Assembly (NCBI RefSeq): GCF_057098645.1 | Contig: NZ_CM169472.1 | Strand: one strand, 5' to 3' | DNA: 64,000 nucleotides | Part shown: positions 1-64,000 of the stretch, piece after piece | How the letters are laid out: every line of letters starts with the position of its first letter | Numbering within the stretch: position 1 is the stretch's first letter | The notes under the pieces: model-generated | Database searches by the model: none | Told to the model about the DNA's origin: nothing | What the model saw: only the letters and a program-made list of their open reading frames with translations | Program-made: the position numbers and the translations under genes

Positions 1-99
1 CGTGTTCAGTCCATTATTGATGATCTGCGCGATCAGATAGCCCTGCGGGTGACCGAAGCAGGTGCGGATGATGAGGAGGAATTACAGCAGGAGGAGTAA
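1..99 (+). CDS. Small terminase subunit, 3' end only (partial at window edge)
   Basis: Frame 1 is open from base 1 to TAA at 97-99 and ends in an acidic tail (DDEEELQQEE). The stop overlaps the large-terminase ATG as TAATG. Assignment rests on position alone. Confidence 0.4.
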   Translation, partial: RVQSIIDDLRDQIALRVTEAGADDEEELQQEE

Positions 100-2201
100 T
101 GCTGAATCAGGAAACCGCAAAGGCAGCACGAACCGATTCAGGTTATATCCTTCGCGCACCGAGACGAATGCTGGTTGCTGATGCCGTTGCTCAGTATATG
201 CGGGTGCCCATGGGGGCCGGGAATTCAGTCCCGTGGGATCCGCTGGTGGCACCGTATGTTATTGAGCCGATGAACTGCCTGGCCTCGCGTGAATACGACG
301 CAGTGATATTTGTTGGCCCGGCACGAACTGGCAAGACTATCGGCCTGATTGACGGCTGGGTGATTTACAATGTGATTTGCGATCCTGCTGATATGCTGAT
401 CATTCAGATGACGGAGGAAAAAGCCCGCGAACACTCCAAAAAACGACTTGCCAGAACGTTTCGCGTCAGCCCGGAAGTGGTCAGTCGCCTGAGTCCGAAC
501 AAAAATGACAACAACGTTTATGACAGAACATTCCTTGCTGGCAACTACCTGAAAATCGGCTGGCCGTCAGTCAATATCATGTCCTCATCAGATTATAAAT
601 GCGTGGCGCTGACGGATTATGACCGTTTTCCGGAAGATATTGATGGCGAGGGGGATGCCTTCTCTCTTGCCTCAAAACGTACCACCACATTTATGTCCAG
701 TGGTATGACGCTGGTGGAGAGTTCCCCCGGCAGGGATGTGAAGGATGTGAAATGGCGACGGACTTCACCGCATGAGGCTCCACCAACCACGGGGATACTG
801 TCGCTCTATAACCGTGGCGATCGCCGTCGCTGGTACTGGCCCTGTCCACACTGTGGTGAGTATTTTCAGCCCTGCGGCGATGTGGTTGCTGGTTTCCGTG
901 ATATTGCCGATCCCGTGCTGGCAAGTGAGGCGGCTTATATTCAGTGTCCTTCCTGTTCAGGACGGATTATGCCTGAACAAAAACGTGAGCTGAACGGACG
1001 TGGGGTCTGGTTGCGGGATGGTGAATCCATCAATGCGGATGGCAGTCGTTATGGTGATCCCCGACGCTCACGTATTGCGTCATTCTGGATGGAGGGTCCG
1101 GCAGCTGCTTACCAGACACTCTCGCAACTCGTTTACAAACTGCTTACTGCAGAACAGGAATACGAGACAACCGGAAGTGAAGAAACACTCAAGACGGTTA
1201 TCAATACCGACTGGGGATTACCTTATCTTCCCCGTGCCAGCATGGAGCAACGAAAAAGTGAACTGCTTGAGCAGCGGGCAGAGCCAGTTCCTTCCCGCAG
1301 TGTGCCGGATGGCGTTAATTTCCTGGTGGCGACAGTGGATGTGCAGGCGGGACGTCATCGCCGTTTTGTGGTTCAGGTAACGGGCTATGGCAGCCGTGGC
1401 GAACGCTGGATTATTGATCGTTACAACATCACGCAGTCATTGCGCGGTGACAGCGACGGGGAGAGCCAGCGAATTGATCCGGCCAGCTATCCGGAAGACT
1501 GGGATGTCCTGCTGACGGATGTTTTTCATAAAAGCTGGCCGCTGGCCTCCGATCCTTCTCAACAAATGCGACTGATGGCTATGGCGGTGGACTCCGGCGG
1601 TGAAGACGGGGTCACTGATAATGCCTATAAATTCTGGCGTCGTTGCCGTCGTGATGGCCTTGGTAAACGTATTTACCTGTTTAAGGGCGACAGCATCCGG
1701 CGCGCAAAACTGATCACCCGTACATTCCCTGATAACACCGGACGAACGGGCCGACGGGCGCAGGCCGCAGGTGATGTGCCGCTCTGGCTTCTTCAGACGG
1801 ATGCCCTGAAAGACCGGGTGAATAACGCGTTATGGCGTGACTCTCCAGGTCCCGGCTATGTGCATTTCCCTGACTGGCTGGGGAGCTGGTTTTACGACGA
1901 ACTGACGTATGAAGAGCGGAGTAGTGACGGGAAATGGAGTAAGCCGGGTCGCGGTGCCAACGAAGCTTTTGACCTGATGGTGTATGCCGAGGCTCTGGTC
2001 ATTCTGCATGGATACGAAAAGATCCGCTGGCCGGATGCACCGGAGTGGGCGAGCCTGGAAACCTGGCTGGAGTGTGTCCCGGACAGTACCGAACCGTCAC
2101 CCTCACCGGAACCGGTATCCACGCCTGTTAAAAAACAAAAACGGAAGAAAACAGTAACTGACGATGTTAACCCCTGGCTGACTTCCGGAGGATGGTTATG
2201 A
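99..2201 (+). CDS. Terminase large subunit, GpA family
   Basis: 700 aa ORF with a Walker-A-like motif VIFVGPARTGKT and a CPHCGEYF zinc-finger-like motif comparable to lambda gpA CPHCGEEQ. It is the first gene of the head module. Confidence 0.85.
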   Translation: MLNQETAKAARTDSGYILRAPRRMLVADAVAQYMRVPMGAGNSVPWDPLVAPYVIEPMNCLASREYDAVIFVGPARTGKTIGLIDGWVIYNVICDPADMLIIQMTEEKAREHSKKRLARTFRVSPEVVSRLSPNKNDNNVYDRTFLAGNYLKIGWPSVNIMSSSDYKCVALTDYDRFPEDIDGEGDAFSLASKRTTTFMSSGMTLVESSPGRDVKDVKWRRTSPHEAPPTTGILSLYNRGDRRRWYWPCPHCGEYFQPCGDVVAGFRDIADPVLASEAAYIQCPSCSGRIMPEQKRELNGRGVWLRDGESINADGSRYGDPRRSRIASFWMEGPAAAYQTLSQLVYKLLTAEQEYETTGSEETLKTVINTDWGLPYLPRASMEQRKSELLEQRAEPVPSRSVPDGVNFLVATVDVQAGRHRRFVVQVTGYGSRGERWIIDRYNITQSLRGDSDGESQRIDPASYPEDWDVLLTDVFHKSWPLASDPSQQMRLMAMAVDSGGEDGVTDNAYKFWRRCRRDGLGKRIYLFKGDSIRRAKLITRTFPDNTGRTGRRAQAAGDVPLWLLQTDALKDRVNNALWRDSPGPGYVHFPDWLGSWFYDELTYEERSSDGKWSKPGRGANEAFDLMVYAEALVILHGYEKIRWPDAPEWASLETWLECVPDSTEPSPSPEPVSTPVKKQKRKKTVTDDVNPWLTSGGWL

Positions 2202-2410
2202 ACCAGAATGATATCGAAGCCATGATTCAGCGTTATACGGAAGCTGAAATGGCGGTGCTGGACGGAAAATCCGTCACCTTTAATGGTCAGCAGATGACCA
2301 TGGAAAACTTATCTGAGATCCGGCAGGGACGGCAGGAGTGGGAGCGCCGCCTTGCGGCTCTGATTACACGACGACGGGGGCATCCTGGGTACCGGCTGGC
2401 GAGGTTCTGA
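2192..2410 (+). CDS. gpW-like head-tail joining protein
   Basis: 72 aa ORF directly after the terminase. Its C-terminus (TRRRGHPGYRLARF) resembles lambda gpW (QRRRGPAGFYV). Start overlaps the terminase end. Confidence 0.6.
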   Translation: MVMNQNDIEAMIQRYTEAEMAVLDGKSVTFNGQQMTMENLSEIRQGRQEWERRLAALITRRRGHPGYRLARF

Positions 2411-3918
2411 TGGCAATTCTTGATGATGTGATTGGCGTTTTTTCACCAGGATGGAAAGCGGCAAGGCTGCGTTCCCGTGCGGTGATCCAGGCTTATGAGG
2501 CCGTAAAAACGACACGGACACACAAAGCCCGGCGGGAAAACCGAACTGCCGACCAGTTAAGCCAGTACGGGGCCGTGTCGTTACGTGAGCAGGCCCGTTA
2601 CCTTGATAACAACCACGATCTGGTTATTGGTGTATTTGACAAGCTGGAAGAACGGGTGGTGGGGAAAAACGGGATTATTGTCGAGCCACATCCGGTATTA
2701 CGCAATGGGGCCATTGCCCGTGATCTGGCAGCGGAGATACGCACCCGATGGAGTGAATGGTCTGTCAGTCCGGAAGTCACCGGGCAGTTTACCCGTCCGA
2801 TGCTGGAACGTCTGATGCTGCGTACCTGGCTGCGCGATGGTGAGGTGTTTGCCCAGATGGTTTCCGGGCGCATAAACAGCCTGACGCCTTCTGCCGGTGT
2901 TCATTTCTGGCTGGAGGCGCTCGAGCCGGACTTTATTCCCATGACCAGTGATGAGAGCAACAGGCTGAATCAGGGCGTGTTTGTTGATGACTGGGGGCGT
3001 CCCGAAAAATATCTGGTGTATAAAAGCCGTCCCGTATCCGGGCGGCAGATGGAAACCAAAGAAGTGGATGCAGAGCGAATGCTGCATCTTAAATTTGTTC
3101 GCCGTCTGCACCAGATGCGCGGGACGTCTTTGTTGTCCGGTGTGCTGATCCGCCTCAGTGCCCTGAAAGAGTATGAAGATTCTGAGCTGACTGCAGCAAG
3201 GATCGCCGCTGCTCTGGGGATGTACATCCGGAAAGGCGACGGGCAGAGCTATGAACCGGATGGTAATGGCAGCAAGGAGAATGAACGCGAGCTTACCATT
3301 CAGCCAGGCATTATTTACGACGATCTGAAACCCGGCGAAGAAATCGGAATGGTGAAGTCGGATCGTCCCAATCCTAACCTTGAAACTTTTCGTAATGGTC
3401 AGTTGCGTGCCGTGGCGGCGGGCAGTCGTCTGAGTTTTTCCAGTACGGCACGCAACTATAACGGCACTTACAGCGCCCAGCGTCAGGAACTGGTTGAGTC
3501 TACTGATGGCTACCTGATCCTGCAGGACTGGTTTATTGGTGCCGTCACCCGCCCGATGTATCGTGCCTGGCTGAAACAGGCTGTGGCATCCGGTGTTATC
3601 AGGTTACCCCGCGATCTTGACCGTTCTTCACTGTATACCGCGGTGTATTCCGGACCAGTGATGCCGTGGATTGACCCTGTTAAGGAGGCTGAGGCCTGGA
3701 AAATCCAGATTCGTGGTGGAGCGGCGACAGAATCAGACTGGGTACGTGCTGGTGGTCGTAATCCGGATGATGTCAAACGTCGGCGCAAGGCCGAAATTGA
3801 TGAAAACCGCAAGCTGGATCTGGTATTTGATACCGATCCGGCCAGTGATAAAGGAGGCAGCAGTGCCGCAACGAAACGACAGGAGCCGCAGCACACCGAC
3901 GACCAGTCCGAAGAATAA
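2410..3918 (+). CDS. Portal protein
   Basis: About 502 aa, starting at ATG 2410, which overlaps the W-like stop (ATGA). Position after terminase and W, and size, fit a lambda-family portal. The ORF-track start at 2338 is probably an upstream extension. Confidence 0.75.
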   Translation: MAILDDVIGVFSPGWKAARLRSRAVIQAYEAVKTTRTHKARRENRTADQLSQYGAVSLREQARYLDNNHDLVIGVFDKLEERVVGKNGIIVEPHPVLRNGAIARDLAAEIRTRWSEWSVSPEVTGQFTRPMLERLMLRTWLRDGEVFAQMVSGRINSLTPSAGVHFWLEALEPDFIPMTSDESNRLNQGVFVDDWGRPEKYLVYKSRPVSGRQMETKEVDAERMLHLKFVRRLHQMRGTSLLSGVLIRLSALKEYEDSELTAARIAAALGMYIRKGDGQSYEPDGNGSKENERELTIQPGIIYDDLKPGEEIGMVKSDRPNPNLETFRNGQLRAVAAGSRLSFSSTARNYNGTYSAQRQELVESTDGYLILQDWFIGAVTRPMYRAWLKQAVASGVIRLPRDLDRSSLYTAVYSGPVMPWIDPVKEAEAWKIQIRGGAATESDWVRAGGRNPDDVKRRRKAEIDENRKLDLVFDTDPASDKGGSSAATKRQEPQHTDDQSEE

Positions 3919-3931
3919 TTCCTGGTTCAGG

Positions 3932-5890
3932 ATGCAGGCTGGTCACCAGAGTGACGCGGATATTTATATTTATGACGAGATTGGTTTCTGGGGTGTTACA
4001 GCGAAGCAGTTTATCAGTGATCTGAATGCACTGGGCGATATCACCCACATTAATCTCCATATTAATTCACCGGGTGGCGATGTCTTTGAAGGCATCGCCA
4101 TTTTTAATGCGCTGAAAACACATGGTGCGTCCATTACCGTTTATGTCGACGGTGTGGCGGCGTCAATGGCGTCGGTCATTGCGATGGTGGGAAACCCGGT
4201 CATTATGCCGGAAAACACCTTCATGATGATTCATAAACCATTTGGCTTTACGGGCGGTGATGCGGAGGACATGCGCACCTATGCCGACCTGCTCGATAAG
4301 GTTGAGGCGGTTCTGTTACCCGCTTATGCACAGAAAACCGGGAAAACCACCGATGAAATTGCTGCCATGCTGGCGGATGAGACCTGGATGTCCGGTGCCG
4401 AATGTCTGGCACATGGATTTGCTGATCAGGTAACGCCAGCCGTTAAGGCAATGGCATGTATTCAGTCAAAACGTACAGAGGAATTTAAAAAGATGCCGGA
4501 ATCCATTCGAAACATGATTACTCCGCCACGCAACAGTGCTCCACGCGTACAGGATGATGAACCTGCAGCCTCCCGGACGCCAGTGCAGGCAGCAGCACCC
4601 GTGGTGGATGAAAACAGTATCCGTGCGCAGGTACTGGCAGAGCAAAAAGCGCGTGTAAACGGTATTAATGATCTGTTTGCCATGTTTGGCGGGCGTTATC
4701 AGACGCTGCAGGCTCAGTGTCTTGCCGATCCTGAATGTTCGCTGGAGCAGGCCCGCGAAAAGCTGTTGAACGAGATGGGGCGCGAGTCCACGCCATCCAA
4801 TAAAAATACCCCGGCTCATATTTATGCCGGTAACGGTAATTTTGTGGGGGACGGGATCCGCCAGGCGCTGATGGCGCGTGCCGGATTTGAAAAAACCGAA
4901 CGTGATAATGTCTACAACGGGATGACCCTGCGTGAATATGCCCGTATGTCACTGACTGAACGGGGTATTGGGGTTTCCAGTTATAACCCGATGCAGATGG
5001 TCGGTGCGGCGTTCACACACAGTACGTCTGACTTCGGTAATATTCTGCTGGATGTTGCGAACAAAGCCATTCTGCAGGGCTGGGAAGATGCCCCTGAAAC
5101 CTATGAACAGTGGACGCGGAAAGGTCAGTTGTCTGATTTTAAAATTGCCCATCGTGTGGGTATGGGGGGCTTCAGTGCTCTGCGTCAGGTGCGTGAAGGG
5201 GCGGAATATAAATACGTCACCACCGGAGATAAACAGGCCACTATTGCACTGGCGACCTATGGCGAGCTGTTCAGTATCACCCGTCAGGCCATTATCAATG
5301 ATGATCTGAATATGCTGACCGATGTCCCGATGAAACTGGGCCGTGCGGCGAAATCCACTATTGCCGATCTGGTTTATGCCATTCTGACGTCTAACCCGAA
5401 AATCTCCACAGATAATGTAAGTCTGTTCGATAAAGCGAAACATGCAAACGTACTGGAGAGCGCTGCAATGGACGTGGCATCGCTGGATAAAGCCCGCCAG
5501 TTGATGCGCGTTCAGAAAGAGGGGGAGCGTCATCTGAATATTCGTCCTGCGTTCGTACTGGTACCGACGGCGATGGAGTCTGTTGCTAACCAGGTCATTC
5601 GCTCCTCAAGTGTCAAGGGGGCTGACATTAACGCCGGTATTATTAACCCGGTGAAAGATTTTGCGACCGTTATTGCAGAGCCTCGTCTTGATGATAACAG
5701 CCAGACCACTTTCTACCTGGCTGCGTCCAAAGGCTCCGATACGATTGAAGTGGCTTATCTCAACGGTGTGGATACGCCATATATTGATCAGATGGAGGGC
5801 TTCAGTGTGGATGGCGTGACAACGAAAGTGCGTATTGACGCCGGTGTCGCGCCAGTTGATCACCGCGGTCTGGTGAAATGTACGGCGTAA
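3932..5890 (+). CDS. Prohead protease (ClpP-like) fused to scaffold-like linker and major capsid protein domain
   Basis: Single uninterrupted frame. The N-terminal ~200 aa look like a ClpP/S14 peptidase (INSPGGDV, MASV.A, MIHKP). A charged Pro/Ala-rich linker follows, then a C-terminal ~330 aa capsid-like domain. Start chosen at the first ATG after the portal stop. Confidence 0.7.
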   Translation: MQAGHQSDADIYIYDEIGFWGVTAKQFISDLNALGDITHINLHINSPGGDVFEGIAIFNALKTHGASITVYVDGVAASMASVIAMVGNPVIMPENTFMMIHKPFGFTGGDAEDMRTYADLLDKVEAVLLPAYAQKTGKTTDEIAAMLADETWMSGAECLAHGFADQVTPAVKAMACIQSKRTEEFKKMPESIRNMITPPRNSAPRVQDDEPAASRTPVQAAAPVVDENSIRAQVLAEQKARVNGINDLFAMFGGRYQTLQAQCLADPECSLEQAREKLLNEMGRESTPSNKNTPAHIYAGNGNFVGDGIRQALMARAGFEKTERDNVYNGMTLREYARMSLTERGIGVSSYNPMQMVGAAFTHSTSDFGNILLDVANKAILQGWEDAPETYEQWTRKGQLSDFKIAHRVGMGGFSALRQVREGAEYKYVTTGDKQATIALATYGELFSITRQAIINDDLNMLTDVPMKLGRAAKSTIADLVYAILTSNPKISTDNVSLFDKAKHANVLESAAMDVASLDKARQLMRVQKEGERHLNIRPAFVLVPTAMESVANQVIRSSSVKGADINAGIINPVKDFATVIAEPRLDDNSQTTFYLAASKGSDTIEVAYLNGVDTPYIDQMEGFSVDGVTTKVRIDAGVAPVDHRGLVKCTA

Positions 5891-5976
5891 ACGTCGCAGA
5901 CAACAACTCTGATGGCCCGTAAGGGCTTTTTTTGTACCTGAAATCAGCCCCTGAACGGGGCTGTGCGGAGACAGTT

Positions 5977-6300
5977 ATGGCAAAGAATTTTGTAGAAGAA
6001 GGAAAAACGGTGGCGATTGTTGCCAGTGCAGCCATCAGCAGCGGAGATCTGGTGCAGGTGGGCGATGTTTTTGCGGTGGCGCTGACCGATATTCCACAGG
6101 GTGAAACAGGCGACGGCATGACCGAAGGTGTGTTTATGCTGCCTAAGCTGAAAACGGATGACATGAAAACGGGTAAGAAGGTTTATCTGAAGTCCGGAAA
6201 AGTTCAGCTGACTAACAGCGGCTCTGATCCGCTGGTCGGGGTTGTCTGGGCAGATGCCGGAACCAGTGCAGAAGAAGTGCCGGTAAAACTCAATGTCTGA
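5977..6300 (+). CDS. Small phage head protein (DUF2190-like, possible decoration or head-completion protein)
   Basis: 107 aa from ATG 5977, preceded by GGAG. Lies right after the capsid gene. Family assignment is from memory and is weak. Confidence 0.4.
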   Translation: MAKNFVEEGKTVAIVASAAISSGDLVQVGDVFAVALTDIPQGETGDGMTEGVFMLPKLKTDDMKTGKKVYLKSGKVQLTNSGSDPLVGVVWADAGTSAEEVPVKLNV

Positions 6301-6568
6301 TCCCTTTTCCCGGCTGGCAGCGCGTATGGATGCTATCACGGTCAGAAAGATGGGAAAGACAGCCTCGATTAATGATGTCGATATGACTGTGATCCCGGGA
6401 GAAACACTGGCAGAACTGAATGCTCTGTCCGGACCTGCGGTCTCTCTGGTGGTGTTTTCTTCGGGATACCGCCCACGGCGCGGGGATCGCGTTGTTTATG
6501 ACGGACAACAATGGACGGTCACACGGCATGAACGCTTTAACGGTAAGCCAATGATCTTTATTGAGTAA
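6293..6568 (+). CDS. Head-tail connector protein (gpFII-like)
   Basis: 91 aa, translationally coupled to the previous gene (ATG 6293 overlaps its stop). It sits between head and tail genes and has an RRGDRV motif similar to lambda FII RRGDTL. Confidence 0.5.
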   Translation: MSDPFSRLAARMDAITVRKMGKTASINDVDMTVIPGETLAELNALSGPAVSLVVFSSGYRPRRGDRVVYDGQQWTVTRHERFNGKPMIFIE

Positions 6569-6579
6569 AGAGGTGTGGG

Positions 6580-7158
6580 ATGAAGGGGCTTGAGAATGCC
6601 ATCCGTAATCTGAACAGCCTTGATACCCGTATGGTGCCACAGGCCAGCGCATGGGCGATAAACCGTGTGGCACAGAAAGCGGTCTCGGTTGCCACCCGGC
6701 AGGTTGCCGGGAATACCGTTGCGGGAGATAACCAGGTGAAAGGGATCCCCCTGAAACTGGTACGTCAGCGTGTCCGGGTGTTTAAAGCCAGTCCGTCAGG
6801 AAAAATGACGGCCAGGATCCGCGTTAACCGGGGCAATCTGCCCGCCATTAAGCTGGGGACAGCCCGGGTCAGACTGGCCCGGCGTGGTGGAAAACTGCAG
6901 TACCGTGGCAGTGTGCTGAAGGTGGGTAAATATCTTTTCCGGGATGCGTTTATTCAGCAACTGGCGAATGGTCGCTGGCATGTGATGCGGCGTATTGATG
7001 GCAAAAATCGTTACCCCATTGATGTGGTGAAAATCCCGCTTTCCGGACCGCTGACACAGGCATTTGAAGATGCCCGCGACCGCATCATTGCTGCGGAAAT
7101 GCCGAAACAGCTGGGGTATGCACTGAAACAACAACTGAGGTTATGGCTGACCCGATGA
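6580..7158 (+). CDS. Z: Tail completion protein Z
   Basis: 192 aa, the same length as lambda gpZ, with colinear similarity (NGRWHVM.R..GKNRYPIDVVKIP, LGYAL..QLR). Confidence 0.8.
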   Translation: MKGLENAIRNLNSLDTRMVPQASAWAINRVAQKAVSVATRQVAGNTVAGDNQVKGIPLKLVRQRVRVFKASPSGKMTARIRVNRGNLPAIKLGTARVRLARRGGKLQYRGSVLKVGKYLFRDAFIQQLANGRWHVMRRIDGKNRYPIDVVKIPLSGPLTQAFEDARDRIIAAEMPKQLGYALKQQLRLWLTR

Positions 7159-7556
7159 ACCGACATACACAAATCCGCCAGGCCGTACTGGCACGCCTTC
7201 GGGAACAGTGTGGAGACAGCGCCACGTTTTTTGACGGGCTTCCGGCATTTATTGATGCGCAGGAACTGCCTGCCGTGGCGGTGTGGCTGAGTGATGCTCA
7301 GTACACCGGAAAAATGACGGATGAAGATGACTGGCAGGCTGTTCTGCATATTGCTGTCTTCATCCGGGCACAGGCACCGGATTCAGAGCTGGATATGTGG
7401 ATGGAGAGCACCATTTTCCCGGCCCTGAATGATATACCGGCACTTTCCGGACTCATCGACACCCTGATCCCTCTCGGTTTTAACTATCAACGTGATAATG
7501 AGATGGCCACCTGGGCGATGGCGGAAATCACGTACCAGATCACGTACACGAATTAA
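7143..7556 (+). CDS. U: Tail terminator protein U
   Basis: 137 aa with lambda gpU-like motifs (ATFFDG, PAVAV.L, PDSELD.WMES, DIPALS). Confidence 0.8.
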   Translation: MADPMNRHTQIRQAVLARLREQCGDSATFFDGLPAFIDAQELPAVAVWLSDAQYTGKMTDEDDWQAVLHIAVFIRAQAPDSELDMWMESTIFPALNDIPALSGLIDTLIPLGFNYQRDNEMATWAMAEITYQITYTN

Positions 7557-7561
7557 AGGAG

Positions 7562-8311
7562 GTGGCAATGACCACACCAAATCCACTGGCAAAAACGAAA
7601 GGTGCGGGAACGACGTTCTGGATGTACACCGGCAAGGGCGATGCGTTTGCGAACCCTTTATCGGACACTGACTGGCTGCGTCTTGCGATGGTGAAGGATC
7701 TGCAACCTGGCGAAATGACCGCTGATGCAGAAGATGACACTTATCTCGATGATGAAGATGCAGACTGGAAAACGACAACCCAGGGGCAGAAATCCGTCGG
7801 TGATACTTCGGCGACGCTGGCCTGGCGTCCGGGTGACAGCGGGCAGAAAAAACTGGTTCAGTTGTTCGACTCCGGTGAAGTCTGCGCGTTTCGTATCAAA
7901 TATCCCAACGGCACTGTTGATGTTTTCCGTGGCTGGCTGAGCTCACTGGGTAAAACCATTGCCTCAAAAGACGTGATGACCCGCACAGTGAAAATCAGCG
8001 GTGTGGGGCGTCCGTATCTGGCAGAGGAAGGCACTGAAACAGTGAGCGTTACCGGGCTGACGGTGGCACCGGCATCTGCCAGTGTAAAAGTGGGAGCAAC
8101 CACCACGCTGACCTTTACAGTAAAACCTGACGGAGCCAGTGACAAAGCGATCAGTGTGCATTCGACAGATCCACAGACTGCCACGGTGACCCTGAACGGG
8201 CTTGTGGCCACGGTGAAAGGCGTGAAGCAGGGCAGTGTCAGCATTGTGGGCATGACTTCTGACGGCGATTTTGTGGCAGTGGCTGCGGTGGCTGTCAGCG
8301 CCGCAGGTTAA
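7562..8311 (+). CDS. V: Major tail protein V with C-terminal Ig-like domain
   Basis: 249 aa, near-colinear with lambda gpV (KGAGTT.W.Y.G, YLDDEDADW, FRGW.SS.GK). Strong SD AAGGAGG precedes the start. Confidence 0.9.
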   Translation: MAMTTPNPLAKTKGAGTTFWMYTGKGDAFANPLSDTDWLRLAMVKDLQPGEMTADAEDDTYLDDEDADWKTTTQGQKSVGDTSATLAWRPGDSGQKKLVQLFDSGEVCAFRIKYPNGTVDVFRGWLSSLGKTIASKDVMTRTVKISGVGRPYLAEEGTETVSVTGLTVAPASASVKVGATTTLTFTVKPDGASDKAISVHSTDPQTATVTLNGLVATVKGVKQGSVSIVGMTSDGDFVAVAAVAVSAAG

Positions 8312-8331
8312 CAGGACGATACTCATCATTT

Positions 8332-8355
8332 GCCCCGGTTATCCGGGGCTTTTTT
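8332..8355 (+). terminator. Stem-loop with T-run between V and G (possible attenuator)
   Basis: GCCCCGG-TTAT-CCGGGGC followed by TTTTTT, immediately after the V stop. Confidence 0.45.
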
Positions 8356-8368
8356 GCAGGTGGAGAAC

Positions 8369-8758
8369 ATGATGTTTCTGAAACAGGGCACGTTTAATTA
8401 TGAAAAGCAGTCCGTGGTGCTCAGTGAGCTGTCCGGGCTGCAGAGAATTGAATATCTGGCGTTTGTTCAGCAGCGAACGGCAAAGTTTGATGCCGAAGAG
8501 GGAGAACTGCCGGAGGCTGAACGACAGATTGCTTTTCTGCGGATGGGGATGGATATCAATGCCTGGCTGGTTTCCCGCTCACTGTGGAATGCGGAACAGT
8601 CTCAGGATGTTGAGACGCTTTGCGCATCCGTTATTACAACATGGTCGTATGATGCCCTGGGAGCGGGGGCGGAGATGGTTCTGTCGCTGAGCGGTATGGG
8701 AGCCATTGAGAATGCCGGGGATTTGGAGCATGAGGTGCTGACGCCGGAAAAGTCCTGA
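8369..8758 (+). CDS. G: Tail assembly chaperone G
   Basis: Start MMFLKQ parallels lambda G MFLKT, and the LSELSGLQRIEYLA motif matches. The ORF-track TTG start at 8330 lies inside the upstream hairpin and is rejected. Confidence 0.8.
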   Translation: MMFLKQGTFNYEKQSVVLSELSGLQRIEYLAFVQQRTAKFDAEEGELPEAERQIAFLRMGMDINAWLVSRSLWNAEQSQDVETLCASVITTWSYDALGAGAEMVLSLSGMGAIENAGDLEHEVLTPEKS

Positions 8759-9096
8759 CGCGGGAAATGCAGTTTGTCATGCGGCTTGCCCGGGAGTTCC
8801 GGCGGGCAGACTGGCGGCGGATGCTGTCGGAAATGTCGGCCACTGAGCTTGGTGAGTGGGGCGATTATTTCCGGATGCAGAGCTTCAGTGATGTCTGGAT
8901 GGATGCGCAGTTTGCCTCGCTGAAGGCATTGATCGTGAGAATGGTGTCCGGCAGCAGTGATGCTGCGGTGGCTGATTTCAGCCTTTTACCGGAAGAGAAC
9001 GGGATACCGGAGCGAACGGACGAAGAACTGATGCATCTTGGAGAAGGTATTTCCGGAGGTGTGCGTTATGGACCAGATAGCCAACCTGGTCATTGA
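8734..9096 (+). CDS. T: Tail assembly chaperone T segment, expressed as a G-T fusion by -1 frameshift
   Basis: The -1 frame relative to G is open from 8734 and continues to 9096. G ends at 8758, so the shift must occur in 8734-8758. The lambda GGGAAAG site is replaced here by GGAAAAG at 8746-8752. Confidence 0.6.
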   Translation, partial: GADAGKVLTREMQFVMRLAREFRRADWRRMLSEMSATELGEWGDYFRMQSFSDVWMDAQFASLKALIVRMVSGSSDAAVADFSLLPEENGIPERTDEELMHLGEGISGGVRYGPDSQPGH

Positions 9097-12000
9097 TTTG
9101 GGGATTGATGCGGCAGAGTTTAAAAATGAAATTCCCCGTATCAAAAACCTTCTGAATGGTGCCGCCAGCGATGCAGAACGGTCTTCTGCCCGTATGCAGC
9201 GTTTTATGGAGCGTCAGACTCAGGCCGCCCGGCAGACAACGCAGGCGGCTTCTTCGGCTGCAACAGCCGCCTCCGTCCATGCGCAGACGGTGGAGAAGAA
9301 CGCACAGGCTCATGAACGCATGGCCCGCGAGGTGGAGAAAACCCGCCAGCGCATGGAGGCGCTGAGCCAGAAAATGCGCGATGAACAGGCGCAGGCCATG
9401 GCTCTGGCGGAGGCTCAGGATAAAGCGGCTGCTGCGTTTTATCGTCAGATTGACAGTGTGAAACAGGCCAGTGCGGGGCTGCAGGAATTACAGCGTATTC
9501 AGCAGCAGATCCGACAGGCCAGAAACAGTGGCGGGATTGGTCAGCAGGATTATCTGGCGCTGATTTCTGAGGTTACGGCGAAAACCCGTGTTCTTACACA
9601 GGCTGAGGAAGAGGCTACCCGACAGAAAGTGGCGTTTATCCGTCAGCTTAAAGAGCAGGCAACCCGCCAGAATCTTTCTTCTTCTGAGTTGCTTCGTGCT
9701 AAGGCTGCCCAGCTGGGGGTAAGCAGTGCTGCAGAAGTGTATATCCGCAAAATGGAGCAGGCAGGAAAAGCCACGCATTCGCTGGGTCTGAAAAGTGCAG
9801 CGGCCCGCCAGGAGATAGGCGTTCTGATAGGTGAACTGGCTCGCGGCAATTTAGGTGCGCTGAGGGGATCCGGGATAACGCTGGCTAACCGTGCCGGATG
9901 GATAGACACACTGATGTCACCGAAAGGCATGATGCTGGGCGGGGTTATTGGCGGTATTGCCGCGGCCGTCTATGGTCTGGGTAAAGCCTGGTATGATGGT
10001 CAGAAGGAGGGGGAAGAATTTAACCGCCAGTTGTCGCTGACGGGGCATTATGCCGGAGTCACTGCCGGGCAGCTGTGGACGCTCAGTCGTGCTATTTCCG
10101 GGAATGGTATTACGCAACATGCTGCAGCCGGTGCGCTGGCTCAGGTGGTGGGGAGTGGTGCATTTCGTGGAAACGATATCGGTATGGTGGCGAGAGCTGC
10201 CGCACAGATGGAGCGATCGGTTGGCCAGTCGGTCAGCGATACCATAAATCAGTTTAAGCGGCTGAAGGATGATCCTGTAAATGCCGCGAAGGCTCTGGAC
10301 AATGAGCTGCATTTTCTTACTGCCACTCAGCTTGAGCAGATACGCGTCCTTGGGGAACAGGGGCGGTCCAGTGATGCGGCACGGATAGCCATGTCTGCAC
10401 TGGCAGAGGAAACCGGTCGGCGTACTGCGGATATTGATAATAACCTCAATGCGCTGGGCAGTACGCTGAAGTATCTGTCTGATTTATGGAGTCGTTTCTG
10501 GGATGCGGCCATGAATATTGGTCGTGAAGACTCGCTGGATGAACAGATTTCCGCTTTACAGGAGAAAGTGTCGCAGGCGAAAAGACTCCCCTGGACGGCA
10601 TCATCTTCTCAGGTTGAGTACGATCAGCAGCGTCTTAACGAGCTTCAGGAGAAAAAACGCCAGAAGGATTTGCAGGATGCAAAAGAGCAGGCAGAGCGGA
10701 ATTATCAGGAGCAACAGAAACGCCGTAATGCTGAAAATGCTGCACTGAACCGGATGAATGAAACGGAAGCAGCACGACATCAGCGTGAAATTGCGCGTAT
10801 TAATGCCATGCAGTACGCCGATCAGGCTGTCAGGGATGCGGCGATACAACGTGAAAATGAACGTTACGAGAAAGCCCTGGCATCCGGTAAGAAAAAAACA
10901 CGCGAACCCCGTAATGATGAGGCCACCCGGTTATTGCTGCAGTACAGTCAGCAACAGGCACAGGTGGAAGGACAGATTGCTGCTGCCAGACAGTCAGCAG
11001 GCATTGCCACGGAAAGGATGACAGAAGCGCATAAACAGCTTCTGGCTCTGCAGCAGCGCATCAGCGACCTGGACGGGAAAAAACTGACGGCAGATGAAAA
11101 GAGTGTGCTGGCCCGTAAAGATGAACTGATTCAGGCACTGACGCTGCTGGATGTAAAACAGCAGGAGCTTCAGAAACAGACGGCACTCAACGAGCTGAAG
11201 AAAAAAACAATTCAGCTGACCAGTCAACTGGCTGAAGAAGAGCGCGCTCAGCGTCAGCAACATGACCTGGATATCGCCACGGTGGGTATGGGTGATCAGC
11301 AGCGGCAGCGATATCAGGTACAACTGAGTCTTCGCCAGAAATACCAGCAACAGCTGGAACAGTTGAGGCGGGATAGTGAGCAGAAAGGAACATATAACAC
11401 GGATGACTACAGAAAGGCCGAGCAGGCGCTGACGGAGAGCCTGAACCGACAACTGAATGAGAATCGCCGTTACTGGCAACAGCTTGAAGTTGTGCAGGGT
11501 AACTGGAAAAACGGAGTCCTGCGTGCATTTCAGGATTTTACCGTGGATGCAGATAATACGGCAGGAACAGCAGAACAGGTGTTCTCGTCAGCCTTCAGCA
11601 ACATGGGAAATGGCCTGGCAACTTTTGTCACTACCGGCAAACTCAATTTCAAATCCTTCACCTCTTCTGTGCTGTCAGATATGGCGAAAATCCTGGCGCA
11701 GGCAACCATGATGAAATCGATAAAAGGGATTGGCAGTGTACTGGGATTTGATCTCAGCAGCCTTTCCCTGAATGCCAATGGGGGGATTTATCAGTCTGCT
11801 GATTTGAGTCGTTACAGTGGCACGGTGGTTAACCGTCCGACGTTTTTTGCTTTTGCAAAAGGCGCGGGTGTGATGGGGGAAGCGGGACCTGAAGCCATTC
11901 TGCCACTGCGTCGTGGTGCTGACGGTAAGCTGGGGGTTGTGGCGGATATTGGTGGTTCAGGTATGGCGATGTTTGCCCCGCAGTACAACATCGAGATCAA

Positions 12001-12133
12001 TAACGATGGCACGAACGGGCAGATAGGTCCGGCTGCCCTGAAGGTGGTTTATGACCTTGGGAAAAAAGCGGCAGCGGACTTTATGCAACAGCAGGCCCGT
12101 GATGGTGGTCGGTTAAGTGGAGCATATCGGTAA
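9068..12133 (+). CDS. H: Tail tape measure protein H
   Basis: About 1021 aa, coiled-coil-rich. The C-terminus (NDGTNGQIGPAALK.VYD) matches lambda gpH. Start chosen at MDQIANLVIDL, by analogy to lambda H MAEPVGDLVVDL. Confidence 0.85.
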   Translation: MDQIANLVIDLGIDAAEFKNEIPRIKNLLNGAASDAERSSARMQRFMERQTQAARQTTQAASSAATAASVHAQTVEKNAQAHERMAREVEKTRQRMEALSQKMRDEQAQAMALAEAQDKAAAAFYRQIDSVKQASAGLQELQRIQQQIRQARNSGGIGQQDYLALISEVTAKTRVLTQAEEEATRQKVAFIRQLKEQATRQNLSSSELLRAKAAQLGVSSAAEVYIRKMEQAGKATHSLGLKSAAARQEIGVLIGELARGNLGALRGSGITLANRAGWIDTLMSPKGMMLGGVIGGIAAAVYGLGKAWYDGQKEGEEFNRQLSLTGHYAGVTAGQLWTLSRAISGNGITQHAAAGALAQVVGSGAFRGNDIGMVARAAAQMERSVGQSVSDTINQFKRLKDDPVNAAKALDNELHFLTATQLEQIRVLGEQGRSSDAARIAMSALAEETGRRTADIDNNLNALGSTLKYLSDLWSRFWDAAMNIGREDSLDEQISALQEKVSQAKRLPWTASSSQVEYDQQRLNELQEKKRQKDLQDAKEQAERNYQEQQKRRNAENAALNRMNETEAARHQREIARINAMQYADQAVRDAAIQRENERYEKALASGKKKTREPRNDEATRLLLQYSQQQAQVEGQIAAARQSAGIATERMTEAHKQLLALQQRISDLDGKKLTADEKSVLARKDELIQALTLLDVKQQELQKQTALNELKKKTIQLTSQLAEEERAQRQQHDLDIATVGMGDQQRQRYQVQLSLRQKYQQQLEQLRRDSEQKGTYNTDDYRKAEQALTESLNRQLNENRRYWQQLEVVQGNWKNGVLRAFQDFTVDADNTAGTAEQVFSSAFSNMGNGLATFVTTGKLNFKSFTSSVLSDMAKILAQATMMKSIKGIGSVLGFDLSSLSLNANGGIYQSADLSRYSGTVVNRPTFFAFAKGAGVMGEAGPEAILPLRRGADGKLGVVADIGGSGMAMFAPQYNIEINNDGTNGQIGPAALKVVYDLGKKAAADFMQQQARDGGRLSGAYR

Positions 12134-12462
12134 TGGAGACGTTTCACTGGAAAGTGCGCCCGGATATGAATGTGGTATCAGAGCCGAAAGTGGTGACAGT
12201 GAAGCTGGGCGATGGTTATGAACAGCGTCGTGCGGCGGGACTGAATAACCAGTTGTCGACTTACAGCGTGACGATACGTGTTCGTAAATGTGAACACCCA
12301 TCTTTAAAAGCCTTTCTGGAACGGCACGGTGGCGTCCGTGCATTTCAGTGGACGCCACCTTATGACTGGAAACCGATTAGGGTGGTTTGTCGTAAATGGT
12401 CGGCAAGCGTGGGGGCGCTGTGGGTAACCATAACGGCAGATTTTGAACAGGTCGTGGCATAG
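12133..12462 (+). CDS. M: Minor tail protein M
   Basis: 109 aa, colinear with lambda gpM (FHWKVRPDMNV, GDGYEQR, TYSV, HGG, WTPPYDWK). Confidence 0.9.
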   Translation: METFHWKVRPDMNVVSEPKVVTVKLGDGYEQRRAAGLNNQLSTYSVTIRVRKCEHPSLKAFLERHGGVRAFQWTPPYDWKPIRVVCRKWSASVGALWVTITADFEQVVA

Positions 12463-12471
12463 GAGGCTCTG

Positions 12472-13170
12472 ATGCAGGATATTCCACAGGAAACACATCA
12501 TGAGACGACACGCCTCACTCAGTCAGCCCAGGTGGTGCTCTGGGAAATCGATCTGACAGAGGTCGGTGGTGAACGTTATTTTTTCTGTAATGAGCAGAAC
12601 GAAAAAGGTGAGCCGGTTACCTGGCAGGGGCGGCAGTATCAGGCATACCCCATTCAGGGGACGGGATTTGAACTGAATGGCAAGGGCAGTGCTGCCCGTC
12701 CGACACTGACGGTTTCTAACCTGCACGGCATGGTCACCGGGATGGCGGAAGACCTGCAGAGTCTGGTCGGCGGAACGGTGGTCAGGCGTAAGGTTTACGC
12801 CCGTTTTCTGGATGCGGTGAACTTCGTCAACGGAAACAGCGACGCCGATCCGGAGCAGGAGGTGATCAGCCGCTGGCGCATCGAGCAGTGCAGCGAACTG
12901 AGTGCGGTCAGTGCCTCCTTTGTGTTGTCCACACCGACGGAAACGGATGGTGCCGTTTTTCCGGGGCGCATCATGCTGGCCAACACCTGCACCTGGACCT
13001 ATCGCAGTGATGAGTGCGGTTATCACGGTCCGGCTGTCGCGGATGAATATGATCAGCCGACGTCCGATATCACGAAGGATAAATGCAGCAAATGCCTGAG
13101 TGGCTGTAAGTTCCGCAATAATGTCGGCAACTTTGGCGGCTTCCTTTCCATTAACAAACTTTCGCAGTAA
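12472..13170 (+). CDS. L: Minor tail protein L
   Basis: 232 aa, nearly identical to lambda gpL as I recall it. Confidence 0.9.
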   Translation: MQDIPQETHHETTRLTQSAQVVLWEIDLTEVGGERYFFCNEQNEKGEPVTWQGRQYQAYPIQGTGFELNGKGSAARPTLTVSNLHGMVTGMAEDLQSLVGGTVVRRKVYARFLDAVNFVNGNSDADPEQEVISRWRIEQCSELSAVSASFVLSTPTETDGAVFPGRIMLANTCTWTYRSDECGYHGPAVADEYDQPTSDITKDKCSKCLSGCKFRNNVGNFGGFLSINKLSQ

Positions 13171-13175
13171 ATCCC

Positions 13176-13919
13176 ATGACAGAGACAGAATCAGCGATTC
13201 TGGCGCACGCCCGGCGATGTGCGCCAGCGGAGTCGTGCGGCTTCGTGGTGAGAACGCCGGAAGGGGAAAGATATTTTCCCTGCGTGAATATCTCCGGTGA
13301 GCCGGAGGATTATTTCCGGATGTCGCCGGAGGACTGGCTGCGGGCAGAGATGCAGGGTGAGATTGTGGCGCTGGTCCACAGCCACCCCGGTGGCCTGCCC
13401 TGGCTGAGTGAGGCTGACCGGCGGCTGCAGGTGCAGAGTGATTTGCCATGGTGGCTGGTCTGCCGGGGGGCGATTCATAAATTCCGCTGTGTGCCGCATC
13501 TTACCGGGCGGCGCTTTGAGCACGGGGTGACGGATTGTTACACGCTGTTCCGGGACGCTTACCATCTGGCGGGGATTGAGATGCCGGATTTTCATCGTGA
13601 GGATGACTGGTGGCGTAACGGCCAGAATCTCTATCTGGATAATCTGGAGGCCACAGGACTGTATCAGGTGCCGTTGTCATCAGCACAACCGGGTGATGTG
13701 CTGCTGTGCTGTTTTGGTTCATCGGTGCCGAATCATGCCGCCATTTACTGTGGTGACGGCGAGCTGCTGCACCATATTCCTGAACAACTGAGCAAACGAG
13801 AGAGGTATACAGACAAATGGCAGCGACGCACACACTCCCTCTGGCGTCACCGGGCATGGCACGCATCTGCCTTTACGGGGATTTACAACGATTTGGCCGC
13901 CGCATCGACCTTCGTGTGA
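13176..13919 (+). CDS. K: Tail tip assembly protein K
   Basis: 247 aa, nearly identical to lambda gpK as I recall it. Confidence 0.9.
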   Translation: MTETESAILAHARRCAPAESCGFVVRTPEGERYFPCVNISGEPEDYFRMSPEDWLRAEMQGEIVALVHSHPGGLPWLSEADRRLQVQSDLPWWLVCRGAIHKFRCVPHLTGRRFEHGVTDCYTLFRDAYHLAGIEMPDFHREDDWWRNGQNLYLDNLEATGLYQVPLSSAQPGDVLLCCFGSSVPNHAAIYCGDGELLHHIPEQLSKRERYTDKWQRRTHSLWRHRAWHASAFTGIYNDLAAASTFV

Positions 13920-14458
13920 AAACGGGGGCTGAAGCCATCCGCGCACTGGCCACACAGCTCCCGGCGTTTCGTCAGAAACTGAGCGACGGCTGGTATCAGG
14001 TACGGATTGCCGGGCGTGATGCAGGCGAAAATGAATTATCAGCCCGTCTTAATGAACCGCTGGCAAATGGTGCTGTGATCCATATCGTGCCGCGTCTGGC
14101 AGGAGCCAAAAGTGGCGGTGTGTTTCAGGCTGTGCTGGGGGCGGCTGTTATGGCGGTTGCTATATGGATGCCGGGGGTAGGAATTATGGCGAGTAATCTG
14201 CTGTTTTCTCTCGGTGCCAGTATGACGCTTGGCGGTGTTGCACAGATGCTGGCCCCTAAACCCAAAACCCCCCGCACACAGACAACGGATAACGGCAAAC
14301 AGAACACCTATTTTTCTTCACTGGATAATATGGTTGCCCAGGGCAATGTCCTGCCCGTTCTGTACGGTGAAATGCGTGTGGGGTCGCGGGTGGTATCTCA
14401 GGAGATCAGCACGGCAGATGAAGGTGATGGTGGTCAGGTTGTGGTGATTGGTCGCTGA
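13817..14458 (+). CDS. I: Tail tip assembly protein I
   Basis: 213 aa. Its N-terminus MAATHTLPLASPGMARICLYGDLQRFGRRIDLRV matches lambda gpI. It overlaps the K 3' end as in lambda. Confidence 0.85.
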   Translation: MAATHTLPLASPGMARICLYGDLQRFGRRIDLRVKTGAEAIRALATQLPAFRQKLSDGWYQVRIAGRDAGENELSARLNEPLANGAVIHIVPRLAGAKSGGVFQAVLGAAVMAVAIWMPGVGIMASNLLFSLGASMTLGGVAQMLAPKPKTPRTQTTDNGKQNTYFSSLDNMVAQGNVLPVLYGEMRVGSRVVSQEISTADEGDGGQVVVIGR

Positions 14459-14518
14459 TGAAAAATGTTTTATGTGAAACCGCCTGCGGGCGGTTTTGTC
14501 GTTTATGGAGCGTGACGA

Positions 14519-17500
14519 ATGGGTAAAGGCAGCAGTAAGGGGCATACCCCGCGCGAAGCGAAGGACAACCTGAAATCCACGCAGTTGCTGAGTGTGATTG
14601 ATGCCATCAGTGAAGGGCCGGTTGAAGGTCCGGTGGATGGATTAAAAAGCGTGCTGCTGAACAGTACGCCGGTGCTGGACAGTGAGGGGAATACCAACAT
14701 CGCCGGTGTCACGGTGGTGTTCCGGGCTGGTGAGCAGGAGCAGACTCCGCCGGAGGGATTTGAATCCTCCGGCTCCGAGACGGTGCTGGGTACGGAAGTG
14801 AAATACGACACGCCGATCACCCGCACCATCACGTCGGCAAACATCGACCGTCTGCGCTTTACCTTCGGTGTACAGGCACTGGTGGAAACCACCTCAAAGG
14901 GTGACAGGAATCCGTCGGAAGTCCGTCTGCTGGTTCAGATACAACGTAACGGTGGCTGGGTGACGGAAAAAGACATCACCATTAAGGGCAAAACCACCTC
15001 GCAGTATCTGGCCTCGGTGGTGGTGGGTAGCCTGCCGCCGCGCCCGTTTAATATCCGGATGCGCAGGATGACGCCGGACAGCACCACAGACCAGCTGCAG
15101 AACAAAACGCTCTGGTCGTCATACACCGAAATCATCGATGTGAAACAGTGCTACCCGAACACGGCACTGGTCGGCGTGCAGGTGGACTCGGAGCAGTTCG
15201 GCAGCCAGCAGGTGAGCCGTAATTATCATCTTCGCGGGCGCATTCTGCAGGTGCCGTCGAACTATAACCCGCAGACGCGGCAATACAGCGGTATCTGGGA
15301 CGGAACGTTAAAGCCAGCATACAGCAACAACATGGCCTGGTGTCTGTGGGATATGCTGACCCACCCGCGCTACGGCATGGGGAAACGTCTTGGTGCGGCG
15401 GATGTGGACAAATGGGCGCTGTATGTCATCGGCCAGTATTGCGACCAGTCGGTGCCGGACGGTTTTGGCGGCACGGAGTCGCGCATCACCTGTAACGCTT
15501 ACCTGACCACACAGCGTAAGGCGTGGGATGTTCTCAGTGATTTCTGCTCGGCGATGCGCTGTATGCCGGTATGGAACGGGCAGACGCTGACGTTCGTGCA
15601 GGACCGACCGTCGGATAAGGTGTGGACCTATAACCGCAGTAATGTGGTGATGCCGGATGATGGCGCGCCGTTCCGCTACAGTTTCAGCGCCCTGAAGGAC
15701 CGCCATAATGCCGTTGAGGTGAACTGGATTGACCCGAATAACGGCTGGGAGACGGCGACAGAGCTTGTGGAGGACACGCAGGCCATTCTCCGTTACGGTC
15801 GTAACGTCACGAAGATGGATGCCTTTGGCTGTACCAGCCGGGGGCAGGCACACCGCGCCGGGCTGTGGCTGATTAAAACGGAGCTGCTGGAAACGCAGAC
15901 TGTGGACTTCAGCGTGGGCGCAGAAGGGCTTCGCCATGTACCGGGCGATGTCATTGAAATCTGCGATGATGACTATGCGGGTATCAGCGTCGGCGGGCGC
16001 GTGCTTGCGGTAAACAGCCAGACCCGGACACTGACGCTCGACCGTGAAATCATGCTGCCATCCTCCGGAACCACGCTGATAAGCCTGGTTGACGGAAATG
16101 GCAATCCGGTCAGCGTGGAGGTCCAGTCCGTCACCGACGGCGTGAAGGTGAAAGTGAGCCGTGTTCCTGACGGCGTTGCCGAATACAGCGTGTGGGGGCT
16201 GAAGCTGCCGACGCTGCGCCAGCGCCTGTTCCGCTGCGTGAGTATCCGTGAGAACGATGACGGCACGTATGCCATCACCGCCGTGCAGCATGTACCGGAG
16301 AAAGAAGCCATCGTGGATAACGGGGCGCACTTTGACGGTGACCAGAGCGGCACGGTGAATGGTGTCACGCCGCCAGCAGTGCAGCACCTGACCGCCGAAG
16401 TCACTGCAGACAGCGGGGAATATCAGGTGCTGGCGCGATGGGACACACCGAAGGTGGTGAAGGGCGTGAGCTTCCTGCTCCGTCTGACCGTAACAGCGGA
16501 TGACGGCAGTGAGCGGCTGGTCAGCACGGCCCGGACGACGGAAACCACTTACCGCTTCACACAACTGGCGCTGGGGAACTACAGGCTGACAGTCCGGGCA
16601 GTAAATGCGTGGGGGCAGCAGGGCGATCCGGCGTCGGTATCGTTCCGGATTGCCGCACCGGCAGCGCCGTCGCGGATTGAGCTGACGCCGGGCTATTTTC
16701 AGATAACCGCCACGCCGCATCTTGCGGTTTATGATCCGACGGTACAGTTTGAGTTCTGGTTCTCGGAAAAGCGGATTGCGGATATCAGGCAGGTTGAAAC
16801 CACAGCACGCTATCTTGGCACGGCGCTGTACTGGATAGCCGCCAGTATCAATATCAAACCGGGCCATGATTATTACTTTTATATCCGCAGTGTGAACACC
16901 GTTGGCAAATCGGCATTCGTGGAGGCTGTTGGTCAGCCGAGTGATGATGCATCCGGTTATCTGGATTTTTTCAAAGGCGAGATAGGGAAAACCCATCTGG
17001 CTCAGGAGCTGTGGACGCAGATTGATAACGGTCAGCTTGCGCCTGACCTGGCTGAAATCAGGACGTCCATTACGGATGTCAGCAATGAAATCACGCAGAC
17101 CGTCAATAAGAAACTGGAAGACCAGAGTGCTGCAATTCAGCAGATACAGAAGGTTCAGGTTGATACAAATAATAACCTGAACAGCATGTGGGCTGTGAAG
17201 CTGCAGCAGATGCAGGACGGACGCCTTTATATCGCGGGTATTGGTGCCGGTATTGAGAATACCCCTGACGGCATGCAGAGTCAGGTGCTGCTGGCGGCGG
17301 ACAGGATTGCGATGGTTAATCCTGCGAATGGCAACACAAAACCGATGTTTGTTGGTCAGGGCGATCAGATATTCATGAACGACGTGTTCCTGAAACGCCT
17401 GACGGCTCCCACCATTACCAGCGGTGGAAATCCGCCGGCATTTTCCCTGACACCAGACGGAAAGCTGACCGCTAAAAATGCGGATATCAGCGGTAATGTG

Positions 17501-18001
17501 AATGCAAATTCAGGGACGCTCAACAATGTCACGATTAATGAAAACTGTCAGATTAAGGGGAAACTGTCAGCCAATCAGATTGAAGGCGATATTGTCAAAA
17601 CGGTCAGCAAGTCTTTCCCCTGCACGAACAGTTATGCCAGTGGCACCATCACGGTAAGAATCAGTGATGATCAGAAATTTGACCGGCAGGTCATGATACC
17701 GCCAGTGTTATTCCGCGGTGGTAAGCATGAGAATTTCAACAGTAATAACCAACAGTCATACTGGTATTCAACCTGCCGGTTAAGAGTGACCCGCAATGGT
17801 CAGGAGATTTTTAAGCAGTCCACGACGGATGCTCAGGGCGTATTTTCCTCAGTTATAGATATGCCTGCCGGACAGGGGACGCTGACACTGACATTCACCG
17901 TATCTTCATCAGGAGCGAATAACTGGACACCAACAACCAGTATCAGCGATCTGCTGGTTGTGGTGATGAAAAAATCCACAGCAGGTATCAGTATCAGCTG
18001 A
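14519..18001 (+). CDS. J: Tip attachment / host specificity protein J
   Basis: 1160 aa in the lambda J position after I, with SD GGAG upstream. Receptor specificity of the C-terminus cannot be assigned from sequence. Confidence 0.9.
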
Positions 18002-18019
18002 ATTTTATAACCCAGAACG

Positions 18020-18043
18020 GGCGTCAGAAATGACGCCTTTTTT
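18020..18043 (+). terminator. Rho-independent terminator after J
   Basis: GGCGTCA-GAAA-TGACGCC followed by TTTTTT. Confidence 0.7.
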
Positions 18044-18067
18044 ATTGCAGAAAAGCGAGAGGTAATT

Positions 18068-18667
18068 ATGCGTAAACTTTATGCCGCCATTTTGTCCGCA
18101 GCCATTTGTCTGGCCGTATCCGGTGCGCCTGCATGGGCGTCTGAACATCAGTCCACGCTGAGCGCGGGGTATCTTCATGCCCGGACGAACGTTCCCGGCG
18201 GTGATGATCTGAACGGGATTAACGTGAAATACCGTTATGAGTTTACGGACACACTGGGGATGGTGACGTCGTTCAGCTATGCAGGAGACAAGAATCGCCA
18301 GATTACCCGTTACAGCGATACCCGCTGGCATGAAGATTCCATTCGTAACCGCTGGTTCAGCGTAATGGCGGGGCCGTCTGTGCGCGTGAATGAATGGTTC
18401 AGCGCGTATGCGATGGCGGGTGTGGCTTACAGCCGTGTGTCGACTTTCTCCGGGGATTATCTCCGCGTAACTGACAACAAGGGGAAAAAGCACGATGTGC
18501 TGACCGGAAGTGATGACGGTCGCCACAGCAACACGTCTCTGGCGTGGGGAGCTGGCGTGCAGTTTAACCCGACCGAATCCGTGGCCATTGATGTCGCTTA
18601 TGAAGGCTCCGGCAGTGGTGACTGGCGCACTGACGGTTTCATCGTGGGTGTCGGTTATAAATTCTGA
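18068..18667 (+). CDS. lom: Lom outer-membrane protein (Ail/PagC/Lom family) moron
   Basis: 199 aa with signal peptide. The C-terminus [25 protein letters not shown] matches lambda Lom. Own SD GAGAGG. Confidence 0.85.
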
Positions 18668-18693
18668 TTAGCCAGGTAACACAGTGTTATGAC

Positions 18694-18720
18694 AGCCCGC
18701 CGGTTCAGGCGGGCTTTTTT
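18694..18720 (+). terminator. Rho-independent terminator after lom
   Basis: AGCCCGCC-GGTTCAG-GCGGGCT followed by TTTTTT. Confidence 0.75.
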
Positions 18721-18725
18721 GTGGG

Positions 18726-21700
18726 GTGAATATGGCAGTAAAGATTTCAGGTGTACTGAAAGACGGCACAGGAAAACCGGTACAGAACTGCACAATCCAG
18801 CTGAAAGCAAAACGTAACAGCACCACGGTGGTGGTGAACACGCTGGCCTCAGAAAATCCGGATGAAGCCGGGCGTTACAGCATGGACGTTGAGTACGGGC
18901 AGTACAGCGTTATTCTGTTGGTGGAGGGATTCCCGCCGTCACATGCCGGGACCATCACCGTGTATGAAGATTCCCGACCCGGTACGCTGAATGATTTTCT
19001 CGGTGCCATGACGGAGGATGATGCCCGTCCTGAGGCACTGCGCCGTTTTGAACTGATGGTGGAAGAGGTGGCGCGTAACGCGTCCGCGGTGGCACAGAAC
19101 ACGGCAGCCGCGAAGAAGTCAGCCAGCGATGCCGGCACATCAGCCCGTGAGGCGGCAACCCATGCGACTGATGCTGCAGGCTCAGCACGCGCAGCCAGCA
19201 CGTCAGCCGGACAGGCCGCGTCGTCGGCTCAGTCAGCGTCTTCCAGCGCAGGAACGGCATCAACAAAGGCCAGTGAAGCATCGAAAAGTGCTGCTGCTGC
19301 AGAGTCCTCAAAAAGCGCGGCGGCTACCAGTGCCGGTGCGGCGAAAACGTCAGAAACGAATGCTGCAGCGTCACAAAAATCTGCAGCCACTTCTGCATCC
19401 ACCGCGACCACGAAAGCGTCAGAAGCTGCCACCTCAGCCCGGGATGCAGCGGCCTCAAAAGAGGCAGCGAAATCATCAGAAACGAGCGCAGCCTCGAGCG
19501 CCAGTAATGCCGCTTCCTCGGCAACAGCGGCAGGAAATTCCGCGAAGGCGGCAAAAACGTCCGAGACGAACGCCAGGTCTTCTGAAACGGCAGCGGAACA
19601 GAGCGCCTCAGCTGCGGCAGACTCTGAGACAACAGCTGCATCATCGGCCCGTGAGGCGTCCATTAAGGCAGAGGAGGCAGCAGTCAGTGCCACCGCCGCC
19701 GGAAAATCGGCAGAAAGCGCCGCATCATCCGCTTCAACAGCCACAACGAAGGCTGGCGAAGCCACTGAACAGGCCAGCGCAGCAGCGAGGTCTGCTTCCG
19801 CAGCGAAGACATCCGAAACGAACGCGAAAGCGTCGGAAACCAGCGCAGAATCCTCAAAAACGGCTGCCGCATCGTCCGCCAGTTCGGCGGCGTCATCGGC
19901 ATCATCGGCGTCTGCTTCAAAAGATGAGGCGACCAGACAGGCGTCAGCAGCGAGGGGCAGCGCCACGACGGCATCCACGAAGGCGACAGAGGCTGCTGGC
20001 AGTGCGGCAGCGGCAGCACAGAGCAAAAGTACGGCAGAATCCGCAGCAACGCGCGCCGAGACAGCAGCAAAACGGGCAGAGGATATTGCATCCGCCGTGG
20101 CGCTTGAGGATGCGAGCACGACGAAAAAGGGGATAGTACAGCTCAGCAGTGCGACCAACAGCACTTCCGAGTCACTGGCGGCAACGCCAAAAGCCGTTAA
20201 GGCCGCGTATGACCTGGCTAACGGGAAATACACCGCACAGGATGCAACGACAGCACAGAAAGGGATAATCCAGCTAAGCAGCGCGACCAACAGCACGTCT
20301 GAAACGCTGGCGGCAACGCCAAAGGCAGTAAAAGCAGCCAATGACAATGCTGAGAAACGTCTGCAGAAAGATCAGAACGGTGCGGATATCCCTGGCAAAG
20401 ACACCTTTACGAAAAATATTGGTGCCTGCCGTGCCTTCGGTGGGTCAGTAAGCACAACAACAGGAAACTGGACGACTGCACAGTTTATCGAGTGGCTGGA
20501 TTCTCAGGGAGCATTTAACCATCCATACTGGATGTGCAAGGGTTCCTGGTCTTATGGCAATAATAAAATCATTACTGATACTGGCTGCGGTAATATTCAT
20601 CTCGCCGGAGCTGTCATTGAAGTAATGGGGATAAAGTCAGCGATGACGATCCGCATTACCACACCGACCACCTCCACTGGTGGTGGAACAACTAACGCCC
20701 AGTTTACCTATATTAATCACGGAACAGATTATTCACCTGGCTGGCGAAGGGACTATAACTCCAGAAATAAGCCAACGGCATCAGAGATCGGGGCGTTACC
20801 GTCAGGTGGAACAGCAGTATCATCAGTTAATCTGTCTTCAAAAGGTCGGGTAACCGCGCTGACAGACAATACGCAGGGGGCAACAGGTCTTGAGTTATAC
20901 GAGGTGTATAACAACGGATATCCAACAGCGTATGGAAATATCATTCACCTGAAAGGGATGACAGCCGTTGGCGAAGGTGAGTTACTCATCGGCTGGAGTG
21001 GTACAAGCGGTGCTCATGCTCCGGCATTTATTCGTTCACGACGGGATACGACCGACGCAAACTGGTCGCCGTGGGCGCAGCTTTACACCTCGGCTCATCC
21101 TCCTGCAGAGTTTTATCCAGTCGGTGCACCAATCCCGTGGCCATCAGATACCGTTCCGTCTGGTTATGCCCTGATGCAGGGGCAGACTTTTGACAAATCT
21201 GCTTACCCGAAACTTGCAGCCGCTTATCCGTCAGGCGTGATCCCTGATATGCGTGGCTGGACGATTAAGGGCAAGCCCGCCAGTGATCGAGCCGTATTGT
21301 CTCAGGAACAGGACGGCATTAAATCACACACCCACAGCGCCAGCGTATCCAGTACGGATTTGGGGACGAAAACCACATCGTCGTTTGATTACGGCACTAA
21401 ATCCACGAATAACACTGGTGCGCATACCCATAGTGTTAGCGGTACGGCTGCTTCAGCCGGTGCACATACCCATTCGATGACATTTGTTTCAGGTGGTTCC
21501 AGTGGTGCTCCGGGAAGTGGATCACCTGATTACTCTAAATACAGTGTTAACACTTCTTCTGCAGGCGCTCATACGCACTCTGTATCGGGTACTGCTGCAA
21601 GCGCAGGTGCACACGCACATACTGTCGGTATTGGTGCTCATACGCACTCCGTTGCGATTGGTTCACATGGACATACCATCACCGTTAACGCTGCTGGTAA

Positions 21701-21755
21701 CGCGGAAAACACCGTCAAAAACATCGCATTTAACTATATTGTGAGGCTTGCATAA
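18726..21755 (+). CDS. stf: Side tail fiber protein Stf (mosaic)
   Basis: 1009 aa. N-terminus [26 protein letters not shown] and the His-rich C-terminus ([55 protein letters not shown]) match lambda Stf. The middle carries an Ala/Ser-rich shaft and an extra Cys-containing domain. Confidence 0.85.
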
Positions 21756-22336
21756 TGGCATTCAGAATGAGTGAACAACCACGGACCATAAAAATTTATA
21801 ATCTGCTGGCCGGAACTAATGAATTTATTGGTGAAGGTGACGCATATATTCCGCCTCATACAGGTCTGCCTGTAAACAGTACCTATATTGCACCGCCAGA
21901 TATTCCGGCTGGTTTCGTGGCTGTTTTCAACAGTGATGAGTCATCGTGGCATCTCGTTGAAGATCATCGGGGTAAAACGGTTTATGACGTGGCTTCCGGC
22001 GACGCGTTATTTATTTCTGAACTCGGTCCGTTACCGGAAAATGTTACCTGGTTATCGCCGGAAGGGGAGTTTCAGAAGTGGAACGGCACAGCCTGGTTGA
22101 AGGATACGGAAGCAGAAAAACTGTTCCGGATCCGGGAGGCGGAAGAAACAAAAAACAACCTGATGCAGGTAGCCAGTGAGCATATTGCGCCGCTTCAGGA
22201 TGCTGCAGATCTGGAAATTGCAACGGAGGAAGAAATCTCGTTGCTGGAAGCATGGAAAAAGTATCGGGTATTGCTGAACCGTGTTGATACATCAACTGCA
22301 CCTGATATTGAGTGGCCAGCAGCACCTGTAGGATAA
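21755..22336 (+). CDS. tfa: Tail fiber assembly protein Tfa
   Basis: 193 aa, near-identical to lambda Tfa as I recall it ([39 protein letters not shown]). Confidence 0.9.
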
Positions 22337-22436
22337 AACAAAAACTTTATATAGAGTGCTCTTTTTACAATGTCAGATAAATGCTGGCCGAAATGTAATT
22401 CATTAGAAGTAAAAAACAGAATGGTTTGAGGGTGTG

Positions 22437-22480
22437 TCATCCCTTTATTATTAATAGTGAAAGGGATGACATTCTTTTTT
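22437..22480 (+). terminator. Rho-independent terminator downstream of tfa
   Basis: 11-bp stem GTCATCCCTTT / AAAGGGATGAC with a 12-nt loop, followed by ATTCTTTTTT. Confidence 0.7.
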
Positions 22481-22676
22481 AAGGAGTGTCTTTTTTATCG
22501 GAATATAAGTTGAGATAATGTTTAACTCGATTATAAAAATGTTTTTTCTTATCTCTTGGAATGCTTACTATTATATGCATTATGGGGCTTGTGTTTGCCG
22601 ATAATTTAGCTGATGCATACATTGAAGCAAGGAATTCAATATCAGTATTGTCAAAATTAAAACTTTCTCCATCCAT
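22479..22676 (-). CDS. Hypothetical 65-aa protein (orphan moron ORF)
   Basis: ORF in low-GC DNA with a plausible SD (AAGGA 8 nt before the ATG on the minus strand). No recognisable motif. Confidence 0.35.
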   Translation of the reverse strand: MDGESFNFDNTDIEFLASMYASAKLSANTSPIMHIIVSIPRDKKKHFYNRVKHYLNLYSDKKDTP

Positions 22677-22982
22677 TTCAATTCCTTATGTGTTTGGCTC
22701 GGTATACTGTATCCCATGAGATTTTACGTAAATTGTCATATCTAATATTGCAATTATAATTGTAGCTAATTATTTTAAATTAGGTGAAAGTTTATTGCGA
22801 ATGATTAACTCGGAAAAAAAGATTTCTCACGGTTAGTAAGTATATTAGGTCAGTATTCAGATATGAGTAGTGTTAACGACTAAATTTGCAATCACATATA
22901 GATTTTTGTTCTAATAAAGATGTTTTATTTGGCGATTCGTCAAGCATCTCCACTTAAGCAATCGTATATATTAAGAGTGCAA

Positions 22983-23078
22983 AAGAGAAGGGACAACGTT
23001 GCTCGCACTCTGGAATAAATATCGGGTATTGTTAAAGTGTGGTGATACATAATTGTACGGGATATTGAGTGGCCTGAA
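22983..23078 (+). pseudogene. Decayed second copy of the tfa 3' end
   Basis: CTGGAATAAATATCGGGTATTG...GATACAT...GATATTGAGTGGCC aligns to the tfa 3' end at about 22240-22330 (CTGGAAGCATGGAAAAAGTATCGGGTATTG...GATACATCA...GATATTGAGTGGCC), but with an in-frame stop and an indel. Confidence 0.5.
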
Positions 23079-23213
23079 GTCCCAGTCATTGAGTAATCTT
23101 TTCGTGATATGCCGCAGAAACGTTGTATGCAGGAACGTGCTGCGGCTAACTGGTGAACTTTCGATAGTGCGGGTATTGAATGATTTCCAGCCGTTACCGA
23201 TTTTACGTGCTAA

Positions 23214-23462
23214 TTAGTGAACAAACCACTCGTCAGCAGACTCCCAGGTATCTTTCAGAGTTTCCTGAACAAAAGTTTTAGCTGAATCTTTATCGGCAGT
23301 GCGCGTAACAGAAAGGCCATCGTTGCTGGTGGTTTTTACGATCACCTCTACATCGTCATAACGCTTACTGATGCGTCGAGTTAATTCTTCCTTTAACGCA
23401 TCCACAGCACCGTTTGGCATTTTAGTCATTTTCTCTTTGGCTATGCAGATCTCAATACGCAT
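23214..23462 (-). CDS. DinI-like SOS protein
   Basis: 82 aa. The N-terminal MRIE..IAK and C-terminal [16 protein letters not shown] match E. coli DinI (MRIEVTIAK ... ILQETWESADDWFV). SD GAGGG upstream on the minus strand. Confidence 0.85.
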
Positions 23463-23475
23463 AAAAATCCCTCTA

Positions 23476-23495
23476 CACTGTGTTTGTATACAGTA
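23476..23495. promoter_or_regulatory. LexA box 1 (SOS operator) upstream of the dinI-like gene
   Basis: CACTGTGTTTGTATACAGTA, which fits CTG-N10-CAG and the consensus TACTGTATATATATACAGTA. Lies 16 bp upstream of the dinI-like start. Confidence 0.7.
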
Positions 23496-23503
23496 TTATT
23501 TTT

Positions 23504-23523
23504 AACTGTATGAATAAACAGTG
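23504..23523. promoter_or_regulatory. LexA box 2 (SOS operator)
   Basis: AACTGTATGAATAAACAGTG, fits CTG-N10-CAG. Its centre is 28 bp from box 1. Confidence 0.65.
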
Positions 23524-23681
23524 TCAATAGAACAAAGATTGCTGCATGTACAAATGTTCTTTGGCTACAAATACACCTACTGATCATGTTCTGCTATGCT
23601 CTGATACCTCCAAAATGTACAATCAGCGGCATGAATTTTTCTTTGTACATATGATTGTACATAATCAAAGAGACAACAATT

Positions 23682-25268
23682 ATGACAAGCCTTTTGGCCG
23701 CAGAGGTAGCGAAAAGAAGAACCTTTGCAATTATTTCTCACCCGGACGCCGGTAAGACTACCATCACCGAGAAGGTGCTGCTGTTCGGACAGGCCATTCA
23801 GACTGCCGGTACAGTAAAAGGCCGTGGTTCCAACCAGCACGCTAAGTCGGACTGGATGGAGATGGAAAAGCAGCGTGGGATCTCCATTACTACGTCTGTG
23901 ATGCAGTTTCCGTATCACGATTGCCTGGTTAACCTGCTCGACACCCCGGGGCACGAAGACTTCTCGGAAGATACCTACCGTACCCTGACGGCGGTGGACT
24001 GCTGCCTGATGGTTATCGACGCCGCAAAAGGTGTTGAAGATCGTACCCGTAAGCTGATGGAAGTTACCCGTCTGCGCGACACGCCGATCCTCACCTTTAT
24101 GAACAAACTTGACCGTGATATCCGCGACCCGATGGAATTGCTCGATGAAGTTGAGAACGAGCTGAAAATTGGCTGCGCACCGATCACCTGGCCAATTGGC
24201 TGCGGCAAGCTGTTTAAAGGCGTTTACCACCTTTATAAAGATGAAACCTATCTCTATCAGAGCGGTAAAGGGCACACCATTCAGGAAGTCCGCATTGTTA
24301 AAGGGCTGAATAACCCGGATCTCGATGCTGCGGTTGGTGAAGATCTGGCACAGCAGCTGCGTGACGAACTGGAACTGGTTAAAGGCGCGTCTAACGAGTT
24401 CGACAAAGAGCTGTTCCTTGCGGGCGAAATCACTCCGGTATTCTTCGGTACTGCGCTGGGTAACTTCGGCGTTGATCATATGCTGGATGGCCTGGTGGAG
24501 TGGGCGCCTGCGCCGATGCCGCGTCAGACCGATACCCGTACCGTAGAAGCGAGCGAAGATAAATTTACCGGCTTCGTATTTAAAATTCAGGCCAACATGG
24601 ACCCGAAACACCGCGACCGCGTGGCGTTTATGCGTGTGGTGTCCGGTAAATATGAAAAAGGCATGAAACTGCGCCAGGTGCGCACTGCGAAAGATGTGGT
24701 GATCTCCGACGCGCTGACCTTTATGGCGGGTGACCGTTCGCACGTTGAAGAAGCGTATCCGGGCGATATCCTCGGCCTGCACAACCACGGCACCATTCAG
24801 ATCGGCGACACCTTTACCCAGGGTGAGATGATGAAGTTCACCGGTATTCCGAACTTCGCACCAGAACTGTTCCGTCGTATCCGCCTGAAAGATCCGCTGA
24901 AGCAAAAACAGCTGCTCAAAGGGCTGGTACAGCTTTCCGAAGAGGGCGCGGTGCAGGTGTTCCGTCCAATCTCCAACAACGATCTGATCGTTGGTGCAGT
25001 TGGTGTGCTGCAGTTTGATGTGGTGGTAGCGCGCCTGAAGAGCGAATACAACGTTGAAGCAGTGTATGAGTCAGTCAACGTTGCCACTGCCCGCTGGGTA
25101 GAATGTGCAGACGCGAAGAAATTCGAAGAGTTCAAGCGTAAGAACGAAAGCCAACTGGCGCTTGATGGCGGCGATAACCTCGCTTACATCGCTACCAGCA
25201 TGGTCAACCTGCGCCTGGCACAGGAACGTTATCCGGACGTTCAGTTCCACCAGACCCGCGAGCATTAA
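23682..25268 (+). CDS. prfC: Peptide chain release factor 3
   Basis: 528 aa with the GTPase motifs [12 protein letters not shown] and DTPGHEDF. Beyond the first ~9 residues it matches K-12 RF3 as I recall it. Start chosen at ATG 23682 (MTSLLAAEV); the ORF-track start at 23655 is an extension. Confidence 0.95.
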
Positions 25269-25660
25269 TTCTTGCCTCCAGGGCGCGGTAGCCGCTGCGC
25301 CCTGTCAATTTCCCTTCCTTATTAGCCGCTTACGGAATGTTCTTAAAACATTCACTTTTGCTTATGTTTTCGCTGATATCCCGAGCGGTTTCAAAATTGT
25401 GAACTATATTTAACAAAGTGATGACATTTCTGACGGCGTTAAATACCGTTCAATGCGTAGATATCAGTATCTAAAGCCGTCGATTGTCATTCTACCGATA
25501 TTAATAACTGATTCAGAGGCTGTAATGGTCGTTATTCATCACTCATCGCTTTTGTGATGGCGACCATTGACTTCTGTAGAGGGTGAAGTCTCTCCCTATT
25601 CAGCAATGCAACCTCGTGTTGCCAGGCTCAAATTACGAGCAAACATACAGGAATAAATCG

Positions 25661-26266
25661 ATGACTATGACAAGACTGAAGATTTCGAAAACTCTGCTGG
25701 CTGTAATGTTGACCTCTGCCGTCGCGACCGGCTCTGCCTACGCGGAAAACAACGCGCAGACTACCAATGAAAGCGCAGGGCAAAAAGTCGATAGCTCTAT
25801 GAATAAAGTCGGTAATTTCATGGATGACAGCGCCATCACCGCGAAAGTGAAGGCGGCCCTGGTGGATCATGACAACATCAAGAGCACCGATATCTCTGTA
25901 AAAACCGATCAAAAAGTCGTGACCCTGAGCGGTTTCGTTGAAAGCCAGGCCCAGGCCGAAGAGGCAGTGAAAGTGGCGAAAGGCGTTGAAGGGGTGACCT
26001 CTGTCAGCGACAAACTGCACGTTCGCGACGCTAAAGAAGGCTCGGTGAAGGGCTACGCGGGTGACACCGCCACCACCAGTGAAATCAAAGCCAAACTGCT
26101 GGCGGACGATATCGTCCCTTCCCGTCATGTGAAAGTTGAAACCACCGACGGCGTGGTTCAGCTCTCCGGTACCGTCGATTCTCAGGCACAAAGTGACCGT
26201 GCTGAAAGTATCGCCAAAGCGGTAGATGGTGTGAAAAGCGTTAAAAATGATCTGAAAACTAAGTAA
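25661..26266 (+). CDS. osmY: Osmotically inducible periplasmic protein OsmY
   Basis: 201 aa from [17 protein letters not shown], with signal peptide and two BON domains. The ORF-track start at 25583 is an extension. Confidence 0.95.
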
Positions 26267-26392
26267 TTCGTCGTAATTCGTCCTCCCGAACTTTGTCGGG
26301 AGGCGCGATGTGCACCACACTAAAAATATCGCATTGAGTGATTTTCACGCTCATATCAAGCGGTGACATTAACTATGGTAAAGGAGACGCTT

Positions 26393-26554
26393 ATGTTTCG
26401 TTGGGGCATCATATTTCTGGTTATCGCGTTAATCGCCGCCGCACTTGGGTTTGGTGGTCTGGCCGGTACCGCTGCAGGCGCAGCTAAAATTGTCTTTGTC
26501 GTCGGGATTATTCTGTTCCTGGTGAGTTTGTTCATGGGCCGAAAACGACCCTAG
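26393..26554 (+). CDS. ytjA: Small membrane protein YtjA (DUF1328)
   Basis: 53 aa hydrophobic protein [22 protein letters not shown], preceded by SD AAGGAG. Confidence 0.6.
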
Positions 26555-26675
26555 ATTTCAGACCATTAAGAAAATTTTATCCAAAGCCAGTCCAGCGGAC
26601 TGGCTTTTGCGGTTTTAGCGAATAATAAATTGCGTTACTTTGTCATTCTTTCACAACAAAAACAGGAAGGCAGAG

Positions 26676-27749
26676 GTGGGGCAGCGAATACCTGTAACGC
26701 TTGGTAATATTGCGCCGTTGTCGCTAAGGCCGTTCCAGCCTGGACGAATAGCTCTGGTGTGCGAAGGCGGCGGACAGCGTGGAATTTTCACGGCTGGCGT
26801 GCTGGATGAGTTTATGCGCGCGCAGTTTAATCCTTTCGATCTTTATCTCGGCACATCTGCCGGGGCGCAGAACCTCTCGGCGTTTATCTGCAATCAGCCC
26901 GGTTACGCGCGCAAAGTCATCATGCGCTATACCACAAAACGCGAATTTTTCGATCCATTGCGCTTTGTCCGTGGAGGAAATCTTATCGATCTCGACTGGC
27001 TGGTGGAGGCCACCGCAAGCCAGATGCCGTTGCAAATGGATACCGCCGCGCGGTTGTTTGACAGCGGCAAATCGTTTTATATGTGCGCCTGTCGTCAGGA
27101 TGACTACGCGCCGAATTACTTTTTACCAACCAAACAAAACTGGCTGGATGTGATTCGCGCCTCCAGTGCGATACCTGGCTTTTATCGTAGCGGAGTGTCG
27201 CTGGAAGGCATTAACTACCTGGATGGCGGGATCAGTGATGCGATTCCGGTTAAAGAGGCGGCAAGGCAGGGCGCTAAAACGTTGGTCGTCATCCGCACTG
27301 TGCCGTCACAAATGTACTACACGCCGCAGTGGTTCAAACGCATGGAACGCTGGCTGGGTGACAGTAGCCTGCAGCCGCTGGTCAATCTGGTGCAGCATCA
27401 TGAAACCAGCTATCGTGACATTCAGCAATTTATTGAGAAACCACCGGGCAAGCTGCGGATATTCGAAATTTATCCGCCGAAGCCATTACATAGTATCGCG
27501 CTTGGCAGTCGGATTCCGGCGCTGCGTGAAGACTATAAACTTGGGCGTTTATGCGGTCGTTATTTCCTCGCCACGGTTGGCAAGCTATTAACTGAAAAAG
27601 CGCCGCTTACCCGCCATCTGGTGCCAGTGGTGACGCCGGAATCGATTGTCATTCCGCCTGCGCCAGTCGCCAACGATACGCTGGTTGCCGAAGTGAGCGA
27701 CGCTCCGCAGGCGAACGACCCGACATTTAACAATGAGGATCTGGCTTGA
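26676..27749 (+). CDS. yjjU: Patatin-like phospholipase YjjU
   Basis: GGGQRG and GTSAG (GxSxG) motifs. Start set at GTG 26676 for a 357 aa product. Confidence 0.85.
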   Translation: MGQRIPVTLGNIAPLSLRPFQPGRIALVCEGGGQRGIFTAGVLDEFMRAQFNPFDLYLGTSAGAQNLSAFICNQPGYARKVIMRYTTKREFFDPLRFVRGGNLIDLDWLVEATASQMPLQMDTAARLFDSGKSFYMCACRQDDYAPNYFLPTKQNWLDVIRASSAIPGFYRSGVSLEGINYLDGGISDAIPVKEAARQGAKTLVVIRTVPSQMYYTPQWFKRMERWLGDSSLQPLVNLVQHHETSYRDIQQFIEKPPGKLRIFEIYPPKPLHSIALGSRIPALREDYKLGRLCGRYFLATVGKLLTEKAPLTRHLVPVVTPESIVIPPAPVANDTLVAEVSDAPQANDPTFNNEDLA

Positions 27750-28528
27750 TTTGCCGTTTTATCGATACCCACTGCCATTTTGATTTCCCGCCGTTTAGTG
27801 GCGATGAAGAGGCCAGCCTGCAACGCGCGGCACAAGCGGGCGTAGGCAAGATCATTGTTCCGGCGACAGAGGCGGAAAATTTTGCCCGTGTGTTGGCATT
27901 AGCGGAAAATTATCAACCGCTGTATGCCGCATTGGGCTTGCATCCTGGTATGTTGGAAAAACATAGCGATGTGTCTCTTGAACAGCTACAGCAGGCGCTG
28001 GAAAGGCGTCCGGCGAAGGTGGTTGCGGTGGGGGAGATCGGTCTGGATCTCTTCGGCGACGATCCGCAATTTGAGAGGCAGCAGTGGTTACTCGACGAAC
28101 AACTGAAACTGGCGAAACGCTACGATCTGCCGGTGATCCTGCATTCACGGCGCACGCACGACAAACTGGCGATGCATCTTAAACGCCACGATTTATCGCG
28201 CACTGGCGTGGTTCACGGTTTTTCCGGCAGCCTGCAACAGGCCGAGCGGTTTGTACAGCTGGGCTACAAAATCGGCGTAGGCGGTACTATCACCTATCCA
28301 CGCGCCAGTAAAACCCGCGATGTCATCGCAAAATTACCGCTGGCATCGTTATTGCTGGAAACCGACGCGCCGGATATGCCGCTCAACGGTTTTCAGGGGC
28401 AGCCTAACCGCCCGGAGCATGCTGCCCGTGTGTTTGCCGTGCTTTGCGAGTTACGCCCGGAACCCGCGGATGAGATTGCCGAAGTGTTGCTTAATAACAC
28501 GTATGCGGTGTTTAACGTTCGTGGGTAG
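27746..28528 (+). CDS. yjjV: TatD-family metal-dependent hydrolase YjjV
   Basis: 260 aa with the HCHFD motif. Start overlaps the yjjU stop. Confidence 0.9.
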   Translation: MICRFIDTHCHFDFPPFSGDEEASLQRAAQAGVGKIIVPATEAENFARVLALAENYQPLYAALGLHPGMLEKHSDVSLEQLQQALERRPAKVVAVGEIGLDLFGDDPQFERQQWLLDEQLKLAKRYDLPVILHSRRTHDKLAMHLKRHDLSRTGVVHGFSGSLQQAERFVQLGYKIGVGGTITYPRASKTRDVIAKLPLASLLLETDAPDMPLNGFQGQPNRPEHAARVFAVLCELRPEPADEIAEVLLNNTYAVFNVRG

Positions 28529-28530
28529 TT

Positions 28531-28945
28531 TGCCCTTCGTAGGCAGCATCCGGCAGTCGGCGCATAATGCCTGATGCGACGCTTAACGCGTCTTATCATG
28601 CCTACAGGTTTGTGCCGAACCGTAGGCCGGATAAGGCGTTCACGCCGCATCCGGCAGTTGGCGCACAATGCCTGATGCGACGCTTGTCGCGTCTTATCAT
28701 GCCTACAAGTCTGTGCCGAACCGTAGGCCGGATAAGGCGTTCACGCCGCATCCGGCAGTCGGCGCATAATGCCTGATGCGACGCTTGTCGCGTCTTATCA
28801 TGCCTACAGGTTTGTGCCGAACCGTAGGCCGGATAAGGCGTTCACGCCGCATCCGGCAGTTGGCGCACAATGCCTGATGCGACGCTTGACGCGTCTTATC
28901 AGGCCTACAAGTCTGTGCCGAACCGTAGGCCGTATCCGGCATGTC
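28531..28945. repeat. REP/BIME cluster, about four tandem ~101-bp units
   Basis: Direct repeats of GCCTGATGCGACGCTT...CGTCTTATCATGCCTACA...CCGTAGGCCGGATAAGGCGTTCACGCCGCATCCGGCAG, each containing palindromic REP motifs. Confidence 0.8.
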
Positions 28946-29807
28946 ACAAATAGAGCGCCGGAAATATCAACCGGCTCACCCCGCGCACCTTTAATGCATC
29001 AGCCAACGGCTCAACGTCTTCCGGCGTGGCGCTCGCCCAGCTTTGCGCCTCGCCATACACGCCGTGGGCATGAAACGCGTTCAGGCGAACCGGAACATCG
29101 CCAAGTCCCTTGATAAACGCCGCCAGTTCTTCGATGTGTTGCAAATAATCCACCTGGCCTGGGATCATCAGCAAACGCAGTTCCGCCAGCTTGCCGCGCT
29201 CTGCCAGCAAATAGATGCTGCGCTTAATCTGTTGATTATCGCGTCCGGTTAATTGTTGATGACATTCGCTACCCCATGCTTTGAGATCGAGCATTGCGCC
29301 GTCACACACCGGGAGTAATTTTTCCCAGCCGGTTTCGCTCAACATACCGTTACTGTCCACCAGACAGGTGAGATGGCGCAGTTGCGGATCGTTTTTGATA
29401 GCAGTAAACAGCGCCACTACAAACGGCAGTTGGGTCGTGGCTTCGCCGCCGCTTACCGTTATCCCTTCAATAAACAGCACCGCTTTGCGCACATGGCTAA
29501 GCACCTCATCCACGCTCATGGATTGCGCCATTGGCGTGGCATGTTGCGGACACCTCTTCAGGCTGGTATCACATTGCTCGCAGACCACAGCGTTCCACAC
29601 CACTTTGCCGTCAACAATCTGCAACGCCTGATGCGGACACTGTGGCACGCACTCCCCACAGTCATTGCAACGTCCCATCGTCCACGGATTGTGACAGTTT
29701 TTGCAGCGCAGATTGCAGCCCTGCAAAAACAGAGCCAGACGACTGCCTGGCCCGTCAACGCAGGAGAAGGGGATAATCTTACTGACTAAAGCGCATCTGC
29801 TGTTCAT
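28944..29807 (-). CDS. yjjW: Glycyl-radical enzyme activating protein (radical SAM) YjjW
   Basis: 287 aa with the CxxxCxxC motif [11 protein letters not shown] and extra Cys clusters. Confidence 0.9.
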
Positions 29808-42186: not shown

Positions 42187-42234
42187 CGCATTCAGCGCAT
42201 ATTTAGCAAATTACGTAATGGGTTCCTCGCGCGA

Positions 42235-42447
42235 TTATTTATACAGTTCGGCACTCATGGTGACGGTATTGCCCATGCGAGCGCTGGTAATTTTGTATTC
42301 AGAGGCGTTCATCTCTTTCGCTTTCTGCGCAATAACCGCTTCAGCGGAATCCAGTGTTGTACCGGTTGCTGTCACGCTTTGCGCCGATGCGTTAAACGCC
42401 GCGACAGAGAAAAGAGAAGCCGTAAAAATTGCGATGATCGTTTTCAT
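42235..42447 (-). CDS. DUF1471 (YhcN/BhsA/McbA-family) small periplasmic stress protein
   Basis: 70 aa from MKTIIAIFTASLFSVAAFNASA (signal peptide). Mature part ends TSA..GN....A.LYK, typical of the family. The ORF-track start at 42615 is an extension. Confidence 0.5.
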   Translation of the reverse strand: MKTIIAIFTASLFSVAAFNASAQSVTATGTTLDSAEAVIAQKAKEMNASEYKITSARMGNTVTMSAELYK

Positions 42448-42604
42448 GTTTATATTCCAGAGTGTCTTAATTGTTTGGCGTTTATTAACGCGATGGGGAG
42501 AGAATACGCCTGCTGCCTGATAACATAAATGATACAAATGGCAATAGACTATTCTGTTTTTGTTAATAATCAGACGCCGGACGTTCCGACGCCTGTCGAT
42601 CGCA

Positions 42605-43021
42605 TCAGGCAACAAAGTTGTCCTTTAGCGCCTTGAGACCATCCCGATAGATGCCGGTAAACAGCGCCTCGGCCTCTTCGTTCGTCACATTCACCGGGGT
42701 GAATTCACCGAACCATTCCACACGGGAAACCTGGCTGTCGGCGGTTTCATGAACGGTAATGGTGGAGAGGTAATCCACCACCGGGAACGGAGCCTGAATA
42801 ATGGAATAGGTATAACTGCGTTGACGGTTATCAAACGCTTCCAGACGTTCAACCACAGTGCCGCCGTCAGAGGTTGTCAGCGAACGAACGCGACCGCCTT
42901 CTGTCACTACGCTTTTCGGGATGAACGGCAGCCAGTCTGGCAGCGCATCAAAGCCGCCCATCAATTGCCATACGGCGTCGGCAGAAGCCGGAATTTCGAT
43001 CGATACAGTTGTTTTAGCCAT
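42605..43021 (-). CDS. SRPBCC (Bet v1-like / polyketide-cyclase-like) ligand-binding protein
   Basis: 138 aa. The pattern A.AD.VWQL...FD.LP.WLP looks SRPBCC-like to me. Family assignment is by inspection only. Confidence 0.5.
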   Translation of the reverse strand: MAKTTVSIEIPASADAVWQLMGGFDALPDWLPFIPKSVVTEGGRVRSLTTSDGGTVVERLEAFDNRQRSYTYSIIQAPFPVVDYLSTITVHETADSQVSRVEWFGEFTPVNVTNEEAEALFTGIYRDGLKALKDNFVA

Positions 43022-43046
43022 GATAATTTTCTCTTAATTTATAGGG

Positions 43047-43844
43047 TTACATTGTCAGGGTGTCGACGACGCCGCCATCGACGCGCAGGGCTGCCCCTGT
43101 GGTTGCCGAGGAAAGCGGTGACGCGAGATAAACCGCCAGATTCGCCACTTCTTCCACATCTGCTGCACGCTGGATGATGGAACTCGGACGCGAGGTTTTA
43201 ACAAACTCATCGGCCTGTTCACGCGCACTGCGTCCCGATTGTGCAGCGGCATCCGCCAGCATCTCTTTCAGGCCATCGGTAAAGGTTGGCCCTGGCAGAA
43301 TGGCGTTGACGGTCACACCGGTCCCCGCCAGTCGTTTCGCCAGACCATGAGAAACCGCCAGATTCGCGGCTTTGGTGACGCCGTAGTTGATCATGTCGCC
43401 AGGGATTGCCACGCCGGATTCGGACGAGACAAAGATAATCCGCCCCCAGCCCTGTTCCGTCATGCCTGGCGCATAGTGACGCGCCAGACGAACGCCGGAG
43501 AGGACGTTGACGTTATAGAAGTGCATCCACTCATCATCCGGAACGCTAAAGAAATCTTTATCGTTAAAAATGCCCAGATTATTGACCAGCACATCAGCCG
43601 TTGGGACTGCAGCGAGCAGCGCAGCCACGCCGTCTTCGGTGCTGAGATCCGCCACCACGCCGCGCAGTGACGCTGTGGGAGTTTGTGCCGCAATCGCAGC
43701 CATGGCGTCATCAACGCCGCTCTGTTTACGGCCGACGACAACCACCGTTGCGCCTGCTTTTGCCAGTCCGGCGGCGATACCCTGCCCAATGCCGGAGGTT
43801 GAGCCGCTGACCACCGCGACTTTACCTGTCAGATCCAGTTTCAT
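43047..43844 (-). CDS. Short-chain dehydrogenase/reductase (SDR)
   Basis: 265 aa from MKLDLTGKVAVVSGSTSGIGQGIA (glycine-rich NAD(P)-binding motif), with NNLG. The ORF-track start at 43946 is an extension. Confidence 0.8.
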   Translation of the reverse strand: MKLDLTGKVAVVSGSTSGIGQGIAAGLAKAGATVVVVGRKQSGVDDAMAAIAAQTPTASLRGVVADLSTEDGVAALLAAVPTADVLVNNLGIFNDKDFFSVPDDEWMHFYNVNVLSGVRLARHYAPGMTEQGWGRIIFVSSESGVAIPGDMINYGVTKAANLAVSHGLAKRLAGTGVTVNAILPGPTFTDGLKEMLADAAAQSGRSAREQADEFVKTSRPSSIIQRAADVEEVANLAVYLASPLSSATTGAALRVDGGVVDTLTM

Positions 43845-43863
43845 CGTTTTCTCACCAGGTTGA

Positions 43864-44874
43864 TTAACGGGTCGGCAGCGGAGCGTTTTCCGCAACCAGA
43901 TTTTGACGGCACATTTCTGCCCAGAATTCAGCCGGAACAGGCGCATTCAGTGCAGCCAGATCTTCTGCCATACGGCCAGGACGGCTGGAGCCAGGAATAA
44001 CCGCTGCAACGGCCGGGTTTGCCAGCGCGAACTGCAGCGCAGCCGCTTTAACGTTCACATTGAAACGTGTGGCAATGGCGTTAATTTGCGCCACTTTCTG
44101 CTGGATGGCCGCAGAGGCTTTCTGATATTCAAAGTGCTCGCCGCCTGCCAGTACGCCAGAGCTGTATGGACCGCCCACAACGATATCCACGTTCTGTTCC
44201 AGTGCTTCTGGCATCAGGCGTTGCAGCGCACGTTCGTGATCCAGCAGGGAATAACGCCCCGCCAGCAGGAACGCATCCGGCTTCGGTTCGTCCAGCGCCA
44301 GCGTCAGTTCGCAAGGTTCGACGCGGTTCACACCCAGTCCCCAGGCTTTAATCACACCTTCGTCACGCAAACGCGTCAGCGCACGAAATGCACCGGTACG
44401 GGCAATGTTGAACTGCTCCAGCCAGCTGTCACCGTAGAAGTCCTGCGCCGGGTCGTGGATCCAGACAATGTCCAGACGGTCTGTTTTCAGGCGTTTCAGG
44501 CTGTCTTCAATCGATCGCAGCGTGGCGTCAGCAGAGTAGTCATTCAGAATTTTGTTTTTCAGGCCGTGTTCGAACAGGCCACCTTTTTCACCGAAATCCC
44601 GTTTTGCCGGATCTTCCATTTCGTCCAGCATGATGCGACCGACTTTGCTACTCAGAACGTATTCATCGCGTGGATACTGAGACAGCGCTTCACCCATGCG
44701 GATTTCAGAAAGGCCAGAGCCGTACAGCGGCGCGGTATCAAAGTAACGCACACCCAGGTTCCAGGCTTCGCTCACGGTGGCGTGGGCCTCTTCTTCCGGA
44801 ATGGCACGGAACATGTTGCCAAGTGGTGCGCCGCCTAAGCCAATTTTGCCGGGGAGTAAATTTTTAATGCTCAT
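43864..44874 (-). CDS. Aldo/keto reductase
   Basis: 336 aa with FDTAPLYG and AKR-typical spacing. SD GAGGA. Confidence 0.8.
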   Translation of the reverse strand: MSIKNLLPGKIGLGGAPLGNMFRAIPEEEAHATVSEAWNLGVRYFDTAPLYGSGLSEIRMGEALSQYPRDEYVLSSKVGRIMLDEMEDPAKRDFGEKGGLFEHGLKNKILNDYSADATLRSIEDSLKRLKTDRLDIVWIHDPAQDFYGDSWLEQFNIARTGAFRALTRLRDEGVIKAWGLGVNRVEPCELTLALDEPKPDAFLLAGRYSLLDHERALQRLMPEALEQNVDIVVGGPYSSGVLAGGEHFEYQKASAAIQQKVAQINAIATRFNVNVKAAALQFALANPAVAAVIPGSSRPGRMAEDLAALNAPVPAEFWAEMCRQNLVAENAPLPTR

Positions 44875-44927
44875 AAGATGTCCTCAATTATTCGGTTTGG
44901 GTTAGGGCGTTTTTTTGCTATCGCCCT

Positions 44928-44951
44928 GTGACGTGGATCACAATACCTTGC
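44928..44951. promoter_or_regulatory. Candidate LysR-type operator dyad in the divergent promoter
   Basis: TCACAA-N12-TTGTGA inverted repeat between the divergent AKR and LysR genes. Confidence 0.35.
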
Positions 44952-45007
44952 GAGGTTGTGACTTGATAGGACATAATTCGTCTGACTTAAGTCCTTTGAG
45001 GTCTAAC

Positions 45008-45895
45008 ATGATTGATTTACGCCAACTGAAGTACTTCGTGGTGGTCGCAGAAGAAGAGCACGTGGGACGCGCAGCCGAGCGATTACATATCTCGCAATCG
45101 CCGCTGAGCCGCCAGATTGCACAACTGGAAGAACGACTGGGGCTGACGCTGTTTGAGCGTAATCAGCAGCGCATTCGCCTGACCGCTGATGGACAGACAT
45201 TCCTTGCCGAAACACGTTCGTTGCTGACACACGCCAACCGCCTGGAGTCGTTAGGCAAACGCCTGGGACGGGGGGAAGATGGGGGCTTGTGTATTGGCTA
45301 TATCGAAAACGCCATGCATTCCGGTGTACTTTCTACGGCGTTACGTACGTTACGTGTATCGCGTCCGAATGTGCATATCGCTCTTTACAGCCAACCACCG
45401 GCTACCCAGATTGAAGGCCTGCGCCAGCGCAGTCTCGATTTTTCTCTGGTCGATACGCCGCCCGCCGACAGCGAGCAGGATCTGGAATATATTCAGGTTC
45501 TGGATGATCGAATGTTGTTGGCCTTACCGCAAAATCATCCTCTGGCGCAGGAGGAAAACCTTGTCGCGTCACAACTTGGCGATGAGCAGTGGATTGCGGT
45601 GATTCATAACGACGATGCGCATTCTCGCGATCATTTTGTCGCCGCCTGTGTTAACGCCGGGTTTAATCCTGATATTCGCCTGGAAGCGGGTGAACCCCTC
45701 ACGGCATTAGGTCTGGTCGCTGCGGGATTAGGTCTGGCCTTAATTCAACATAGTCTGCGTCATAATGCGCCGGAAGGGGTGGTATTACGTGAATTGCCGT
45801 GGATGAATTATTCAACGCAATTATGGGCAGCCTGGCATAAAGCCAACCAACGTCCGCTGGTTTCCCATTTCCGCCAGATCCTGCGCGGTGAATAA
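45008..45895 (+). CDS. LysR-family transcriptional regulator
   Basis: 295 aa from MIDLRQLKYFVVVAEEEHVGRAAERLHISQSPLSRQI (LysR HTH). Divergent from the AKR-SDR gene set. Confidence 0.85.
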   Translation: MIDLRQLKYFVVVAEEEHVGRAAERLHISQSPLSRQIAQLEERLGLTLFERNQQRIRLTADGQTFLAETRSLLTHANRLESLGKRLGRGEDGGLCIGYIENAMHSGVLSTALRTLRVSRPNVHIALYSQPPATQIEGLRQRSLDFSLVDTPPADSEQDLEYIQVLDDRMLLALPQNHPLAQEENLVASQLGDEQWIAVIHNDDAHSRDHFVAACVNAGFNPDIRLEAGEPLTALGLVAAGLGLALIQHSLRHNAPEGVVLRELPWMNYSTQLWAAWHKANQRPLVSHFRQILRGE

Positions 45896-46048
45896 AACGT
45901 TAAGCGGGAACCATGAGTTCCCGCTTGATTTGAGATGTCAGTCCGCATCTGAGCTAATACACTTAAAGAGAATTCTGCCTTTTCGGGGACTCATCATTTA
46001 ACTAATGCCGGATGCGATGCTGGCGCGCCGCACCCGGCATTTTACGCA

Positions 46049-47716
46049 TTACTTCGCAATACGCTTGTACTTGATACGCTTCGGCTCCAGCGCGTCTGCG
46101 CCCAGCGTGCGTTTTTTGTACTCTTCGTATTCGGTAAAGTTACCTTCGAAGAACTCAACTTTACCTTCATCCTGGTAGTCCAGGATGTGCGTGGCGATAC
46201 GGTCGAGGAACCAACGGTCGTGCGAGATAACCATCGCACAGCCCGGGAACTCCAGCAGGGCGTTTTCCAGCGCGCGCAGGGTTTCGATATCCAGGTCGTT
46301 GGTTGGTTCGTCGAGCAGCAGCATGTTGCCGCCAACCTGCAGCAGCTTCGCCAGATGCAGACGACCGCGCTCACCACCGGAAAGTTCACCAACGCGTTTA
46401 CCCTGATCAACCCCTTTAAAGTTAAAGCGGCCAACGTAGGCGCGGCTTGGCATCTCGGTGTTGCCGATCTTCATAATATCCAGCCCGCCGGAAACTTCTT
46501 CCCAAACGGTTTTGCTGTTATCCATTGAGTCACGGAACTGATCAACCGACGCCAGTTTCACCGTTTCACCCAAAGTGATGGTGCCGCTGTCCGGCTGTTC
46601 CTGACCAGAGATCATACGGAACAGGGTCGATTTACCCGCACCGTTCGGACCGATGATCCCGACGATCGCCCCTTTCGGGATCGAGAAGCTCAGGTCATCA
46701 ATCAGCAGGCGATCGCCGTAGGATTTACGCAGGTTGCTGACTTCCAGCACTTTATCGCCCAGACGCGGTCCAGGTGGAATAAACAGTTCGTTGGTTTCGT
46801 TACGTTTCTGGTATTCGGTGCTGTTCAGCTCTTCAAAGCGTGCCAGACGTGCTTTACCTTTCGACTGGCGGCCTTTAGTTCCCTGACGTACCCACTCCAG
46901 CTCTTTCTCGATCGACTTACGACGCGCCGCTTCTTGTGAAGCTTCCTGCGCCAGACGCTGATCTTTCTGCTCCAGCCAGGAGGAGTAGTTACCTTCCCAC
47001 GGAATACCTTCACCGCGGTCAAGTTCGAGGATCCAGCCCGCAACGTTATCGAGGAAGTAACGGTCGTGGGTAATCGCCACCACGGTGCCTTCGAAGTCGT
47101 GCAGGAAGCGTTCCAGCCAGGCCACGGATTCGGCATCCAGGTGGTTGGTCGGTTCGTCGAGCAGCAGCATGTCTGGTTTTTCCAGCAGCAGGCGGCACAA
47201 CGCTACGCGACGACGTTCACCACCGGAGAGGTTAGCGATTTTCGCGTCCCAGTCCGGCAGACGCAGCGCATCCGCCGCACGCTCCAGCTGTACGTTCAGG
47301 TTATGACCGTCGTGAGCCTGAATGATCTCTTCCAGACGGCCTTGTTCAGCGGCCAGCTTGTCAAAATCGGCATCCGGATCGGCGTACAGCGCATACACTT
47401 CATCCAGGCGTTTCAGGGCGTTAACCACTTCTGAAACCGCTTCTTCAATGGACTCACGCACGGTGTGTTCCGGGTTCAGCTGCGGTTCCTGCGGCAGATA
47501 ACCAATCTTGATGTCTGGCTGCGGACGCGCTTCACCTTCGATGTCTTTATCAATGCCCGCCATAATGCGCAGCAGGGTGGACTTACCCGCGCCATTCAGA
47601 CCCAGGACACCAATTTTTGCCCCAGGGAAGAAACTCAGAGAGATATTTTTCAAAATATGACGTTTCGGCGGAACAACTTTGCCGACACGATGCATGGTAT
47701 AAACGAATTGAGCCAC
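46049..47716 (-). CDS. ettA: Energy-dependent translational throttle protein EttA (ABC-F ATPase)
   Basis: 555 aa with two ABC cassettes (GLNGAGKST, GPNGAGKST; LSGGE signatures). Confidence 0.95.
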   Translation of the reverse strand: MAQFVYTMHRVGKVVPPKRHILKNISLSFFPGAKIGVLGLNGAGKSTLLRIMAGIDKDIEGEARPQPDIKIGYLPQEPQLNPEHTVRESIEEAVSEVVNALKRLDEVYALYADPDADFDKLAAEQGRLEEIIQAHDGHNLNVQLERAADALRLPDWDAKIANLSGGERRRVALCRLLLEKPDMLLLDEPTNHLDAESVAWLERFLHDFEGTVVAITHDRYFLDNVAGWILELDRGEGIPWEGNYSSWLEQKDQRLAQEASQEAARRKSIEKELEWVRQGTKGRQSKGKARLARFEELNSTEYQKRNETNELFIPPGPRLGDKVLEVSNLRKSYGDRLLIDDLSFSIPKGAIVGIIGPNGAGKSTLFRMISGQEQPDSGTITLGETVKLASVDQFRDSMDNSKTVWEEVSGGLDIMKIGNTEMPSRAYVGRFNFKGVDQGKRVGELSGGERGRLHLAKLLQVGGNMLLLDEPTNDLDIETLRALENALLEFPGCAMVISHDRWFLDRIATHILDYQDEGKVEFFEGNFTEYEEYKKRTLGADALEPKRIKYKRIAK

Positions 47717-47926
47717 GTTGGACTTCGCCTCTATGTTTATCGTGATGATGAGTTTTCAAAGGCGAAGTGTAGCCTTTTTCCCCGCCTAATCCCAGTTGGT
47801 CGATCACCTTCGCAGTAAAAGTAAAAAAGTGTCCGTAACGTGGCGTAAACGGCAATGACTGGTTAGCATAAATCTATTACGCGGCATGACGCTGCATTGA
47901 TGTATTTACACTTAGAGGATGCGCTT

Positions 47927-49864
47927 GTGGAAAAAGCCAAACAAGTTACCTGGCGGCTGTTGGCTACCGGTGTCTGTCTGCTGACGGTCAGCAGCGTGGC
48001 GCGAGCCGACTCACTGGATGAGCAGCGTAGTCGTTACGCGCAAATCAAGCAGGCCTGGGATAATCGACAAATGGATGTGGTCGAACAAATGATGCCTGGA
48101 CTGAAGGATTATCCGCTTTATCCCTACCTGGAATTCCGCCAGATCACCGATGACCTGATGAATCAACCGGCGGTGACGGTCACTAACTTTGTTCGCGCTA
48201 ACCCCACGCTTCCTCCCGCTCGCACGCTGCAATCTCGTTTCGTCAATGAACTGGCGCGGCGTGAAGACTGGCGTGGCTTGTTAGCCTTTAGCCCGGAAAA
48301 GCCCGGAACTACCGAAGCGCAATGTAATTACTACTATGCGAAATGGAACACCGGGCAGAGTGAAGAAGCCTGGCAAGGGGCGAAAGAGCTGTGGCTAACC
48401 GGCAAGAGCCAGCCTAACGCCTGTGACAAGTTATTTAGCGTCTGGCGTGCGTCAGGTAAACAAGATCCGCTGGCGTATTTAGAGCGTATCCGTCTGGCGA
48501 TGAAAGCGGGTAACACTGGCCTGGTAACAGTGCTGGCAGGGCAGATGCCTGCCGATTACCAGACTATCGCCTCGGCAATCATTTCACTGGCGAACAACCC
48601 TAATACGGTACTGACCTTCGCGCGTACAACCGGAGCGACCGATTTTACCCGTCAAATGGCGGCGGTGGCGTTTGCCAGTGTGGCGCGGCAGGATGCTGAA
48701 AATGCACGGCTGATGATCCCGTCGCTTGCCCAGGCGCAGCAGCTTAATGAAGATCAGATTCAGGAGCTGCGCGATATCGTCGCCTGGCGTTTGATGGGCA
48801 ACGATGTCACCGACGAGCAGGCGAAATGGCGCGATGACGCCATTATGCGCTCGCAATCTACTTCGCTTATTGAACGCCGTGTGCGAATGGCGCTTGGCAC
48901 CGGCGATCGTCGCGGCCTGAATACCTGGCTGGCGCGTCTGCCTATGGAAGCGAAAGAGAAAGATGAATGGCGTTACTGGCAGGCGGATTTATTGCTGGAA
49001 CGCGGACGTGAAGCTGAAGCAAAAGAGATTTTGCATCAACTCATGCAACAGCGTGGTTTCTACCCGATGGTTGCTGCACAACGCATCGGCGAAGAGTATG
49101 AGCTGAAGATTGATAAAGCGCCGCAGAATGTTGACAGCGCCCTGACTCAGGGGCCGGAGATGGCGCGCGTGCGCGAGTTGATGTACTGGAATCTCGATAA
49201 CACCGCGCGTAGCGAGTGGGCCAATCTGGTGAAGAGCAAGTCAAAAACAGAGCAGGCTCAACTGGCGCGGTATGCTTTCAACAACCAATGGTGGGATCTT
49301 AGCGTTCAGGCAACGATCGCCGGGAAGCTGTGGGATCATCTGGAAGAGCGATTCCCGCTGGCTTACAACGATCTTTTCAAACGTTACACCAGTGGGAAGG
49401 AGATCCCGCAAAGCTATGCGATGGCGATTGCCCGTCAGGAGAGCGCCTGGAATCCGAAAGTGAAATCACCGGTAGGGGCCAGCGGCCTGATGCAGATTAT
49501 GCCGGGCACGGCGACCCATACGGTGAAGATGTTCTCTATTCCTGGTTATAGCAGCCCTGGGCAATTGCTGGATCCGGAAACGAATATCAACATTGGCACC
49601 AGTTACCTGCAATATGTTTATCAGCAATTTGGTAATAACCGTATTTTCTCCTCAGCAGCTTATAACGCCGGACCTGGACGGGTGCGAACCTGGCTTGGCA
49701 ACAGCGCCGGGCGTATCGACGCTGTGGCATTTGTCGAGAGTATTCCGTTCTCCGAGACGCGCGGTTATGTGAAGAACGTGCTGGCTTATGACGCTTACTA
49801 CCGCTATTTCATGGGGGATAAACCGACGTTGATGAGCGCCACGGAATGGGGACGTCGTTACTGA
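47927..49864 (+). CDS. slt: Soluble lytic murein transglycosylase Slt70
   Basis: 645 aa from GTG (MEKAKQVTWRLL), with signal peptide and catalytic motif ESAWNP. Confidence 0.95.
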   Translation: MEKAKQVTWRLLATGVCLLTVSSVARADSLDEQRSRYAQIKQAWDNRQMDVVEQMMPGLKDYPLYPYLEFRQITDDLMNQPAVTVTNFVRANPTLPPARTLQSRFVNELARREDWRGLLAFSPEKPGTTEAQCNYYYAKWNTGQSEEAWQGAKELWLTGKSQPNACDKLFSVWRASGKQDPLAYLERIRLAMKAGNTGLVTVLAGQMPADYQTIASAIISLANNPNTVLTFARTTGATDFTRQMAAVAFASVARQDAENARLMIPSLAQAQQLNEDQIQELRDIVAWRLMGNDVTDEQAKWRDDAIMRSQSTSLIERRVRMALGTGDRRGLNTWLARLPMEAKEKDEWRYWQADLLLERGREAEAKEILHQLMQQRGFYPMVAAQRIGEEYELKIDKAPQNVDSALTQGPEMARVRELMYWNLDNTARSEWANLVKSKSKTEQAQLARYAFNNQWWDLSVQATIAGKLWDHLEERFPLAYNDLFKRYTSGKEIPQSYAMAIARQESAWNPKVKSPVGASGLMQIMPGTATHTVKMFSIPGYSSPGQLLDPETNINIGTSYLQYVYQQFGNNRIFSSAAYNAGPGRVRTWLGNSAGRIDAVAFVESIPFSETRGYVKNVLAYDAYYRYFMGDKPTLMSATEWGRRY

Positions 49865-49887
49865 TCCACACGTTTATGATATGCTAT

Positions 49888-49908
49888 CGTACTCTTTAGC
49901 GAGTACAA
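49888..49908. promoter_or_regulatory. TrpR operator in the trpR promoter
   Basis: CGTACTCTTTAGCGAGTACAA, containing the palindrome GTACTC...GAGTAC, about 45 bp upstream of the trpR start. Confidence 0.6.
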
Positions 49909-49938
49909 TCGGGGGAGGCATTTTGCTTCCCCCGCTAA

Positions 49939-50280
<342 letters not shown>

Positions 50281-50282
50281 TT

Positions 50283-50898
<616 letters not shown>

Positions 50899-50937
50899 TC
50901 AGAAAATTAACGTTACAGCAGTATACGGAAAAAAAGC

Positions 50938-51585
50938 ATGTTACAGGTATACCTAGTCCGCCACGGTGAAACGCAGTGGAACGCCGAGCGACGTATTCAG
51001 GGCCAGTCTGACAGCCCGCTGACCGCCAAAGGTGAGCAACAGGCGATGCAGGTGGCAACCCGTGCCAAAGAGCTTGGCATTACGCATATCATCAGTAGCG
51101 ATTTAGGACGCACCCGGCGTACGGCGGAAATCATCGCCCAGGCCTGCGGCTGTGACATCATCTTTGATTCTCGCCTGCGTGAATTAAACATGGGTGTGCT
51201 GGAAAAAAGACATATCGATTCTCTGACCGAAGAAGAAGAGAACTGGCGTCGGCAGCTGGTCAATGGCACCGTTGACGGGCGTATTCCTGAAGGCGAGTCA
51301 ATGCAGGAGCTCAGCGATCGCGTCAATGCGGCACTGGAATCTTGCCGGGACTTACCGCAGGGAAGCCGACCGCTGCTGGTGAGTCATGGTATTGCACTGG
51401 GATGCCTGGTGAGTACGATTCTCGGATTACCAGCATGGGCAGAGCGCCGCTTACGTCTGCGTAACTGTTCTATTTCGCGCGTGGATTATCAGGAAAGCCT
51501 GTGGCTGGCGTCTGGCTGGGTCGTTGAAACCGCAGGGGACATCTCGCATCTGGACGCCCCTGCATTAGATGAGCTGCAGCGTTAA
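50938..51585 (+). CDS. gpmB: Phosphoglycerate mutase GpmB (histidine phosphatase family)
   Basis: 215 aa with the LVRHGETQWN motif. Confidence 0.9.
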   Translation: MLQVYLVRHGETQWNAERRIQGQSDSPLTAKGEQQAMQVATRAKELGITHIISSDLGRTRRTAEIIAQACGCDIIFDSRLRELNMGVLEKRHIDSLTEEEENWRRQLVNGTVDGRIPEGESMQELSDRVNAALESCRDLPQGSRPLLVSHGIALGCLVSTILGLPAWAERRLRLRNCSISRVDYQESLWLASGWVVETAGDISHLDAPALDELQR

Positions 51586-52451
51586 CGACGGATCGGAATC
51601 AGCAGTTCACAGCGCAGATTAATTGGGCGATCTCCCGCTTTGGCGTCTTCTGCCGGGTAGTATCGCTCAATATCCTGACCTTTACGGCGCGTCAGGTTGA
51701 GCATTGGCATGCACGTTCCGTATACCGTCAGGATAAACTCCTGCACGCCGGTTCCCAGACCTTCATAGGTAAACATCACATATTCGCCGCCCTGCAGCAT
51801 CACCGGATGCCCCGTCAGTACATAGCCATCTGCCTGATCCTGGGCTAACGCGGTGGTATAGAATACCTCTTGTTCGTCGTCTTTATCCTGACTCGGACGC
51901 GTTTCATTCAGGCCGTAGAGCACTGGCGGAATGGTCGGCGCGTTGCCGAGAAAATCGTGCCAGAACTGATAACGCATTTCATGGCGGAAATCAGAGATTT
52001 GCTCCAGCGAACAGGAGTAGCTCTGGGTAACACCAATCAGCGGCGTATCTTCCAGGGTGACAAATTTATGCTCTGGCATAGTGAATTCACCCAGACGCAG
52101 CGGCGGGCGAATACCAAAGGCGCTCCATTCAGGAGAACGGCGGTAAAGTGCAGGAGTCTGGGTAAACTGCTTCTTGAATGCGCGGGTAAATGTCTGTTGA
52201 GAGTCGAAGCGGTATTGCAGCGCGATGTCCAGAATCGGACGCGCAGTCAGGCGTAGTGCGACCGCCGATTTCGACAAACGACGAGCACGAATATACGCGC
52301 CAATAGCATGGCCAGTGACATCTTTAAACATTCTCTGTAAGTGCCACTTGGAATAACCTGCTTTCGCCGCTACATTGTCGAGCGACAGGGGCTGATCCAG
52401 ATGACCTTCCAGCCAGATTAAAAGGTCGCGAATAATGCCGGCCTGATCCAT
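51582..52451 (-). CDS. rob: Right origin-binding protein Rob (AraC/XylS family)
   Basis: 289 aa with an N-terminal AraC-type HTH. Confidence 0.95.
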   Translation of the reverse strand: MDQAGIIRDLLIWLEGHLDQPLSLDNVAAKAGYSKWHLQRMFKDVTGHAIGAYIRARRLSKSAVALRLTARPILDIALQYRFDSQQTFTRAFKKQFTQTPALYRRSPEWSAFGIRPPLRLGEFTMPEHKFVTLEDTPLIGVTQSYSCSLEQISDFRHEMRYQFWHDFLGNAPTIPPVLYGLNETRPSQDKDDEQEVFYTTALAQDQADGYVLTGHPVMLQGGEYVMFTYEGLGTGVQEFILTVYGTCMPMLNLTRRKGQDIERYYPAEDAKAGDRPINLRCELLIPIRR

Positions 52452-52661
52452 AAAATATCCTCATCCTTTCAACAACGAGCACCTGACATCAGGTAATTGG
52501 ATAATAGCATTTTTTGCTGTTTTAGCATTCAGTGTTTTTTTCTTAGTAGAGTATGTTTTAGGTCTTGACGGAAATAAAAGTATTGAGATTTTGTTCTTAA
52601 TCAATATGTTATTTACCGTGACGAACTAATTGCTCGTGTAATAGATAAAAATGGTAACAAT

Positions 52662-53135
52662 ATGAAATACAAGCATTTGATCCTGTCTTTAAGCCTGATA
52701 ATGCTGGGGCCATTGGCTCATGCAGAAGAGATTGGTTCGGTCGACACCGTATTTAAAATGATCGGCCCGGATCACAAAATTGTTGTGGAAGCCTTTGACG
52801 ATCCCGATGTGAAAAATGTCACCTGTTATGTGAGCCGGGCGAAAACAGGTGGTATTAAAGGGGGATTGGGTCTGGCGGAAGATACCTCCGATGCGGCTAT
52901 TTCTTGTCAGCAAGTCGGGCCGATTGAACTGTCGGATCGTATTAAAAACGGCAAAGCTCAGGGCGAGGTAGTATTCAAAAAACGCACGTCCCTGGTCTTT
53001 AAGTCGTTACAGGTCGTGCGCTTTTATGACGCCAAACGCAACGCGCTCGCTTATCTGGCTTACTCCGACAAAGTTGTAGAAGGTTCGCCGAAAAACGCGA
53101 TTAGCGCGGTTCCTGTCATGCCGTGGCGGCAATAA
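52662..53135 (+). CDS. creA: CreA periplasmic protein
   Basis: 157 aa with signal peptide, upstream of creBCD. Confidence 0.9.
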
Positions 53136-53147
53136 CAGAGGCGATTT

Positions 53148-53837
53148 ATGCAACGGGAAACGGTCTGGTTAGTGGAAGATGAGCAAGGGATAGCCGACAC
53201 GCTGGTCTACATGTTGCAGCAGGAAGGTTTTGCCGTCGAGGTCTTTGAGCGAGGCTTGCCGGTGCTGGATAAAGCTCGCCAGCTGGTTCCCGACGTCATG
53301 ATTCTCGATGTTGGTTTGCCTGATATCAGCGGCTTTGAATTGTGCCGCCAGTTACTGGCGCTCCATCCGGCGTTACCTGTACTGTTCCTGACGGCCCGAA
53401 GTGAAGAGGTCGATCGCCTGCTTGGGCTGGAAATTGGCGCTGACGACTATGTGGCTAAACCGTTTTCACCCCGCGAAGTGTGCGCCAGGGTGCGCACCTT
53501 ACTGCGTCGGGTGAAGAAGTTCTCGTCGCCGTCTCCCGTCATCCGTATTGGTCATTTTGAATTGAATGAACCCGCGGCGCAGATCAGCTGGTTTGACACG
53601 CCATTAACGCTGACGCGGTATGAGTTTTTATTGCTGAAGACGTTACTCAAGTCGCCAGGCCGCGTCTGGTCCCGCCAGCAACTAATGGATAGCGTATGGG
53701 AAGATGCGCAGGACACCTACGATCGCACCGTCGATACCCACATTAAAACGTTGCGTGCCAAGCTGCGCGCCATCAACCCCGATCTTTCACCGATTAATAC
53801 TCATCGCGGCATGGGATATAGCCTGAGGGGCCTGTAA
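53148..53837 (+). CDS. creB: Response regulator CreB (OmpR family)
   Basis: 229 aa, receiver domain plus winged-helix domain. Confidence 0.95.
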   Translation: MQRETVWLVEDEQGIADTLVYMLQQEGFAVEVFERGLPVLDKARQLVPDVMILDVGLPDISGFELCRQLLALHPALPVLFLTARSEEVDRLLGLEIGADDYVAKPFSPREVCARVRTLLRRVKKFSSPSPVIRIGHFELNEPAAQISWFDTPLTLTRYEFLLLKTLLKSPGRVWSRQQLMDSVWEDAQDTYDRTVDTHIKTLRAKLRAINPDLSPINTHRGMGYSLRGL

Positions 53838-55261
53838 TGCGTATCGGCATGCGGTTGTTGCTGGGCTATTTTTTACTGGTGGCGGTGGCGGCCTGGTTCG
53901 TACTGGCTATTTTTGTCAAAGAAGTTAAACCGGGCGTGCGAAGAGCAACGGAGGGGACGCTGATCGACACCGCAACGTTGCTGGCGGAGCTGGCGCGTCC
54001 CGATTTGCTCTCTGGGGACCCAACGCATGGGCAACTGGCGCAGGCGTTTAATCAGCTACAACATCGCCCGTTTCGCGCCAATATCGGTGGCATTAACAAA
54101 GTGCGCAATGAATATCATGTCTATATGACCGATGCGCAGGGCAAAGTATTGTTCGATTCGGCAAATAAAGCCGTTGGGCAGGATTATTCGCGCTGGAATG
54201 ACGTCTGGCTAACGTTGCGTGGCCAGTATGGTGCGCGCAGCACGTTGCAAAATCCTGCCGATCCCGAAAGTTCGGTGATGTATGTTGCCGCGCCGATTAT
54301 GGACGGCTCGCGGCTTATTGGCGTTTTGAGCGTAGGCAAACCGAACGCGGCGATGGCTCCGGTCATTAAGCGCAGCGAGCGGCGAATTTTATGGGCCAGC
54401 GCCATTTTGCTGGGGATTGCACTGGTGATTGGCGCAGGCATGGTTTGGTGGATCAACCGCTCCATTGCCCGGCTCACTCGCTATGCCGATTCCGTCACTG
54501 ACAATAAGCCCGTTCCTCTTCCTGAACTCGGCAGTAGCGAGTTGCGTAAGCTTGCGCAGGCGCTGGAAAGTATGCGCGTGAAGCTGGAAGGGAAAAACTA
54601 TATTGAGCAGTATGTTTATGCGTTAACCCATGAGCTAAAAAGCCCACTGGCGGCGATTCGTGGCGCGGCGGAAATTTTACGCGAAGGTCCGCCGCCTGAA
54701 GTAGTGGCTCGTTTTACTGACAACATTCTGACGCAAAATGCGCGTATGCAGGCATTGGTAGAAACGTTACTACGCCAGGCAAGACTGGAGAATCGTCAGG
54801 AAGTCGTTCTGACTGCTGTTGATGTGGCGGCATTATTTCGCCGCGTCAGCGAAGCGCGCACCGTGCAGTTGGCAGAAAAAAACATCACTTTGCATGTTAT
54901 GCCTACTGAGGTTAACGTTGCTGCTGAACCGGCGTTACTGGAGCAGGCGCTGGGGAATTTACTGGATAACGCCATCGATTTTACCCCCGAGAGCGGTCGC
55001 ATAACGCTAAGCGCCGAAGTGGATCAGGAACTCGTCGCCCTTAAGGTGCTGGATACCGGTAGTGGTATTCCTGACTACGCGCTGTCACGTATTTTTGAAC
55101 GTTTTTACTCTTTGCCGCGTGCAAATGGGCAAAAAAGCAGCGGTCTGGGGTTGGCGTTTGTCAGTGAGGTCGCCCGTTTGTTTAACGGCGAAGTCACGCT
55201 GCGCAACGTGCAGGAAGGTGGCGTGCTGGCCTCGCTTCGACTTCACCGTCACTTCACATAG
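53837..55261 (+). CDS. creC: Sensor histidine kinase CreC
   Basis: 474 aa, two transmembrane segments, H-box HELKSPL, ATPase domain. Confidence 0.95.
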   Translation: MRIGMRLLLGYFLLVAVAAWFVLAIFVKEVKPGVRRATEGTLIDTATLLAELARPDLLSGDPTHGQLAQAFNQLQHRPFRANIGGINKVRNEYHVYMTDAQGKVLFDSANKAVGQDYSRWNDVWLTLRGQYGARSTLQNPADPESSVMYVAAPIMDGSRLIGVLSVGKPNAAMAPVIKRSERRILWASAILLGIALVIGAGMVWWINRSIARLTRYADSVTDNKPVPLPELGSSELRKLAQALESMRVKLEGKNYIEQYVYALTHELKSPLAAIRGAAEILREGPPPEVVARFTDNILTQNARMQALVETLLRQARLENRQEVVLTAVDVAALFRRVSEARTVQLAEKNITLHVMPTEVNVAAEPALLEQALGNLLDNAIDFTPESGRITLSAEVDQELVALKVLDTGSGIPDYALSRIFERFYSLPRANGQKSSGLGLAFVSEVARLFNGEVTLRNVQEGGVLASLRLHRHFT

Positions 55262-55318
55262 CTTCAAATTCTTCCCACATAGTCTTCGTATCCTGCTGCC
55301 ATTGCAAAGGAGAAGACT

Positions 55319-56671
55319 ATGTTGAAATCCCCCCTGTTCTGGAAAATGACCACCCTGTTTGGTGCAGTATTGCTGTTGTTGATTCCGATAATGCTGATTC
55401 GGCAGGTGATTGTCGAACGTGCCGATTACCGTAGCGATGTGGAAGATGCGATTCGCCAAAGTACCAGCGGGCCGCAAAAACTCGTTGGGCCGCTCATCGC
55501 TATTCCTGTGACCGAGCTTTATACGGTGCAGGAAGAGGATAAAACCGTGGAGCGGAAACGAAATTTTATCCATTTTTGGTTACCTGAGTCATTGATGGTT
55601 GATGGCAATCAGAACGTGGAAGAACGTAAGATAGGGATTTATACCGGTCAGGTCTGGCACAGTGATTTAACGCTAAAAGCCGATTTCGATGTTTCGCGTC
55701 TTAGCGAACTCGACGCGCCAAATATCACCTTTGGCAAGCCATTTATTGTGATTAGCGTCGGGGATGCGCGTGGTATTGGTGTGGTGAAAGCGCCTGAAGT
55801 TAACGGAACGGCGCTGACCATTGAACCCGGCACCGGGTTAGAGCAAGGCGGGCAGGGCGTGCATATCCCTTTACCCGAAGGGGACTGGCGCAAGCAGAAC
55901 CTGAAGCTGAATATGGCACTGAATTTAAGCGGTACCGGCGATCTTTCTGTGGTGCCTGCGGGGCGTAATAGCGAAATGACCTTAACCAGCAACTGGCCGC
56001 ATCCCAGTTTTTTAGGTGATTTTCTACCAGCCAAACGGGAAGTTAGTGAGTCAGGTTTTCAGGCGCAATGGCAAAGCAGCTGGTTTGCTAATAATCTCGG
56101 TGAGCGTTTTGCTTCAGGCAATGATACCGGCTGGGAAAACTTCCCCGCGTTTAGCGTCGCAGTGACGACGCCAGCCGATCAATACCAATTAACTGACCGG
56201 GCGACTAAGTATGCCATTCTGCTGATTGCGCTGACTTTTATGGCGTTCTTTGTTTTTGAAACGCTCACCGCGCAACGCTTACACCCAATGCAATATTTGC
56301 TGGTGGGGCTTTCATTGGTGATGTTTTATTTGCTCTTGCTGGCGCTTTCTGAACATACCGGTTTTACCGTGGCATGGATAATCGCCAGTCTGATTGGGGC
56401 GTTAATGAACGGTATTTATTTGCAGGCGGTATTGAAAGGTTGGCGCAACAGCATGTTGTTTACCCTCGCGCTGTTGTTGCTGGATGGTGTGATGTGGGGA
56501 CTGCTCAACTCTGCCGATAGCGCGCTGTTGTTGGGAACCAGTGTGCTGGTGGTGGCGCTGGCCGGCATGATGTTTGTGACCCGTAATATCGACTGGTATG
56601 CGTTTTCACTGCCGAAAATGAAAGCCAGTAAAGACGTTACAACGGACGATCAATTACGTATCTGGAAATAA
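55319..56671 (+). CDS. creD: Inner membrane protein CreD
   Basis: 450 aa polytopic membrane protein. Confidence 0.9.
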   Translation: MLKSPLFWKMTTLFGAVLLLLIPIMLIRQVIVERADYRSDVEDAIRQSTSGPQKLVGPLIAIPVTELYTVQEEDKTVERKRNFIHFWLPESLMVDGNQNVEERKIGIYTGQVWHSDLTLKADFDVSRLSELDAPNITFGKPFIVISVGDARGIGVVKAPEVNGTALTIEPGTGLEQGGQGVHIPLPEGDWRKQNLKLNMALNLSGTGDLSVVPAGRNSEMTLTSNWPHPSFLGDFLPAKREVSESGFQAQWQSSWFANNLGERFASGNDTGWENFPAFSVAVTTPADQYQLTDRATKYAILLIALTFMAFFVFETLTAQRLHPMQYLLVGLSLVMFYLLLLALSEHTGFTVAWIIASLIGALMNGIYLQAVLKGWRNSMLFTLALLLLDGVMWGLLNSADSALLLGTSVLVVALAGMMFVTRNIDWYAFSLPKMKASKDVTTDDQLRIWK

Positions 56672-56676
56672 GGTTG

Positions 56677-56713
56677 AAAAATAAAAACGGCGCTAAAAAG
56701 CGCCGTTTTTTTT
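56677..56713. terminator. Bidirectional terminator between creD and arcA
   Basis: A-run, then AACGGCGC-TAAAAA-GCGCCGTT, then T-run. Confidence 0.8.
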
Positions 56714-56730
56714 GACGGTGGTAAAGCCGA

Positions 56731-57447
56731 TTAATCTTCCAGATCACCGCAGAAGCGATAACCTTCACCGTGAATGGTGGCGATGATTTCCGGCGTATCC
56801 GGCGTAGATTCGAAATGTTTACGAATACGGCGGATCGTCACGTCTACAGTACGGTCGTGCGGTTTCAGCTCACGGCCGGTCATTTTCTTCAGCAGTTCAG
56901 CACGGGACTGAATTTTGCCTGGGTTTTCACAGAAGTGAAGCATGGCGCGGAACTCGCTGCGCGGCAGCTTGTACTGCTCGCCATCAGGGCCGATCAATGA
57001 ACGGCTGTTGATGTCCAGTTCCCAACCATTGAACTTGTAGCTTTCAACGCTACGACGTTCTTCGCTGACAGTACCCAGATTCATGGTACGGGACAGCAGG
57101 TTGCGTGCACGAATCGTCAGTTCACGCGGGTTGAACGGTTTGGTGATGTAGTCATCTGCACCGATTTCGAGGCCGAGAATTTTATCGACTTCGTTGTCAC
57201 GGCCAGTCAGGAACATCAACGCAACATTCGCCTGCTCGCGCAGTTCACGCGCTAACAGAAGACCGTTCTTACCCGGCAGATTGATATCCATGATCACCAG
57301 GTTGATGTCATATTCAGAGAGGATCTGATGCATTTCCGCGCCATCTGTCGCTTCGAAAACATCATAGCCTTCCGCTTCGAAAATACTTTTCAACGTGTTG
57401 CGTGTTACCAACTCGTCTTCAACGATAAGAATGTGCGGGGTCTGCAT
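56731..57447 (-). CDS. arcA: Aerobic respiration control response regulator ArcA
   Basis: 238 aa, full-length match to ArcA as I recall it ([20 protein letters not shown]). Confidence 0.95.
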
Positions 57448-57542
57448 GTTTGCTACCTAAATTGCCAACTAAATCGAAACAGGAAGTACAAAAGTCCCTG
57501 ACCTGCCTGATGCATGCTGCAAATTAACATGATCGGCGTAAC

Positions 57543-57683
57543 ATGACTAAAGTACGTAATTGCGTTCTTGATGCACTTTCCATCAACGTCAACAACATCA
57601 TTAGCTTGGTCGTGGGTACTTTCCCTCAGGACCCGACAGTGTCAAAAACGGCTGTCATCCTAACCATTTTAACAGCAACATAA
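57543..57683 (+). CDS. yjjY: Small ORF YjjY (46 aa)
   Basis: MTKVRNCVLDALSINVNNIISLVVGTFPQDPTVSKTAVILTILTAT, at the K-12 position 95 bp from the arcA start. Whether it is expressed is uncertain. Confidence 0.45.
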   Translation: MTKVRNCVLDALSINVNNIISLVVGTFPQDPTVSKTAVILTILTAT

Positions 57684-58082
57684 CAGGCTAAGAGGGGCCG
57701 GACACCCAATAAAACTACGCTTCGTTGACATATATCAAGTTCAATTGTAGCACGTTAACAGTTTGATGAAATCATCGTATCTAAATGCTAGCTTTCGTCA
57801 CATTATTTTAATAATCCAACTAGTTGCATCATACAACTAATAAACGTGGTGAATCCAATTGTCGAGATTTATTTTTTATAAAATTATCCTAAGTAAACAG
57901 AAGGATATGTAGCATTTTTTAACAATTCAACCGTTAGTACAGTCAGGAAATAGTTTAGCCTTTTTTAAGCTAAGTAAAGGGCTTTTTCTGCGACTTACGT
58001 TAAGAATTTGTAAATTCGCACCGCGTAATAAGTTGACAGTGATCACCCTGTTCGCGGTCATTTGGTCAAGAAGAGTGGCAAT

Positions 58083-58769
58083 ATGCGTATAACGATTATT
58101 CTGGTCGCACCCGCCAGAGCAGAAAATATTGGGGCAGCGGCGCGGGCAATGAAAACGATGGGGTTTAGCGAACTGCGGATTGTCGATAGTCAGGCACATC
58201 TGGAGCCAGCCACCCGCTGGGTCGCACATGGATCTGGTGATATTATTGATAATATTAAAGTTTTCCCGACGCTGGCTGAATCGTTACACGATGTCGATTT
58301 CACTGTCGCCACCACTGCGCGCAGTCGGGCGAAATATCATTACTACGCTACGCCAGTTGAACTGGTGCCGCTGTTAGAGGAAAAATCTTCATGGATGAGC
58401 CATGCCGCGCTGGTGTTTGGTCGCGAAGATTCCGGGTTGACTAACGAAGAGTTAGCGTTGGCTGACGTTCTTACTGGTGTGCCGATGGTGGCGGATTATC
58501 CTTCGCTCAATCTGGGGCAGGCGGTGATGGTCTATTGCTATCAATTAGCAACATTAATACAACAACCGACGAAAAGTGACACAACGGCAGACCAACATCA
58601 ACTGCAAGCTTTACGCGAACGAGCCATGGCATTGCTGACGACTCTGGCAGTGGCAGATGACATAAAACTGGTCGACTGGTTACAACAACGCCTGGGGCTT
58701 TTAGAGCAACGAGACACGGCAATGTTGCACCGTTTGCTGCATGATATTGAAAAAAATATCACCAAATAA
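58083..58769 (+). CDS. lasT: SpoU-family RNA methyltransferase LasT (YjtD)
   Basis: 228 aa from MRITIILVAPARAENIGAAARAMKTMGF. The ORF-track start at 58062 is an extension. Confidence 0.85.
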   Translation: MRITIILVAPARAENIGAAARAMKTMGFSELRIVDSQAHLEPATRWVAHGSGDIIDNIKVFPTLAESLHDVDFTVATTARSRAKYHYYATPVELVPLLEEKSSWMSHAALVFGREDSGLTNEELALADVLTGVPMVADYPSLNLGQAVMVYCYQLATLIQQPTKSDTTADQHQLQALRERAMALLTTLAVADDIKLVDWLQQRLGLLEQRDTAMLHRLLHDIEKNITK

Positions 58770-58979
58770 AAAACGCCTTAGTAAGTATTTTTCAGCTTTT
58801 CATTCTGACTGCAACGGGCAATATGTCTCTGTGTGGATTAAAAAAAGAGTCTCTGACAGCAGCTTCTGAACTGGTTACCTGCCGTGAGTAAATTAAAATT
58901 TTATTGACTTAGGTCACTAAATACTTTAACCAATATAGGCATAGCGCACAGACAGATAAAAATTACAGAGTACACAACA

Positions 58980-59048
<69 letters not shown>

Positions 59049-59072
59049 CGCGTACAGGAAACACAGAAAAAA

Positions 59073-59103
59073 GCCCGCACCTGACAGTGCGGGCTTTTTT
59101 TTC
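59073..59103 (+). terminator. thr attenuator terminator
   Basis: AGCCCGCA-CCTGACAG-TGCGGGCT followed by TTTTTTT, just upstream of thrA. Confidence 0.85.
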
Positions 59104-59128
59104 GACCAAAGGTAACGAGGTAACAACC

Positions 59129-61591
59129 ATGCGAGTGTTGAAGTTCGGCGGTACATCAGTAGCAAATGCAGAACGTTTTCTGCGGGTTGCCGATATTCTG
59201 GAAAGCAATGCCAGGCAGGGGCAGGTGGCCACCGTCCTCTCTGCCCCCGCCAAAATAACCAACCACCTGGTGGCGATGATTGAAAAAACCATTAGCGGCC
59301 AGGATGCTTTACCCAATATCAGCGATGCCGAACGTATTTTTGCCGAACTTTTGACGGGACTCGCCGCCGCCCAGCCGGGGTTCCCGCTGGCGCAATTGAA
59401 AACTTTCGTCGACCAGGAATTTGCCCAAATAAAACATGTCCTGCATGGCATTAGTTTGTTAGGGCAGTGCCCGGATAGCATTAACGCTGCGCTGATTTGC
59501 CGTGGCGAGAAAATGTCGATCGCCATTATGGCCGGCGTGTTAGAAGCGCGTGGTCACAACGTTACCGTTATCGATCCGGTCGAAAAACTACTGGCAGTGG
59601 GGCATTACCTCGAATCTACCGTCGATATTGCTGAGTCCACCCGCCGTATTGCGGCAAGTCGTATTCCGGCTGATCACATGGTGCTGATGGCAGGTTTCAC
59701 CGCCGGTAATGAAAAAGGCGAACTGGTGGTGCTTGGACGCAACGGTTCCGACTACTCCGCGGCGGTTCTGGCTGCCTGTTTACGCGCCGATTGTTGCGAG
59801 ATTTGGACGGACGTTGACGGGGTCTATACCTGCGACCCGCGTCAGGTGCCCGATGCGAGGTTGTTGAAGTCGATGTCCTACCAGGAAGCGATGGAGCTTT
59901 CCTACTTCGGCGCTAAAGTTCTTCACCCCCGCACCATTACCCCCATCGCCCAGTTCCAGATCCCTTGCCTGATTAAAAATACCGGAAATCCTCAAGCACC
60001 AGGTACGCTAATTGGTGCCAGCCGTGATGAAGACGAATTACCGGTCAAGGGCATTTCCAATCTGAATAACATGGCAATGTTCAGCGTTTCCGGCCCGGGG
60101 ATGAAAGGAATGGTCGGCATGGCGGCGCGCGTCTTTGCTGCAATGTCACGCGCCCGTATTTCCGTGGTGCTGATTACGCAATCATCTTCCGAATACAGTA
60201 TCAGTTTCTGCGTTCCGCAAAGCGACTGTGTGCGAGCTGAACGGGCAATGCAGGAAGAGTTCTACCTGGAACTGAAAGAAGGCTTACTGGAGCCGCTGGC
60301 GGTGACGGAACGGCTGGCCATTATCTCGGTGGTAGGTGATGGTATGCGCACCTTGCGTGGGATCTCGGCGAAATTCTTTGCCGCGCTGGCCCGCGCCAAT
60401 ATCAACATTGTCGCCATTGCTCAGGGATCTTCTGAACGCTCAATCTCTGTCGTGGTAAATAACGATGATGCGACCACTGGCGTGCGCGTTACTCATCAGA
60501 TGCTGTTCAATACGGATCAGGTTATCGAAGTGTTTGTGATTGGCGTCGGTGGCGTTGGCGGTGCGCTGCTGGAGCAACTGAAGCGTCAACAAAGCTGGCT
60601 GAAGAATAAACATATCGACTTACGTGTCTGCGGCGTTGCTAACTCGAAGGCTCTGCTCACCAATGTGCATGGCCTAAATCTGGAAAACTGGCAGGAAGAA
60701 CTGGCGCAAGCCAAAGAGCCGTTTAATCTCGGGCGCTTAATTCGCCTCGTGAAAGAATATCATCTGCTGAACCCGGTCATTGTTGACTGCACCTCCAGCC
60801 AGGCAGTGGCGGATCAATATGCCGACTTCCTGCGCGAAGGTTTCCACGTTGTCACGCCGAACAAAAAGGCCAACACCTCGTCGATGGATTACTACCATCT
60901 GTTGCGTCATGCGGCGGAAAAATCGCGGCGTAAATTCCTCTATGACACCAACGTTGGGGCTGGATTACCGGTTATTGAGAACCTGCAAAATCTGCTCAAT
61001 GCTGGTGATGAATTGATGAAGTTCTCCGGCATTCTTTCAGGTTCGCTTTCTTATATCTTCGGCAAGTTAGACGAAGGCATGAGTTTCTCCGAGGCGACTA
61101 CGCTGGCGCGGGAAATGGGTTATACCGAACCGGATCCGCGAGATGATCTTTCTGGTATGGATGTAGCGCGTAAACTATTGATTCTCGCTCGTGAAACGGG
61201 ACGTGAACTGGAGCTGGCGGATATTGAAATTGAACCAGTGCTGCCCGCAGAGTTTAACGCCGAGGGTGATGTTGCCGCTTTTATGGCGAATCTGTCACAG
61301 CTCGACGATCTCTTTGCCGCGCGCGTGGCGAAGGCCCGTGATGAAGGAAAAGTTTTGCGCTATGTTGGCAATATTGATGAAGATGGCGTCTGCCGCGTGA
61401 AGATTGCCGAAGTGGATGGTAATGATCCGCTGTTCAAAGTGAAAAATGGCGAAAACGCCCTGGCCTTCTATAGCCACTATTATCAGCCGCTGCCGTTGGT
61501 GCTGCGCGGATATGGTGCGGGCAATGACGTTACCGCTGCCGGTGTCTTTGCCGATCTGCTACGTACCCTCTCATGGAAGTTAGGAGTCTGA
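59129..61591 (+). CDS. thrA: Bifunctional aspartokinase I / homoserine dehydrogenase I
   Basis: 820 aa from [23 protein letters not shown]. The ORF-track start at 59087 is an extension. Confidence 0.97.
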
Positions 61592-61592
61592 C

Positions 61593-62525
61593 ATGGTTAA
61601 AGTTTATGCCCCGGCTTCCAGTGCCAATATGAGCGTCGGGTTTGATGTGCTCGGGGCGGCGGTGACACCCGTTGATGGTGCATTGCTCGGAGATGTAGTC
61701 ACGGTTGAGGCGGCAGAGACATTCAGTCTCAACAACCTAGGACGCTTTGCCGATAAGCTGCCGTCAGAACCACGGGAAAATATCGTTTATCAGTGCTGGG
61801 AGCGTTTTTGCCAGGAGCTTGGGAAGCAAATTCCAGTGGCGATGACTCTGGAAAAGAATATGCCGATCGGTTCGGGCTTAGGCTCCAGCGCCTGTTCGGT
61901 GGTCGCGGCGCTGATGGCGATGAATGAACACTGTGGCAAGCCGCTTAATGACACTCGTTTGCTGGCTTTGATGGGCGAGCTGGAAGGACGAATCTCCGGC
62001 AGCATACATTACGACAACGTGGCACCGTGTTTTCTTGGTGGTATGCAGTTGATGATCGAAGAAAACGACATCATCAGCCAGCAAGTGCCAGGGTTTGATG
62101 AGTGGCTGTGGGTGCTGGCGTATCCGGGGATTAAAGTCTCGACGGCAGAAGCCCGGGCTATTTTACCGGCGCAGTATCGCCGCCAGGATTGCATTGCGCA
62201 CGGGCGACATCTGGCAGGCTTCATTCACGCCTGCTATTCCCGTCAGCCTGAGCTTGCCGCGAAGCTGATGAAAGATGTTATCGCAGAACCCTACCGTGAA
62301 CGGTTACTGCCTGGCTTCCGGCAGGCGCGGCAGGCGGTCGCGGAAATCGGCGCGGTAGCGAGCGGTATCTCCGGCTCCGGCCCGACCTTGTTCGCGCTGT
62401 GTGACAAGCCGGATACCGCCCAGCGCGTTGCCGACTGGTTGGGTAAGAACTACCTGCAAAATCAGGAAGGTTTTGTTCATATTTGCCGGCTGGATACGGC
62501 GGGCGCACGAGTACTGGAAAACTAA
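61593..62525 (+). CDS. thrB: Homoserine kinase
   Basis: 310 aa, GHMP kinase motif [10 protein letters not shown]. Confidence 0.97.
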
Positions 62526-63812
62526 ATGAAACTCTACAATCTTAAAGATCACAATGAGCAGGTCAGCTTTGCGCAAGCCGTAACCCAGGGGTTGGGCAAA
62601 AATCAGGGGCTGTTTTTTCCGCACGACCTGCCGGAATTCAGCCTGACTGAAATTGATGAGATGCTGAAGCTGGATTTTGTCACCCGCAGTGCGAAGATCC
62701 TCTCGGCGTTTATTGGTGATGAAATCCCGCAGGAAATCCTGGAAGAGCGCGTGCGCGCGGCGTTTGCCTTCCCGGCTCCGGTCGCCAATGTTGAAAGCGA
62801 TGTCGGTTGTCTGGAATTGTTCCACGGGCCAACGCTGGCATTTAAAGATTTCGGCGGTCGCTTTATGGCACAAATGCTGACCCATATTGCGGGCGATAAG
62901 CCAGTGACCATTCTGACCGCGACCTCCGGTGATACCGGAGCGGCAGTGGCTCATGCTTTCTACGGTTTACCGAATGTGAAAGTGGTTATCCTCTATCCAC
63001 GAGGCAAAATCAGTCCACTGCAAGAAAAACTGTTCTGTACATTGGGCGGCAATATCGAAACTGTTGCCATCGACGGCGATTTCGATGCCTGTCAGGCGCT
63101 GGTGAAGCAGGCGTTTGATGATGAAGAGCTGAAAGTGGCGCTGGGGTTAAACTCAGCTAACTCGATTAACATCAGCCGGTTGCTGGCGCAGATTTGCTAC
63201 TACTTTGAAGCAGTTGCGCAGCTGCCGCAGGAAGCGCGCAACCAGCTGGTTGTCTCGGTGCCAAGCGGAAACTTCGGCGATTTGACGGCGGGTCTGCTGG
63301 CGAAGTCACTCGGTCTGCCGGTGAAACGTTTTATTGCTGCGACCAACGTGAACGATACCGTGCCACGTTTCCTGCATGACGGTCAGTGGTCACCCAAAGC
63401 GACTCAGGCGACGTTATCCAACGCGATGGACGTGAGTCAGCCGAACAACTGGCCGCGTGTGGAAGAGTTGTTCCGCCGCAAAATCTGGCAACTGAAAGAG
63501 CTGGGTTATGCAGCCGTGGATGATGAAACCACGCAACAGACAATACGTGAGTTAAAAGAACTGGGCTACACTTCGGAGCCGCACGCTGCCGTAGCGTATC
63601 GTGCGCTGCGTGACCAGTTGAATCCAGGCGAATATGGCTTGTTCCTCGGCACCGCGCATCCGGCGAAATTTAAAGAGAGCGTGGAAGCGATTCTCGGTGA
63701 AACGTTGGATCTGCCAAAAGAGCTGGCAGAACGTGCCGATTTACCCTTGCTTTCGCATAATCTGCCCGCCGATTTTGCTGCGTTGCGTAAATTGATGATG
63801 AATCATCAGTAA
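62526..63812 (+). CDS. thrC: Threonine synthase
   Basis: 428 aa, PLP enzyme (FHGPTLAFKD). Confidence 0.97.
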   Translation: MKLYNLKDHNEQVSFAQAVTQGLGKNQGLFFPHDLPEFSLTEIDEMLKLDFVTRSAKILSAFIGDEIPQEILEERVRAAFAFPAPVANVESDVGCLELFHGPTLAFKDFGGRFMAQMLTHIAGDKPVTILTATSGDTGAAVAHAFYGLPNVKVVILYPRGKISPLQEKLFCTLGGNIETVAIDGDFDACQALVKQAFDDEELKVALGLNSANSINISRLLAQICYYFEAVAQLPQEARNQLVVSVPSGNFGDLTAGLLAKSLGLPVKRFIAATNVNDTVPRFLHDGQWSPKATQATLSNAMDVSQPNNWPRVEELFRRKIWQLKELGYAAVDDETTQQTIRELKELGYTSEPHAAVAYRALRDQLNPGEYGLFLGTAHPAKFKESVEAILGETLDLPKELAERADLPLLSHNLPADFAALRKLMMNHQ

Positions 63813-63835
63813 CATCTATTCATTATCTCAATCAG

Positions 63836-63868
63836 GCCGGGTTTGCTTTTATGCAGCCCGGCTTTTTT
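63836..63868 (+). terminator. thr operon terminator
   Basis: GCCGGG ... CCCGGC stem followed by TTTTTT, after the thrC stop. Confidence 0.7.
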
Positions 63869-64000
63869 GTGAAGAAAATATGGAGAGAAACGACAGGGAA
63901 AAAGGAGAAATTCTCAATAAATGCGGTAACTTAGAGATTAGGATTGCGGAGAATAACAACCGCCGTTCTCATCGCGTAATCTCCGGATATCGACCCATAA

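Follow-up and report, generated by a model that had tools for sequence, protein, structure and literature searches.

In lambdoid phages, including mEp460, the head and tail modules are separate (PMC9836094), and the combination of a Gifsy-2-like fused protease-coat head with a lambda-like tail is an arrangement already described in the literature (PMC12315714). In Gifsy-2, autoproteolysis strips off the protease and scaffold and leaves the mature capsid protein, in the account of Effantin et al., 2010 cited in PMC12315714. The closest relatives of the locus described here are mEp460 (NC_019716), mEp460_ev081 (LR597641) and Ayreon (MF807953). A further relative, cdtI (NC_009514), shares the head and tail modules. 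Gifsy-2 itself (NC_010393, Salmonella) arranges its genes identically, small terminase through Tfa, and serves as the reference for the tripartite protease-scaffold-capsid gene. Its own features are lom and sodC genes that separate M from L, a broken J and another attachment site. Lambda (NC_001416) has the late-operon architecture, the TerL and portal families and the order of Z to Tfa in common with the locus.

We analysed a 64-kb stretch of an Escherichia coli chromosome (64,000 nucleotides; the window). We assign positions 1–23,743 to the late-gene (virion) half of a lambdoid siphovirus prophage that sits in the 5′ end of prfC and is of the mEp460/cdtI/Ayreon type (probability roughly 0.93). 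The window starts inside the prophage, as the initial annotation had said: its first bases fall within the small terminase gene, and the cos site and the remainder of that gene lie upstream. A complete late-gene array occupies the plus strand from 99 to 22,336, with TerL, adaptor, portal, protease-capsid, cement and FII-like genes followed by Z-U-V-G-T-H-M-L-K-I-J-Lom-Stf-Tfa (Table 1). All 20 structural ORFs are full length. Tail gene families are matched above cut-off for Z to Tfa (PF06763, PF06141, PF16461, PF06894, PF06223, PF06791/PF09718, PF05939, PF05100, NlpC/P60+JAB, PF06805, NF049904, PF06316, PF08400 and PF02413), and order and strand from Z to Tfa match lambda when the ORF map is set against the lambda annotation. 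Long antisense and alternative-frame ORFs in J, L/K and stf were set aside, as they have no Pfam matches above cut-off.

Table 1. Features of the prophage segment and its right end (window coordinates; identities are to the named phage).
Feature	Position	Strand	Evidence
Small terminase 3′ end (DUF1441 family)	1–99	+	RefSeq annotation of 100%-identical locus
Large terminase TerL, GpA family	99–2201	+	PF05876 E 1e-72; PF20454 E 1e-85
Small head-tail adaptor, position of lambda W	2198–2410	+	phrog_118 head-tail adaptor, E 8.5e-37
Portal, lambda family, deeply diverged	2410–3918	+	PF05136; TIGR01539 portal_lambda 456 bits (cut-off 172.7 bits)
Protease-scaffold-capsid fusion, single 675-aa ORF	3863–5890	+	PF00574; PF25209; NF045540
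Capsid cement/decoration protein (DUF2190), 107 aa	5977–6300	+	PF09956 E 9e-21; phrog_122 head decoration
FII-like head-tail joining protein, position of lambda FII	6293–6568	+	PF13856 (Gifsy-2 family) E 1.8e-17
Tail completion protein Z	6580–7158	+	PF06763; 50% lambda Z, 43% Gifsy-2
Tail terminator U	7155–7556	+	PF06141; 54% lambda, 52% Gifsy-2
Major tail tube protein V, C-terminal Ig-like domain	7568–8311	+	PF16461; PF02368; 55% lambda, 69% Gifsy-2
Tail assembly chaperone G	8372–8758	+	PF06894; 33% lambda
Tail assembly chaperone T	8767–9096	+	PF06223; 38% lambda
Tape measure protein H, 1021 aa	9068–12133	+	PF06791; PF09718; PF24622
Tail tip protein M	12133–12462	+	PF05939; 56% lambda, 62% Gifsy-2
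L	12472–13170	+	PF05100; 93% aa to lambda
Lambda-like DNA block	12550–17000	+	~90–100% nt identity, divergent patch 14,000–14,200 (50-bp scan against lambda)
K	13176–13919	+	97% aa over lambda's annotated 199 aa
I	13856–14458	+	80% aa to lambda
Tail tip/host specificity protein J	14519–18001	+	NF049904 2385 bits (cut-off 1950)
Ail/Lom outer-membrane protein	18068–18667	+	PF06316 E 2.5e-119; 47% lambda Lom, 93% mEp460
Side tail fibre Stf, intact, 1007 aa	18732–21755	+	PF08400; PF03406; PF07484
Tail fibre assembly protein Tfa	21755–22336	+	PF02413; 94% aa, 93.5% nt to lambda orf-194
Low-GC (~37%) insert with 65-aa ORF (22479–22676, minus strand)	22337–22996		Composition
Second tfa 3′ end remnant	22997–23148	+	81% to lambda 22457–22609
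DinI-like gene	23214–23462	-	PF06183 E 1e-19; phrog_189
Phage-borne replacement prfC 5′ end, closing in att core	23682–23743	+	attR
Rejected ORFs, GC-rich coding by-products	15308–16996	-	No Pfam match above cut-off
	12523–13449	-	No Pfam match above cut-off
	19229–20347	-	No Pfam match above cut-off
	19129–20136	+	No Pfam match above cut-off

The three closest phages share gene order with the locus at 97–98% nucleotide identity over 85–96% of window positions 1–22,400. For mEp460_ev081 the figures are 97% DNA identity and 96% coverage of bases 1–22,340, and for Ayreon and mEp460 they are 97–98% across 85–86% of the region (Ayreon alone, 97.8% across 86%). Proteins from TerL to M, together with L and K, are 95–100% identical to mEp460. 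The three phages differ from the locus in the C-terminus of J, the middle of Stf, Tfa and the insert at 22,337–22,996; mEp460 itself also lacks an intact tfa after stf and has a different integrase region. The match to cdtI (95.7% nucleotide identity over 83% of the region) stops at window position 19,081, leaving the distal tail-fibre region unshared, and the window, unlike cdtI, has neither a cdt toxin nor effector cargo. Of 5,426 complete E. coli genomes, 1,691 contain at least 80% of the region, and two of these hold 100%-identical prophages. The prophage is thus an ordinary member of a common, already described E. coli type, and its mosaic structure adds nothing new.

The right boundary had been drawn at 22,336, the end of tfa. 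We find that the prophage extends ~1.4 kb further, to attR, and that its true right end is at 23,743. attR consists of the 14-bp core ATTATTTCTCACCC (23,730–23,743), and the core ATTATTTCTCACCC is common to attR and to the attL of the 100%-identical prophage in a proxy genome, NZ_CP063511.1. An intact copy of the rebuilt attB occurs in 4,717 of 5,426 genomes, with identity up to 100%. The rebuilt attP is contiguous in the free phages Ayreon, 2H10 and cdtI (96–98%; 98.1% for Ayreon and 95.9% for the prfC-type attP of cdtI). A tyrosine integrase would insert the phage at the 5′ end of prfC, with the phage supplying a substitute prfC start. Between tfa and attR, two LexA-box consensus sites (23,478–23,493 and 23,506–23,521) lie upstream of the DinI-like gene and are the only matches to CTGT-N8-ACAG in the 64-kb window.

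The same interval holds two marks of past rearrangement. The tfa remnant, which is contiguous with mEp460 22,777–23,309 at 88%, is a scar from an earlier tail-fibre module exchange. The 660-bp insert (22,337–22,996) lies between tfa and attR, where morons are classically located. It is the only element of the prophage to lack a counterpart among 50,697 sequenced phage records, and 585 of 5,426 E. coli genomes carry it. Its 65-aa ORF has no Pfam or PHROG match. We regard it as a long shot that the insert specifies a hitherto undescribed function in lysogenic conversion or phage defence, confined to some of the prfC prophages.

The upstream half of the element lies outside the window and was read from the proxy strain, EH08-18-36, whose flanking chromosome is only ~98.5% identical. 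Coordinates of NZ_CP063511.1 were rejected for the window beyond the prophage, where identity is 98–99% and window positions 41,902–46,026 are missing. In the proxy, the upstream half contains an integrase, CI-like and Cro-like regulators, replication genes, Q, lysis genes and the small terminase, none with a pseudogene flag. In NZ_CP063511.1, and thus outside the window, a tyrosine recombinase (WP_021537116.1) is encoded ~230 bp away from the attL core. The proxy annotation lists no excisionase.

Defective lambdoid prophages are numerous in E. coli. This one might likewise be cryptic, with intact-looking structural genes and with excision or particle formation lost; only half of the element is visible in the window, the proxy has no annotated excisionase, and the right arm is scarred by the tfa remnant and the low-GC insert. 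We consider this unlikely. The structural ORFs are uninterrupted, and 17 of the encoded proteins are 93–100% identical to those of the plaque-forming phage mEp460 (83–86% for I and J, with partial matches for Stf and Tfa). The attL and attR cores are intact, the attP is of the type found in Ayreon and cdtI, and the proxy's upstream half carries its integrase, repressor, replication, Q and lysis genes free of pseudogene flags. The prophage therefore appears to be intact, with the completeness of the window's own copy extrapolated from the proxy genome.

The head module has the features of the Gifsy-2 type: a tripartite ORF preceded by TerS, TerL, adaptor and portal genes and followed by cement and joiner genes. 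It is syntenic with Gifsy-2 NC_010393 18,181–25,267, and each head protein is 45–70% identical to its Gifsy-2 counterpart. The tripartite ORF encodes a ClpP-like prohead protease (PF00574, residues 31–191) and an HK97-fold capsid domain (PF25209, residues 375–672), with a linker or scaffold between them. It scores 985 bits against NF045540 (cut-off 475 bits) and is 69.6% identical at the amino acid level to the Gifsy-2 tripartite gene. Among the best 60 matches listed in a sequence search of solved structures, the fusion protein matched cellular ClpP chains only (residues ~54–196), and the capsid domain drew no match. The cement protein is 60% and the adaptor 48% identical to Gifsy-2. The FII-like protein also matches the lambda FII family (PF05354, E 0.0018), below threshold.

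That this is a lambda-like prophage with a non-lambda head, as proposed in the initial annotation, is borne out. Alignment of the head genes revealed no near-identity to lambda, and positions 1–6,900 have no nucleotide similarity to it. BLAST found no lambda match for the fusion, cement or FII-like proteins, none between the adaptor and lambda W, and no counterpart of lambda C, Nu3, D, E or FI in the head region. In the window a ClpP-type protease forms one protein with the capsid domain, whereas lambda has an S49 protease, C, with a nested Nu3. The proposal that terminase, portal and protease-capsid all belong to a different lineage is right for the last and too broad for the other two. TerL is 24% identical to lambda A, 70% to Gifsy-2 and 99.4% to mEp460, and the portal is 22% identical to lambda B and 64% to Gifsy-2. 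Judged by their profile matches, TerL (with GpA ATPase and nuclease domains) and the portal are deeply diverged members of lambda's own families. True replacements are limited to the protease, scaffold, capsid and decoration genes.

Gifsy-2, cdtI, mEp460 and Stx phages all combine this type of head with the proximal tail, from Z to M. Identities to lambda run from 25 to 56% for V, G, T, H and M, and those to Gifsy-2 from 52 to 69%. H is 25% identical to lambda, 60% to Gifsy-2 and 99% to mEp460, and is 168 aa longer than lambda H (853 aa). At the nucleotide level, 6,907–8,028 is 66% identical to lambda. By these comparisons, the distance of Z to M from lambda equals or exceeds that from Gifsy-2. 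Frame analysis puts T in frame -1 relative to G. Within their 25-nt overlap lies a candidate slip site, G_GAA_AAG (8,746–8,752), which differs by one base from lambda's G_GGA_AAG; the exact lambda heptamer GGGAAAG is absent from the G/T junction. A G-T fusion may arise through -1 frameshifting at the candidate site.

Phages that match only from ~6,907 (ev099, mEp332 and the PhiR series) were considered as lambda-headed carriers of the same proximal tail and rejected. By annotation and coverage, ev099 is lambda-like throughout and covers 39% in 9 pieces, in the same patches as lambda. A suspected head/tail joint in Z thereby lost this support.

Identity to lambda changes abruptly at ~12,550, just inside L, and again at ~17,000, in J. 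Between these points the DNA is closely lambda-like (89.4% by blastn over 11,995–17,015), and residues 1–800 of J are 96–99% identical to lambda. The L, K, I and J proteins are nearer to lambda (80–99%, for J over residues 1–800, a range that also takes in Tfa) than to Gifsy-2 (65–77%). Nucleotide identity to lambda above 85% within Z to Tfa is confined to ~12,550–17,000, 18,540–19,622, 21,123–21,401 and 21,606–22,329; at a threshold of 85% or more, lambda-like DNA makes up only roughly 40% of 6,580–22,336. The distribution of identity points to an apparently recent exchange with lambda-type DNA that spans ~12,550–17,000 (from L into J, as far as residue ~825) and also takes in tfa and the 5′ part of stf. 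The three reference genomes compared would fit an L-J transfer either way, from lambda-type DNA into this lineage or the reverse, and at more than one date.

An exchange point had been placed at 5,900–6,580, between the small head genes and Z. That interval is where gene-by-gene lambda homology becomes readily recognisable and is not a recent exchange point, because Z to M is remote from lambda and travels with the Gifsy-2-type head. Since V to M is nearer to Gifsy-2 than to lambda, the real junction with lambda-like DNA is at ~12,550. The description of Z through Tfa as close lambda homologues accordingly fits L, K, Tfa and J residues 1–800; it does not fit Z, U, V, G, T, H, M or Lom (identities in Table 1 and above), J residues 801–1160 (36–78%) or the Stf mosaic (61–67%). 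It is very improbable that the element is in essence a lambda prophage with lambda's entire tail, from Z to Tfa, and a single replacement of the head at 5,900–6,580. By BLAST, gene-for-gene lambda homology does start at Z, the head lacks nucleotide similarity to lambda, and near-identity to lambda extends over L, K, Tfa and most of J. Against this reading, identity to lambda is no more than 25–56% for Z, U, V, G, T, H and M, most of 8,030–11,995 lacks lambda nucleotide similarity, identity rises only at ~12,550, and the head recurs together with Z to M in other phages.

The receptor-binding end is composed differently again. The C-terminal third of J, from ~17,000, is a non-lambda allele, and its last 328 aa are 99% identical to phage Chlobot and 88% to phage 21. 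Stf is intact here and split in lambda PaPa. It is lambda-like at its 5′ and 3′ ends (87% nucleotide identity at 18,540–19,622 and 86% at 21,123–21,401) and different in the middle. No tandem repeats were found as a source of the high GC and AT skew of stf at 19–20 kb.

We propose that the virion genes of this mEp460/cdtI/Ayreon-type prophage have three layers of ancestry. The Gifsy-2-type head and the proximal tail from Z to M would have been inherited as one block. The tail-tip block of L, K, I and J residues 1 to ~825 would be a recent swap with lambda-type phages through homologous recombination. The receptor-binding end (J C-terminus, Lom, Stf and Tfa) would itself be pieced together: Tfa and portions of Stf resemble lambda, and the J C-terminus is a non-lambda allele. 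By the Gifsy-2 precedent, the fused precursor would co-assemble, its own ClpP domain would cleave off the protease and scaffold, and the cement protein would then stabilise the mature capsid protein left behind.

The value of these results lies mainly in correct annotation, with recombination joints at ~12,550 and 17,000 and a right end at 23,743. Lysogens express prfC from the 5′ end that the phage supplies. The locus also illustrates lambdoid mosaicism, in which a Gifsy-2-type head and proximal tail are followed by a tail tip like that of lambda, with independent swaps of the receptor-binding parts. Integration at prfC, where lambda uses attB (gal-bio), sets it apart from lambda as well.

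Alignment of the window with the lambda reference (NC_001416), at both the DNA and the protein level, detected no nucleotide similarity to lambda anywhere in positions 1–6,900. The large terminase (TerL) and the portal share 24% and 22% amino acid identity with lambda A and B, respectively. BLAST found no match between the adaptor, fusion, cement or joiner proteins and lambda W, C, Nu3, D, E, FI or FII. These results bear out the initial annotation, made from sequence only, in its view that the head is not lambda's; alignment revealed none of the near-identity between head genes that would contradict it. The suggestion that the terminase and portal belong to a different lineage fits their low identity to A and B (only 22–24%) but not their family membership, as both still fall in lambda's own families (TIGR01539 for the portal). 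TerL and the portal are very old relatives, not unrelated replacements.

The prophage encodes a fused protease-capsid protein with a ClpP-like protease at residues 31–191 and an HK97-type capsid domain at residues 375–672. Protease-capsid fusions have their own NCBI family model. The domain architecture and family membership of the fused gene, and the synteny with Salmonella phage Gifsy-2 (NC_010393), are evident at the sequence level. By extension from Gifsy-2 work (Effantin et al., 2010, as cited in PMC12315714), the fused precursor would assemble into proheads, the ClpP-like domain would cut off itself and the scaffold segment, and the expanded shell would be decorated by the cement protein. 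All structural ORFs are intact. Long opposite-strand ORFs within J, L/K and stf lack family support and are considered spurious.

Prophage features in the window, with amino acid identity to lambda for tail proteins
Feature	Position	Strand	Identity to lambda or other detail
Small terminase, 3′ end	1–99	+	
GpA-family large terminase (TerL)	99–2,201	+	
Head-tail adaptor	2,198–2,410	+	70 aa
Lambda-family portal	2,410–3,918	+	
Fused protease-capsid ORF	3,863–5,890	+	675 aa; NF045540, 985 bits (cut-off 475)
Cement/decoration protein	5,977–6,300	+	
Joiner in FII position	6,293–6,568	+	
Z to Tfa, in the order below	6,580–22,336	+	
Z			50%
U			54%
V			55%
G			33%
T			38%
H			25%
M			56%
L			93%
K			97%, across lambda's annotated 199 aa
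I			80%
J residues 1–800			96–99%
J residues 801–1160			36–78%
Lom			47%
Stf			61–67%, two ends only
Tfa			94%
Second tfa 3′ end, remnant	22,997–23,148		81% to lambda 22,457–22,609
DinI-like gene	23,214–23,462	−	
prfC	starts 23,682		

Among the tail proteins, identity to lambda varies greatly. The earlier description of the tail as nearly lambda's holds for L, K, I, J residues 1–800 and Tfa (80–99%), but not for Z through M (25–56%), Lom or the remainder of J. In a 50-bp scan, identity climbs from ~60% to >90% at ~12,550, ~80 nt inside L, and drops at ~17,000, about J codon 825; a divergent patch in I (14,000–14,200) interrupts this lambda-like stretch. Lambda-like DNA makes up ~40% of the Z–Tfa interval. 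The proposed exchange point at 5,900–6,580 is thus not a recent recombination joint, but the place where lambda homology becomes visible by eye.

Gifsy-2 has exactly the same gene order from small terminase to Tfa. Head proteins are 45–70% identical to Gifsy-2 (fusion protein, 69.6%), versus none to 24% for lambda. V, G, T, H and M also favor Gifsy-2 (52–69% versus 25–56%), Z and U are about equidistant (43–52% versus 50–54%), and L, K, I and J favor lambda (65–77% versus 80–99%). Based on these identities, the head and proximal tail through M act as a single block, inherited together in the Gifsy-2/cdtI/mEp460 lineage and present in Stx phages as well (~76% nucleotide identity). The block from L to the N-terminal part of J, together with Tfa, appears to have been recently exchanged with lambda-type phages. 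Phages matching only from ~6,907 were considered as lambda-headed carriers of this tail and rejected; they are lambda-like throughout and match in lambda-like patches only.

This arrangement is already known. Lambdoid phages combining Gifsy-2-like heads (protease and coat fused) with lambda-like tails have been explicitly described (PMC12315714), head and tail modules are independent in lambdoid phages, with mEp460 a model genome (PMC9836094), and nothing here deviates from these descriptions. The initial annotation stands in part, as observation and as interpretation.

The C-terminal receptor-binding region of J is not lambda's allele; it shares 99% identity with phage Chlobot and 88% with phage 21. 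The phage probably uses a receptor other than LamB, the one used by lambda. Frame analysis places T in the −1 frame of G across an overlap at 8,734–8,758. The overlap contains a candidate slip site, G_GAA_AAG (8,746–8,752), one base off lambda's G_GGA_AAG, and a −1 frameshift may join G and T.

The prophage does not end with tfa at 22,336, as first proposed, but continues to an att core at 23,730–23,743. A 660-bp insert of low GC (~37%) lies between tfa and the tfa remnant (22,337–22,996). It has no counterpart among 50,697 phage records, whereas 585 of the 5,426 E. coli genomes carry it, in most cases with 80–90% identity. Its minus-strand ORF (22,479–22,676) encodes a 65-aa protein, beginning MDGESFNFDNTDIEF, with no Pfam or PHROG match. 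Adjoining the remnant, 23,111–23,206 is 91% identical to the lambda b-region (24,161–24,256); both segments are scars left when a tail-fibre module was replaced earlier. The only two matches to the LexA box consensus (CTGT-N8-ACAG) in the 64-kb window (23,478–23,493 and 23,506–23,521) lie side by side directly upstream of the DinI-like gene, which suggests that the prophage dinI is under SOS control.

The upstream half was read from E. coli EH08-18-36 (NZ_CP063511.1), a proxy strain in which the chromosome around the prophage matches the window at only ~98.5% identity. There the prophage is ~42.5 kb long, and its far end carries the anticipated integrase (a tyrosine integrase) and attL, with a 69-nt native prfC start fragment beside yjjG. 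It also carries genes for replication and lysis, for regulators resembling CI and Cro, and for RusA, Q, a methylase and the small terminase, none of those listed being flagged as a pseudogene in the annotation. Alignment of the ends defines a 14-bp common core, ATTATTTCTCACCC. Upstream of the core, window prfC residues differ from native MTLSPYLQEVAKRR, with six of the first eight substituted. The phage thus replaces the first 21 codons of prfC (23,682–23,743) as well as its promoter, and lysogens express RF3 from a phage-supplied start. Reconstructed sites support this replacement: 4,717 of 5,426 genomes carry an uninterrupted attB (some matches 100%), and attP is contiguous in the free phages Ayreon and 2H10 (98.1%) and cdtI (95.9%).

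Outside the prophage, the window is unremarkable E. coli chromosome that carries prfC, osmY, the deo operon, serB, radA, nadR, ettA, cre genes and arcA and is 99.9% identical to O145 strains. These strains carry another prophage at the same prfC site, with the DinI/attR end in common. They also share a 4.1-kb accessory islet in the nadR–ettA interval (41,902–46,026), missing from EH08-18-36, that encodes a DUF1471 protein, an SRPBCC protein, an SDR oxidoreductase, an aldo/keto reductase and a LysR regulator. Short repeats at 28,644–28,831 and 50,283–50,368, which intergenic chromosomal regions of the window have in common (82–95% identical, both orientations) and which appear only as secondary BLAST hits, are probably REP/BIME-type.

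Window 1–22,400 is 100% identical to chromosomal segments in EH08-18-36 and YPE10, and at least 80% of it is found in 1,691 of 5,426 complete E. coli genomes. Top matches among sequenced phages are mEp460_ev081 (97.0% identity, 96% covered), Ayreon (97.8%, 86%), mEp460 (NC_019716; 97.3%, 85%) and cdtI (NC_009514; 95.7%, 83%). This prophage type is thus very common and has been sequenced before. The adjoining chromosome (23,112–47,400) is closest to O145 cattle strains (99.9%) and only ~98.5% identical to EH08-18-36. One prophage therefore occupies different backbones, a distribution consistent with its recent horizontal spread.

Follow-up and report, generated by a model that had tools for sequence, protein, structure and literature searches.

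An intact Gifsy-2-type tripartite capsid gene in a lambdoid prophage adjoining prfC in the Escherichia coli chromosome

The plus-strand gene at positions 3863-5890 of the window (by which we mean the whole 64,000-nt stretch of contig NZ_CM169472.1, assembly GCF_057098645.1, that was analysed) is very probably an ordinary, intact Gifsy-2-type 'tripartite capsid gene' of the NF045540 family, carried by a lambdoid prophage that adjoins prfC, a judgement that we make jointly with the processing mechanism proposed in the Discussion. A ClpP-like prohead protease, a scaffold-like region and a major capsid protein are encoded in it as one product. Given the Gifsy-2 precedent, the existence of the NF045540 model and the fusions reported from actinophages, this architecture has been known before, the window gene being an unexceptional example. 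[quoted passage not shown]

Results

Family membership

Read from the ATG at 3932, the frame runs to the stop codon at 5888-5890 through 652 codons (3932-5890, plus strand, as are all features given below), and its translation holds zero internal stops, in keeping with an earlier sequence-only reading that had described one uninterrupted frame with no stop or frameshift between the domains. Residue numbers refer to the 675-aa protein that is set out in the next section unless the 652-aa numbering is stated. The domain search which that reading had proposed returned both a ClpP-type protease and a capsid: in Pfam, CLP_protease matched residues 23-168 (E 8.8e-36) and Phage_capsid_4 residues 352-649 (E 7.4e-55; both in 652-aa numbering), the latter together with a weak Mu-like gpT match, and PHROG 133, 'head maturation protease', aligned end to end (1-652 of the 652-aa form). 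The NCBIfam model NF045540 (scaf_prot_MCP1) gave 985.2 bits, twice its curated cut-off of 475 bits, with query residues 9-651/652 on model positions 2-651/652, and RefSeq names the product 'ClpP-like prohead protease/major capsid protein fusion protein'.

Alongside this full-length HMM match, the protein carries a ClpP-fold protease with catalytic Ser and His and a C-terminal HK97-fold capsid domain, its three parts lie in one frame, a portal gene lies 5' and a cement/decoration gene 3', and we found no sequence feature that contradicts NF045540 membership. That protease, scaffold-like region and major capsid form a single polypeptide had been proposed from the letters alone; NF045540 and the Gifsy-2 fusion protein, which is 69.6% identical over 668 aa and has the same three-part single ORF, both agree. 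The cut-off of NF045541 (scaf_prot_MCP2) was not reached (400 vs 525 bits), and only residues 197-649 (652-aa numbering) align with that model. Nor does the gene correspond to an HK97 gp4/gp5 module, which has a separate S78 protease, since CLP_protease and capsid share one ORF here; a Pfam search gave the protease domain no Peptidase_S78 match.

Translation start

The gene had been begun at ATG 3932 (652 aa) in the sequence-only reading, a start that probably lies 69 nt downstream of the real one. The true start is almost certainly GTG 3863, yielding a fusion CDS at 3863-5890 (stop 5888-5890) of 675 aa and 73.5 kDa, identified from RefSeq, NF045540 and PHROG 133. Upstream of ATG 3932 the reading frame is open as far as 3671 according to the ORF list. 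A consensus Shine-Dalgarno sequence, AAAGGAGG, read directly from the DNA at 3850-3857 within the 3' end of the portal gene, stands 5 nt 5' of the GTG, and the anti-SD duplex with the 16S rRNA 3' end comes to -11.6 kcal/mol at GTG 3863, the strongest among the in-frame start candidates of the fusion ORF, against -2.7 at ATG 3932. RefSeq gives the 675-aa form, with these very coordinates, for copies that are identical or nearly so, and homologues of 75-94% identity all start at the codon equivalent to GTG 3863. In addition, 'KNNSWFRM' upstream of the Met at ATG 3932 is kept in homologues, and there is no Met there in the Gifsy-2 protein, whose similarity to the window already begins upstream, at 3914.

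The longer form includes a 23-aa N-terminal extension, MPQRNDRSRSTPTTSPKNNSWFR (3863-3931), which is basic and predicted to be disordered (pLDDT <50 for residues 1-16). The overlap of the fusion gene (3863-3918) with the final 56 nt of the portal gene, in a different frame, suggests that the two genes are translationally coupled.

It is unlikely that the gene also yields, besides the full-length protein, a 50.7-kDa protease-less scaffold-plus-capsid product from the ATG at 4493 (Met211) in the manner of Nu3 in C, the shorter form being the main shell subunit and the full-length form a minority protease carrier. This ATG falls precisely where the protease domain ends, lambda offers a precedent in the scaffold Nu3, nested by coordinates in C, and an in-frame ATG with a GAGGA-type motif at 9-10 nt spacing occurs at the corresponding place in the window, in Gifsy-2 and in Pseudomonas phage MD8 (duplex energies of -6.0, -8.8 and -6.9 kcal/mol, respectively). 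However, the spacing is long, the duplex falls far short of the -11.6 kcal/mol at the true start, and the SD-like motif is simply what Glu-Glu/Gln-Glu codons spell. Across our conservation set of 88 diverse family members (33-69% identity to the query), column statistics give A19, V18, I14, P13 for Met211, which is not conserved family-wide, while the adjacent Pro212 is near-invariant (81/88), so that conservation here acts at the level of the protein and not of a start codon. The column of a second internal candidate, Met176, reads M28/L22/F18/Y18 across the family. A Nu3-like internal start at Met211 or Met176, promising in three genomes, was thus rejected as a family feature, as neither Met is conserved (n=88). 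For the enterobacterial and Pseudomonas subgroup there is likewise a small chance that ATG 4493 may be a Nu3-like start setting the protease:capsid ratio through two nested products.

Protease domain

The ClpP-fold (MEROPS S14-type) serine protease domain of this fusion occupies 3932-4447 (aa 24-195). Within it lie the oxyanion 'GG' (residues 71-72), the catalytic Ser101 (4163-4165, in 'AASMAS'), the catalytic His124 (4232-4234, in 'MIHKP') and, as the probable third catalytic residue, Glu173 (4379-4381), which aligns with the ClpP catalytic Asp; position 173 is E or D in 84 of the 88 sequences. Judged by profile scores, the domain has the ClpP fold yet is no cellular ClpP orthologue, since it misses the cut-offs of the cellular ClpP equivalog models by far, scoring for instance only 59.7 bits on TIGR00493, whose cut-off is 308.6.

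That low score, and a Glu where the third triad residue is canonically Asp, could be taken to mean that the ClpP-like domain has no catalytic activity and serves as a structural or scaffold module, the precursor being left uncleaved or cut by a host protease. We hold this to be very improbable: within the N-terminal half, Gly71, Gly72, Ser101 and His124 alone are unchanged in all 88 sequences, a pattern that marks an active enzyme, and the domain passed NF045542, a model dedicated to the 'head maturation protease, ClpP-related', with 216 bits against a cut-off of 120. Since only catalytic and oxyanion residues are invariant there, the protease domain is under selection as a working serine protease, which supports self-processing of the precursor.

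Middle region, junction and coat

In the fusion protein, the region between the protease and capsid domains (aa 196-345) consists of a disordered hinge and a three-helix domain. It opens with a moderately conserved post-protease segment, AMACIQSKRTEEFKKMPESIRNMITPP (4448-4528, aa 196-222), which has two short helices (203-207 and 213-219); the in-frame ATG at 4493 (Met211) falls within this segment. The hypervariable, disordered Pro/Ala-rich hinge follows at 4529-4612 (aa 223-250; 36% P+A, 29% charged, pLDDT <50 for residues 224-246) and lies in the two middle-region blocks with the greatest length variation across the family, 22-60 and 9-49 residues. Seven alleles from E. coli, Shigella and other enterobacteria were compared: six have hinges only 39-46% identical to that of the window, and upstream, in the protease domain and post-protease segment, the same six reach 81-100% identity. 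In one allele, P0088, identity is 99-100% for residues 1-222 but only 43% for the hinge, with 65-71% for the distal capsid domain. On such comparisons, the fusion gene itself is mosaic between alleles.

Next to the hinge, at 4613-4798 (aa 251-312), comes a moderately conserved three-helix domain, its helices (250-273, 280-288 and 294-308) predicted at pLDDT 90-97, which is presumed to be an internal scaffold analogous to a delta-domain or Nu3. The charged Pro/Ala-rich linker of the sequence-only reading therefore survives for residues 223-250 and gives way to this well-predicted domain over residues 251-312. In phage vB_EcoM-473R2, a homologous ClpP-type protease and the middle region form a separate 354-aa protein, after which come separate decoration and lambda-E-type capsid genes. 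Conversely, the 697-aa ORF of Ralstonia phage YO122_2 (NF045541) has the middle-plus-capsid module in common with the window, fused to an N-terminal domain that is not ClpP-like and shows a faint Peptidase_S78 hint only (E 0.18). The middle region thus behaves as a module able to travel with either protease or capsid, which fits a scaffold role. A different protease was also suspected in relatives that align in two stretches (P0124, P0128, P0129, P0141, P0161 and P0184); all proved to be ClpP-type MCP1 members with divergent hinges.

The junction (4799-4897, aa 313-345) comprises the end of a low-confidence loop at ~310-326 (pLDDT 56-76 for residues 310-330) and then the first helix of the capsid part; Pro311, just upstream, is conserved in 78/88. 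Maturation cleavage would most likely fall in this zone, at about residues 310-345, with the loop at ~310-326 the most plausible place on the predicted structure, and after a cut there the coat protein would have a computed mass of 36-40 kDa. The HK97-fold major capsid protein domain takes up the rest of the gene (4898-5887, aa 346-675). In the PDB we found no entry matching the family beyond the protease domain, the capsid domain having at most marginal similarity.

Genomic setting

Directly 5' of the fusion lies the portal gene (2410-3918, 502 aa; PHROG 21 portal, 6.5e-139; RefSeq 'phage portal protein'), whose product shares 64% identity with the portal of Gifsy-2 and 21% with lambda B. Directly 3' is a gene for a head decoration or cement protein of 107 aa (5977-6300; PHROG 122 'head decoration', 1.8e-47; Pfam Phage_cement_2, 1e-20), 60% identical to its Gifsy-2 orthologue. 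This protein was tried as a homologue of lambda gpD and rejected, as BLASTP gave no similarity (E 0.95) and the match is to Phage_cement_2 instead.

Gifsy-2 (NC_010393; fusion STM1034.3n; Effantin et al. 2010, Virology 402:355, pmid 20427067) is annotated with TerL, a small W-like ORF, portal, a 696-aa 'Clp protease involved in capsid processing', a 107-aa ORF and a lambda-like tail. The window has the same gene order of TerL, W-like adaptor, portal (overlapping the fusion start), fusion, 107-aa cement protein and tail, with proteins 42-77% identical throughout, and the portal-fusion-cement order recurs in Gifsy-2, MD8 and CP-1639. Differences from the Gifsy-2 fusion are allelic only, namely the sequence of the hinge and a shorter N-terminal extension in the window (675 vs an annotated 696 aa).

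When lambda proteins were searched against the window by tblastn, C, Nu3 and D had no match and E one at chance level only (E 1.1). Terminase and portal are distantly related (A 25%, B 21%), whereas the tail is more similar, at 50-56% for Z, U, V and M, 32% for G and 25% for H, and the tail tip far more so (L 93%, K 97%, I 81%, J 83%); against Gifsy-2, these tip genes L-J reach 65-77%. Identity to lambda jumps most sharply within the tail, where it rises from 56% in M to 81-97% in L, K, I and J, and the sharpest recent exchange is the one between M and L, at ~12460-12470. At the end of gene G the canonical lambda G/T slippery site GGGAAAG is absent. The sequence-only reading had seen a head/tail mosaic; relative to lambda this is apt, a non-lambda head shell being joined to a homologous tail, but Gifsy-2 has the same combination of head and tail shaft collinearly, which makes it an established module not peculiar to the window phage.

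The first gene of the window is that for the large terminase subunit; the closest genome has its small-subunit terminase gene truncated by an IS3 element. The prophage adjoins prfC in the E. coli chromosome. From 27500 to 64000 the window consists of E. coli core chromosome, from yjjU to thrABC, which matches the O145:NM strain FWSEC0002 at 99.98% identity.

Occurrence in other genomes

A match to the gene was found in 2124 of 5426 complete E. coli genomes (39%), with an uninterrupted frame at a coverage of at least 80% in 1971 of the complete genomes. Phage records numbered 28 by nucleotide match and 80, with the full-length architecture, by protein match; 16 had at least 98.6% nucleotide identity, including mEp460, cdtI, Ayreon, HannyBb and Tritos. 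Among plaque-forming or isolated phages, the Tritos protein is 100% identical, and mEp460, cdtI, Ayreon and HannyBb are at least 99% identical in nucleotides. Stx2-converting phages and CP-1639 stand at ~77% nucleotide identity, and the fusion of Pseudomonas phage MD8 at 57% amino acid identity. More than 100 clusters at 50% identity align end to end with the fusion protein, and in Gifsy-2, CP-1639 (compared through its annotation only) and MD8 the fusion is a single annotated CDS. The belief that similar fusions occur in other enterobacterial prophages is amply borne out by these E. coli genomes, phage records and clusters.

There is a negligible chance that the protease and capsid genes are in truth separate and were joined by a mistake in sequencing or assembly that took out a stop codon or frameshift: although single-base indels do occur hereabouts in some public assemblies, giving 1159-aa portal-protease-capsid products, the intact frame recurs in 1971 E. 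coli genomes, in phage records (28 by nucleotide and 80 by protein match) and in over 100 clusters, a breadth that by sequence comparison excludes such an artefact. With the fusion taken as genuine, a read-level indel would make the window copy a pseudogene and leave the family real. About 12 public 1159-aa portal+Clp+capsid products also prompted us to consider a programmed portal-protease frameshift. This was rejected because the switch point differs in P0007, P0009, P0010 and P0015, so that the 1159-aa products are independent 1-nt indels or errors.

Discussion

Taking family precedent together with the biology of HK97 and lambda, we propose how the product of this gene would be used. On the portal, the precursor would co-assemble to form a T=7 procapsid in which its protease and helical parts face inward and the helical domain serves as a built-in scaffold. 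Confinement would then switch on the protease domains, which would cut the precursor around residues 310-345 and degrade the N-terminal ~35 kDa, leaving a mature coat protein of about 36-40 kDa. DNA packaging would be accompanied by expansion of the shell, which trimers of the cement protein encoded downstream would then stabilise. For the window copy, we infer by analogy the position of cleavage, whether it acts in cis or trans, the scaffold role, the T number and the binding of cement protein.

Several of these steps have counterparts in published accounts of Gifsy-2. [quoted passage not shown] Protease-scaffold-capsid fusions are described in PMC7302621 as common in small-genome actinophages, in clusters EE, AN, CW and others, and the likeness to the window gene is one of description.

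The lambda head is organised differently, with C (an S49 protease), the nested Nu3 scaffold, the D decoration protein and the E capsid protein, so that three or four genes stand where the window has one plus a cement gene. Moreover, the decoration gene precedes the capsid gene in lambda, whereas here it follows the capsid coding region. Like HK97 gp5, the window protein has a helical assembly domain N-terminal to an HK97-fold capsid domain on one polypeptide, and in HK97 this assembly domain is removed inside the procapsid by a phage-encoded protease (PMC10275583). In HK97, however, that protease is the separate gp4 of type S78, while here it is ClpP-type (S14) and on the same chain as the capsid. 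The presence of a cement gene also suggests that the shell is presumably stabilised by decoration and not by covalent chainmail as in HK97.

Many GenBank phage records call the gene only 'protease', 'Nu3', 'protease/scaffold' or 'head-tail preconnector'. Such labels, together with some starts placed at the downstream ATG, mean that automated capsid-gene finders can miss the coat protein; in the results reported in PMC8814770, an automated capsid-identification pipeline gave no HK97-fold MCP for Gifsy-2. This architecture ranks with the commonest head types of E. coli prophages, and a strict 1:1 fusion would mean that each coat subunit of such a head comes with a protease domain of its own.

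Results and discussion

Several GenBank phage records (cdtI, mEp460 and Tritos) annotate the start of the fusion gene at the ATG equivalent to window position 3932, giving a product of 652 aa. We favour the 675-aa product, as supported by the RefSeq annotation, a strong Shine-Dalgarno sequence with a GTG at 3863 and the N-termini of homologues; its coding sequence shares 56 nt with the portal gene (window 3850-3932 region).

Within the fusion gene, the hinge (window 4529-4612, aa 223-250) is hypervariable: between alleles from E. coli and Shigella that are otherwise nearly identical (98-100% in the flanking segments), its identity falls to 43-46%. Some alleles of this family (P0074 and P0088) are 95-100% identical in the protease half and only 64-71% identical in the C-terminal capsid half. 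Because alleles of this type keep the protease half but diverge in the capsid half, recombination breakpoints must lie within the fusion gene. The middle region is bracketed by two near-invariant prolines, Pro212 (window 4496-4498; 81 of 88 family members) and Pro311 (window 4793-4795; 78 of 88), in stretches that are otherwise poorly conserved, and it is possible that these residues are landmarks of domain boundaries or processing sites.

Searches of the PDB with window 3932-5887 and with a protein alignment (A1) found no solved structure matching the fusion family outside the protease domain. For the capsid domain, the best match by sequence was marginal (E 2e-4 over ~53 residues) and was to a 'Mu GpT domain-containing protein' (8rkc/8rkx). 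An atomic structure appears to be lacking for the fusion capsid, which is among the commonest capsid types in E. coli prophages.

Downstream, identity to lambda along the tail genes (window 12130-18001) jumps sharply, from 56% in M to 93% in L, 97% in K, 81% in I and 83% in J, whereas compared with Gifsy-2 the genes of this interval are just 61-77% identical. The jump from M to L therefore implies that the tail-tip genes were recently exchanged with a lambda-like phage, the breakpoint lying near 12460-12470. Of the tail chaperone genes, G ends at 8758 and T, in the -1 frame, has an ATG at 8767. The lambda slippery heptamer GGGAAAG is not present at these genes (8744-8767), where the sequence ahead of the G stop reads CCGGAAAAG, so a G-T frameshift, if any, would need another slip site.

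J is followed by a Lom-like gene (18068-18667), a tail fibre gene encoding 1009 aa (18726-21755), a gene for fibre assembly (21755-22336) and, on the minus strand, a DinI-like gene (23214-23462), beyond which lies host prfC (window 18068-23500 region). In the closest complete genome, that of E. coli O145:NM strain FWSEC0002, the TerL-to-yjjU interval is ~1.3 kb longer than in the window, a recombinase gene adjoins the one for fibre assembly, and the gene for the small terminase subunit is truncated by an IS3 element. The corresponding terminase gene of the window prophage lies upstream of position 1, outside the window.

Around a dozen portal+ClpP+capsid 'triple fusions' of 1159 aa (some 1135 aa), relatives of window 2410-5890, occur in independent public assemblies (proteins P0006-P0017, P0043 and P0044). 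The position of the portal-to-protease frame switch differs in every one of the four inspected. They look like independent 1-nt indels, either errors or decaying prophages, and not like products of a programmed frameshift.

The same parts are also found rearranged in other phages. In Ralstonia phage YO122_2 (locus L010, 2329-4422), a homologous middle+capsid module sits behind a non-ClpP N-terminal domain with a faint S78 hint, and the ORF belongs to the sister fusion family NF045541. Phage vB_EcoM-473R2 (locus L009, 2956-5477) has a split, lambda-like layout, in which a ClpP-type protease plus middle region, the decoration protein and the E-type capsid protein are each encoded by a gene of their own. 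Both layouts are natural rearrangements of these parts.

Follow-up and report, generated by a model that had tools for sequence, protein, structure and literature searches.

The late operon of a lambda-like prophage carries terminator-type hairpins in the sense strand of its RNA, whose positions are conserved among related phages, whose stems have undergone compensatory changes and whose loops are enriched in GNRA and UUCG. In the stretch of 64,000 nucleotides analyzed here (the window), two of these elements, namely the one between the tail tube gene V and the chaperone gene G (8332-8355) and hairpin A downstream of the capsid gene (5914-5933), display the anatomy of an intrinsic terminator, i.e., a G/C-rich sense-strand stem 3' of a gene with a U-run directly after it. 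Both are conserved in relatives and belong to an operon headed by a Q antiterminator. Based on the comparison of these sequences, we tentatively propose that the hairpins could be bypassed by Q-modified polymerase and would then mainly serve as RNA-decay barriers or processing boundaries, while the versions with a U-tract would also stop unmodified polymerase. We regard this as a plausible reading that we hold with limited confidence; it and the four alternatives discussed below are not mutually exclusive.

Hairpins along the late operon of the prophage

The first ~19 kb of the window represent the late operon of a lambda-like prophage, which shares 99.5% identity with Escherichia phage Ayreon and ~98% with mEp460 and cdtI. 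Its 5700-8500 segment was found in 1809 of 5426 complete E. coli genomes (at least 80% coverage), i.e., in about a third. Elsewhere in the window, Rfam matches comprised IS009 near the prophage end, four copies of the REP-like naRNA4 and the threonine operon leader (22098-22296; 28625-28905; 50288-50365; 58984-59103), which identifies the right two-thirds of the window as E. coli chromosome. All features described in the following are located on the + strand unless stated otherwise. The genes of interest are the ORF of a ClpP-protease/capsid fusion (3932-5887, stop codon at 5888-5890; Pfam CLP_protease and Phage_capsid_4), the gene of a cement or decoration protein (5977-6297; Phage_cement_2), V, which encodes the lambda-type tail tube protein (7568-8308, stop codon TAA at 8309-8311; Phage_TTP_12 and Big_2), and the chaperone gene G (8372-8755; Phage_TAC_2). 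Located 3' of the V-G site are G, T, H, M, L, K, I and J. In the region 8740-8770, where a G-T -1 frameshift site is expected, the end of G reads ...CCGGAAAAGTCCTGA, with the T-like ORF beginning at 8767.

Stable hairpins are common in coding sequence, and their energy was for this reason not used as evidence by itself: 77 hairpins of -11 kcal/mol or lower were counted on the + strand of 1-19000, and 71 of them lie inside coding sequence. A strict terminator scan of 1-20000, for which we required a fully paired stem of 7 bp or more, including five or more G/C pairs, and at least five T among the six bases that follow, returned three sites on the + strand (8332, 18020 and 18694), each of them intergenic, and none on the - strand. 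Dinucleotide shuffles yielded 0.015 strict sites per strand, the real sites being about 200 times more common. The pattern formed by hairpin A and its T7 run occurs once in the window, with an expected number of 0.

Intergenic sequence accounts for 391 of the 19,000 nt in 1-19000, and every gap of more than 50 nt contains a hairpin, namely the capsid-cement, V-G, I-J, J-lom and lom-stf gaps. The I-J gap features ACCGCC/TGCG/GGCGGT followed by TTTGTCGTTT (14479-14504; -15.2 to -21 kcal/mol), which is a terminator feature in the Ayreon record and has a stem-loop of N15 as its positional equivalent. Hairpins with a T5 run, found by the strict scan and likewise annotated as terminators in Ayreon, are located between J and lom (18019-18043) and in the gap that separates lom from the side tail fibre gene (18694-18720). 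Each of these three hairpins stands just 5' of the ribosome-binding site of the next gene. A 12-bp hairpin, GTGGCGATGTCT/AGGCATCGCCAT (-18.4 kcal/mol), followed by TTTTAATG, was also noted at 4074-4109, in the portion of the capsid ORF that encodes the ClpP protease; this hairpin could be due to chance or represent an internal attenuator.

The hairpin between V and G and its relatives

The V-G hairpin (8332-8349) is composed of a 7-bp all-G/C stem, GCCCCGG (8332-8338) and CCGGGGC (8343-8349), which encloses a TTAT loop (8339-8342) and is directly followed by a T6 run, the U-tract of the RNA (8350-8355). The initial annotation had reported this stem and T6 run between V and G as well as a pair of hairpins after the capsid gene, at 5915-5933 with T7 and at 5945-5963; the V-G element proved exact to the base, with the identities of the flanking genes given by Pfam, and the coordinates of the capsid pair were equally exact. 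Within the 57-nt V-G gap, the hairpin starts 21 nt past the V stop codon, and 13 nt separate the T6 run from the first ATG start of G. The folding energy calculation, which had been suggested as a check, gave -16.2 kcal/mol for the V-G hairpin (z = -3.5 versus shuffles), -8.8 kcal/mol for hairpin A (four G/C pairs and one G.U pair) and -13.9 kcal/mol for hairpin B (z = -3.4).

The ribosome-binding site GTGGAG and the start codons of G occupy 8360-8374, with the Shine-Dalgarno (SD) sequence GGAG at 8362-8365 and candidate ATG starts at 8369 and 8372. The ATG at 8372 fits the MFLK start of G homologues, and Ayreon annotates the start equivalent to 8369. On the antisense strand, the V-G palindrome folds about equally well. 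Sequestration of the G SD by the V-G hairpin was considered and rejected, since the extended G.U-rich helix is found in the MFE structure only, is absent from the centroid and is unconserved in relatives.

For a comparison across phages, 44 distinct V-G intergenic sequences were obtained from 80 viral contigs with V homologues (60-99% identity) together with reference phages. Of these 44 sequences, 36 contain a G/C-rich hairpin with a folding energy of about -10 to -17 kcal/mol, in gaps of 35-67 nt. At least 15 distinct stems occur, e.g., GCCCCGG/CCGGGGC, ACCCCGG/CCGGGGT, CGGGGC/GCCCCG, GGCCCC/GGGGCC, GGCTCC/GGAGCC and GCCACA/TGTGGC, and G.U intermediates are found among them, such as GCCCCGG/TCGGGGC in mEp460. 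In the homologous hairpins, GNRA and UUCG loops are far above their expected frequency, with many GNRA loops in the V-G set. Lambda, the phi80 group, an Stx2 phage and Vibrio K279 feature V-G gaps of 4-15 nt and no hairpin therein; whatever the effect of the hairpin is, it must consequently be dispensable.

The U-tract shows a different distribution. When the 34 V-G hairpins scored at -9 kcal/mol or lower were inspected, 16 were followed by a U-tract (at least five T in seven positions) and 15 by three T or fewer, a count of losses that rests on few lineages with perhaps 4-6 independent events. Tails without a U-tract read e.g., TTCTAT in Gifsy-1, TTCCCC in N15 and ATCTTC or CCTCTT in others. 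In the N15, Gifsy-1 and L035-type lineages, the U-less hairpins reach -12 to -14 kcal/mol and carry GNRA loops; the L073 and L048 groups are U-less as well. Since the U-tract is kept in only about half of the V-G homologues, the conserved unit at this site appears to be the hairpin and not the terminator signature. This is one of several points that weaken the functional interpretation of the initial annotation, which is only partly supported. The retention of the hairpin in lineages where the U-tract is gone, together with stability-enhancing loops, favors a role at the RNA level rather than in termination. In line with this, both the U-less V-G hairpins and the covariation in hairpin B described below suggest that a stable hairpin is maintained by selection independently of termination signals.

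A further observation concerns the distance from the V stop codon, which amounts to 17-22 nt for U-bearing and 4-13 nt for U-less hairpins in the set compared (L004-L091), a split based on few independent lineages. It could reflect a constraint imposed by the ribosome footprint on real terminators, or shared ancestry.

The element downstream of the capsid gene

Hairpin A (5914-5927) consists of GCCC (5915-5918), the loop GTAA and GGGC (5923-5926) with a closing G.U pair (5914/5927). It is followed by a T7 run (5927-5933), by the conserved single-stranded linker GTACCTGAAAT (5934-5944; family consensus RTRYCTGAAWY) and by hairpin B (5945-5963), whose 7-bp stem CAGCCCC (5945-5951) and GGGGCTG (5957-5963) encloses the loop TGAAC. 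The tail of hairpin B reads TGCGGAGA, i.e., it has no T-run and thus lacks the U-run of an intrinsic terminator. The SD sequence GGAG and the ATG at 5977 of the cement gene follow at 5967-5979. The linker was also considered as a sigma-70 promoter with TATACC as -10 element, for which a -10 hexamer with A2 and T6 and a -35 element at 16-18 bp were required. This candidate was rejected, as the final T is missing in all variants, no -35 element is found at this distance and the promoter scan reports none there; the window variant TGTACC also lacks the A at -10 position 2.

Relatives of this element were collected via three retrieval routes, i.e., V homology, a DNA pattern scan and cement-protein homology, all of which agree. 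The stem of hairpin A, GCCC-N4-GGGC, is identical in all 37-65 distinct relatives, with a variable loop, and the spacer between the stop codon and hairpin A varies freely. Among sequences retrieved by cement-protein homology alone, the element was located 5' of all 42 unique cement-gene homologues, and 40 of the 42 unique upstream regions contain exactly T7. The linker shows 79-81% identity across relatives. In comparison to relatives with a capsid identity of 71% or less, identity was 1.00 for the hairpin A stem and the U7 run and 0.79 for the linker, with 4-fold synonymous sites being saturated (0.22-0.29), and the capsid-downstream element appears to be under purifying selection. For hairpin A, a short all-G/C stem of 4 bp may be frozen since any single change would destroy it.

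Hairpin B occurs in 39 distinct stems among 65 unique relatives, with UUCG (nine times), GCAA (seven times) and GAAA (three times) as loops, and directly adjoins the cement SD sequence (GGAG) in all relatives. Five of its seven pairs have changed on both sides, with 13 doubly changed cells versus 2.3 in shuffles, in an alignment that was model-fitted and thereby favors the structure, of a set that was independently retrieved. None of 500 shuffles reached the observed value, and slid controls stayed far below it; in a plain MAFFT alignment of the element, pair counting is blurred by one-column register shifts. The sense strand of hairpin B is the more stable one in 43 of 65 cases, which mildly supports the sense strand as the relevant one.

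A covariance model built from the capsid-element sequences matched 80 independently retrieved loci once each and the window once (5912-5979, E = 4e-18), with no further match. Rfam 15 contained no match to either site, neither at the gathering score across the whole window nor at E-values up to 10 in 5800-8450. Look-alikes of the T7 run and linker outside the capsid family (L123, L107 and others) turned out to be ordinary terminators in unrelated contexts, the L123 copy preceding a tailspike-like gene. The small RNA sRNA-17 of an mEp460-like prophage is unrelated as well, as it maps to a 1152-bp intergenic region and not to the gaps considered here (PMC7719688).

The sequence conservation of the capsid element far exceeds the need of a generic terminator; this is the most interesting residue of the analysis, although it is not established as new. 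A possible, albeit rather doubtful, explanation is that the capsid pair forms a dedicated cis-regulatory RNA module, comprising the invariant GCCC-N4-GGGC stem, the invariant U7 run, the linker RTRYCUGAAWY and the covarying hairpin B at the SD sequence. Such a module could be the target of a specific factor, either RNase E or a different RNA-binding protein of host or phage origin, and would split the late mRNA and set the ratio of capsid to cement or of capsid to downstream products, or gate cement translation. The succession of a putatively weak terminator (hairpin A and U7), a conserved A/U-rich linker and a stable hairpin B adjoining the ribosome-binding site of the cement gene is a layout that would be expected for endonuclease processing, which would leave the capsid mRNA protected at its 3' end and the downstream mRNA at its 5' end. 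RNase E prefers RN|WUU; the linker motif fits this preference only in some variants, and cleavage of the linker by RNase E is a guess.

The position of the hairpins relative to the following genes could also hint at elements of translation context. In all gaps, the hairpins end 15-22 nt before the next start codon and directly 5' of the SD sequence, as is the case for hairpin B and the cement GGAG throughout the relatives. Here, the hairpin would shield the next ribosome-binding site from structures located 5' of it, the U-rich or A/U-rich flank would offer a standby or S1 site, and in the capsid element the CCU of the linker could pair with the SD as a cis anti-SD, a pairing that processing would relieve. 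In the structure prediction, the probability of the cement SD being unpaired rises from 0.54 to 0.80 when the RNA begins after CUG. However, linker and SD pair only weakly, and roughly one sequence in three lacks this pairing, the extended SD pairing at V-G is confined to the unconserved MFE structure mentioned above, and lambda translates G without such an element; we therefore consider this explanation improbable.

Relics without present function, which would mark old boundaries between head, tail shaft, tail tip and fibre modules and have spread by mosaic exchange, are yet another option, as hairpins are situated at the module junctions capsid/head completion, V/G, I/J and J/lom and several phages have no V-G hairpin. 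This seems very improbable in light of the compensatory changes and loop selection, which indicate ongoing constraint, of the conservation of hairpin A, U7 and linker at saturated synonymous divergence, and of an operon from which gaps are otherwise squeezed out.

Antitermination and comparison with known systems

The gene for the Q antiterminator itself lies outside the window, and its context was read from Ayreon and from E. coli YPE10, both of which encode Q; the YPE10 prophage is 100% identical over 5700-8500. The Q protein matches Pfam Antiterm (PF03589) with E = 7e-53, and in YPE10 its gene is located on the same strand 5' of a DNA methyltransferase gene, the lysis genes and the terminase genes. 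Two further terminator-like hairpins stand between Q and the terminase genes of YPE10 (L294, 2084-2103 and 3498-3514, minus strand), one after the methyltransferase gene and one after the lysis cassette, matching annotated terminators of Ayreon. Downstream of the V-G site, a single sigma-70-like site (12553) was found on the + strand of 8355-20000. The tail genes after V are all essential in lambda. With eight essential tail genes 3' of V and promoter-like sites near-absent after it, polymerase must pass position 8355 in lytic growth, and since Q heads the operon, strong termination cannot be the lytic-phase function of the hairpins.

Partial termination in lytic growth would let a fixed fraction of polymerases stop at each hairpin, so that the mRNA dosage steps down after the capsid gene and after V, as at T-phi of phage T7. 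The V-G element of the window has all the sequence features typical of a strong intrinsic terminator, hairpin A is followed by a perfect U7, phage T7 has its terminator after the major capsid gene with read counts falling there, and many phage terminators are leaky by design. Such attenuators nonetheless appear unlikely, given that Q heads the operon and Q-modified polymerase is terminator-resistant, that about half of the homologous V-G hairpins are U-less, that the cement gene after the capsid site needs a capsid-like dosage and that hairpins also precede J and lom. Attenuation is one of the options listed by the authors of a study on phage L (PMC8022706).

The initial annotation had likewise offered partial terminators or RNA stabilizers, which is the same pair of ideas as in the literature, and had linked them to a high stoichiometry of capsid and tail-tube proteins relative to downstream gene products. 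This latter idea is weakened by our comparison, because the gene after the capsid hairpins encodes the cement protein, because hairpins also follow the low-copy genes I, J and N15 gp20, because antitermination operates on the operon and because lambda manages without the V-G hairpin. Decoration proteins are needed in about the copy number of the capsid protein.

Alternatively, the hairpins could be safety terminators only, which would be idle in lytic growth and would stop spurious, host read-in or tR'-escaped polymerase in the lysogen, thereby insulating the structural genes and the lom moron. The late operon contains at least eight terminator-like hairpins, spaced along its length, including both sides of lom, and sense-stranded throughout. 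PR' is reported to be constitutively active, with its transcripts being terminated in the lysogen and antiterminated once the prophage is induced. Termination of transcription started without antitermination was also listed for phage L (PMC8022706). An exclusive safety function would, however, leave unexplained the U-less but stable and covarying stems, hairpin B, which never has a U-tract, as well as the sequence invariance of hairpin A and the linker, and it therefore also seems rather unlikely.

Our preferred reading, i.e., hairpins that are bypassed by Q-modified polymerase and act chiefly on RNA decay or processing, can be outlined as follows. In lytic growth, Q-modified RNA polymerase would read through the hairpins, which would end up within the long late mRNA and could block 3'-to-5' exonucleases after RNA cutting or occasional termination. 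The capsid and tail-tube segments would thereby outlive the downstream RNA. Hairpins with a U-tract could additionally stop polymerase not modified by Q, originating from leaky transcription in the lysogen or from read-in, and may end a minor share of late transcription. Several points speak against this reading: similar hairpins at the low-copy genes I and J would be unneeded if abundant cistrons were to be stabilized, the phages named above, lambda among them, do without a V-G hairpin, hairpin A, at its predicted energy of -8.8 kcal/mol, would be weak as an exonuclease barrier, and the cement gene following the capsid hairpins needs capsid-like amounts.

The V-G feature is thus real, non-random and conserved; it is of a known kind, so that the finding as originally stated adds little. 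The comparative data rather sharpen the question of how late-gene dosage is tuned under antitermination, an answer to which would also help to engineer the gene dosage of phages. Literature searches covering Term-seq, ONT-cappable-seq, Gifsy transcriptomes and lambda ribosome profiling returned nothing on these sites; in a Salmonella transcriptome study, the Gifsy late genes were silent.

In fact, hairpins of this type have been an annotated feature of lambda-like phages for 25 years, and the remark in the initial annotation that the ORF track alone would not reveal the sites is weakened, as they are already GenBank features of mEp460, Ayreon and N15. The records of mEp460 (JQ182728) and Ayreon (MF807953), to which the window is 98-99.5% identical, contain the same element with both sites annotated as (rho-independent) terminators; these annotations were made in silico, and in mEp460 a C-to-T change turns the loop-closing pair of the V-G stem into G.U. 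The Ayreon annotation also covers the I-J, J-lom and lom-stf hairpins, along with several others located between Q and the terminase genes. In N15 (AF064539, deposited 2000), a “stem_loop, putative rho-indep. transcription terminator” is given after the decoration, major head, major tail (gp13) and I-like (gp20) genes, i.e., at equivalent positions of a lambda-like late operon. The N15 V-G hairpin differs in its flipped stem CGGGGC-GCGA-GCCCCG, in starting 4 nt past the stop codon and in being U-less (TTCCCCCC).

For lambda, the initial annotation had named no equivalent, which is correct for the V-G gap, with its 15 nt and no hairpin, and incorrect for the head region. Here, the D-E gap holds GGCCGC-CUGU-GCGGCU with U7 and the E-FI gap AUGGCCC-UUCG-GGGCCAU (L212, lambda J02459, 378-438 and 1459-1505), following the genes of the two most abundant head proteins; both are unannotated in J02459. 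A role in RNA stability also has precedents: in the malE-malF REP and in the inter-cistronic terminators or stabilizers of phiX174, a stable stem-loop 3' of an abundantly expressed cistron keeps out 3' exonucleases and increases expression of the upstream relative to the downstream part. The hairpins described here, for which a comparable action would be conceivable, share no sequence similarity with REP.

The P22-like phage L features a predicted terminator after its procapsid module within an antiterminated late operon driven by a single promoter, for which the authors considered either partial termination or the halting of transcription begun without antitermination (Zaworski et al. 2021, PMC8022706); phage L is, however, of another type and unrelated in sequence. 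An experimentally tested analogue is provided by T7, whose only terminator, T-phi, is located directly after the major capsid gene 10 and coincides with a drop in read counts, in a system that differs by its own RNA polymerase, by promoters downstream of the terminator and by having no antiterminator.

What the first reader, a model, noticed from the sequence alone, without database searches (positions are those of the whole stretch)
8734..8767. G-T tail chaperone frameshift window with a variant slippery site
The lambda gpG/gpGT arrangement is conserved: the T frame is open in -1 relative to G from 8734 and G stops at 8758. The canonical lambda heptamer GGGAAAG is replaced by GGAAAAG (8746-8752). 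A-site slippage on A-AAG is still possible, but P-site re-pairing (GAA to GGA) would be mismatched. This is either a lower-efficiency natural variant or a hint that the shift happens by single-tRNA slippage.
Basis: partly seen in the sequence, partly recalled or inferred. Interest (0 to 1): 0.35.

Follow-up and report, generated by a model that had tools for sequence, protein, structure and literature searches.

The report
Known phage tail G-T frameshift site
This is the usual ribosome-slipping site that lets a lambda-like prophage make a small amount of a fused tail-assembly protein; its "variant" slippery sequence GGAAAAG is real, old and widespread, and is already marked as the slip site in phage N15, so the finding is correct but ordinary.

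Summary
Gene G (8369-8758) ends ACG CCG GAA AAG TCC TGA. The -1 (T) frame is open from 8734. G_GAA_AAG lies at 8746-8752, at the position of lambda's G_GGA_AAG.

The locus is the tail module of a cdtI/mEp460/Ayreon-type lambdoid prophage, found in 1848 of 5426 complete E. coli genomes.

GGAAAAG is not a local mutation:
- Among 141 unique related G-T loci, 89 (15 of 22 clusters, G identity down to about 41%) carry it.
- All seven bases are invariant, including three G-frame synonymous sites, while flanking third positions vary.
- Sequence variation switches to T-frame third positions immediately after the heptamer, before the annotated T start ATG 8767. That ATG is CTG, CTT or AAG in many relatives.

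So T is made as a G-T fusion by a -1 shift here.

It is not new. N15's GenBank record labels GGAAAAG as the slippery sequence, HK97's annotated frameshift overlap contains it, and Gifsy-1's homologue is annotated as frameshifted.

The invariant first G, at a four-fold degenerate site, favours two-tRNA slippage with a middle-position G·U pair over pure single-tRNA slippage. This is inferred, not shown.

No conserved downstream structure was found. An SD-like GAGGTG lies 8 nt upstream but is not universal. Efficiency is unknown.

The parts
7562..8311 (+). Major tail (tube) protein gene, lambda gpV type with a C-terminal Ig-like domain
   Evidence: ORF. Pfam PF16461 (E=6.4e-67) plus PF02368 Big_2.
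8332..8356 (+). Intrinsic-terminator-like hairpin (GCCCCGG TTAT CCGGGGC) plus T-run, between V and G
   Evidence: Scan. The same feature is annotated as a terminator or stem-loop in the Ayreon, mEp460, N15 and HK97 records.
8369..8758 (+). Gene G, tail assembly chaperone (129 aa from ATG 8369; RefSeq uses the second ATG at 8372)
   Evidence: PF06894, E=1.8e-39. Annotated as gpG / tail chaperone. SD GGTGGAG upstream pairs with the anti-SD at -7.0 kcal/mol.
8732..8737 (+). SD-like GAGGTG, 8 nt upstream of the heptamer; a possible lineage-specific frameshift stimulator
   Evidence: Anti-SD duplex of -9.2 kcal/mol; only 7% of positions in the same gene are as good. It fits the criteria of PMC4066793. 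It is absent from 6 of 15 GGAAAAG clusters, so it is not required.
8734..8758 (+). Overlap of the G frame and the open -1 (T) frame, 25 nt
   Evidence: T-frame TGA at 8731-8733 and G stop at 8756-8758.
8746..8752 (+). Shift site G_GAA_AAG (P-site GAA to GGA, A-site AAG to AAA)
   Evidence: Invariant in 89 unique relatives. Homologous in position to lambda G_GGA_AAG. The same heptamer is annotated as the slippery sequence in N15.
8752..9096 (+). T-frame part of the predicted G-T fusion (114 aa, VLTREMQF...; fusion of 242 aa with junction ...LTPEK|VLTRE...)
   Evidence: Translations. PF06223. 39% identity to lambda T starting at the heptamer. T-frame third-position variability starts at heptamer offset +11.
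8767..8769 (+). ATG used by GenBank and RefSeq as the start of a stand-alone T gene; most likely just an internal Met codon of G-T
   Evidence: Annotations. Anti-SD pairing is only -4.3 kcal/mol and abuts the ATG. The codon is ATG in 41 of 89 unique relatives and CTG, CTT or AAG in the rest.
9068..12133 (+). Tape measure protein gene (lambda gpH type), overlapping the end of T
   Evidence: PF06791, PF09718 and PF24622. Strong SD GGAGGTG at -13.3 kcal/mol.

Best explanation
The site is the programmed -1 ribosomal frameshift that makes the G-T fusion tail assembly chaperone of a cdtI/mEp460-type lambdoid prophage.

Most ribosomes translate G (129 aa) to the TGA at 8756. A minority slip back one base when GAA (8747-8749) and AAG (8750-8752) occupy the P and A sites. 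tRNA-Lys re-pairs perfectly with AAA. tRNA-Glu re-pairs with GGA through two Watson-Crick pairs and a central G·U. Translation then continues in the T frame (VLTREMQF...) to 9096, giving a 242-aa G-T protein. By analogy with lambda, its G part would bind the tape measure protein and its T part would recruit the tail tube protein.

G_GAA_AAG is an ancient, fixed alternative to lambda's G_GGA_AAG in one major branch of the family. In this lineage an SD-like GAGGTG 8 nt upstream may raise the shift frequency.

Shown here: gene identities, frames, the heptamer, its conservation, and T-frame coding constraint beginning at the heptamer. Inferred: that a fusion protein is made, its frequency, the two-tRNA mechanism, and the SD effect.
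For: Gene identities and order:
- The order V-G-T-H is supported by Pfam hits.

Homology of the T frame:
- The T frame aligns to lambda T from the heptamer onward without gaps.

Conservation of the heptamer:
- In 141 unique related loci the homologous position always carries an A_AAG-ending motif, apart from 2 truncated or rearranged G genes: GGAAAAG 89, GGGAAAG 46, AAAAAAG 3, AGCAAAG 1.
- All 7 bases of GGAAAAG have zero entropy in 89 sequences. Neighbouring G-frame third positions have entropy 1.3-1.8.
- In the same genes, G ends only 38% of Pro/Ala/Val codons, GAA is 54% of Glu codons and AAG is 29% of Lys codons.

T-frame coding starts at the heptamer:
- Variability switches to T-frame third positions at offsets +11, +14, +17 and +20, upstream of the ATG-equivalent at +21.
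- That ATG is absent in Gifsy-like and other clusters and has no usable SD.

Existing annotation of relatives:
- Gifsy-1's homologue, with the same CCGGAAAAGTCCTGA, is annotated 'by translational frameshifting'.
- N15's record labels GGAAAAG as the slippery sequence.
- HK97's annotated -1 frameshift overlap contains G_GAA_AAG.

Background on lambda:
- The role of lambda G/GT is described in PMC5009743.
Against: - No protein-level evidence for the fusion was available for this module.
- In a reconstituted E. coli system, AUG GAA AAG gave mainly 0-frame product and was used as the 'less slippery' control (PMC6924986).
- A_AAG without a stimulator is near background in vivo, about 0.15% (PMC4066793).
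- No significant or conserved downstream structure was found.
- The SD-like element is missing in 6 of 15 GGAAAAG clusters.
- One relative (L153) has A_GCA_AAG, where no P-site re-pairing is possible, so two-tRNA re-pairing is not obligatory in the family.
- All database records inspected for this module annotate T as a separate gene.
Confidence: 0.88

Rival explanations
1. Pure single-tRNA slippage. Only tRNA-Lys slips from AAG to AAA on the A_AAG tetramer. tRNA-Glu merely releases the third base of GAA (the NNA_AAG hexamer mechanism, as in B. subtilis cdd or IS1222). The first G of the heptamer plays no role.
For: - A_AAG is the most shift-prone tetramer in E. coli (PMC4066793).
- NNA_AAG sites are used naturally (PMC5009743).
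- One relative has A_GCA_AAG at the same spot (L153).
- The tRNA-Glu/GGA pairing has a second-position mismatch, described as unfavourable in PMC6924986.
Against: - Heptamer position 1 is G in 89 of 89 unique sequences and all 15 clusters. It is the third base of four-fold degenerate Pro, Ala or Val codons, and is not decoded in the T frame.
- Across the family, position 1 matches position 2 in 21 of 22 clusters (G_GG, G_GA, A_AA).
- From memory of Licznar et al. 2003 (not held): tRNAs with restricted wobble, such as tRNA-Glu with mnm5s2U34, are in the class that limits hexamer-type shifting.
Confidence: 0.3
2. T is made as an independent protein from ATG 8767, as annotated in GenBank and RefSeq. 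This could occur by re-initiation after termination at the G stop 8 nt upstream. The heptamer would then be only a relic.
For: - An ATG is present at 8767 and conserved in the cdtI-like clusters of at least 64% G identity.
- The G stop is only 8 nt upstream.
- All records inspected for this module annotate T this way.
Against: - The ATG is CTG, CTT or AAG in 48 of 89 unique GGAAAAG-type relatives, which still keep the heptamer and the open T frame.
- T-frame codon-position constraint and constant spacing (GK-x-x-x-x-E-L/M) begin at the heptamer, upstream of the ATG.
- There is no usable SD: -4.3 kcal/mol, abutting the ATG.
- The heptamer's three synonymous sites are invariant, which a relic would not show.
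- In lambda, T is known only as part of gpGT (PMC5009743).
Confidence: 0.07
3. The frame change is made at the RNA level, by transcriptional slippage on the A-run, rather than by the ribosome.
For: The site contains a run of four A. Poly-A runs can cause polymerase slippage (PMC3711429).
Against: - The run is only 4 A.
- The poly-A/T stretches used as slippage signals in PMC3711429 are at least 7 nt long.
- The conserved features are codon-phased (G_GAA_AAG, always AAG and never AAA), which fits tRNA re-pairing rather than polymerase slippage.
Confidence: 0.01

Closest known systems
Bacteriophage lambda gpG/gpGT -1 programmed frameshift at G_GGA_AAG (Levin, Hendrix & Casjens 1993; Xu, Hendrix & Duda 2004, 2013, 2014, as summarised in PMC5009743)
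   Same: - Same gene order (V, G, T, H) and same Pfam families PF06894 and PF06223.
- Same frame relation (-1).
- The shift site is at the homologous position, and the T-frame alignment starts at the heptamer.
- The A_AAG A-site part is identical.
- No conserved downstream structure was found.
   Different: - The third base of the heptamer is A, not G. The P-site codon is therefore GAA (Glu), re-pairing to GGA with a central G·U, instead of GGA (Gly) re-pairing to GGG.
- The G stop is 1 codon after the AAG rather than 5.
- G is only 36% identical to lambda G.
- An SD-like GAGGTG lies upstream here and not in lambda.
Phage N15 genes 14/15 (GenBank NC_001901, misc_feature 'slippery sequence for -1 translational frameshift')
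   Same: - The annotated slippery sequence is exactly GGAAAAG, phased G_GAA_AAG, in a PF06894 G gene followed by a PF06223 T frame.
- The T N-terminus is of the same ...LAREF type.
   Different: - N15 G is only 30% identical to the window's G.
- Its G stop is 5 codons after the AAG.
- It has no SD-like element upstream.
- The N15 annotation is a prediction in the record. I could not check experimental support.
Gifsy-1 STM2596/STM2595 and phage cdtI, mEp460, Ayreon and phi458 tail modules
   Same: - cdtI-type phages are 97.5-99.5% identical in DNA over 8300-9150.
- Gifsy-1 G is 55% identical and has the same CCGGAAAAGTCCTGA.
- Gifsy-1's T is annotated as made 'by translational frameshifting'.
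   Different: - Gifsy-1 has CTG where this window has ATG 8767.
- The cdtI-type records annotate T as a stand-alone gene and do not mention slippage.
NNA_AAG hexanucleotide / A_AAG tetranucleotide -1 shift sites (B. subtilis cdd A_CGA_AAG, IS1222 G_CGA_AAG) and dnaX-type upstream SD stimulation
   Same: - The shift relies on E. coli tRNA-Lys(UUU) moving from AAG to AAA.
- An SD-like sequence lies within the 6-17 nt stimulatory range used in PMC4066793.
   Different: - Here the P-site tRNA can still form a near-cognate pairing (G:C, G·U, A:U), and the first G is conserved.
- There is no downstream hairpin or pseudoknot as in dnaX or IS3.
G_GAN_NNN-type heptamers of eukaryotic RNA viruses, and the 'twofour' motif of the PRFect predictor
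   Same: - The X_XX part is G_GA rather than three identical bases. It is listed as an intermediate between hexamer and heptamer sites in PMC5009743.
- PRFect catalogues a two-plus-four motif class, and notes GAA to GGA re-pairing through G:U when discussing a different motif (fivetwo) (PMC10885494).
   Different: - Those cases involve eukaryotic ribosomes or purely computational motif classes.
- None concerns lambda-type G-T in enterobacteria.

Membership tests
Lambda-type G/GT tail assembly chaperone frameshift | Two overlapping ORFs located between the major tail protein gene and the tape measure gene | tested here: met
   V 7562-8311, G 8369-8758, T frame 8734-9096, H 9068-12133.
Lambda-type G/GT tail assembly chaperone frameshift | The upstream ORF is a G-type chaperone and the downstream frame encodes a T domain | tested here: met
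   PF06894 at E=1.8e-39 and PF06223 at E=5.1e-15. BLASTP of the T frame against lambda T gives E=6e-29.
Lambda-type G/GT tail assembly chaperone frameshift | The downstream frame is -1 relative to G and lacks its own conserved start and ribosome binding site | tested here: met
   The -1 relation is shown. ATG 8767 exists but has poor SD pairing and is not ATG in 48 of 89 relatives.
Lambda-type G/GT tail assembly chaperone frameshift | Canonical X_XXY_YYZ heptamer (XXX and YYY each identical) in the overlap, phased to the G frame | tested here: not met
   The heptamer is G_GAA_AAG, so X_XX is G_GA. The minimal Z_ZZN element A_AAG is present and correctly phased. N15's record accepts this same heptamer as the slippery sequence.
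Lambda-type G/GT tail assembly chaperone frameshift | The shift site is conserved among relatives beyond what coding requires | tested here: met
   Zero entropy at all 7 bases in 89 unique sequences and 15 clusters, including 3 synonymous sites.
Lambda-type G/GT tail assembly chaperone frameshift | A G-T fusion protein is produced at a few per cent of G and is required for tail assembly | not testable with these tools
   This needs protein analysis or a reporter assay. Lambda's ratio of about 30:1 comes from PMC5009743.
dnaX-type stimulated -1 frameshift (heptamer plus upstream SD plus downstream hairpin) | SD-like sequence 6-17 nt upstream of the motif | tested here: met
   GAGGTG at 8732-8737 pairs at -9.2 kcal/mol. 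It is met in only 9 of 15 GGAAAAG clusters, so it is not a family-wide feature.
dnaX-type stimulated -1 frameshift (heptamer plus upstream SD plus downstream hairpin) | Stable, conserved RNA structure starting 4-10 nt downstream of the motif | tested here: not met
   The fold z-score is -1.07, with 26 of 200 shuffles folding as well. The consensus structure of 15 representatives starts 31 nt downstream, with a covariation term of -0.28.
NNA_AAG hexanucleotide single-tRNA slippage | A_AAG with a 5' codon whose tRNA cannot re-pair in the -1 frame; the base before that codon is irrelevant | tested here: inconclusive
   tRNA-Glu on GGA retains 2 Watson-Crick pairs plus a G·U. The preceding base is invariably G at a four-fold degenerate site, which argues against irrelevance. 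L153 (A_GCA_AAG) shows the hexamer type does occur in the family.

The most novel reading that the evidence does not exclude
G_GAA_AAG is a genuine two-tRNA slippery heptamer in enterobacteria. The P-site tRNA-Glu re-pairs on GGA through a second-position G·U, and this has been maintained by selection across a deep branch of lambda-type (and possibly HK97-type) tail modules. It gives a working G:GT ratio even though the same sequence serves as a 'non-slippery' control in vitro. In some lineages it is helped by upstream SD-like sequences. If so, motif definitions limited to X_XXZ_ZZN miss one of the most common natural frameshift sites in E. coli genomes.
Probability: 0.45. Interest if true: 0.35.

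Novelty: already known. Interest (0 to 1): 0.15.

Why it matters
There is little new biology here. The G-T frameshift is a textbook case, and this exact heptamer is already annotated in N15.

Three practical points remain:
- The stand-alone 'tail assembly protein T' CDS annotated in the RefSeq and GenBank records inspected (the module is present in 1848 of 5426 complete E. coli genomes) is very probably wrong, and should be a G-T fusion with ribosomal slippage.
- Genome-wide searches and predictors restricted to strict X_XXZ_ZZN heptamers would miss this site class.
- The contrast between deep natural conservation of G_GAA_AAG and its use as a poorly shifting in vitro control makes it a cheap, well-defined test of how much P-site mismatch E. 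coli ribosomes tolerate during -1 shifting.

Tried and rejected
- **Downstream stimulatory RNA structure.** A single-sequence fold of 8753-8850 was not better than shuffles (z=-1.07), and lambda likewise. RNAalifold on 15 cluster representatives found only a weak helix starting 31 nt downstream, with almost no covariation. Rejected.
- **Upstream SD-like stimulator as a general compensator for the weak P-site pairing.** It is present in 10 of 16 weak-motif clusters against 0 of 6 strong-motif clusters, with a background rate of 0.21 per position (Fisher p=0.015). However, the clusters are phylogenetically dependent and six GGAAAAG clusters lack it, as do N15 and HK97. Kept only as a possible lineage-specific booster.
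- **Early G stop (one codon after AAG) as a compensator.** It is seen in 11 of 15 GGAAAAG clusters and in no lambda-like cluster. But HK97-type chaperone cassettes with canonical A_AAA_AAG and G_GGA_AAG also have a stop 0-1 codon after the site (Table S2 of PMC3711429). No specific link, so not pursued.
- **Independent T initiation and transcriptional slippage.** See the rival explanations; both are disfavoured.
- **Literature.**
  - Licznar et al. 2003 (all NNA_AAG hexamers, which would include GAA_AAG) is not held.
  - Xu et al. 2004, Levin et al. 1993 and the N15 and HK97 genome papers are not in the searchable library.
  - A search for GGAAAAG plus 'slippery' gave 5 papers, none on phage G-T.
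  - Antonov et al. 2013 measured 6-7% for two HK97-like chaperone cassettes, but these carry A_AAA_AAG and G_GGA_AAG, not G_GAA_AAG.
- **Not done.** I did not scan the metagenome or genome collections. The viral-contig survey already answered the question.

Full report
**What is in the sequence**

Window 8369-8758 is an ORF whose product matches Pfam PF06894 (lambda tail assembly chaperone G, E=1.8e-39). The -1 frame from 8734 to 9096 matches PF06223 (minor tail protein T). Upstream lie Z-, U- and V-type tail genes, and downstream lie a lambda-type tape measure gene and an M-type gene.

The G frame reads ...GTG CTG ACG CCG GAA AAG TCC TGA, with the stop at 8756-8758. The T frame has a TGA at 8731-8733 and is open from 8734. 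GGAAAAG sits at 8746-8752, phased G_GAA_AAG.

Within the 25-nt overlap, the AAG codon preceded by A is the only place where a tRNA can re-pair well one base back. The heptamer alone is not rare in the window: 13 copies against 8.7 expected. Its meaning comes from position, phase and conservation.

**Where it comes from**

The 851 bases around the site are 97.5-99.5% identical to phages phi458, Ayreon, cdtI, Tritos and mEp460. They are also present in 1848 of 5426 complete E. coli genomes, nearly always on the chromosome. The window therefore carries a common cdtI/mEp460-type lambdoid prophage. One genome, strain YPE10, is 100% identical.

In all records of this module that I inspected, T is annotated as a stand-alone gene starting at the ATG equivalent to 8767 or further downstream, with no slippage noted.

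**Relation to lambda**

Lambda reads ...TCT GCG GGA AAG TGT TCG ACG GTG AGC TGA. The two T frames align from the first codon of the heptamer, without gaps:
- window: GKVLTREMQFVMRLAREF...
- lambda: GKVFDGELSFALKLAREM...

The alignment has 39% identity over 113 residues (E=6e-29). So GGAAAAG is the positional homologue of lambda's GGGAAAG, differing by G to A at heptamer base 3.

**Is it a sporadic variant?**

It is not. Four scans of viral contigs gave 141 unique G-T loci in 22 clusters at 80% G identity (analysis).

| Motif at the homologous position | Unique sequences | Clusters |
|---|---|---|
| G_GAA_AAG | 89 | 15 |
| G_GGA_AAG | 46 | 4 (lambda-like) |
| A_AAA_AAG | 3 | 2 |
| A_GCA_AAG | 1 | 1 |

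The remaining 2 of the 141 unique loci are truncated or rearranged G genes with no motif at this position.

No cluster is heterogeneous for heptamer type. The split follows phylogeny. T proteins beginning F-V-[ML]-x-LAREF go with G_GAA_AAG, and those with FALxLAREM go with G_GGA_AAG or A_AAA_AAG. My sampling was seeded with GGAAAAG-type queries, so the proportions are biased. The depth is not: GGAAAAG clusters are only about 41-47% identical to the window's G.

**Evidence that the heptamer is under selection**

In the 89 GGAAAAG sequences all seven bases are invariant. Neighbouring G-frame third positions have entropies of 1.3-1.8 bits. Three of the seven bases are synonymous in G:
- the first G, third base of CCG, GCG or GTG, which is four-fold degenerate;
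- the A ending GAA;
- the G ending AAG.

Elsewhere in the same genes, G ends 38% of Pro/Ala/Val codons, GAA is 54% of Glu codons and AAG is only 29% of Lys codons. The joint expectation per lineage is therefore about 0.06.

**Evidence that T is read from the heptamer**

Immediately after the heptamer the most variable columns become T-frame third positions, at offsets +11, +14, +17 and +20. These lie upstream of the ATG-equivalent at +21 to +23. The spacing from the heptamer to the conserved E-(L/M)-x-F motif is constant in all clusters.

The codon at +21 is ATG in 41 of 89 unique sequences and CTG, CTT or AAG in the rest. Gifsy-1, for example, has CTG. ATG 8767 has only a -4.3 kcal/mol anti-SD match, directly abutting it. 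The corresponding values are -7.0 for G, -7.5 for V and -13.3 for H.

Stand-alone initiation of T is therefore unlikely to be the conserved route. The predicted product is a 242-aa fusion with junction ...LTPEK|VLTREMQF....

**Mechanism**

The A-site step (tRNA-Lys, AAG to AAA) is the classic E. coli shift. A_AAG is the most shift-prone tetramer (PMC4066793).

The P-site tRNA-Glu would face GGA, forming G:C, a central G·U, and A:U. The invariant first G cannot be explained by G coding or by T coding, because that codon is not decoded in the T frame. Across the family, base 1 equals base 2 in 21 of 22 clusters (G_GG, G_GA, A_AA). I take this as evidence that P-site re-pairing contributes, meaning near-cognate two-tRNA slippage rather than pure single-tRNA slippage. 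This is inference. The single A_GCA_AAG lineage (L153) shows that a hexamer-type site can occupy the same position.

**Stimulators**

No significant downstream structure was found, either in the single-sequence fold (z=-1.07) or in the consensus fold of 15 representatives, where the first helix starts 31 nt downstream and the covariation term is -0.28.

Upstream, GAGGTG at 8732-8737 pairs with the anti-SD at -9.2 kcal/mol. It falls in the 6-17 nt range used for SD-like stimulators in PMC4066793. SD-like motifs occur in 10 of 16 clusters with a weak P-site match and in 0 of 6 with canonical heptamers, against a background rate of 0.21. Six GGAAAAG clusters lack them, as do N15 and HK97, and the clusters are not independent. 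It is at most a lineage-specific booster.

The G stop lies one codon after AAG in 11 of 15 GGAAAAG clusters (TGA, TAG or TAA). Canonical heptamers in HK97-type chaperones show the same arrangement, so I attach no role to it.

**Efficiency**

Efficiency is unknown.
- In a reconstituted system, AUG GAA AAG was chosen as the unfavourable control and gave mainly 0-frame product. EF-G mutants raised shifting on it in parallel with G_GGA_AAG (PMC6924986).
- Tetramers without a stimulator are near background in vivo, 0.147% against 0.112% (PMC4066793).
- Two HK97-like chaperone cassettes with canonical heptamers gave 6-7% in E. coli (PMC3711429).
- Lambda's G:GT ratio is about 30:1 (PMC5009743).
- I found no in vivo value for G_GAA_AAG.

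**Is it new?**

It is not new.
- The N15 GenBank record carries a misc_feature 'slippery sequence for -1 translational frameshift' at 10027-10033, which is GGAAAAG phased G_GAA_AAG, in a PF06894/PF06223 gene pair.
- HK97's annotated -1 frameshift overlap (7807-7858) contains G_GAA_AAG at 7834-7840 as one of two candidate sites. Its G belongs to a different family, PF06222.
- Gifsy-1's homologue, with the identical CCGGAAAAGTCCTGA, is annotated as made by translational frameshifting.
- Reviews already list G_GA-type X_XX parts as intermediates between hexamer and heptamer sites, in eukaryotic viruses (PMC5009743).
- The PRFect predictor includes a two-plus-four motif class, and, when discussing a different motif (fivetwo), comments on GAA to GGA re-pairing through G:U (PMC10885494).

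**Verdict**

It is, however, the ordinary G-T frameshift of a very common prophage, using a heptamer that is ancient, widespread and already annotated elsewhere.

Two things remain of modest value. One is an annotation correction: T should be a G-T fusion. The other is a clean experimental question about P-site mismatch tolerance.

Noticed in passing
window 8332-8356: A strong intrinsic-terminator-like hairpin (7 G-C pairs plus a T-run) sits between the major tail gene V and gene G. The same feature is annotated in the Ayreon, mEp460, N15 and HK97 records. This suggests conserved transcriptional attenuation between the abundant tube protein and the chaperone and tape-measure genes.
   Followed up: partly
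window 8767-9096 (and the equivalent CDS in RefSeq and GenBank records): T is annotated as a stand-alone 109-aa protein from ATG 8767 (or later, in Ayreon) in every record of this module inspected. Slippage is not annotated. The module occurs in 1848 of 5426 complete E. coli genomes, so this is a widespread probable mis-annotation.
   Followed up: yes
window 8753-8758 and related loci (e.g. L131 1618-1623, L154 1621-1626): In 11 of 15 GGAAAAG clusters the G stop lies exactly one codon after the AAG. Three different stop codons are used (TGA, TAG, TAA), and two lineages use the rare Leu codon CTA in the T frame to create the stop. All lambda-like clusters stop 5 codons after. HK97-type cassettes with canonical heptamers also have early stops, so the meaning is unclear.
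   Followed up: partly
L153 1605-1611 (IMG/VR UViG_2718217853_000002): One relative carries A_GCA_AAG at the homologous shift position. This is a pure NNA_AAG hexamer with no possible P-site re-pairing. It is accompanied by an SD-like GAGGA 10-11 nt upstream and an early TGA.
   Followed up: no
L285 835-841 (HK97 record 7834-7840): HK97's G belongs to a different chaperone family (PF06222) but is followed by the same T domain (PF06223). It has G_GAA_AAG in phase within its annotated frameshift overlap. The overlap also contains A_CCC_CCG, so the exact HK97 site could not be fixed from the table.
   Followed up: partly
window about 3860-5890 (from L214 4564-6591): The head module encodes a ClpP-like prohead protease fused to the major capsid protein as a single 675-aa CDS, according to the RefSeq annotation of the identical YPE10 prophage.
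   Followed up: no
window 9038-9096: The tape measure gene's ATG at 9068 has a very strong SD (GGAGGTG, -13.3 kcal/mol). That SD lies inside the conserved C-terminal GGVRYGPD motif of T, so T's C-terminus and H's ribosome binding site are encoded by the same bases.
   Followed up: no

Follow-up and report, generated by a model that had tools for sequence, protein, structure and literature searches.

A mosaic side tail fibre gene, probably intact and of a known type, in a lambda-like Escherichia coli prophage

The side tail fibre gene stf lies in the late operon of a lambdoid prophage of Escherichia coli, within the 64,000-nucleotide stretch of DNA that was analysed as a whole (here called the window). 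The gene order is J, lom, stf, and tfa; the genes stand at the right end of the prophage, which adjoins prfC, and the late operon was annotated without pseudogenes from terminase to J. The stf open reading frame was found to be genuine and uninterrupted, encoding 1,007 amino acids from an ATG codon (MAVKISG...), and the product matched the tail fibre family PHROG 295 (E 6e-253). A preliminary description of this DNA had the span of the reading frame right but began it at a GTG codon at 18726 (1,009 amino acids). This start was not retained, as the RefSeq coding sequence WP_124062279.1 begins at the ATG at 18732, as does lambda Stf at the equivalent position. Residue numbers are counted from this ATG; the in-frame GTG at 18726 adds two codons. 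The features discussed below are as follows.

14519-18001, late operon: J
18068-18667, late operon: lom
18732..21755, + strand: stf, side tail fibre gene, 1,007 amino acids (open reading frame list, RefSeq WP_124062279.1, lambda Stf start, PHROG 295)
18732..19133, + strand: N-terminal anchor domain, residues 1-134 (Pfam PF08400, phage_tail_N)
19062..20111, + strand: Ala/Ser heptad shaft, residues ~111-460, consensus xxAxxSA, ~48 heptads (autocorrelation, DNA repeat spacing)
19641..19955, + strand: extra shaft segment, residues 304-408, without lambda counterpart (global alignments)
20115..20237, + strand: Phage_fiber_2 copy 1, residues 462-502, core KGIVQLSS...AVK at 20127-20201 (Pfam PF03406), colinear with the single copy of lambda
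20247..20369, + strand: Phage_fiber_2 copy 2, residues ~506-546, core at 20259-20333 (Pfam), first element of the block replacing the lambda middle
20343..20423, + strand: conserved junction motif, 27 residues (538-564), common to StfR and the P2, P1, and Mu fibres
20424..20801, + strand: module A, residues 565-690, Cys-containing alpha/beta globular domain of the Mu S' (gp52)/P1 S type (PDB 8JU3, AF2, Foldseek, PHROG)
20826..21107, + strand: module B, residues ~699-792, all-beta knob with the signature RSRRD...WSxW...YTS
21111..21755, + strand: T4 gp37-type collar and needle, residues 794-1007, with seven HxH motifs (PDB 2XGF, Pfam Collar PF07484)
21474..21557, + strand: tip subdomain, residues 915-942, 28 residues, equivalent to T4 gp37 932-959, proposed receptor-contact site (positional alignment, hypervariability)
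21755..22336, + strand: tfa, tail fibre assembly chaperone, 193 amino acids (Pfam Caudo_TAP, E 3e-43; PHROG 105)

Both the N terminus and the neighbourhood place the protein in the lambdoid Stf family: PF08400 matched over its full length at residues 1-134 (E 1e-71), the gene follows J and lom and precedes tfa, and the proximal shaft is long. The first 94 residues are ~94% identical (88 of 94 aligned) to the lambda Stf collar domain in PDB 9E7M chain Ta (E 1e-51), in keeping with the lambda-like N terminus described earlier. The tfa gene is intact, and its start overlaps the stf stop codon. Tfa is 94 to 97% identical to lambda Tfa (94%), TfaR, and TfaQ; such conservation across alleles with different tips is expected of a chaperone that recognises a conserved needle. 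Two long open reading frames in other frames over the shaft (19129-20136 on the + strand and 19229-20347 on the − strand) were regarded as side effects of the GCN/TCN-rich repeat.

The architecture of the Ur-lambda Stf and its role with OmpC have been reported, with residues 1-91 forming a collar around the tail and residues 102-393 a coiled coil (PMC12617516). Ur-lambda Stf (774 amino acids) occupies the same position in the late operon and was used as the reference for alignment. Colinearity with the window protein was observed at residues 1-303, at 409-491, and in the collar and needle (794-1007 versus lambda 529-774, 67% identity). The 233-residue excess over lambda is composed of 105 additional residues in the shaft, a net gain of 160 in the middle (302 for 142), and a loss of 32 in the needle.

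The shaft is a run of uninterrupted heptads and not random low complexity. Residues 135-455 consist of 38% Ala, 24% Ser, and 12% Thr; identity autocorrelation was ~0.40 when the lag was a multiple of 7 and ~0.19 otherwise, giving a heptad excess of 0.205 versus 0.000 ± 0.009 in 500 shuffles (~23 standard deviations above). DNA repeats in this region are spaced at multiples of 21 nucleotides, and no Pfam family was found at E ≤ 10 for the shaft or for isolated segments of the middle region. The shaft aligned colinearly with the lambda coiled coil at 102-393, and by this analogy it would be the equivalent of the Ur-lambda proximal coiled coil. The extra segment (residues 304-408) has 105 residues, exactly 15 heptads, and is also present in StfR, ATCC 8739, PhiR42_1, and PhiR29_2. 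The Ala/Ser-rich shaft noted earlier is real, but lambda has the same heptad coiled coil, 15 heptads shorter, and the two differ in length rather than in kind.

Downstream of the shaft, the ~42-residue Phage_fiber_2 repeat (PF03406, 25-residue core) matched two stretches (E 6e-37, over the 22-bit cutoff), with a period of 44 residues (132 nucleotides) and a 107-nucleotide direct repeat 77% identical at 132-nucleotide spacing. A motif present twice at 20119-20350 had been described previously, and both cores fall inside that interval; lambda has one copy. A recent tandem duplication in situ was considered as the origin of the pair and rejected: the copies are only 77 to 81% identical in DNA, their 25 core codons differ by 10 synonymous and 2 nonsynonymous changes, and copy 2 aligns with a Mu/P2-type repeat and junction. 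Copy 2 matched Mu S in its constant part (residues 98-173 of 5YVQ/8JU3) and was absent from the alignments of PhiR29_2, StfR, and lambda. PhiR29_2 is short by exactly one 44-residue unit, and the single copies of StfR and PhiR29_2 are hybrids of copies 1 and 2 with differing crossover points, a pattern that points to recombination at the repeat. The repeat is followed by the junction motif, the DNA of which matches P2-like and P1-like fibres; alignment with StfR covers residues 1-565 and diverges right after this motif.

Pairwise alignment to lambda Stf, which had been put forward as a check on the middle region, showed that this region is not colinear with lambda. The alignment indicates a replacement rather than an insertion: a 302-residue block (492-793) takes the place of lambda residues 387-528 (142 residues, comprising the hinge and the distal coiled coil). 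The block consists of the second Phage_fiber_2 repeat, the junction motif, the Cys-containing module A, and the all-beta module B. An extra Cys-containing segment of ~230 residues had been proposed; the cysteines are there (C566 in ACRAF, C602 in WMCKGSW, and C619 in GCGNIH, plus C20), but an inserted domain of that size is not, since the segment lies within the 302-residue replacement and the 233-residue excess is split over three regions. The broader proposal of a mosaic Stf was borne out by the alignment, the ends being lambda-like and the middle unrelated.

Module A matched PDB 8JU3 with an E value of 3e-85, the domain at 541-697 aligning to 178-334 (domain E 5e-69, ~75% identity). This entry is the crystal structure of the tail fibre S'/gp52 of Mu G(-), from Mori et al. 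2024, Virology 593:110017, as cited in PMC11915804. The AF2 model of module A had a pLDDT of 85 to 95, and the only Foldseek match was again 8JU3 (E 8e-18, 74% identity, 137 columns); PHROG matches were 21834, 26292, and 6722. Among ~100 distinct homologue fragments, C602 and C619 were jointly lost in 2, and another pair of cysteines, aligned with G604 and A627, co-occurred in 37. This covariation is compatible with contacts between the cysteines, although it is confounded by relatedness among the fragments.

Module B shares ~99% identity with the StfQ remnant of K-12, in the N-terminal part of the latter. When residues 538-798 were modelled by AF2 on a 35-sequence alignment, module B had a pLDDT of <50; a deeper, domain-specific alignment resolved it as a high-confidence all-beta structure whose closest folds came from the C-terminal region of T4 gp34, the fibre of R2 pyocin, and the Mu(-) fibre. 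On this model, the fold may be nearest to the T4 gp34 knob domains. The Pfam family PF21446 (Gp34_trimer) scored 15.7 bits at 654-713, under its cutoff of 27, and did not match isolated segments. A single-sequence search of the PDB with module B gave no matches, and a profile search gave only a chance-level likeness to the leptin receptor, in its WSxWS region (E 0.12). Remote homology between modules A and B was not supported, as hhalign, given the B and A+B profiles, recovered nothing beyond the trivial match of B to itself. Both modules match overlapping coordinates in PHROGs 454 and 2631.

[quoted passage not shown] Pfam Collar (PF07484) matched at 798-845 (E 7e-12), and phmmer aligned the needle with PDB 2XGF at E 5e-86 (796-1009 on chain 28-242). 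The collar and needle are 69 to 75% identical to T4 gp37 over ~213 residues (69% by tblastn), and the seven HxH motifs (866, 898, 912, 947, 961, 970, and 979) are all in register with the seven of 2XGF. In T4 gp37, there are seven iron sites, and mutagenesis showed that the tip subdomain at 932-959 is critical for function (PMC6957217); by analogy, the HxH sites of the window protein would also bind iron. T4 gp37 differs in the remainder of the protein and in the type of phage that carries it, the tip sequence is largely unrelated, and T4 uses the chaperones gp38/gp57, versus a lambda-like Tfa here. Compared with lambda, the needle has seven HxH motifs rather than eight, one SFDYGTK repeat fewer, and an unrelated tip subdomain.

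The tip subdomain sits between the third and fourth HxH motifs, aligned to T4 H929/H931...H966/H968, and is 2 residues shorter than in T4. It has few residues in common with the tip of either T4 or lambda and is hypervariable among the window/ATCC 8739, PhiR42_1, PhiR29_2, StfR, StfQ, and lambda. In PhiR42_1, PhiR29_2, and K-12 StfQ, the tip loop is unrelated to that of the window, although module A and/or B is nearly identical. This pattern suggests that residues 915-942 are the likely specificity determinant, with a presumed role in receptor contact. A receptor specificity unlike that of lambda, as proposed earlier, is plausible on the same comparisons, and it would point to the tip and not to the Cys-containing module, since alleles with nearly identical middle modules differ at the tip.

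The gene has close relatives in prophages and in isolated phages. The intact Stf at the Qin locus of E. coli ATCC 8739 is of equal length and 97.8% identical, with residues 427-1007 identical. The K-12 StfQ (Qin) remnant, truncated to 320 amino acids, matches residues 707-1007 (84% overall) and has a nearly identical module B and a longer, different tip loop. StfR of Rac matches residues 1-565 (86%) and 766-1007 (81%); it has one repeat copy, and its middle (StfR 522-875) is different and larger. The window gene belongs to a prophage at prfC rather than at the Qin or Rac site, and no pin gene adjoins it. Among phages, PhiR42_1, mEp460_ev081, PhiR26_1, PhiR68_2, and PhiR29_1/2 share the module order, with stf DNA 95 to 98% identical, and the PhiR42_1 and PhiR29_2 proteins are 90 to 94% identical to the window protein. 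The tip loops of these isolated lambdoid phages differ (best tip match 89%, PhiR29), and PhiR29_2 has one repeat copy. No description of the fibres of the PhiR and mEp460 phages was found in a literature search. The gene was present in 637 of 5,426 complete E. coli genomes (~1 in 8) and the whole 302-residue block in 799 of the 5,426. The gene is not novel; its modules are all known from lambda, Mu/P1, and T4, and for each there is an established family or a relative of solved structure.

Taken as a whole, the locus very probably holds an intact but ordinary Stf of a lambda-like E. coli prophage, of the type left as the StfQ and StfR remnants in K-12. The existence of those remnants raises the question of whether the window gene might itself be a relic in a decaying prophage without a working fibre: StfQ is truncated, StfR resides in the defective Rac, and lambda PaPa lost Stf by a frameshift (annotations; PMC12617516). 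This is very unlikely here, given the uninterrupted 1,007-codon frame, the intact overlapping tfa, the late operon free of annotated pseudogenes, and the 10 synonymous versus 2 nonsynonymous differences between the motif copies, which imply purifying selection. Furthermore, near-identical genes (95 to 98%) are carried by the plaque-forming isolates PhiR42_1, mEp460_ev081, and PhiR26_1. The Mu S'-like module could also be read as the mark of a remnant or active Gin/Cin/Pin-type inversion system that alternates fibre C termini. The homologue of module A does belong to the invertible G segment of Mu, and relatives carry a recombinase directly after tfa (pinQ in ATCC 8739, pinR in Rac, and a serine recombinase in PhiR42_1). 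From tfa to prfC, however, there is no recombinase gene, and the window contains no inverted alternative fibre or tfa cassette. The best match to gix/hix crossover sites had 10 of 26 mismatches, with no AAACCnnGGTTT core in 14000-24000. An inversion system at this locus was rejected as barely credible: the locus has the module in common with such systems but does not belong to them. In Mu, a myovirus, the module forms part of the distal, invertible, host-range-determining region of the G(-) fibre and precedes a different C terminus; module A of the window is internal and is followed by the gp37-type needle.

The most serious competitor to an ordinary Stf with a single receptor-binding tip is a bispecific fibre, in which module A, module B, or both would form a second, lateral receptor-binding site (for a lipopolysaccharide sugar, for example), so that replacement of the middle would alter host range. 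Module A is a compact globular domain and not a shaft, its homologue lies within the variable, host-range-determining S' of the Mu G(-) fibre, and the fold class of module B is that of knobs in receptor-binding fibres (R-pyocin fibres and staphylococcal phage receptor-binding proteins). The modules are also widely shuffled among fibres, in either order (PHROG 6722). Several observations nevertheless make this reading improbable. Modules A and B are highly conserved, with at least 99% DNA identity in 1,157 of 1,608 matching records; alleles in which they are nearly identical differ mainly at the tip loop, as expected if the tip is under diversifying selection. Both lie ~100 to 330 residues ahead of the distal end, Pfam revealed no ligand-binding signature, and the similar domains of T4 gp34 are structural shaft elements. 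The more specific version, in which knob A (perhaps with B) is the lateral site and the near-invariant C602/C619 pair forms a disulfide or metal site and so keeps the extracellular knob stable, is slightly less probable still. For the ordinary Stf favoured here, we infer that the roles of modules A and B are purely structural.

A working model of the ordinary fibre can be drawn from these comparisons. The structure models are of monomers, and assembly as a trimer, with three chains per fibre, is proposed by analogy with Ur-lambda. The N-terminal ~91 residues would build a collar anchoring the fibres on the tail, and an Ala-core coiled coil of ~48 heptads would form the proximal shaft. The two fibre repeats and the junction motif would then lead into two globular knobs (A, of the Mu S'/P1 type; B, resembling the knobs of T4 gp34), and the fibre would end in the T4 gp37-type collar and needle, held by seven His6-iron sites. 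Reversible contact of the 28-residue tip (915-942) with a surface receptor may speed adsorption ahead of irreversible binding by J, and Tfa would start trimer folding from the C terminus. The gene itself would be a recombinational mosaic, its modules exchanged with the fibre genes of Mu, P1, P2, and T-even phages at conserved motifs.

Mosaicism of tail fibres across the lambdoid, P2/P1/Mu, and T-even phages is well-established textbook material. The present gene carries little weight as a discovery, and its practical value is modest. The window/ATCC 8739, PhiR42_1, PhiR29_2, StfQ, and StfR fibres do constitute a natural series in which shaft length, repeat number, and a tip loop of 28 to 50 residues vary on a near-constant scaffold. 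Such a series may help in the design of lambda-type delivery particles that carry exchanged Stf tips, or in mapping the receptor specificity of gp37-type needles.

An open reading frame on the plus strand at window 18726-21755 was present as the preliminary description had it. The frame opens with GTG; the ATG six bases 3' of it is the start annotated by RefSeq in E. coli YPE10 and also used by lambda Stf, and residues are numbered from it here. E. coli YPE10 and EH08-18-36 carry the gene with 100% identity in their chromosomes. The order J, lom, stf, tfa, followed by a DinI-like gene and then prfC, identifies the locus as the right end of a lambdoid prophage.

Genes and starts at the stf locus (window coordinates)
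14519-18001: J, 5' of lom
18068-18667: lom, between J and stf
18726-21755, plus strand: stf open reading frame from GTG, 1009 aa
18732, plus strand: stf start at ATG (MAVKISG...), 1007 aa
21755-22336: tfa, 3' of stf

The J tip-attachment protein in the window has 1160 aa and a full set of J domains, with Pfam Ig_GpJ_C at 1036-1160 as its C-terminal receptor-binding domain; lambda J has 1132 aa. Between lom and the stf start lies a strong G+C-rich hairpin (18694-18715) in which 7 of the 8 pairs are G-C; with the T run behind it, it resembles an intrinsic terminator within the late operon, which Q-antiterminated transcription would presumably read through, as in lambda. From tfa to the DinI-like gene, ∼900 bp (22340-23210) are AT-rich (30 to 38% G+C) and look like foreign, moron-type DNA, the sole open reading frame being a 65-aa RefSeq "hypothetical" on the minus strand (22479-22676). 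Near prfC, where the prophage ends, two LexA-box-like palindromes, CTGT-N8-ACAG (ACTGTGTTTGTATACAGT and ACTGTATGAATAAACAGT, within 23470-23525), stand directly upstream of the DinI-like gene (23214-23462, minus strand) and suggest that a prophage-borne dinI homologue may be under SOS regulation.

Global alignment to Ur-lambda Stf (774 aa, from LC730321) resolved the protein into five blocks.

Window Stf against lambda Stf (residues)
1-303 and lambda 1-303: colinear, high similarity
304-408, no lambda counterpart: 105 additional shaft residues
409-491 and lambda 304-386: colinear
492-793 (302 aa) and lambda 387-528 (142 aa): real similarity absent
794-1007 and lambda 529-774: colinear, 67% identity

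This alignment had been set beforehand as the comparison able to refute a non-lambda middle, and residues 492-793 showed no real similarity to lambda 387-528. The Cys-containing middle thus differs from lambda as proposed; a single inserted domain of ∼230 aa is ruled out, because the 233-aa excess in length splits into +105, +160, and −32. Lambda Stf consists of a collar domain (1-91), a linker (92-101), a proximal coiled coil (102-393), a hinge (394-422), a distal coiled coil (423-525), and a gp37-like receptor-binding domain that engages OmpC (PMC12617516). In the window Stf the collar is kept (∼94% identical to PDB 9E7M over 94 aa), the proximal coiled coil is longer, the hinge and distal coiled coil are swapped for other modules, and the gp37-like end is retained. 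Relative to lambda 529-774, this end has one SFDYGTK repeat fewer and seven HxH motifs where lambda has eight, and its loop from HxH 3 to HxH 4 is unrelated.

The shaft has the Ala/Ser-rich composition noted earlier (38% Ala, 24% Ser over residues 135-455); it is a strict heptad repeat rather than random low-complexity sequence. Approximately 48 unbroken heptads, xxAxxSA, place Ala at positions three and seven, and identity autocorrelation is ∼0.40 at all multiples of 7 and ∼0.19 elsewhere (heptad excess, 0.205 compared to 0.000 ± 0.009 for shuffles). Repeats in the DNA are spaced at multiples of 21 nt. Since the 105 residues without a lambda counterpart are exactly 15 heptads, the register is preserved; at ∼0.15 nm per residue they would lengthen the shaft by ∼16 nm. 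The long shaft is shared with StfR, ATCC 8739, PhiR42_1, and PhiR29_2. Two long other-frame open reading frames cover the shaft (19129-20136, plus strand, 335 aa; 19229-20347, minus strand, 372 aa) and translate to Arg/Pro/Gln-rich or Ala-rich nonsense; they were rejected as genes and most likely arise from the heptad repeat as by-products of its GCN/TCN codon composition.

Both copies of the reported duplicated motif, KGI(V/I)...(S/T)LAATPKAVK, were located.

Copies of the duplicated motif (window nucleotides)
20127-20201, plus strand: copy 1
20259-20333, plus strand: copy 2

The pair corresponds to Pfam Phage_fiber_2 repeats with a period of 44 aa, and the Pfam E values for the pair (6e-37), the N-terminal domain (1e-71), and the collar (7e-12) show that these matches are not due to chance. 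The copies share 77% DNA identity over 107 nt and 81% over a 75-nt core, in whose 25 codons 10 differences are synonymous and 2 are nonsynonymous. These values rule out a recent tandem duplication and indicate an old pair under purifying selection. Lambda's single copy is colinear with copy 1, while copy 2 and the junction motif (the conserved 27 aa that follow it, 538-564) align to P2-like fibre genes and, in the Mu S fibre, to its constant part (residues 98-173 of 5YVQ/8JU3). The 44-aa unit occurs twice in the window, ATCC 8739, and PhiR42_1 and once in PhiR29_2 and StfR; PhiR29_2 Stf (compared stretch L004, 1254-4154) is otherwise 90% identical and lacks exactly one unit. The single copies of PhiR29_2 and StfR (K-12 stfR, stretch L006, 2050-5412) are hybrids that resemble copy 1 at their 5' end and copy 2 at their 3' end, and the crossover point differs between them. 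This polymorphism in copy number, together with hybrids of differing crossover, is direct evidence, from sequence, that fibre modules use the motif as a recombination site.

Two modules follow the junction. Module A (565-690) contains the cysteine motifs of the preliminary description, at C566, C602, and C619, the cysteines in the middle of Stf. Residues 539-695 match 8JU3, the crystallised Mu G(-) tail fibre (chain name "Tail fiber protein S, Tail fiber protein S'"), with a domain E value of 5e-69 and ∼75% identity that includes WMCKGSW and GCGN; PMC11821841 and PMC11915804 (the latter citing Mori et al. 2024) describe 8JU3 as gp52, the fibre of Mu's G(-) orientation. In an AlphaFold2 model of 538-798, module A has a mixed alpha/beta fold (pLDDT, 85 to 95), for which 8JU3 was the only significant PDB match in Foldseek (E, 8e-18). 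P1-like, P2-like, and Mu-like phages carry the module at 72 to 78% DNA identity, and Photorhabdus fibres have it in tandem copies. C602 and C619 are nearly invariant across ∼100 distinct homologue fragments, two of which have lost both, while C566 is frequently Ala, Gly, or Ser.

Module B (∼699-792) had no relative by PDB sequence search and no Pfam family. It is nevertheless widespread among fibres: at E ≤ 1e-3 its relatives form 656 representative clusters, the proteins reach 2183 aa, and some have two or three copies, and the K-12 StfQ remnant (320 aa) begins nearly identically to it. AlphaFold2 with a 50-sequence alignment gave a confident all-beta model (pLDDT, 89; pTM, 0.79).

Structure matches of module B (score)
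T4 gp34 C-terminal region (5NXH): 7.9
Acinetobacter phage tailspike (6EU4): 7.4
R2 pyocin fibre (6CL6): 7.1
Mu(-) fibre (8JU3): 6.6

Foldseek agreed (gp34: probability 1.0; TMq, 0.61; E, 6e-3). Pfam Gp34_trimer scored 15.7 bits against a cut-off of 27, so homology to gp34 is not established, and the predicted structure is read as a generic phage-fibre knob fold. A conserved signature in module B (window 20805-21125), V/I-RS-K/R-RD...WS-x-W...YT, resembles the F-G strand WSxWS of cytokine-receptor fibronectin-III domains; likeness to the leptin receptor was at chance level (E, 0.12) and was rejected, the predicted fold fitting phage fibre knobs.

Residues 794-1007 align with 2XGF, the structure of the T4 gp37 tip (E, 5e-86), and tblastn gave 69% identity to T4 gp37. 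The proposed gp37-type tip held up: each of the seven HxH motifs aligned to one of T4's seven, which coordinate seven iron ions (PMC6957217), and the window needle would bind iron likewise. In T4, tip subdomain 932-959 contains residues essential for LPS and OmpC binding (PMC6957217); its equivalent here, 915-942, is 2 aa shorter and largely unrelated in sequence. ATCC 8739 Stf is identical to the window Stf from residue 427 to the end, whereas PhiR42_1, PhiR29_2, StfR, StfQ, and lambda each have their own tip loop, of differing length, on a nearly constant scaffold; the best match to the C-terminal region among isolated phages was 89%. Tfa is 94 to 97% identical across alleles with differing tips, which fits a chaperone that would recognise the conserved needle, not the loop. 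A receptor other than lambda's, as proposed, is plausible, with the determinant most likely in the tip (915-942) rather than in the Cys module.

Modules A and B are most simply regarded as structural knobs gained by recombination at the conserved repeat and junction, with a passive role. That they instead form a second binding site is retained as an improbable alternative because the module A homologue sits in the host-range-determining S' part of Mu; what speaks against this reading is the high conservation of the knobs beside a diversifying tip. A relic gene is unlikely, and so is an inversion switch of fibre ends: the window prophage has no Pin-type recombinase after tfa. Relatives of the locus do carry such a serine recombinase gene (pinQ, pinR) right after tfa on the opposite strand, and no invertible fibre cassette lay beside the pin-type genes in the stretches examined (ATCC 8739, PhiR42_1, and Rac).

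Pin-type recombinase genes in compared stretches
L005 (ATCC 8739): 6703-7293
L002 (PhiR42_1): 6751-7341
L006 (Rac): 6085-6675

In ATCC 8739 the allele occupies the Qin locus, with tfaQ and pinQ as neighbours, and the window gene thus represents the StfQ-type fibre of K-12 in intact form. Of 5426 complete E. coli genomes, 637 have full-length matches (at least 80% coverage), 5179 match in some part, and 799 match the block of junction motif plus modules A and B taken alone; isolated phages carry genes 95 to 98% identical, with the annotation side tail fibre.

That lambdoid, P2/P1/Mu, and T-even phages exchange fibre modules in mosaic fashion has long been established. The mosaic Stf is real and was correctly spotted, but fibres of this kind, with almost this sequence, were known before. 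By analogy to Ur-lambda Stf, we conclude that it probably acts as a working side tail fibre, in which the collar would carry a coiled-coil shaft ending in a distal receptor-binding needle, and reversible binding to the receptor would speed adsorption ahead of J action.

Follow-up and report, generated by a model that had tools for sequence, protein, structure and literature searches.

Does the AT-rich arm that separates a tail fibre assembly gene from a dinI-like gene at the end of a lambdoid prophage encode a protein, and if so, what might that protein do in the lysogen? The question is raised by an open reading frame of 65 codons plus stop, here called ORF65, which lies on the minus strand at positions 22479 to 22676 of the window (that is, the whole 64-kb stretch of DNA analysed, from contig NZ_CM169472.1 of assembly GCF_057098645.1) and whose product carries only the label "hypothetical protein" in RefSeq. 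The best explanation as a whole, to which we would give about an even chance, is that ORF65 is a coding prophage moron whose product is a remote relative of GlgS/ScoR.

To the left of ORF65, and convergent with it, lies an intact tail fibre assembly gene, tfa (plus strand, 21755 to 22336; PHROG 105, E 1e-96, and the RefSeq annotation of an identical locus), and to its right, on the same strand as ORF65, a dinI-like gene (23214 to 23462; PHROG 189, E 5.5e-31); the two profile matches bear out the flanking genes named in a preliminary description of this DNA. The dinI-like gene adjoins prfC, and upstream of it (23478 to 23521) lie two LexA-box matches (CTGT-N8-ACAG), the sole two within the 64-kb window. 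This neighbour is found only in the versions of the arm at the prfC site and the dusA site and is missing from the commonest context, at the ydfJ/Qin site, so that co-transcription of ORF65 with dinI was rejected as a general mechanism.

ORF65 and about 330 bp of non-coding DNA upstream of it make up an AT-rich cassette (22337 to 22996) that, by composition and genome counts, always moves as a unit. Its GC content is 0.285 to 0.34 (about 0.30) over approximately 22300 to 23000; tfa has about 0.48 to 0.51 and prfC 0.52 to 0.56. The AT-richness relative to the flanks that had been described for 22,340 to 23,210 is real, but the block ends near 23000, and 23000 to 23210 has a GC content of 0.45. 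Nor is the roughly 500 bp of apparently non-coding DNA featureless, as it holds the upstream region of ORF65 as well as a decayed piece from the 3′ end of an older tfa gene (22930 to 23090, plus strand), which repeats the corresponding end of the intact tfa in direct orientation at a spacing of about 758 nt. The repeat pairs 22239–22292 with 22997–23050 (78 %) and 22294–22329 with 23051–23086 (75 %), and in pairwise alignment the remnant (22997 to 23086) carries a frame-breaking 1-nt deletion; the 3′ end of lambda tfa together with its downstream DNA matches 22997 to 23148. We take it as demonstrated that the cassette arrived by insertion, leaving the decayed tfa 3′ fragment behind as a scar, and that it was later shuffled by recombination among prophages at the prfC, ydfJ/Qin, and dusA-adjacent sites.

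Beside the stop codon of ORF65 lies a hairpin (22435 to 22480) with a perfect 12-bp stem (arms of 12 nt at 22435–22446 and 22460–22471) and a 13-nt loop, whose folding z-scores are −5.0 on the plus and −4.4 on the minus strand. It had been described as a strong terminator at the 3′ end of the ORF; the hairpin is real, but it serves tfa on the plus strand and not ORF65. Because the stem is followed on the plus strand by the T-run ATTCTTTTTT, which overlaps the ORF65 stop codon, the structure is assigned as the intrinsic terminator of the convergent tfa/late transcript. On the minus strand, the hairpin is followed by ACACCCUCAAA, with no U-tract after the stem, and in the commonest (Qin-site) allele unrelated sequence stands in its place. 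Since the T-run is on the opposite strand and the hairpin is not conserved, it is not the terminator of ORF65, and a U-tract terminator was not found 3′ of the gene on its own strand.

The start of ORF65 is unambiguous, as an in-frame stop lies three codons upstream of its ATG. A Shine–Dalgarno sequence, AAGGAA (22682 to 22687, minus strand), stands 5 nt 5′ of the ATG and is invariant in the three known alleles, in agreement with the minus-strand ORF of 65 aa with a good ribosome-binding site that had been reported before. Farther upstream, a candidate sigma-70 promoter on the same strand (22759 to 22788; TTCACC at 22788–22783, an 18-nt spacer, and TACAAT at 22764–22759) was found in a consensus scan and is identified by its consensus alone, with 9 of 12 positions matching. 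Among the three alleles its −10 hexamer is invariant and its −35 hexamer nearly so, and the 5′ UTR predicted from it is about 75 nt. Judged from the sequence, ORF65 would most likely be expressed from this weak promoter of its own together with the strong ribosome-binding site, which would let the lysogen produce it without help from the converging late operon.

Among 5,426 complete E. coli genomes, the ORF segment is present in 590 and the upstream segment in 589 (approximately 11 %, about one in nine), and an assembly collection has 1,777 blocks with one and 18,196 with the other of two intact alleles of ORF65. The allele of the window also occurs in E. coli 210205630 (NZ_CP015912), and the common allele in ATCC 43896 (NZ_CP024278). 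Frameshifted or truncated versions occur only in very rare clusters (P0002, P0003, and P0004). A scan of IMG/VR returned three prophage contigs, all with the common allele and thus without added diversity, and by tblastn ORF65 had no match in 50,697 phage records and, among plasmids, only matches of E≥0.4 in Sinorhizobium. The position of the cassette is constant, namely between a tail-fibre module (of variable stf type) and the prophage end, in lambdoid prophages integrated at several sites (prfC, ydfJ/Qin, and dusA-adjacent). It is supported that ORF65 is a small accessory gene located where morons usually lie, in the equivalent of the b region of lambda, with tfa, the last late gene, on one side and the prophage–host junction on the other. 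The moron position next to tail fibre genes that had been proposed is confirmed by this placement at no fewer than three integration sites and by the GC content of about 0.30 versus about 0.5 in the flanks.

We consider it very probable, from the pattern of sequence differences, that ORF65 is a real translated gene. The cassette is known as three alleles, of which two are deep and the third is a mosaic of those two, so that the evolutionary test amounts essentially to one independent comparison. Between alleles differing at 41 of 198 nt, the start, the stop, and the length of 65 codons are identical, the differences are distributed over the codon positions as 12/9/20, and dS is 0.64 and dN 0.18 (omega, that is, dN/dS, 0.28). 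The frame was open and intact in all 30 loci inspected, and its conservation across related prophages means that the check proposed in the preliminary description, which would have counted loss of the frame in such prophages against a gene, does not refute it. When the same substitutions were placed at random in simulations, the ORF remained intact in 15–24 % of the trials, and no more than 20 amino-acid changes arose in just 0.3 % of those that kept it (P 0.003). The replacements are also more conservative than random in the frame of ORF65 (P 0.012).

A different reading of the same data is that ORF65 has no function and that the cassette is a decaying recombination scar of tail-fibre module swapping, in which the ORF stays open through chance and recent ancestry. 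In its favour, the cassette is a mosaic next to the decayed tfa fragment, no more than two deep alleles are known, and chance alone kept the ORF intact in 15–24 % of the simulated trials. PGAP furthermore leaves ORF65 unannotated in some genomes, and conservation is higher in the non-coding DNA upstream (about 87–92 %) than in ORF65 (about 80 %), a difference that would fit a mosaic history and would not be expected from simple purifying selection on ORF65 alone. The copies passed over by PGAP are, however, intact, with one synonymous change as their sole difference; Shine–Dalgarno sequence, start, and stop are exactly conserved; the amino-acid changes are both fewer and more conservative than random; and the predicted fold (see below) is confident and reproduced between alleles. 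We regard a mere scar as improbable and continue with ORF65 as a coding gene.

The AT-rich block, described earlier as holding one small minus-strand ORF, contains a further small ORF besides ORF65: an antisense frame of 52 aa with a hydrophobic N-terminus (22561 to 22719, plus strand), which none of the three alleles interrupts and whose omega is 0.26. In addition, a near-consensus promoter match on the plus strand lies at 22733 to 22760. The functional element might conceivably be this ORF or a small RNA. The omega signal is common to both frames because their third codon positions coincide, and the replacements in the antisense frame are no more conservative than random (P 0.75). The antisense ORF moreover lies immediately 3′ of the plus-strand terminator, has no usable Shine–Dalgarno sequence, and ends at different points in the alleles, with lengths of 52, 63, and 52 aa; the promoter match is broken in the other alleles by a 5-nt indel and by changes in the −10 and −35. 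As regards RNA, the Rfam scan gave, besides one chance-level snoRNA match (E 0.91), only IS009 (RF02111), which matches the intact tfa 3′ end at 22098 to 22296 (223.6 bits) and, weakly, the remnant at 22873 to 23054 (37.8 bits). What this family matches here is the coding part of tfa and its pseudogene counterpart; both lie outside ORF65 and lend no support to a small RNA in the cassette. In addition, the upstream region folds with z-scores of −0.3 and −0.8, neither strand being better than shuffles. On these Rfam results and z-scores, the small RNA that had been suspected in the AT-rich DNA was rejected. The evidence favours ORF65 over the antisense ORF, and a functional element of either kind other than ORF65 is barely credible.

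Searches of family libraries with ORF65 (Pfam, NCBIfam, PHROGs, and PADLOC) gave no match, Pfam not even at E≤10, its GlgS family PF08971 included, and NCBIfam, which contains GlgS models, none at E≤1. A word-indexed search of 5.8 billion proteins retrieved only the cluster of ORF65 itself and two damaged variants, and a full HMMER search of 1.84 billion representatives returned ORF65 and frameshift variants but no GlgS proteins; a repetitive 117-aa protein from the latter search was judged a spurious relative. Matches in a PDB sequence search were at chance level, a structure search of BFVD yielded nothing below E 0.5, and a literature search by the RefSeq and UniProt accessions of the protein found no mention of it. 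The earlier statement that the product has no recognisable motif holds for the standard libraries, but structure prediction and targeted profiles point to a remote relationship with GlgS/ScoR.

The product of ORF65 is predicted to be a soluble, cytoplasmic three-helix protein of 65 residues; it is net basic, and its C-terminal helix is basic. Its AlphaFold2 model (pLDDT 83, pTM 0.67, from only 3 sequences) has helices H10–25, H30–36, and H41–63, with the caveat that confident helices are possible for short helical sequences, homologous or not, and the AFDB model of a 69 %-identical allele superposes on it at TM 0.93. An interpretation of 'IMHIIVSIPRDKKK...' as a ribbon-helix-helix motif was dropped, as the model is helical throughout. 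After its own allele, the top matches of ORF65 in AFDB50 are GlgS or 'surface composition regulator' proteins (TM 0.6–0.75, 16–26 % identity) and theta subunits of DNA polymerase III, although the Foldseek E-values of the matches to GlgS are only 0.5–3.

This similarity extends to the sequence level. In hhalign, ORF65 and GlgS align over 45–48 ungapped columns with P 5.5e-4 to 6.3e-4, and none of 300 column shuffles reached the score (22.2, as compared to 9.5±2.0 with a maximum of 19.2); the reversed control gave P 0.45. When three GlgS-like proteins from mobile elements were added to the GlgS alignment, P was 1.4e-4 and the hhalign probability rose to 52 %, the probabilities across all tests being only 28–52 %. 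HMMER with filters off gave 11.8–16.6 bits (per-comparison E 3e-7 to 1e-5), as against at most 8.1 bits in 3,000 shuffles and less than 0 for reversed sequences. These targeted P-values are inflated by selection, as the link to GlgS was picked after a database-wide fold search with the weak E-values given above, and the similarity is accordingly significant as a targeted test and not database-wide. The helices of the GlgS AlphaFold2 model (H2–23, H30–34, and H39–65) coincide in their boundaries with those of the ORF65 model under the 2-residue offset of the alignment.

Residue by residue, the comparison was made over the GlgS motifs N-F-D-F-L-A-R-S-F-A-R-M and W-F-C-x-R-Y-x-x-Y-C. Among 22 invariant GlgS positions, the allele in the window retains F, L, A, A, F, R, and Y, and the common allele also G; the latter further shares with GlgS an E and a C, which are conserved there and not invariant. 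NFD in register, R16, S17, R20, M21, D29, N36, M37, W44, Y49, and Q55 are not kept. On these profile and model comparisons, ORF65 is probably a homologue, albeit highly diverged, within the GlgS superfamily.

As a known system to set beside ORF65, GlgS/ScoR (PF08971; E. coli GlgS, PDB 1rrz) is similar in being a single-domain protein of nearly the same length (66 aa vs. 65 aa), in its predicted architecture of a long N-terminal, a short middle, and a long C-terminal helix, and in the colinear, ungapped alignment, in which identities at GlgS-invariant positions fall on FLA...A in helix 1 and F..R...Y(C) in helix 3. Both are confined to Enterobacteriaceae, and close homologues of GlgS likewise travel as cargo beside integrases in mobile elements: GlgS-like genes, 56–63 % identical to E. 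coli GlgS, adjoin an integrase in IMG/VR elements that bear capsid genes. Searching sequenced phages by tblastn with such a mobile-element protein gave three matches only, one of which is an annotated Salmonella glgS and the other two of which, in unannotated records of 1.5–2.8 kb, are taken to be host DNA. In contrast to GlgS, which is acidic and whose gene is a chromosomal stationary-phase gene, ORF65 is basic and is encoded by prophage-borne DNA of about 30 % GC with a putative sigma-70 promoter of its own; it lies below every curated family threshold, identity is about 17–24 %, and most of the invariant GlgS residues are replaced.

ORF65 could also be a real small protein unrelated to GlgS, namely a three-helix orphan restricted to this lineage and serving another role, a serious alternative that we nonetheless consider unlikely. 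The evidence for coding applies to it equally, relatives appear in neither the family libraries nor the search of 1.84 billion proteins, the Foldseek E-values for GlgS are near 1, and the C-terminal helix is basic. Roles named for such an orphan include a DNA-binding, HTH-like autoregulator, an anti-defence or superinfection-exclusion factor, and a modulator of another host protein. The operator of an autoregulator could be the perfect 12-bp palindrome CAATTATAATTG (22751 to 22762), which overlaps the candidate −10 hexamer, and BFVD contains a weak match to a phage 'HTH domain protein'; the palindrome is, however, imperfect in the other two alleles (CAATGATAATTG), and the BFVD match has a TM of 0.46 and a probability of 0.51. 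PADLOC gave no matches, and the targeted comparisons with GlgS also speak against an unrelated orphan: every shuffled or reversed control scored lower, the register is consistent, and the helices begin and end at matching positions. A surface exclusion protein like Cor, Lom, or Bor was ruled out, as signal peptide, lipobox, and membrane segment are all absent from the sequence of the product.

The theta subunits among the fold matches suggest another relationship. P1 HOT is a phage-borne member of the theta family and thus a precedent for a phage protein of this kind. ORF65 might likewise bind and stabilise or modulate DnaQ (epsilon), as part of a damage or fidelity module with the LexA-controlled dinI-like gene. 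Theta (HolE, PF06440) and HOT are, like ORF65, small three-helix proteins of Enterobacterales, theta-family models make up about one third of the top 50 AFDB matches to ORF65 (TM about 0.6), and GlgS and theta are related at the profile level (hhalign P 1.4e-5 to 4.7e-5); the neighbouring dinI-like gene with its two LexA boxes would suit such a module. The family is represented in the PDB by entries 1se7 and 2ido. ORF65 itself, however, aligns with theta at an hhalign P of only 0.16 (55 of 300 shuffles being as good), scores −0.2 to 0.6 bits in HMMER against an alignment of 43 theta/HOT sequences, equal to reversed sequences, and has no match to PF06440 in Pfam. It also differs from theta and HOT, which have 76–83 aa, in lacking their conserved KVNVDLAA...PVIAE...LR.WF.ERL pattern, and the commonest context of the cassette has no dinI neighbour. 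A direct relationship of ORF65 to theta or HOT was rejected as not significant by hhalign and HMMER, and action in the manner of these proteins appears very improbable. The alignment of ORF65 with theta, although made independently, is in the register predicted by those of ORF65 with GlgS and of GlgS with theta. A descent of ORF65 as a diverged relative of GlgS/ScoR, and through GlgS, more remotely, of theta and P1 HOT, is supported, not proven.

In its setting, ORF65 resembles the morons of other lambdoid phages (lom and bor of lambda, cor of phi80 and N15, and effector loci 3′ of tail-fibre genes), which likewise follow the late operon and precede the attachment site, and it shares with them low GC content, promoter-like signals of its own, mosaic spread, and dispensability for the surrounding lytic functions. 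It differs from Lom, Bor, and Cor in not being a surface protein, and from lambdoid morons in lacking a terminator of its own. Our verdict is that ORF65 is a prophage moron of the ordinary kind, whose remote homology is of modest interest. Speculatively, its small product may, like GlgS, theta, and HOT, bind and modulate a host protein, and would then be neither an enzyme nor a DNA-binding regulator; the most likely outcome would be an altered surface composition, motility, or biofilm behaviour of the lysogen. In PMC7537768, where Rahimpour et al. (2013) are cited, deletion of glgS is described as leading to more flagella, type 1 fimbriae, swarming, and biofilm initiation. By analogy, a ScoR-like physiological effect of ORF65 is conceivable, if rather doubtful.

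Should the link to GlgS be wrong, ORF65 would be one more orphan moron, and what is gained would be two corrections, namely that the terminator belongs to tfa and that much of the 'non-coding' DNA is a tfa scar, which is also caught by the IS009 model. If ORF65 is expressed, a very common prophage arm of E. coli (about 11 % of complete genomes and many thousands of assemblies) would carry a host-modulating small protein that annotation pipelines all label "hypothetical", and the link to GlgS/ScoR offers concrete and cheap phenotypes, that is, motility, fimbriae, biofilm, and glycogen staining. A bolder reading, which we put forward only tentatively, is that ORF65 and the integrase-adjacent GlgS-like genes form a mobile, fast-evolving branch of one GlgS/ScoR–theta–HOT superfamily of tiny three-helix adaptors. 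Carried on prophages and satellites, this branch would, in about 10 % of E. coli, reprogramme a protein complex of the host. If so, it may shut down flagella and fimbriae and thereby alter motility, biofilm, and the receptors for other phages, or alternatively tune Pol III proofreading. The link to GlgS suggests that GlgS, theta, and HOT are one superfamily with members on mobile elements, which could help to find what GlgS binds, and the mobile branch, if real, would offer a handle on this molecular target.

ORF65, a frame of 65 codons on the minus strand (22479-22676), has an unambiguous ATG start because an in-frame stop lies three codons 5′ of it, and the Shine-Dalgarno sequence AAGGAA (22682-22687, minus strand) is placed 5 nt ahead of this ATG. 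The preliminary description, which had reported the frame, its good Shine-Dalgarno sequence and its position between tfa and a dinI-like gene, was largely right; its readings of a "terminator" and of "non-coding" DNA need correcting. On one side, the plus strand carries the genes for Lom (18068-18667), a 1,009-aa tail fibre (18726-21755) and tfa (21755-22336), and on the other side the DinI-family gene (23214-23462, minus strand) is followed by the host gene prfC. The AT-rich stretch is confirmed over about 22300-23000 (GC 0.285-0.34), but not over 23000-23200, which had been included and is at 0.45 (tfa, 0.48-0.51; prfC, 0.52-0.56). At the opposite extreme, 19000-20350 within the tail-fibre gene (GC 0.59-0.65) encodes a repetitive Ala/Ser/Thr-rich region and contains spurious long ORFs in other frames (335 aa, plus; 372 aa, minus). 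The only two matches to the LexA box CTGT-N8-ACAG in the entire 64-kb window stand in tandem directly upstream of the dinI-like gene (23478-23493 and 23506-23521), and SOS control of this gene is therefore probable.

The hairpin between tfa and ORF65, with perfect 12-nt arms (22435-22446 and 22460-22471) and folding z-scores of -5.0 and -4.4 against shuffles on either strand, is real, but it had been taken for a terminator at the 3′ end of ORF65. Its T-run follows only when the plus strand is read (ATTCTTTTTT); read on the strand of ORF65, the hairpin is followed by ACACCCUCAAA. It is therefore the terminator for the tfa/late transcript, which converges on ORF65, and not for ORF65 itself. In the commonest allele, unrelated sequence replaces the hairpin stretch, and identity over 22448-22497 is only 50%.

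The surrounding 500 bp or so had been regarded as apparently non-coding, which holds for the upstream region of ORF65 (22677-22930) but not for about 22930-23090, where the final ~95-160 nt of a tfa gene survive as a decayed copy. This remnant and the intact tfa 3′ end form direct repeats (75-78% identical, spacing about 758 nt), a 1-nt deletion breaks its frame, and 22997-23148 aligns to the tfa 3′ end of phage lambda and the DNA immediately downstream. The same lambda-aligned stretch contains a GC-rich hairpin (GCCGCAG...CTGCGGC, 23111-23146), downstream of the dinI-like gene, which has a U-tract on neither strand and modest folding z-scores (-2.7 and -1.7). An Rfam scan gave no real matches except IS009 (RF02111), listed there as "Gene", at the intact tfa 3′ end (22098-22296, 223.6 bits) and at the remnant (22873-23054, 37.8 bits); here the model picks up tfa coding sequence and not an independent RNA gene. 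As, in addition, neither strand of 22677-22930 folds any more stably than its shuffled versions (z -0.3 and -0.8), the suggested small RNA is unsupported. The upstream region contains a conserved promoter-like sequence on the strand of ORF65 (TTCACC-18-TACAAT). On the plus strand, a near-consensus promoter at 22733-22760 was dismissed, since in the other alleles a 5-nt indel and altered hexamers destroy the match. The candidate -10 elements of both promoters are overlapped by a palindrome of 12 bp (CAATTATAATTG, 22751-22762), which is perfect here and imperfect in the other two alleles (CAATGATAATTG).

ORF65 is very likely a real coding gene, as judged essentially from one deep comparison. Between the window allele and the allele at the Qin site (ydfJ), 41 of 198 nt differ, distributed 12/9/20 over the codon positions, while start, stop and length are unchanged (dS 0.64, dN 0.18, omega 0.28). 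When the same substitutions were placed at random, the frame stayed intact, start and stop included, in 15% of trials, and given an intact ORF only 0.3% had ≤20 amino-acid changes. The reading frame is thus conserved in related prophages, being intact in 30 of 30 loci examined; PGAP left it unannotated at two of these, which carry only a synonymous change. Frameshifted or truncated forms exist and are very rare, and beside the preserved frame a non-functional scar is improbable. Antisense to ORF65 and overlapping it is an ORF of 52 aa (22561-22719, plus strand) whose N-terminus is hydrophobic. It has the same low omega because the third codon positions of the two coincide, and conservation tests that ignore the frame can be misled by this. 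The amino-acid replacements in the antisense ORF are not significantly conservative (P 0.75; ORF65, P 0.012), it has a variable end (52, 63 and 52 aa), no usable ribosome-binding site, and lies directly downstream of a terminator on its own strand. That this ORF or a small RNA is the functional element appears extremely improbable.

Among 5,426 complete E. coli genomes, the ORF segment was found in 590 and the upstream non-coding segment in 589, and hence the two travel as one cassette. Three alleles occur: the window type at the prfC site (10 genomes), a 94-97% variant in two ETEC genomes, and an about 80% identical type at the ydfJ (Qin) site in about 575. Identity profiles show the ETEC allele to be a mosaic of the other two: compared with the loci L003 and L002, it resembles the window allele (96-100%) across the ORF and from 22941 onwards, whereas over 22698-22940 it has the indel and substitutions of the Qin type, which places recombination breakpoints inside the cassette. 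In a larger assembly collection, the two main protein sequences occur in 1,777 and 18,196 blocks, and a number of the records bear the label Salmonella enterica. The position is constant, with the tail-fibre module (of varying stf type) on one side and the prophage-host junction on the other, and the dinI-like gene is present in some cases and absent in others. In CP057104 (L008 2056-4198), the dinI-like gene and the ORF65-tfa arm adjoin a 365-aa integrase by dusA and not prfC; the arm is therefore either common to prophages with different attachment sites or located beside a second integrative element. The cassette was not found in 50,697 sequenced phage records, nor in plasmids. Its structure, position, conservation and translation signals are direct observations.

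As had been described, the product carries no recognisable motif: searches against Pfam, NCBIfam, PHROGs and PADLOC gave no match, nor did PDB sequences, and neither a word-indexed search of 5.8 billion proteins nor HMMER run in full against 1.84 billion representatives returned a known family. RefSeq names the three alleles (WP_000348577.1, WP_097307774.1, WP_001421370.1) only "hypothetical protein", and literature searches with ORF65 accessions gave no matches. Signal peptide and hydrophobic segment are absent, and a soluble three-helix fold is predicted. The AlphaFold2 model is confident (pLDDT 83, pTM 0.67, from an input of only three sequences), places helices at 10-25, 30-36 and 41-63, and agrees with the AFDB model of a 69%-identical allele (TM 0.93). 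Below this allele, two small enterobacterial families predominate among the Foldseek matches in AFDB50, albeit with weak E-values (0.5-3): GlgS ("surface composition regulator"; TM 0.6-0.75, identity 16-26%) and the theta subunit of DNA polymerase III (TM about 0.6).

Profile comparisons point to the former. Against an alignment of 15 GlgS sequences (the E. coli sequence was checked against PDB 1rrz), hhalign aligned 45-48 ungapped columns (ORF65 11-55/58 with GlgS 9-53/56) at P 5.5e-4 to 6.3e-4 and a probability of 28-30%. None of 300 column shuffles matched the score (22.2 vs 9.5 ± 2.0, maximum 19.2), and reversed ORF65 scored at chance. Identities fall on the GlgS-invariant F13, L14, A15, A19, F45, R48 and Y52; the common allele also matches invariant G25 as well as Glu and Cys residues that are conserved, not invariant, in GlgS. 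In the AlphaFold2 model of GlgS, the first helix ends at 23, the second spans 30-34 and the third starts at 39, so that with the 2-residue offset of the alignment the boundaries coincide with those of ORF65. An IMG/VR scan yielded three elements encoding 68-70-aa GlgS homologues (L031 2989-3195, L032 2974-3180, L033 2974-3186; 56-63% identical to E. coli GlgS), flanked by a major-head-protein gene and a small ORF on one side and an integrase on the other, a layout resembling a capsid-encoding satellite or prophage end; none of the sequenced phages in INPHARED has such a close homologue. With these sequences added, hhalign reached a probability of 52% (P 1.4e-4); identity to these three proteins alone is 24%. 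With HMMER filters off, the three alleles scored 11.8-16.6 bits against the GlgS model (per-comparison E 3e-7 to 1e-5), compared with a maximum of 8.1 bits in 3,000 shuffles and values below zero for reversed sequences. ORF65 is not a GlgS family member in the annotation sense, yet it is probably a highly diverged, if unproven, relative. That it is an unrelated orphan protein, possibly DNA-binding, would suit the empty family searches and seems doubtful beside these controls.

GlgS/ScoR itself aligns with theta and the theta-like HOT protein of phage P1 (45-49 columns, 27-29% identity, P 1.4e-5 to 4.7e-5, probability 68-80%) through the common pattern P-V...E(E)H(L)R.WF..R, which suggests a single superfamily; a full-text literature search found this link in no paper. 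Theta and HOT bind epsilon, the DnaQ proofreading subunit. The direct ORF65-theta alignment is weak and non-significant alone, although its register is exactly that predicted by chaining ORF65-GlgS and GlgS-theta, and the theta model scores ORF65 at about 0 bits. That ORF65 itself binds epsilon in the manner of theta and HOT, in partnership with dinI, is very improbable. Most likely, ORF65 would be expressed in the lysogen from its own candidate promoter and would act by binding a host protein, by analogy with theta/HOT and epsilon.

ORF65 is an ordinary prophage moron, already catalogued as hypothetical; what is new and testable is its remote GlgS-like character. According to PMC7537768, which cites Rahimpour et al. 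2013, loss of glgS by deletion raises the levels of flagella and type 1 fimbriae and enhances swarming and the initiation of biofilm, and a GlgS-like copy on a prophage could therefore conceivably, at the level of tentative speculation, change surface appendages, motility or biofilm. Equally speculatively, such an altered surface might make receptors more or less available to other phages.
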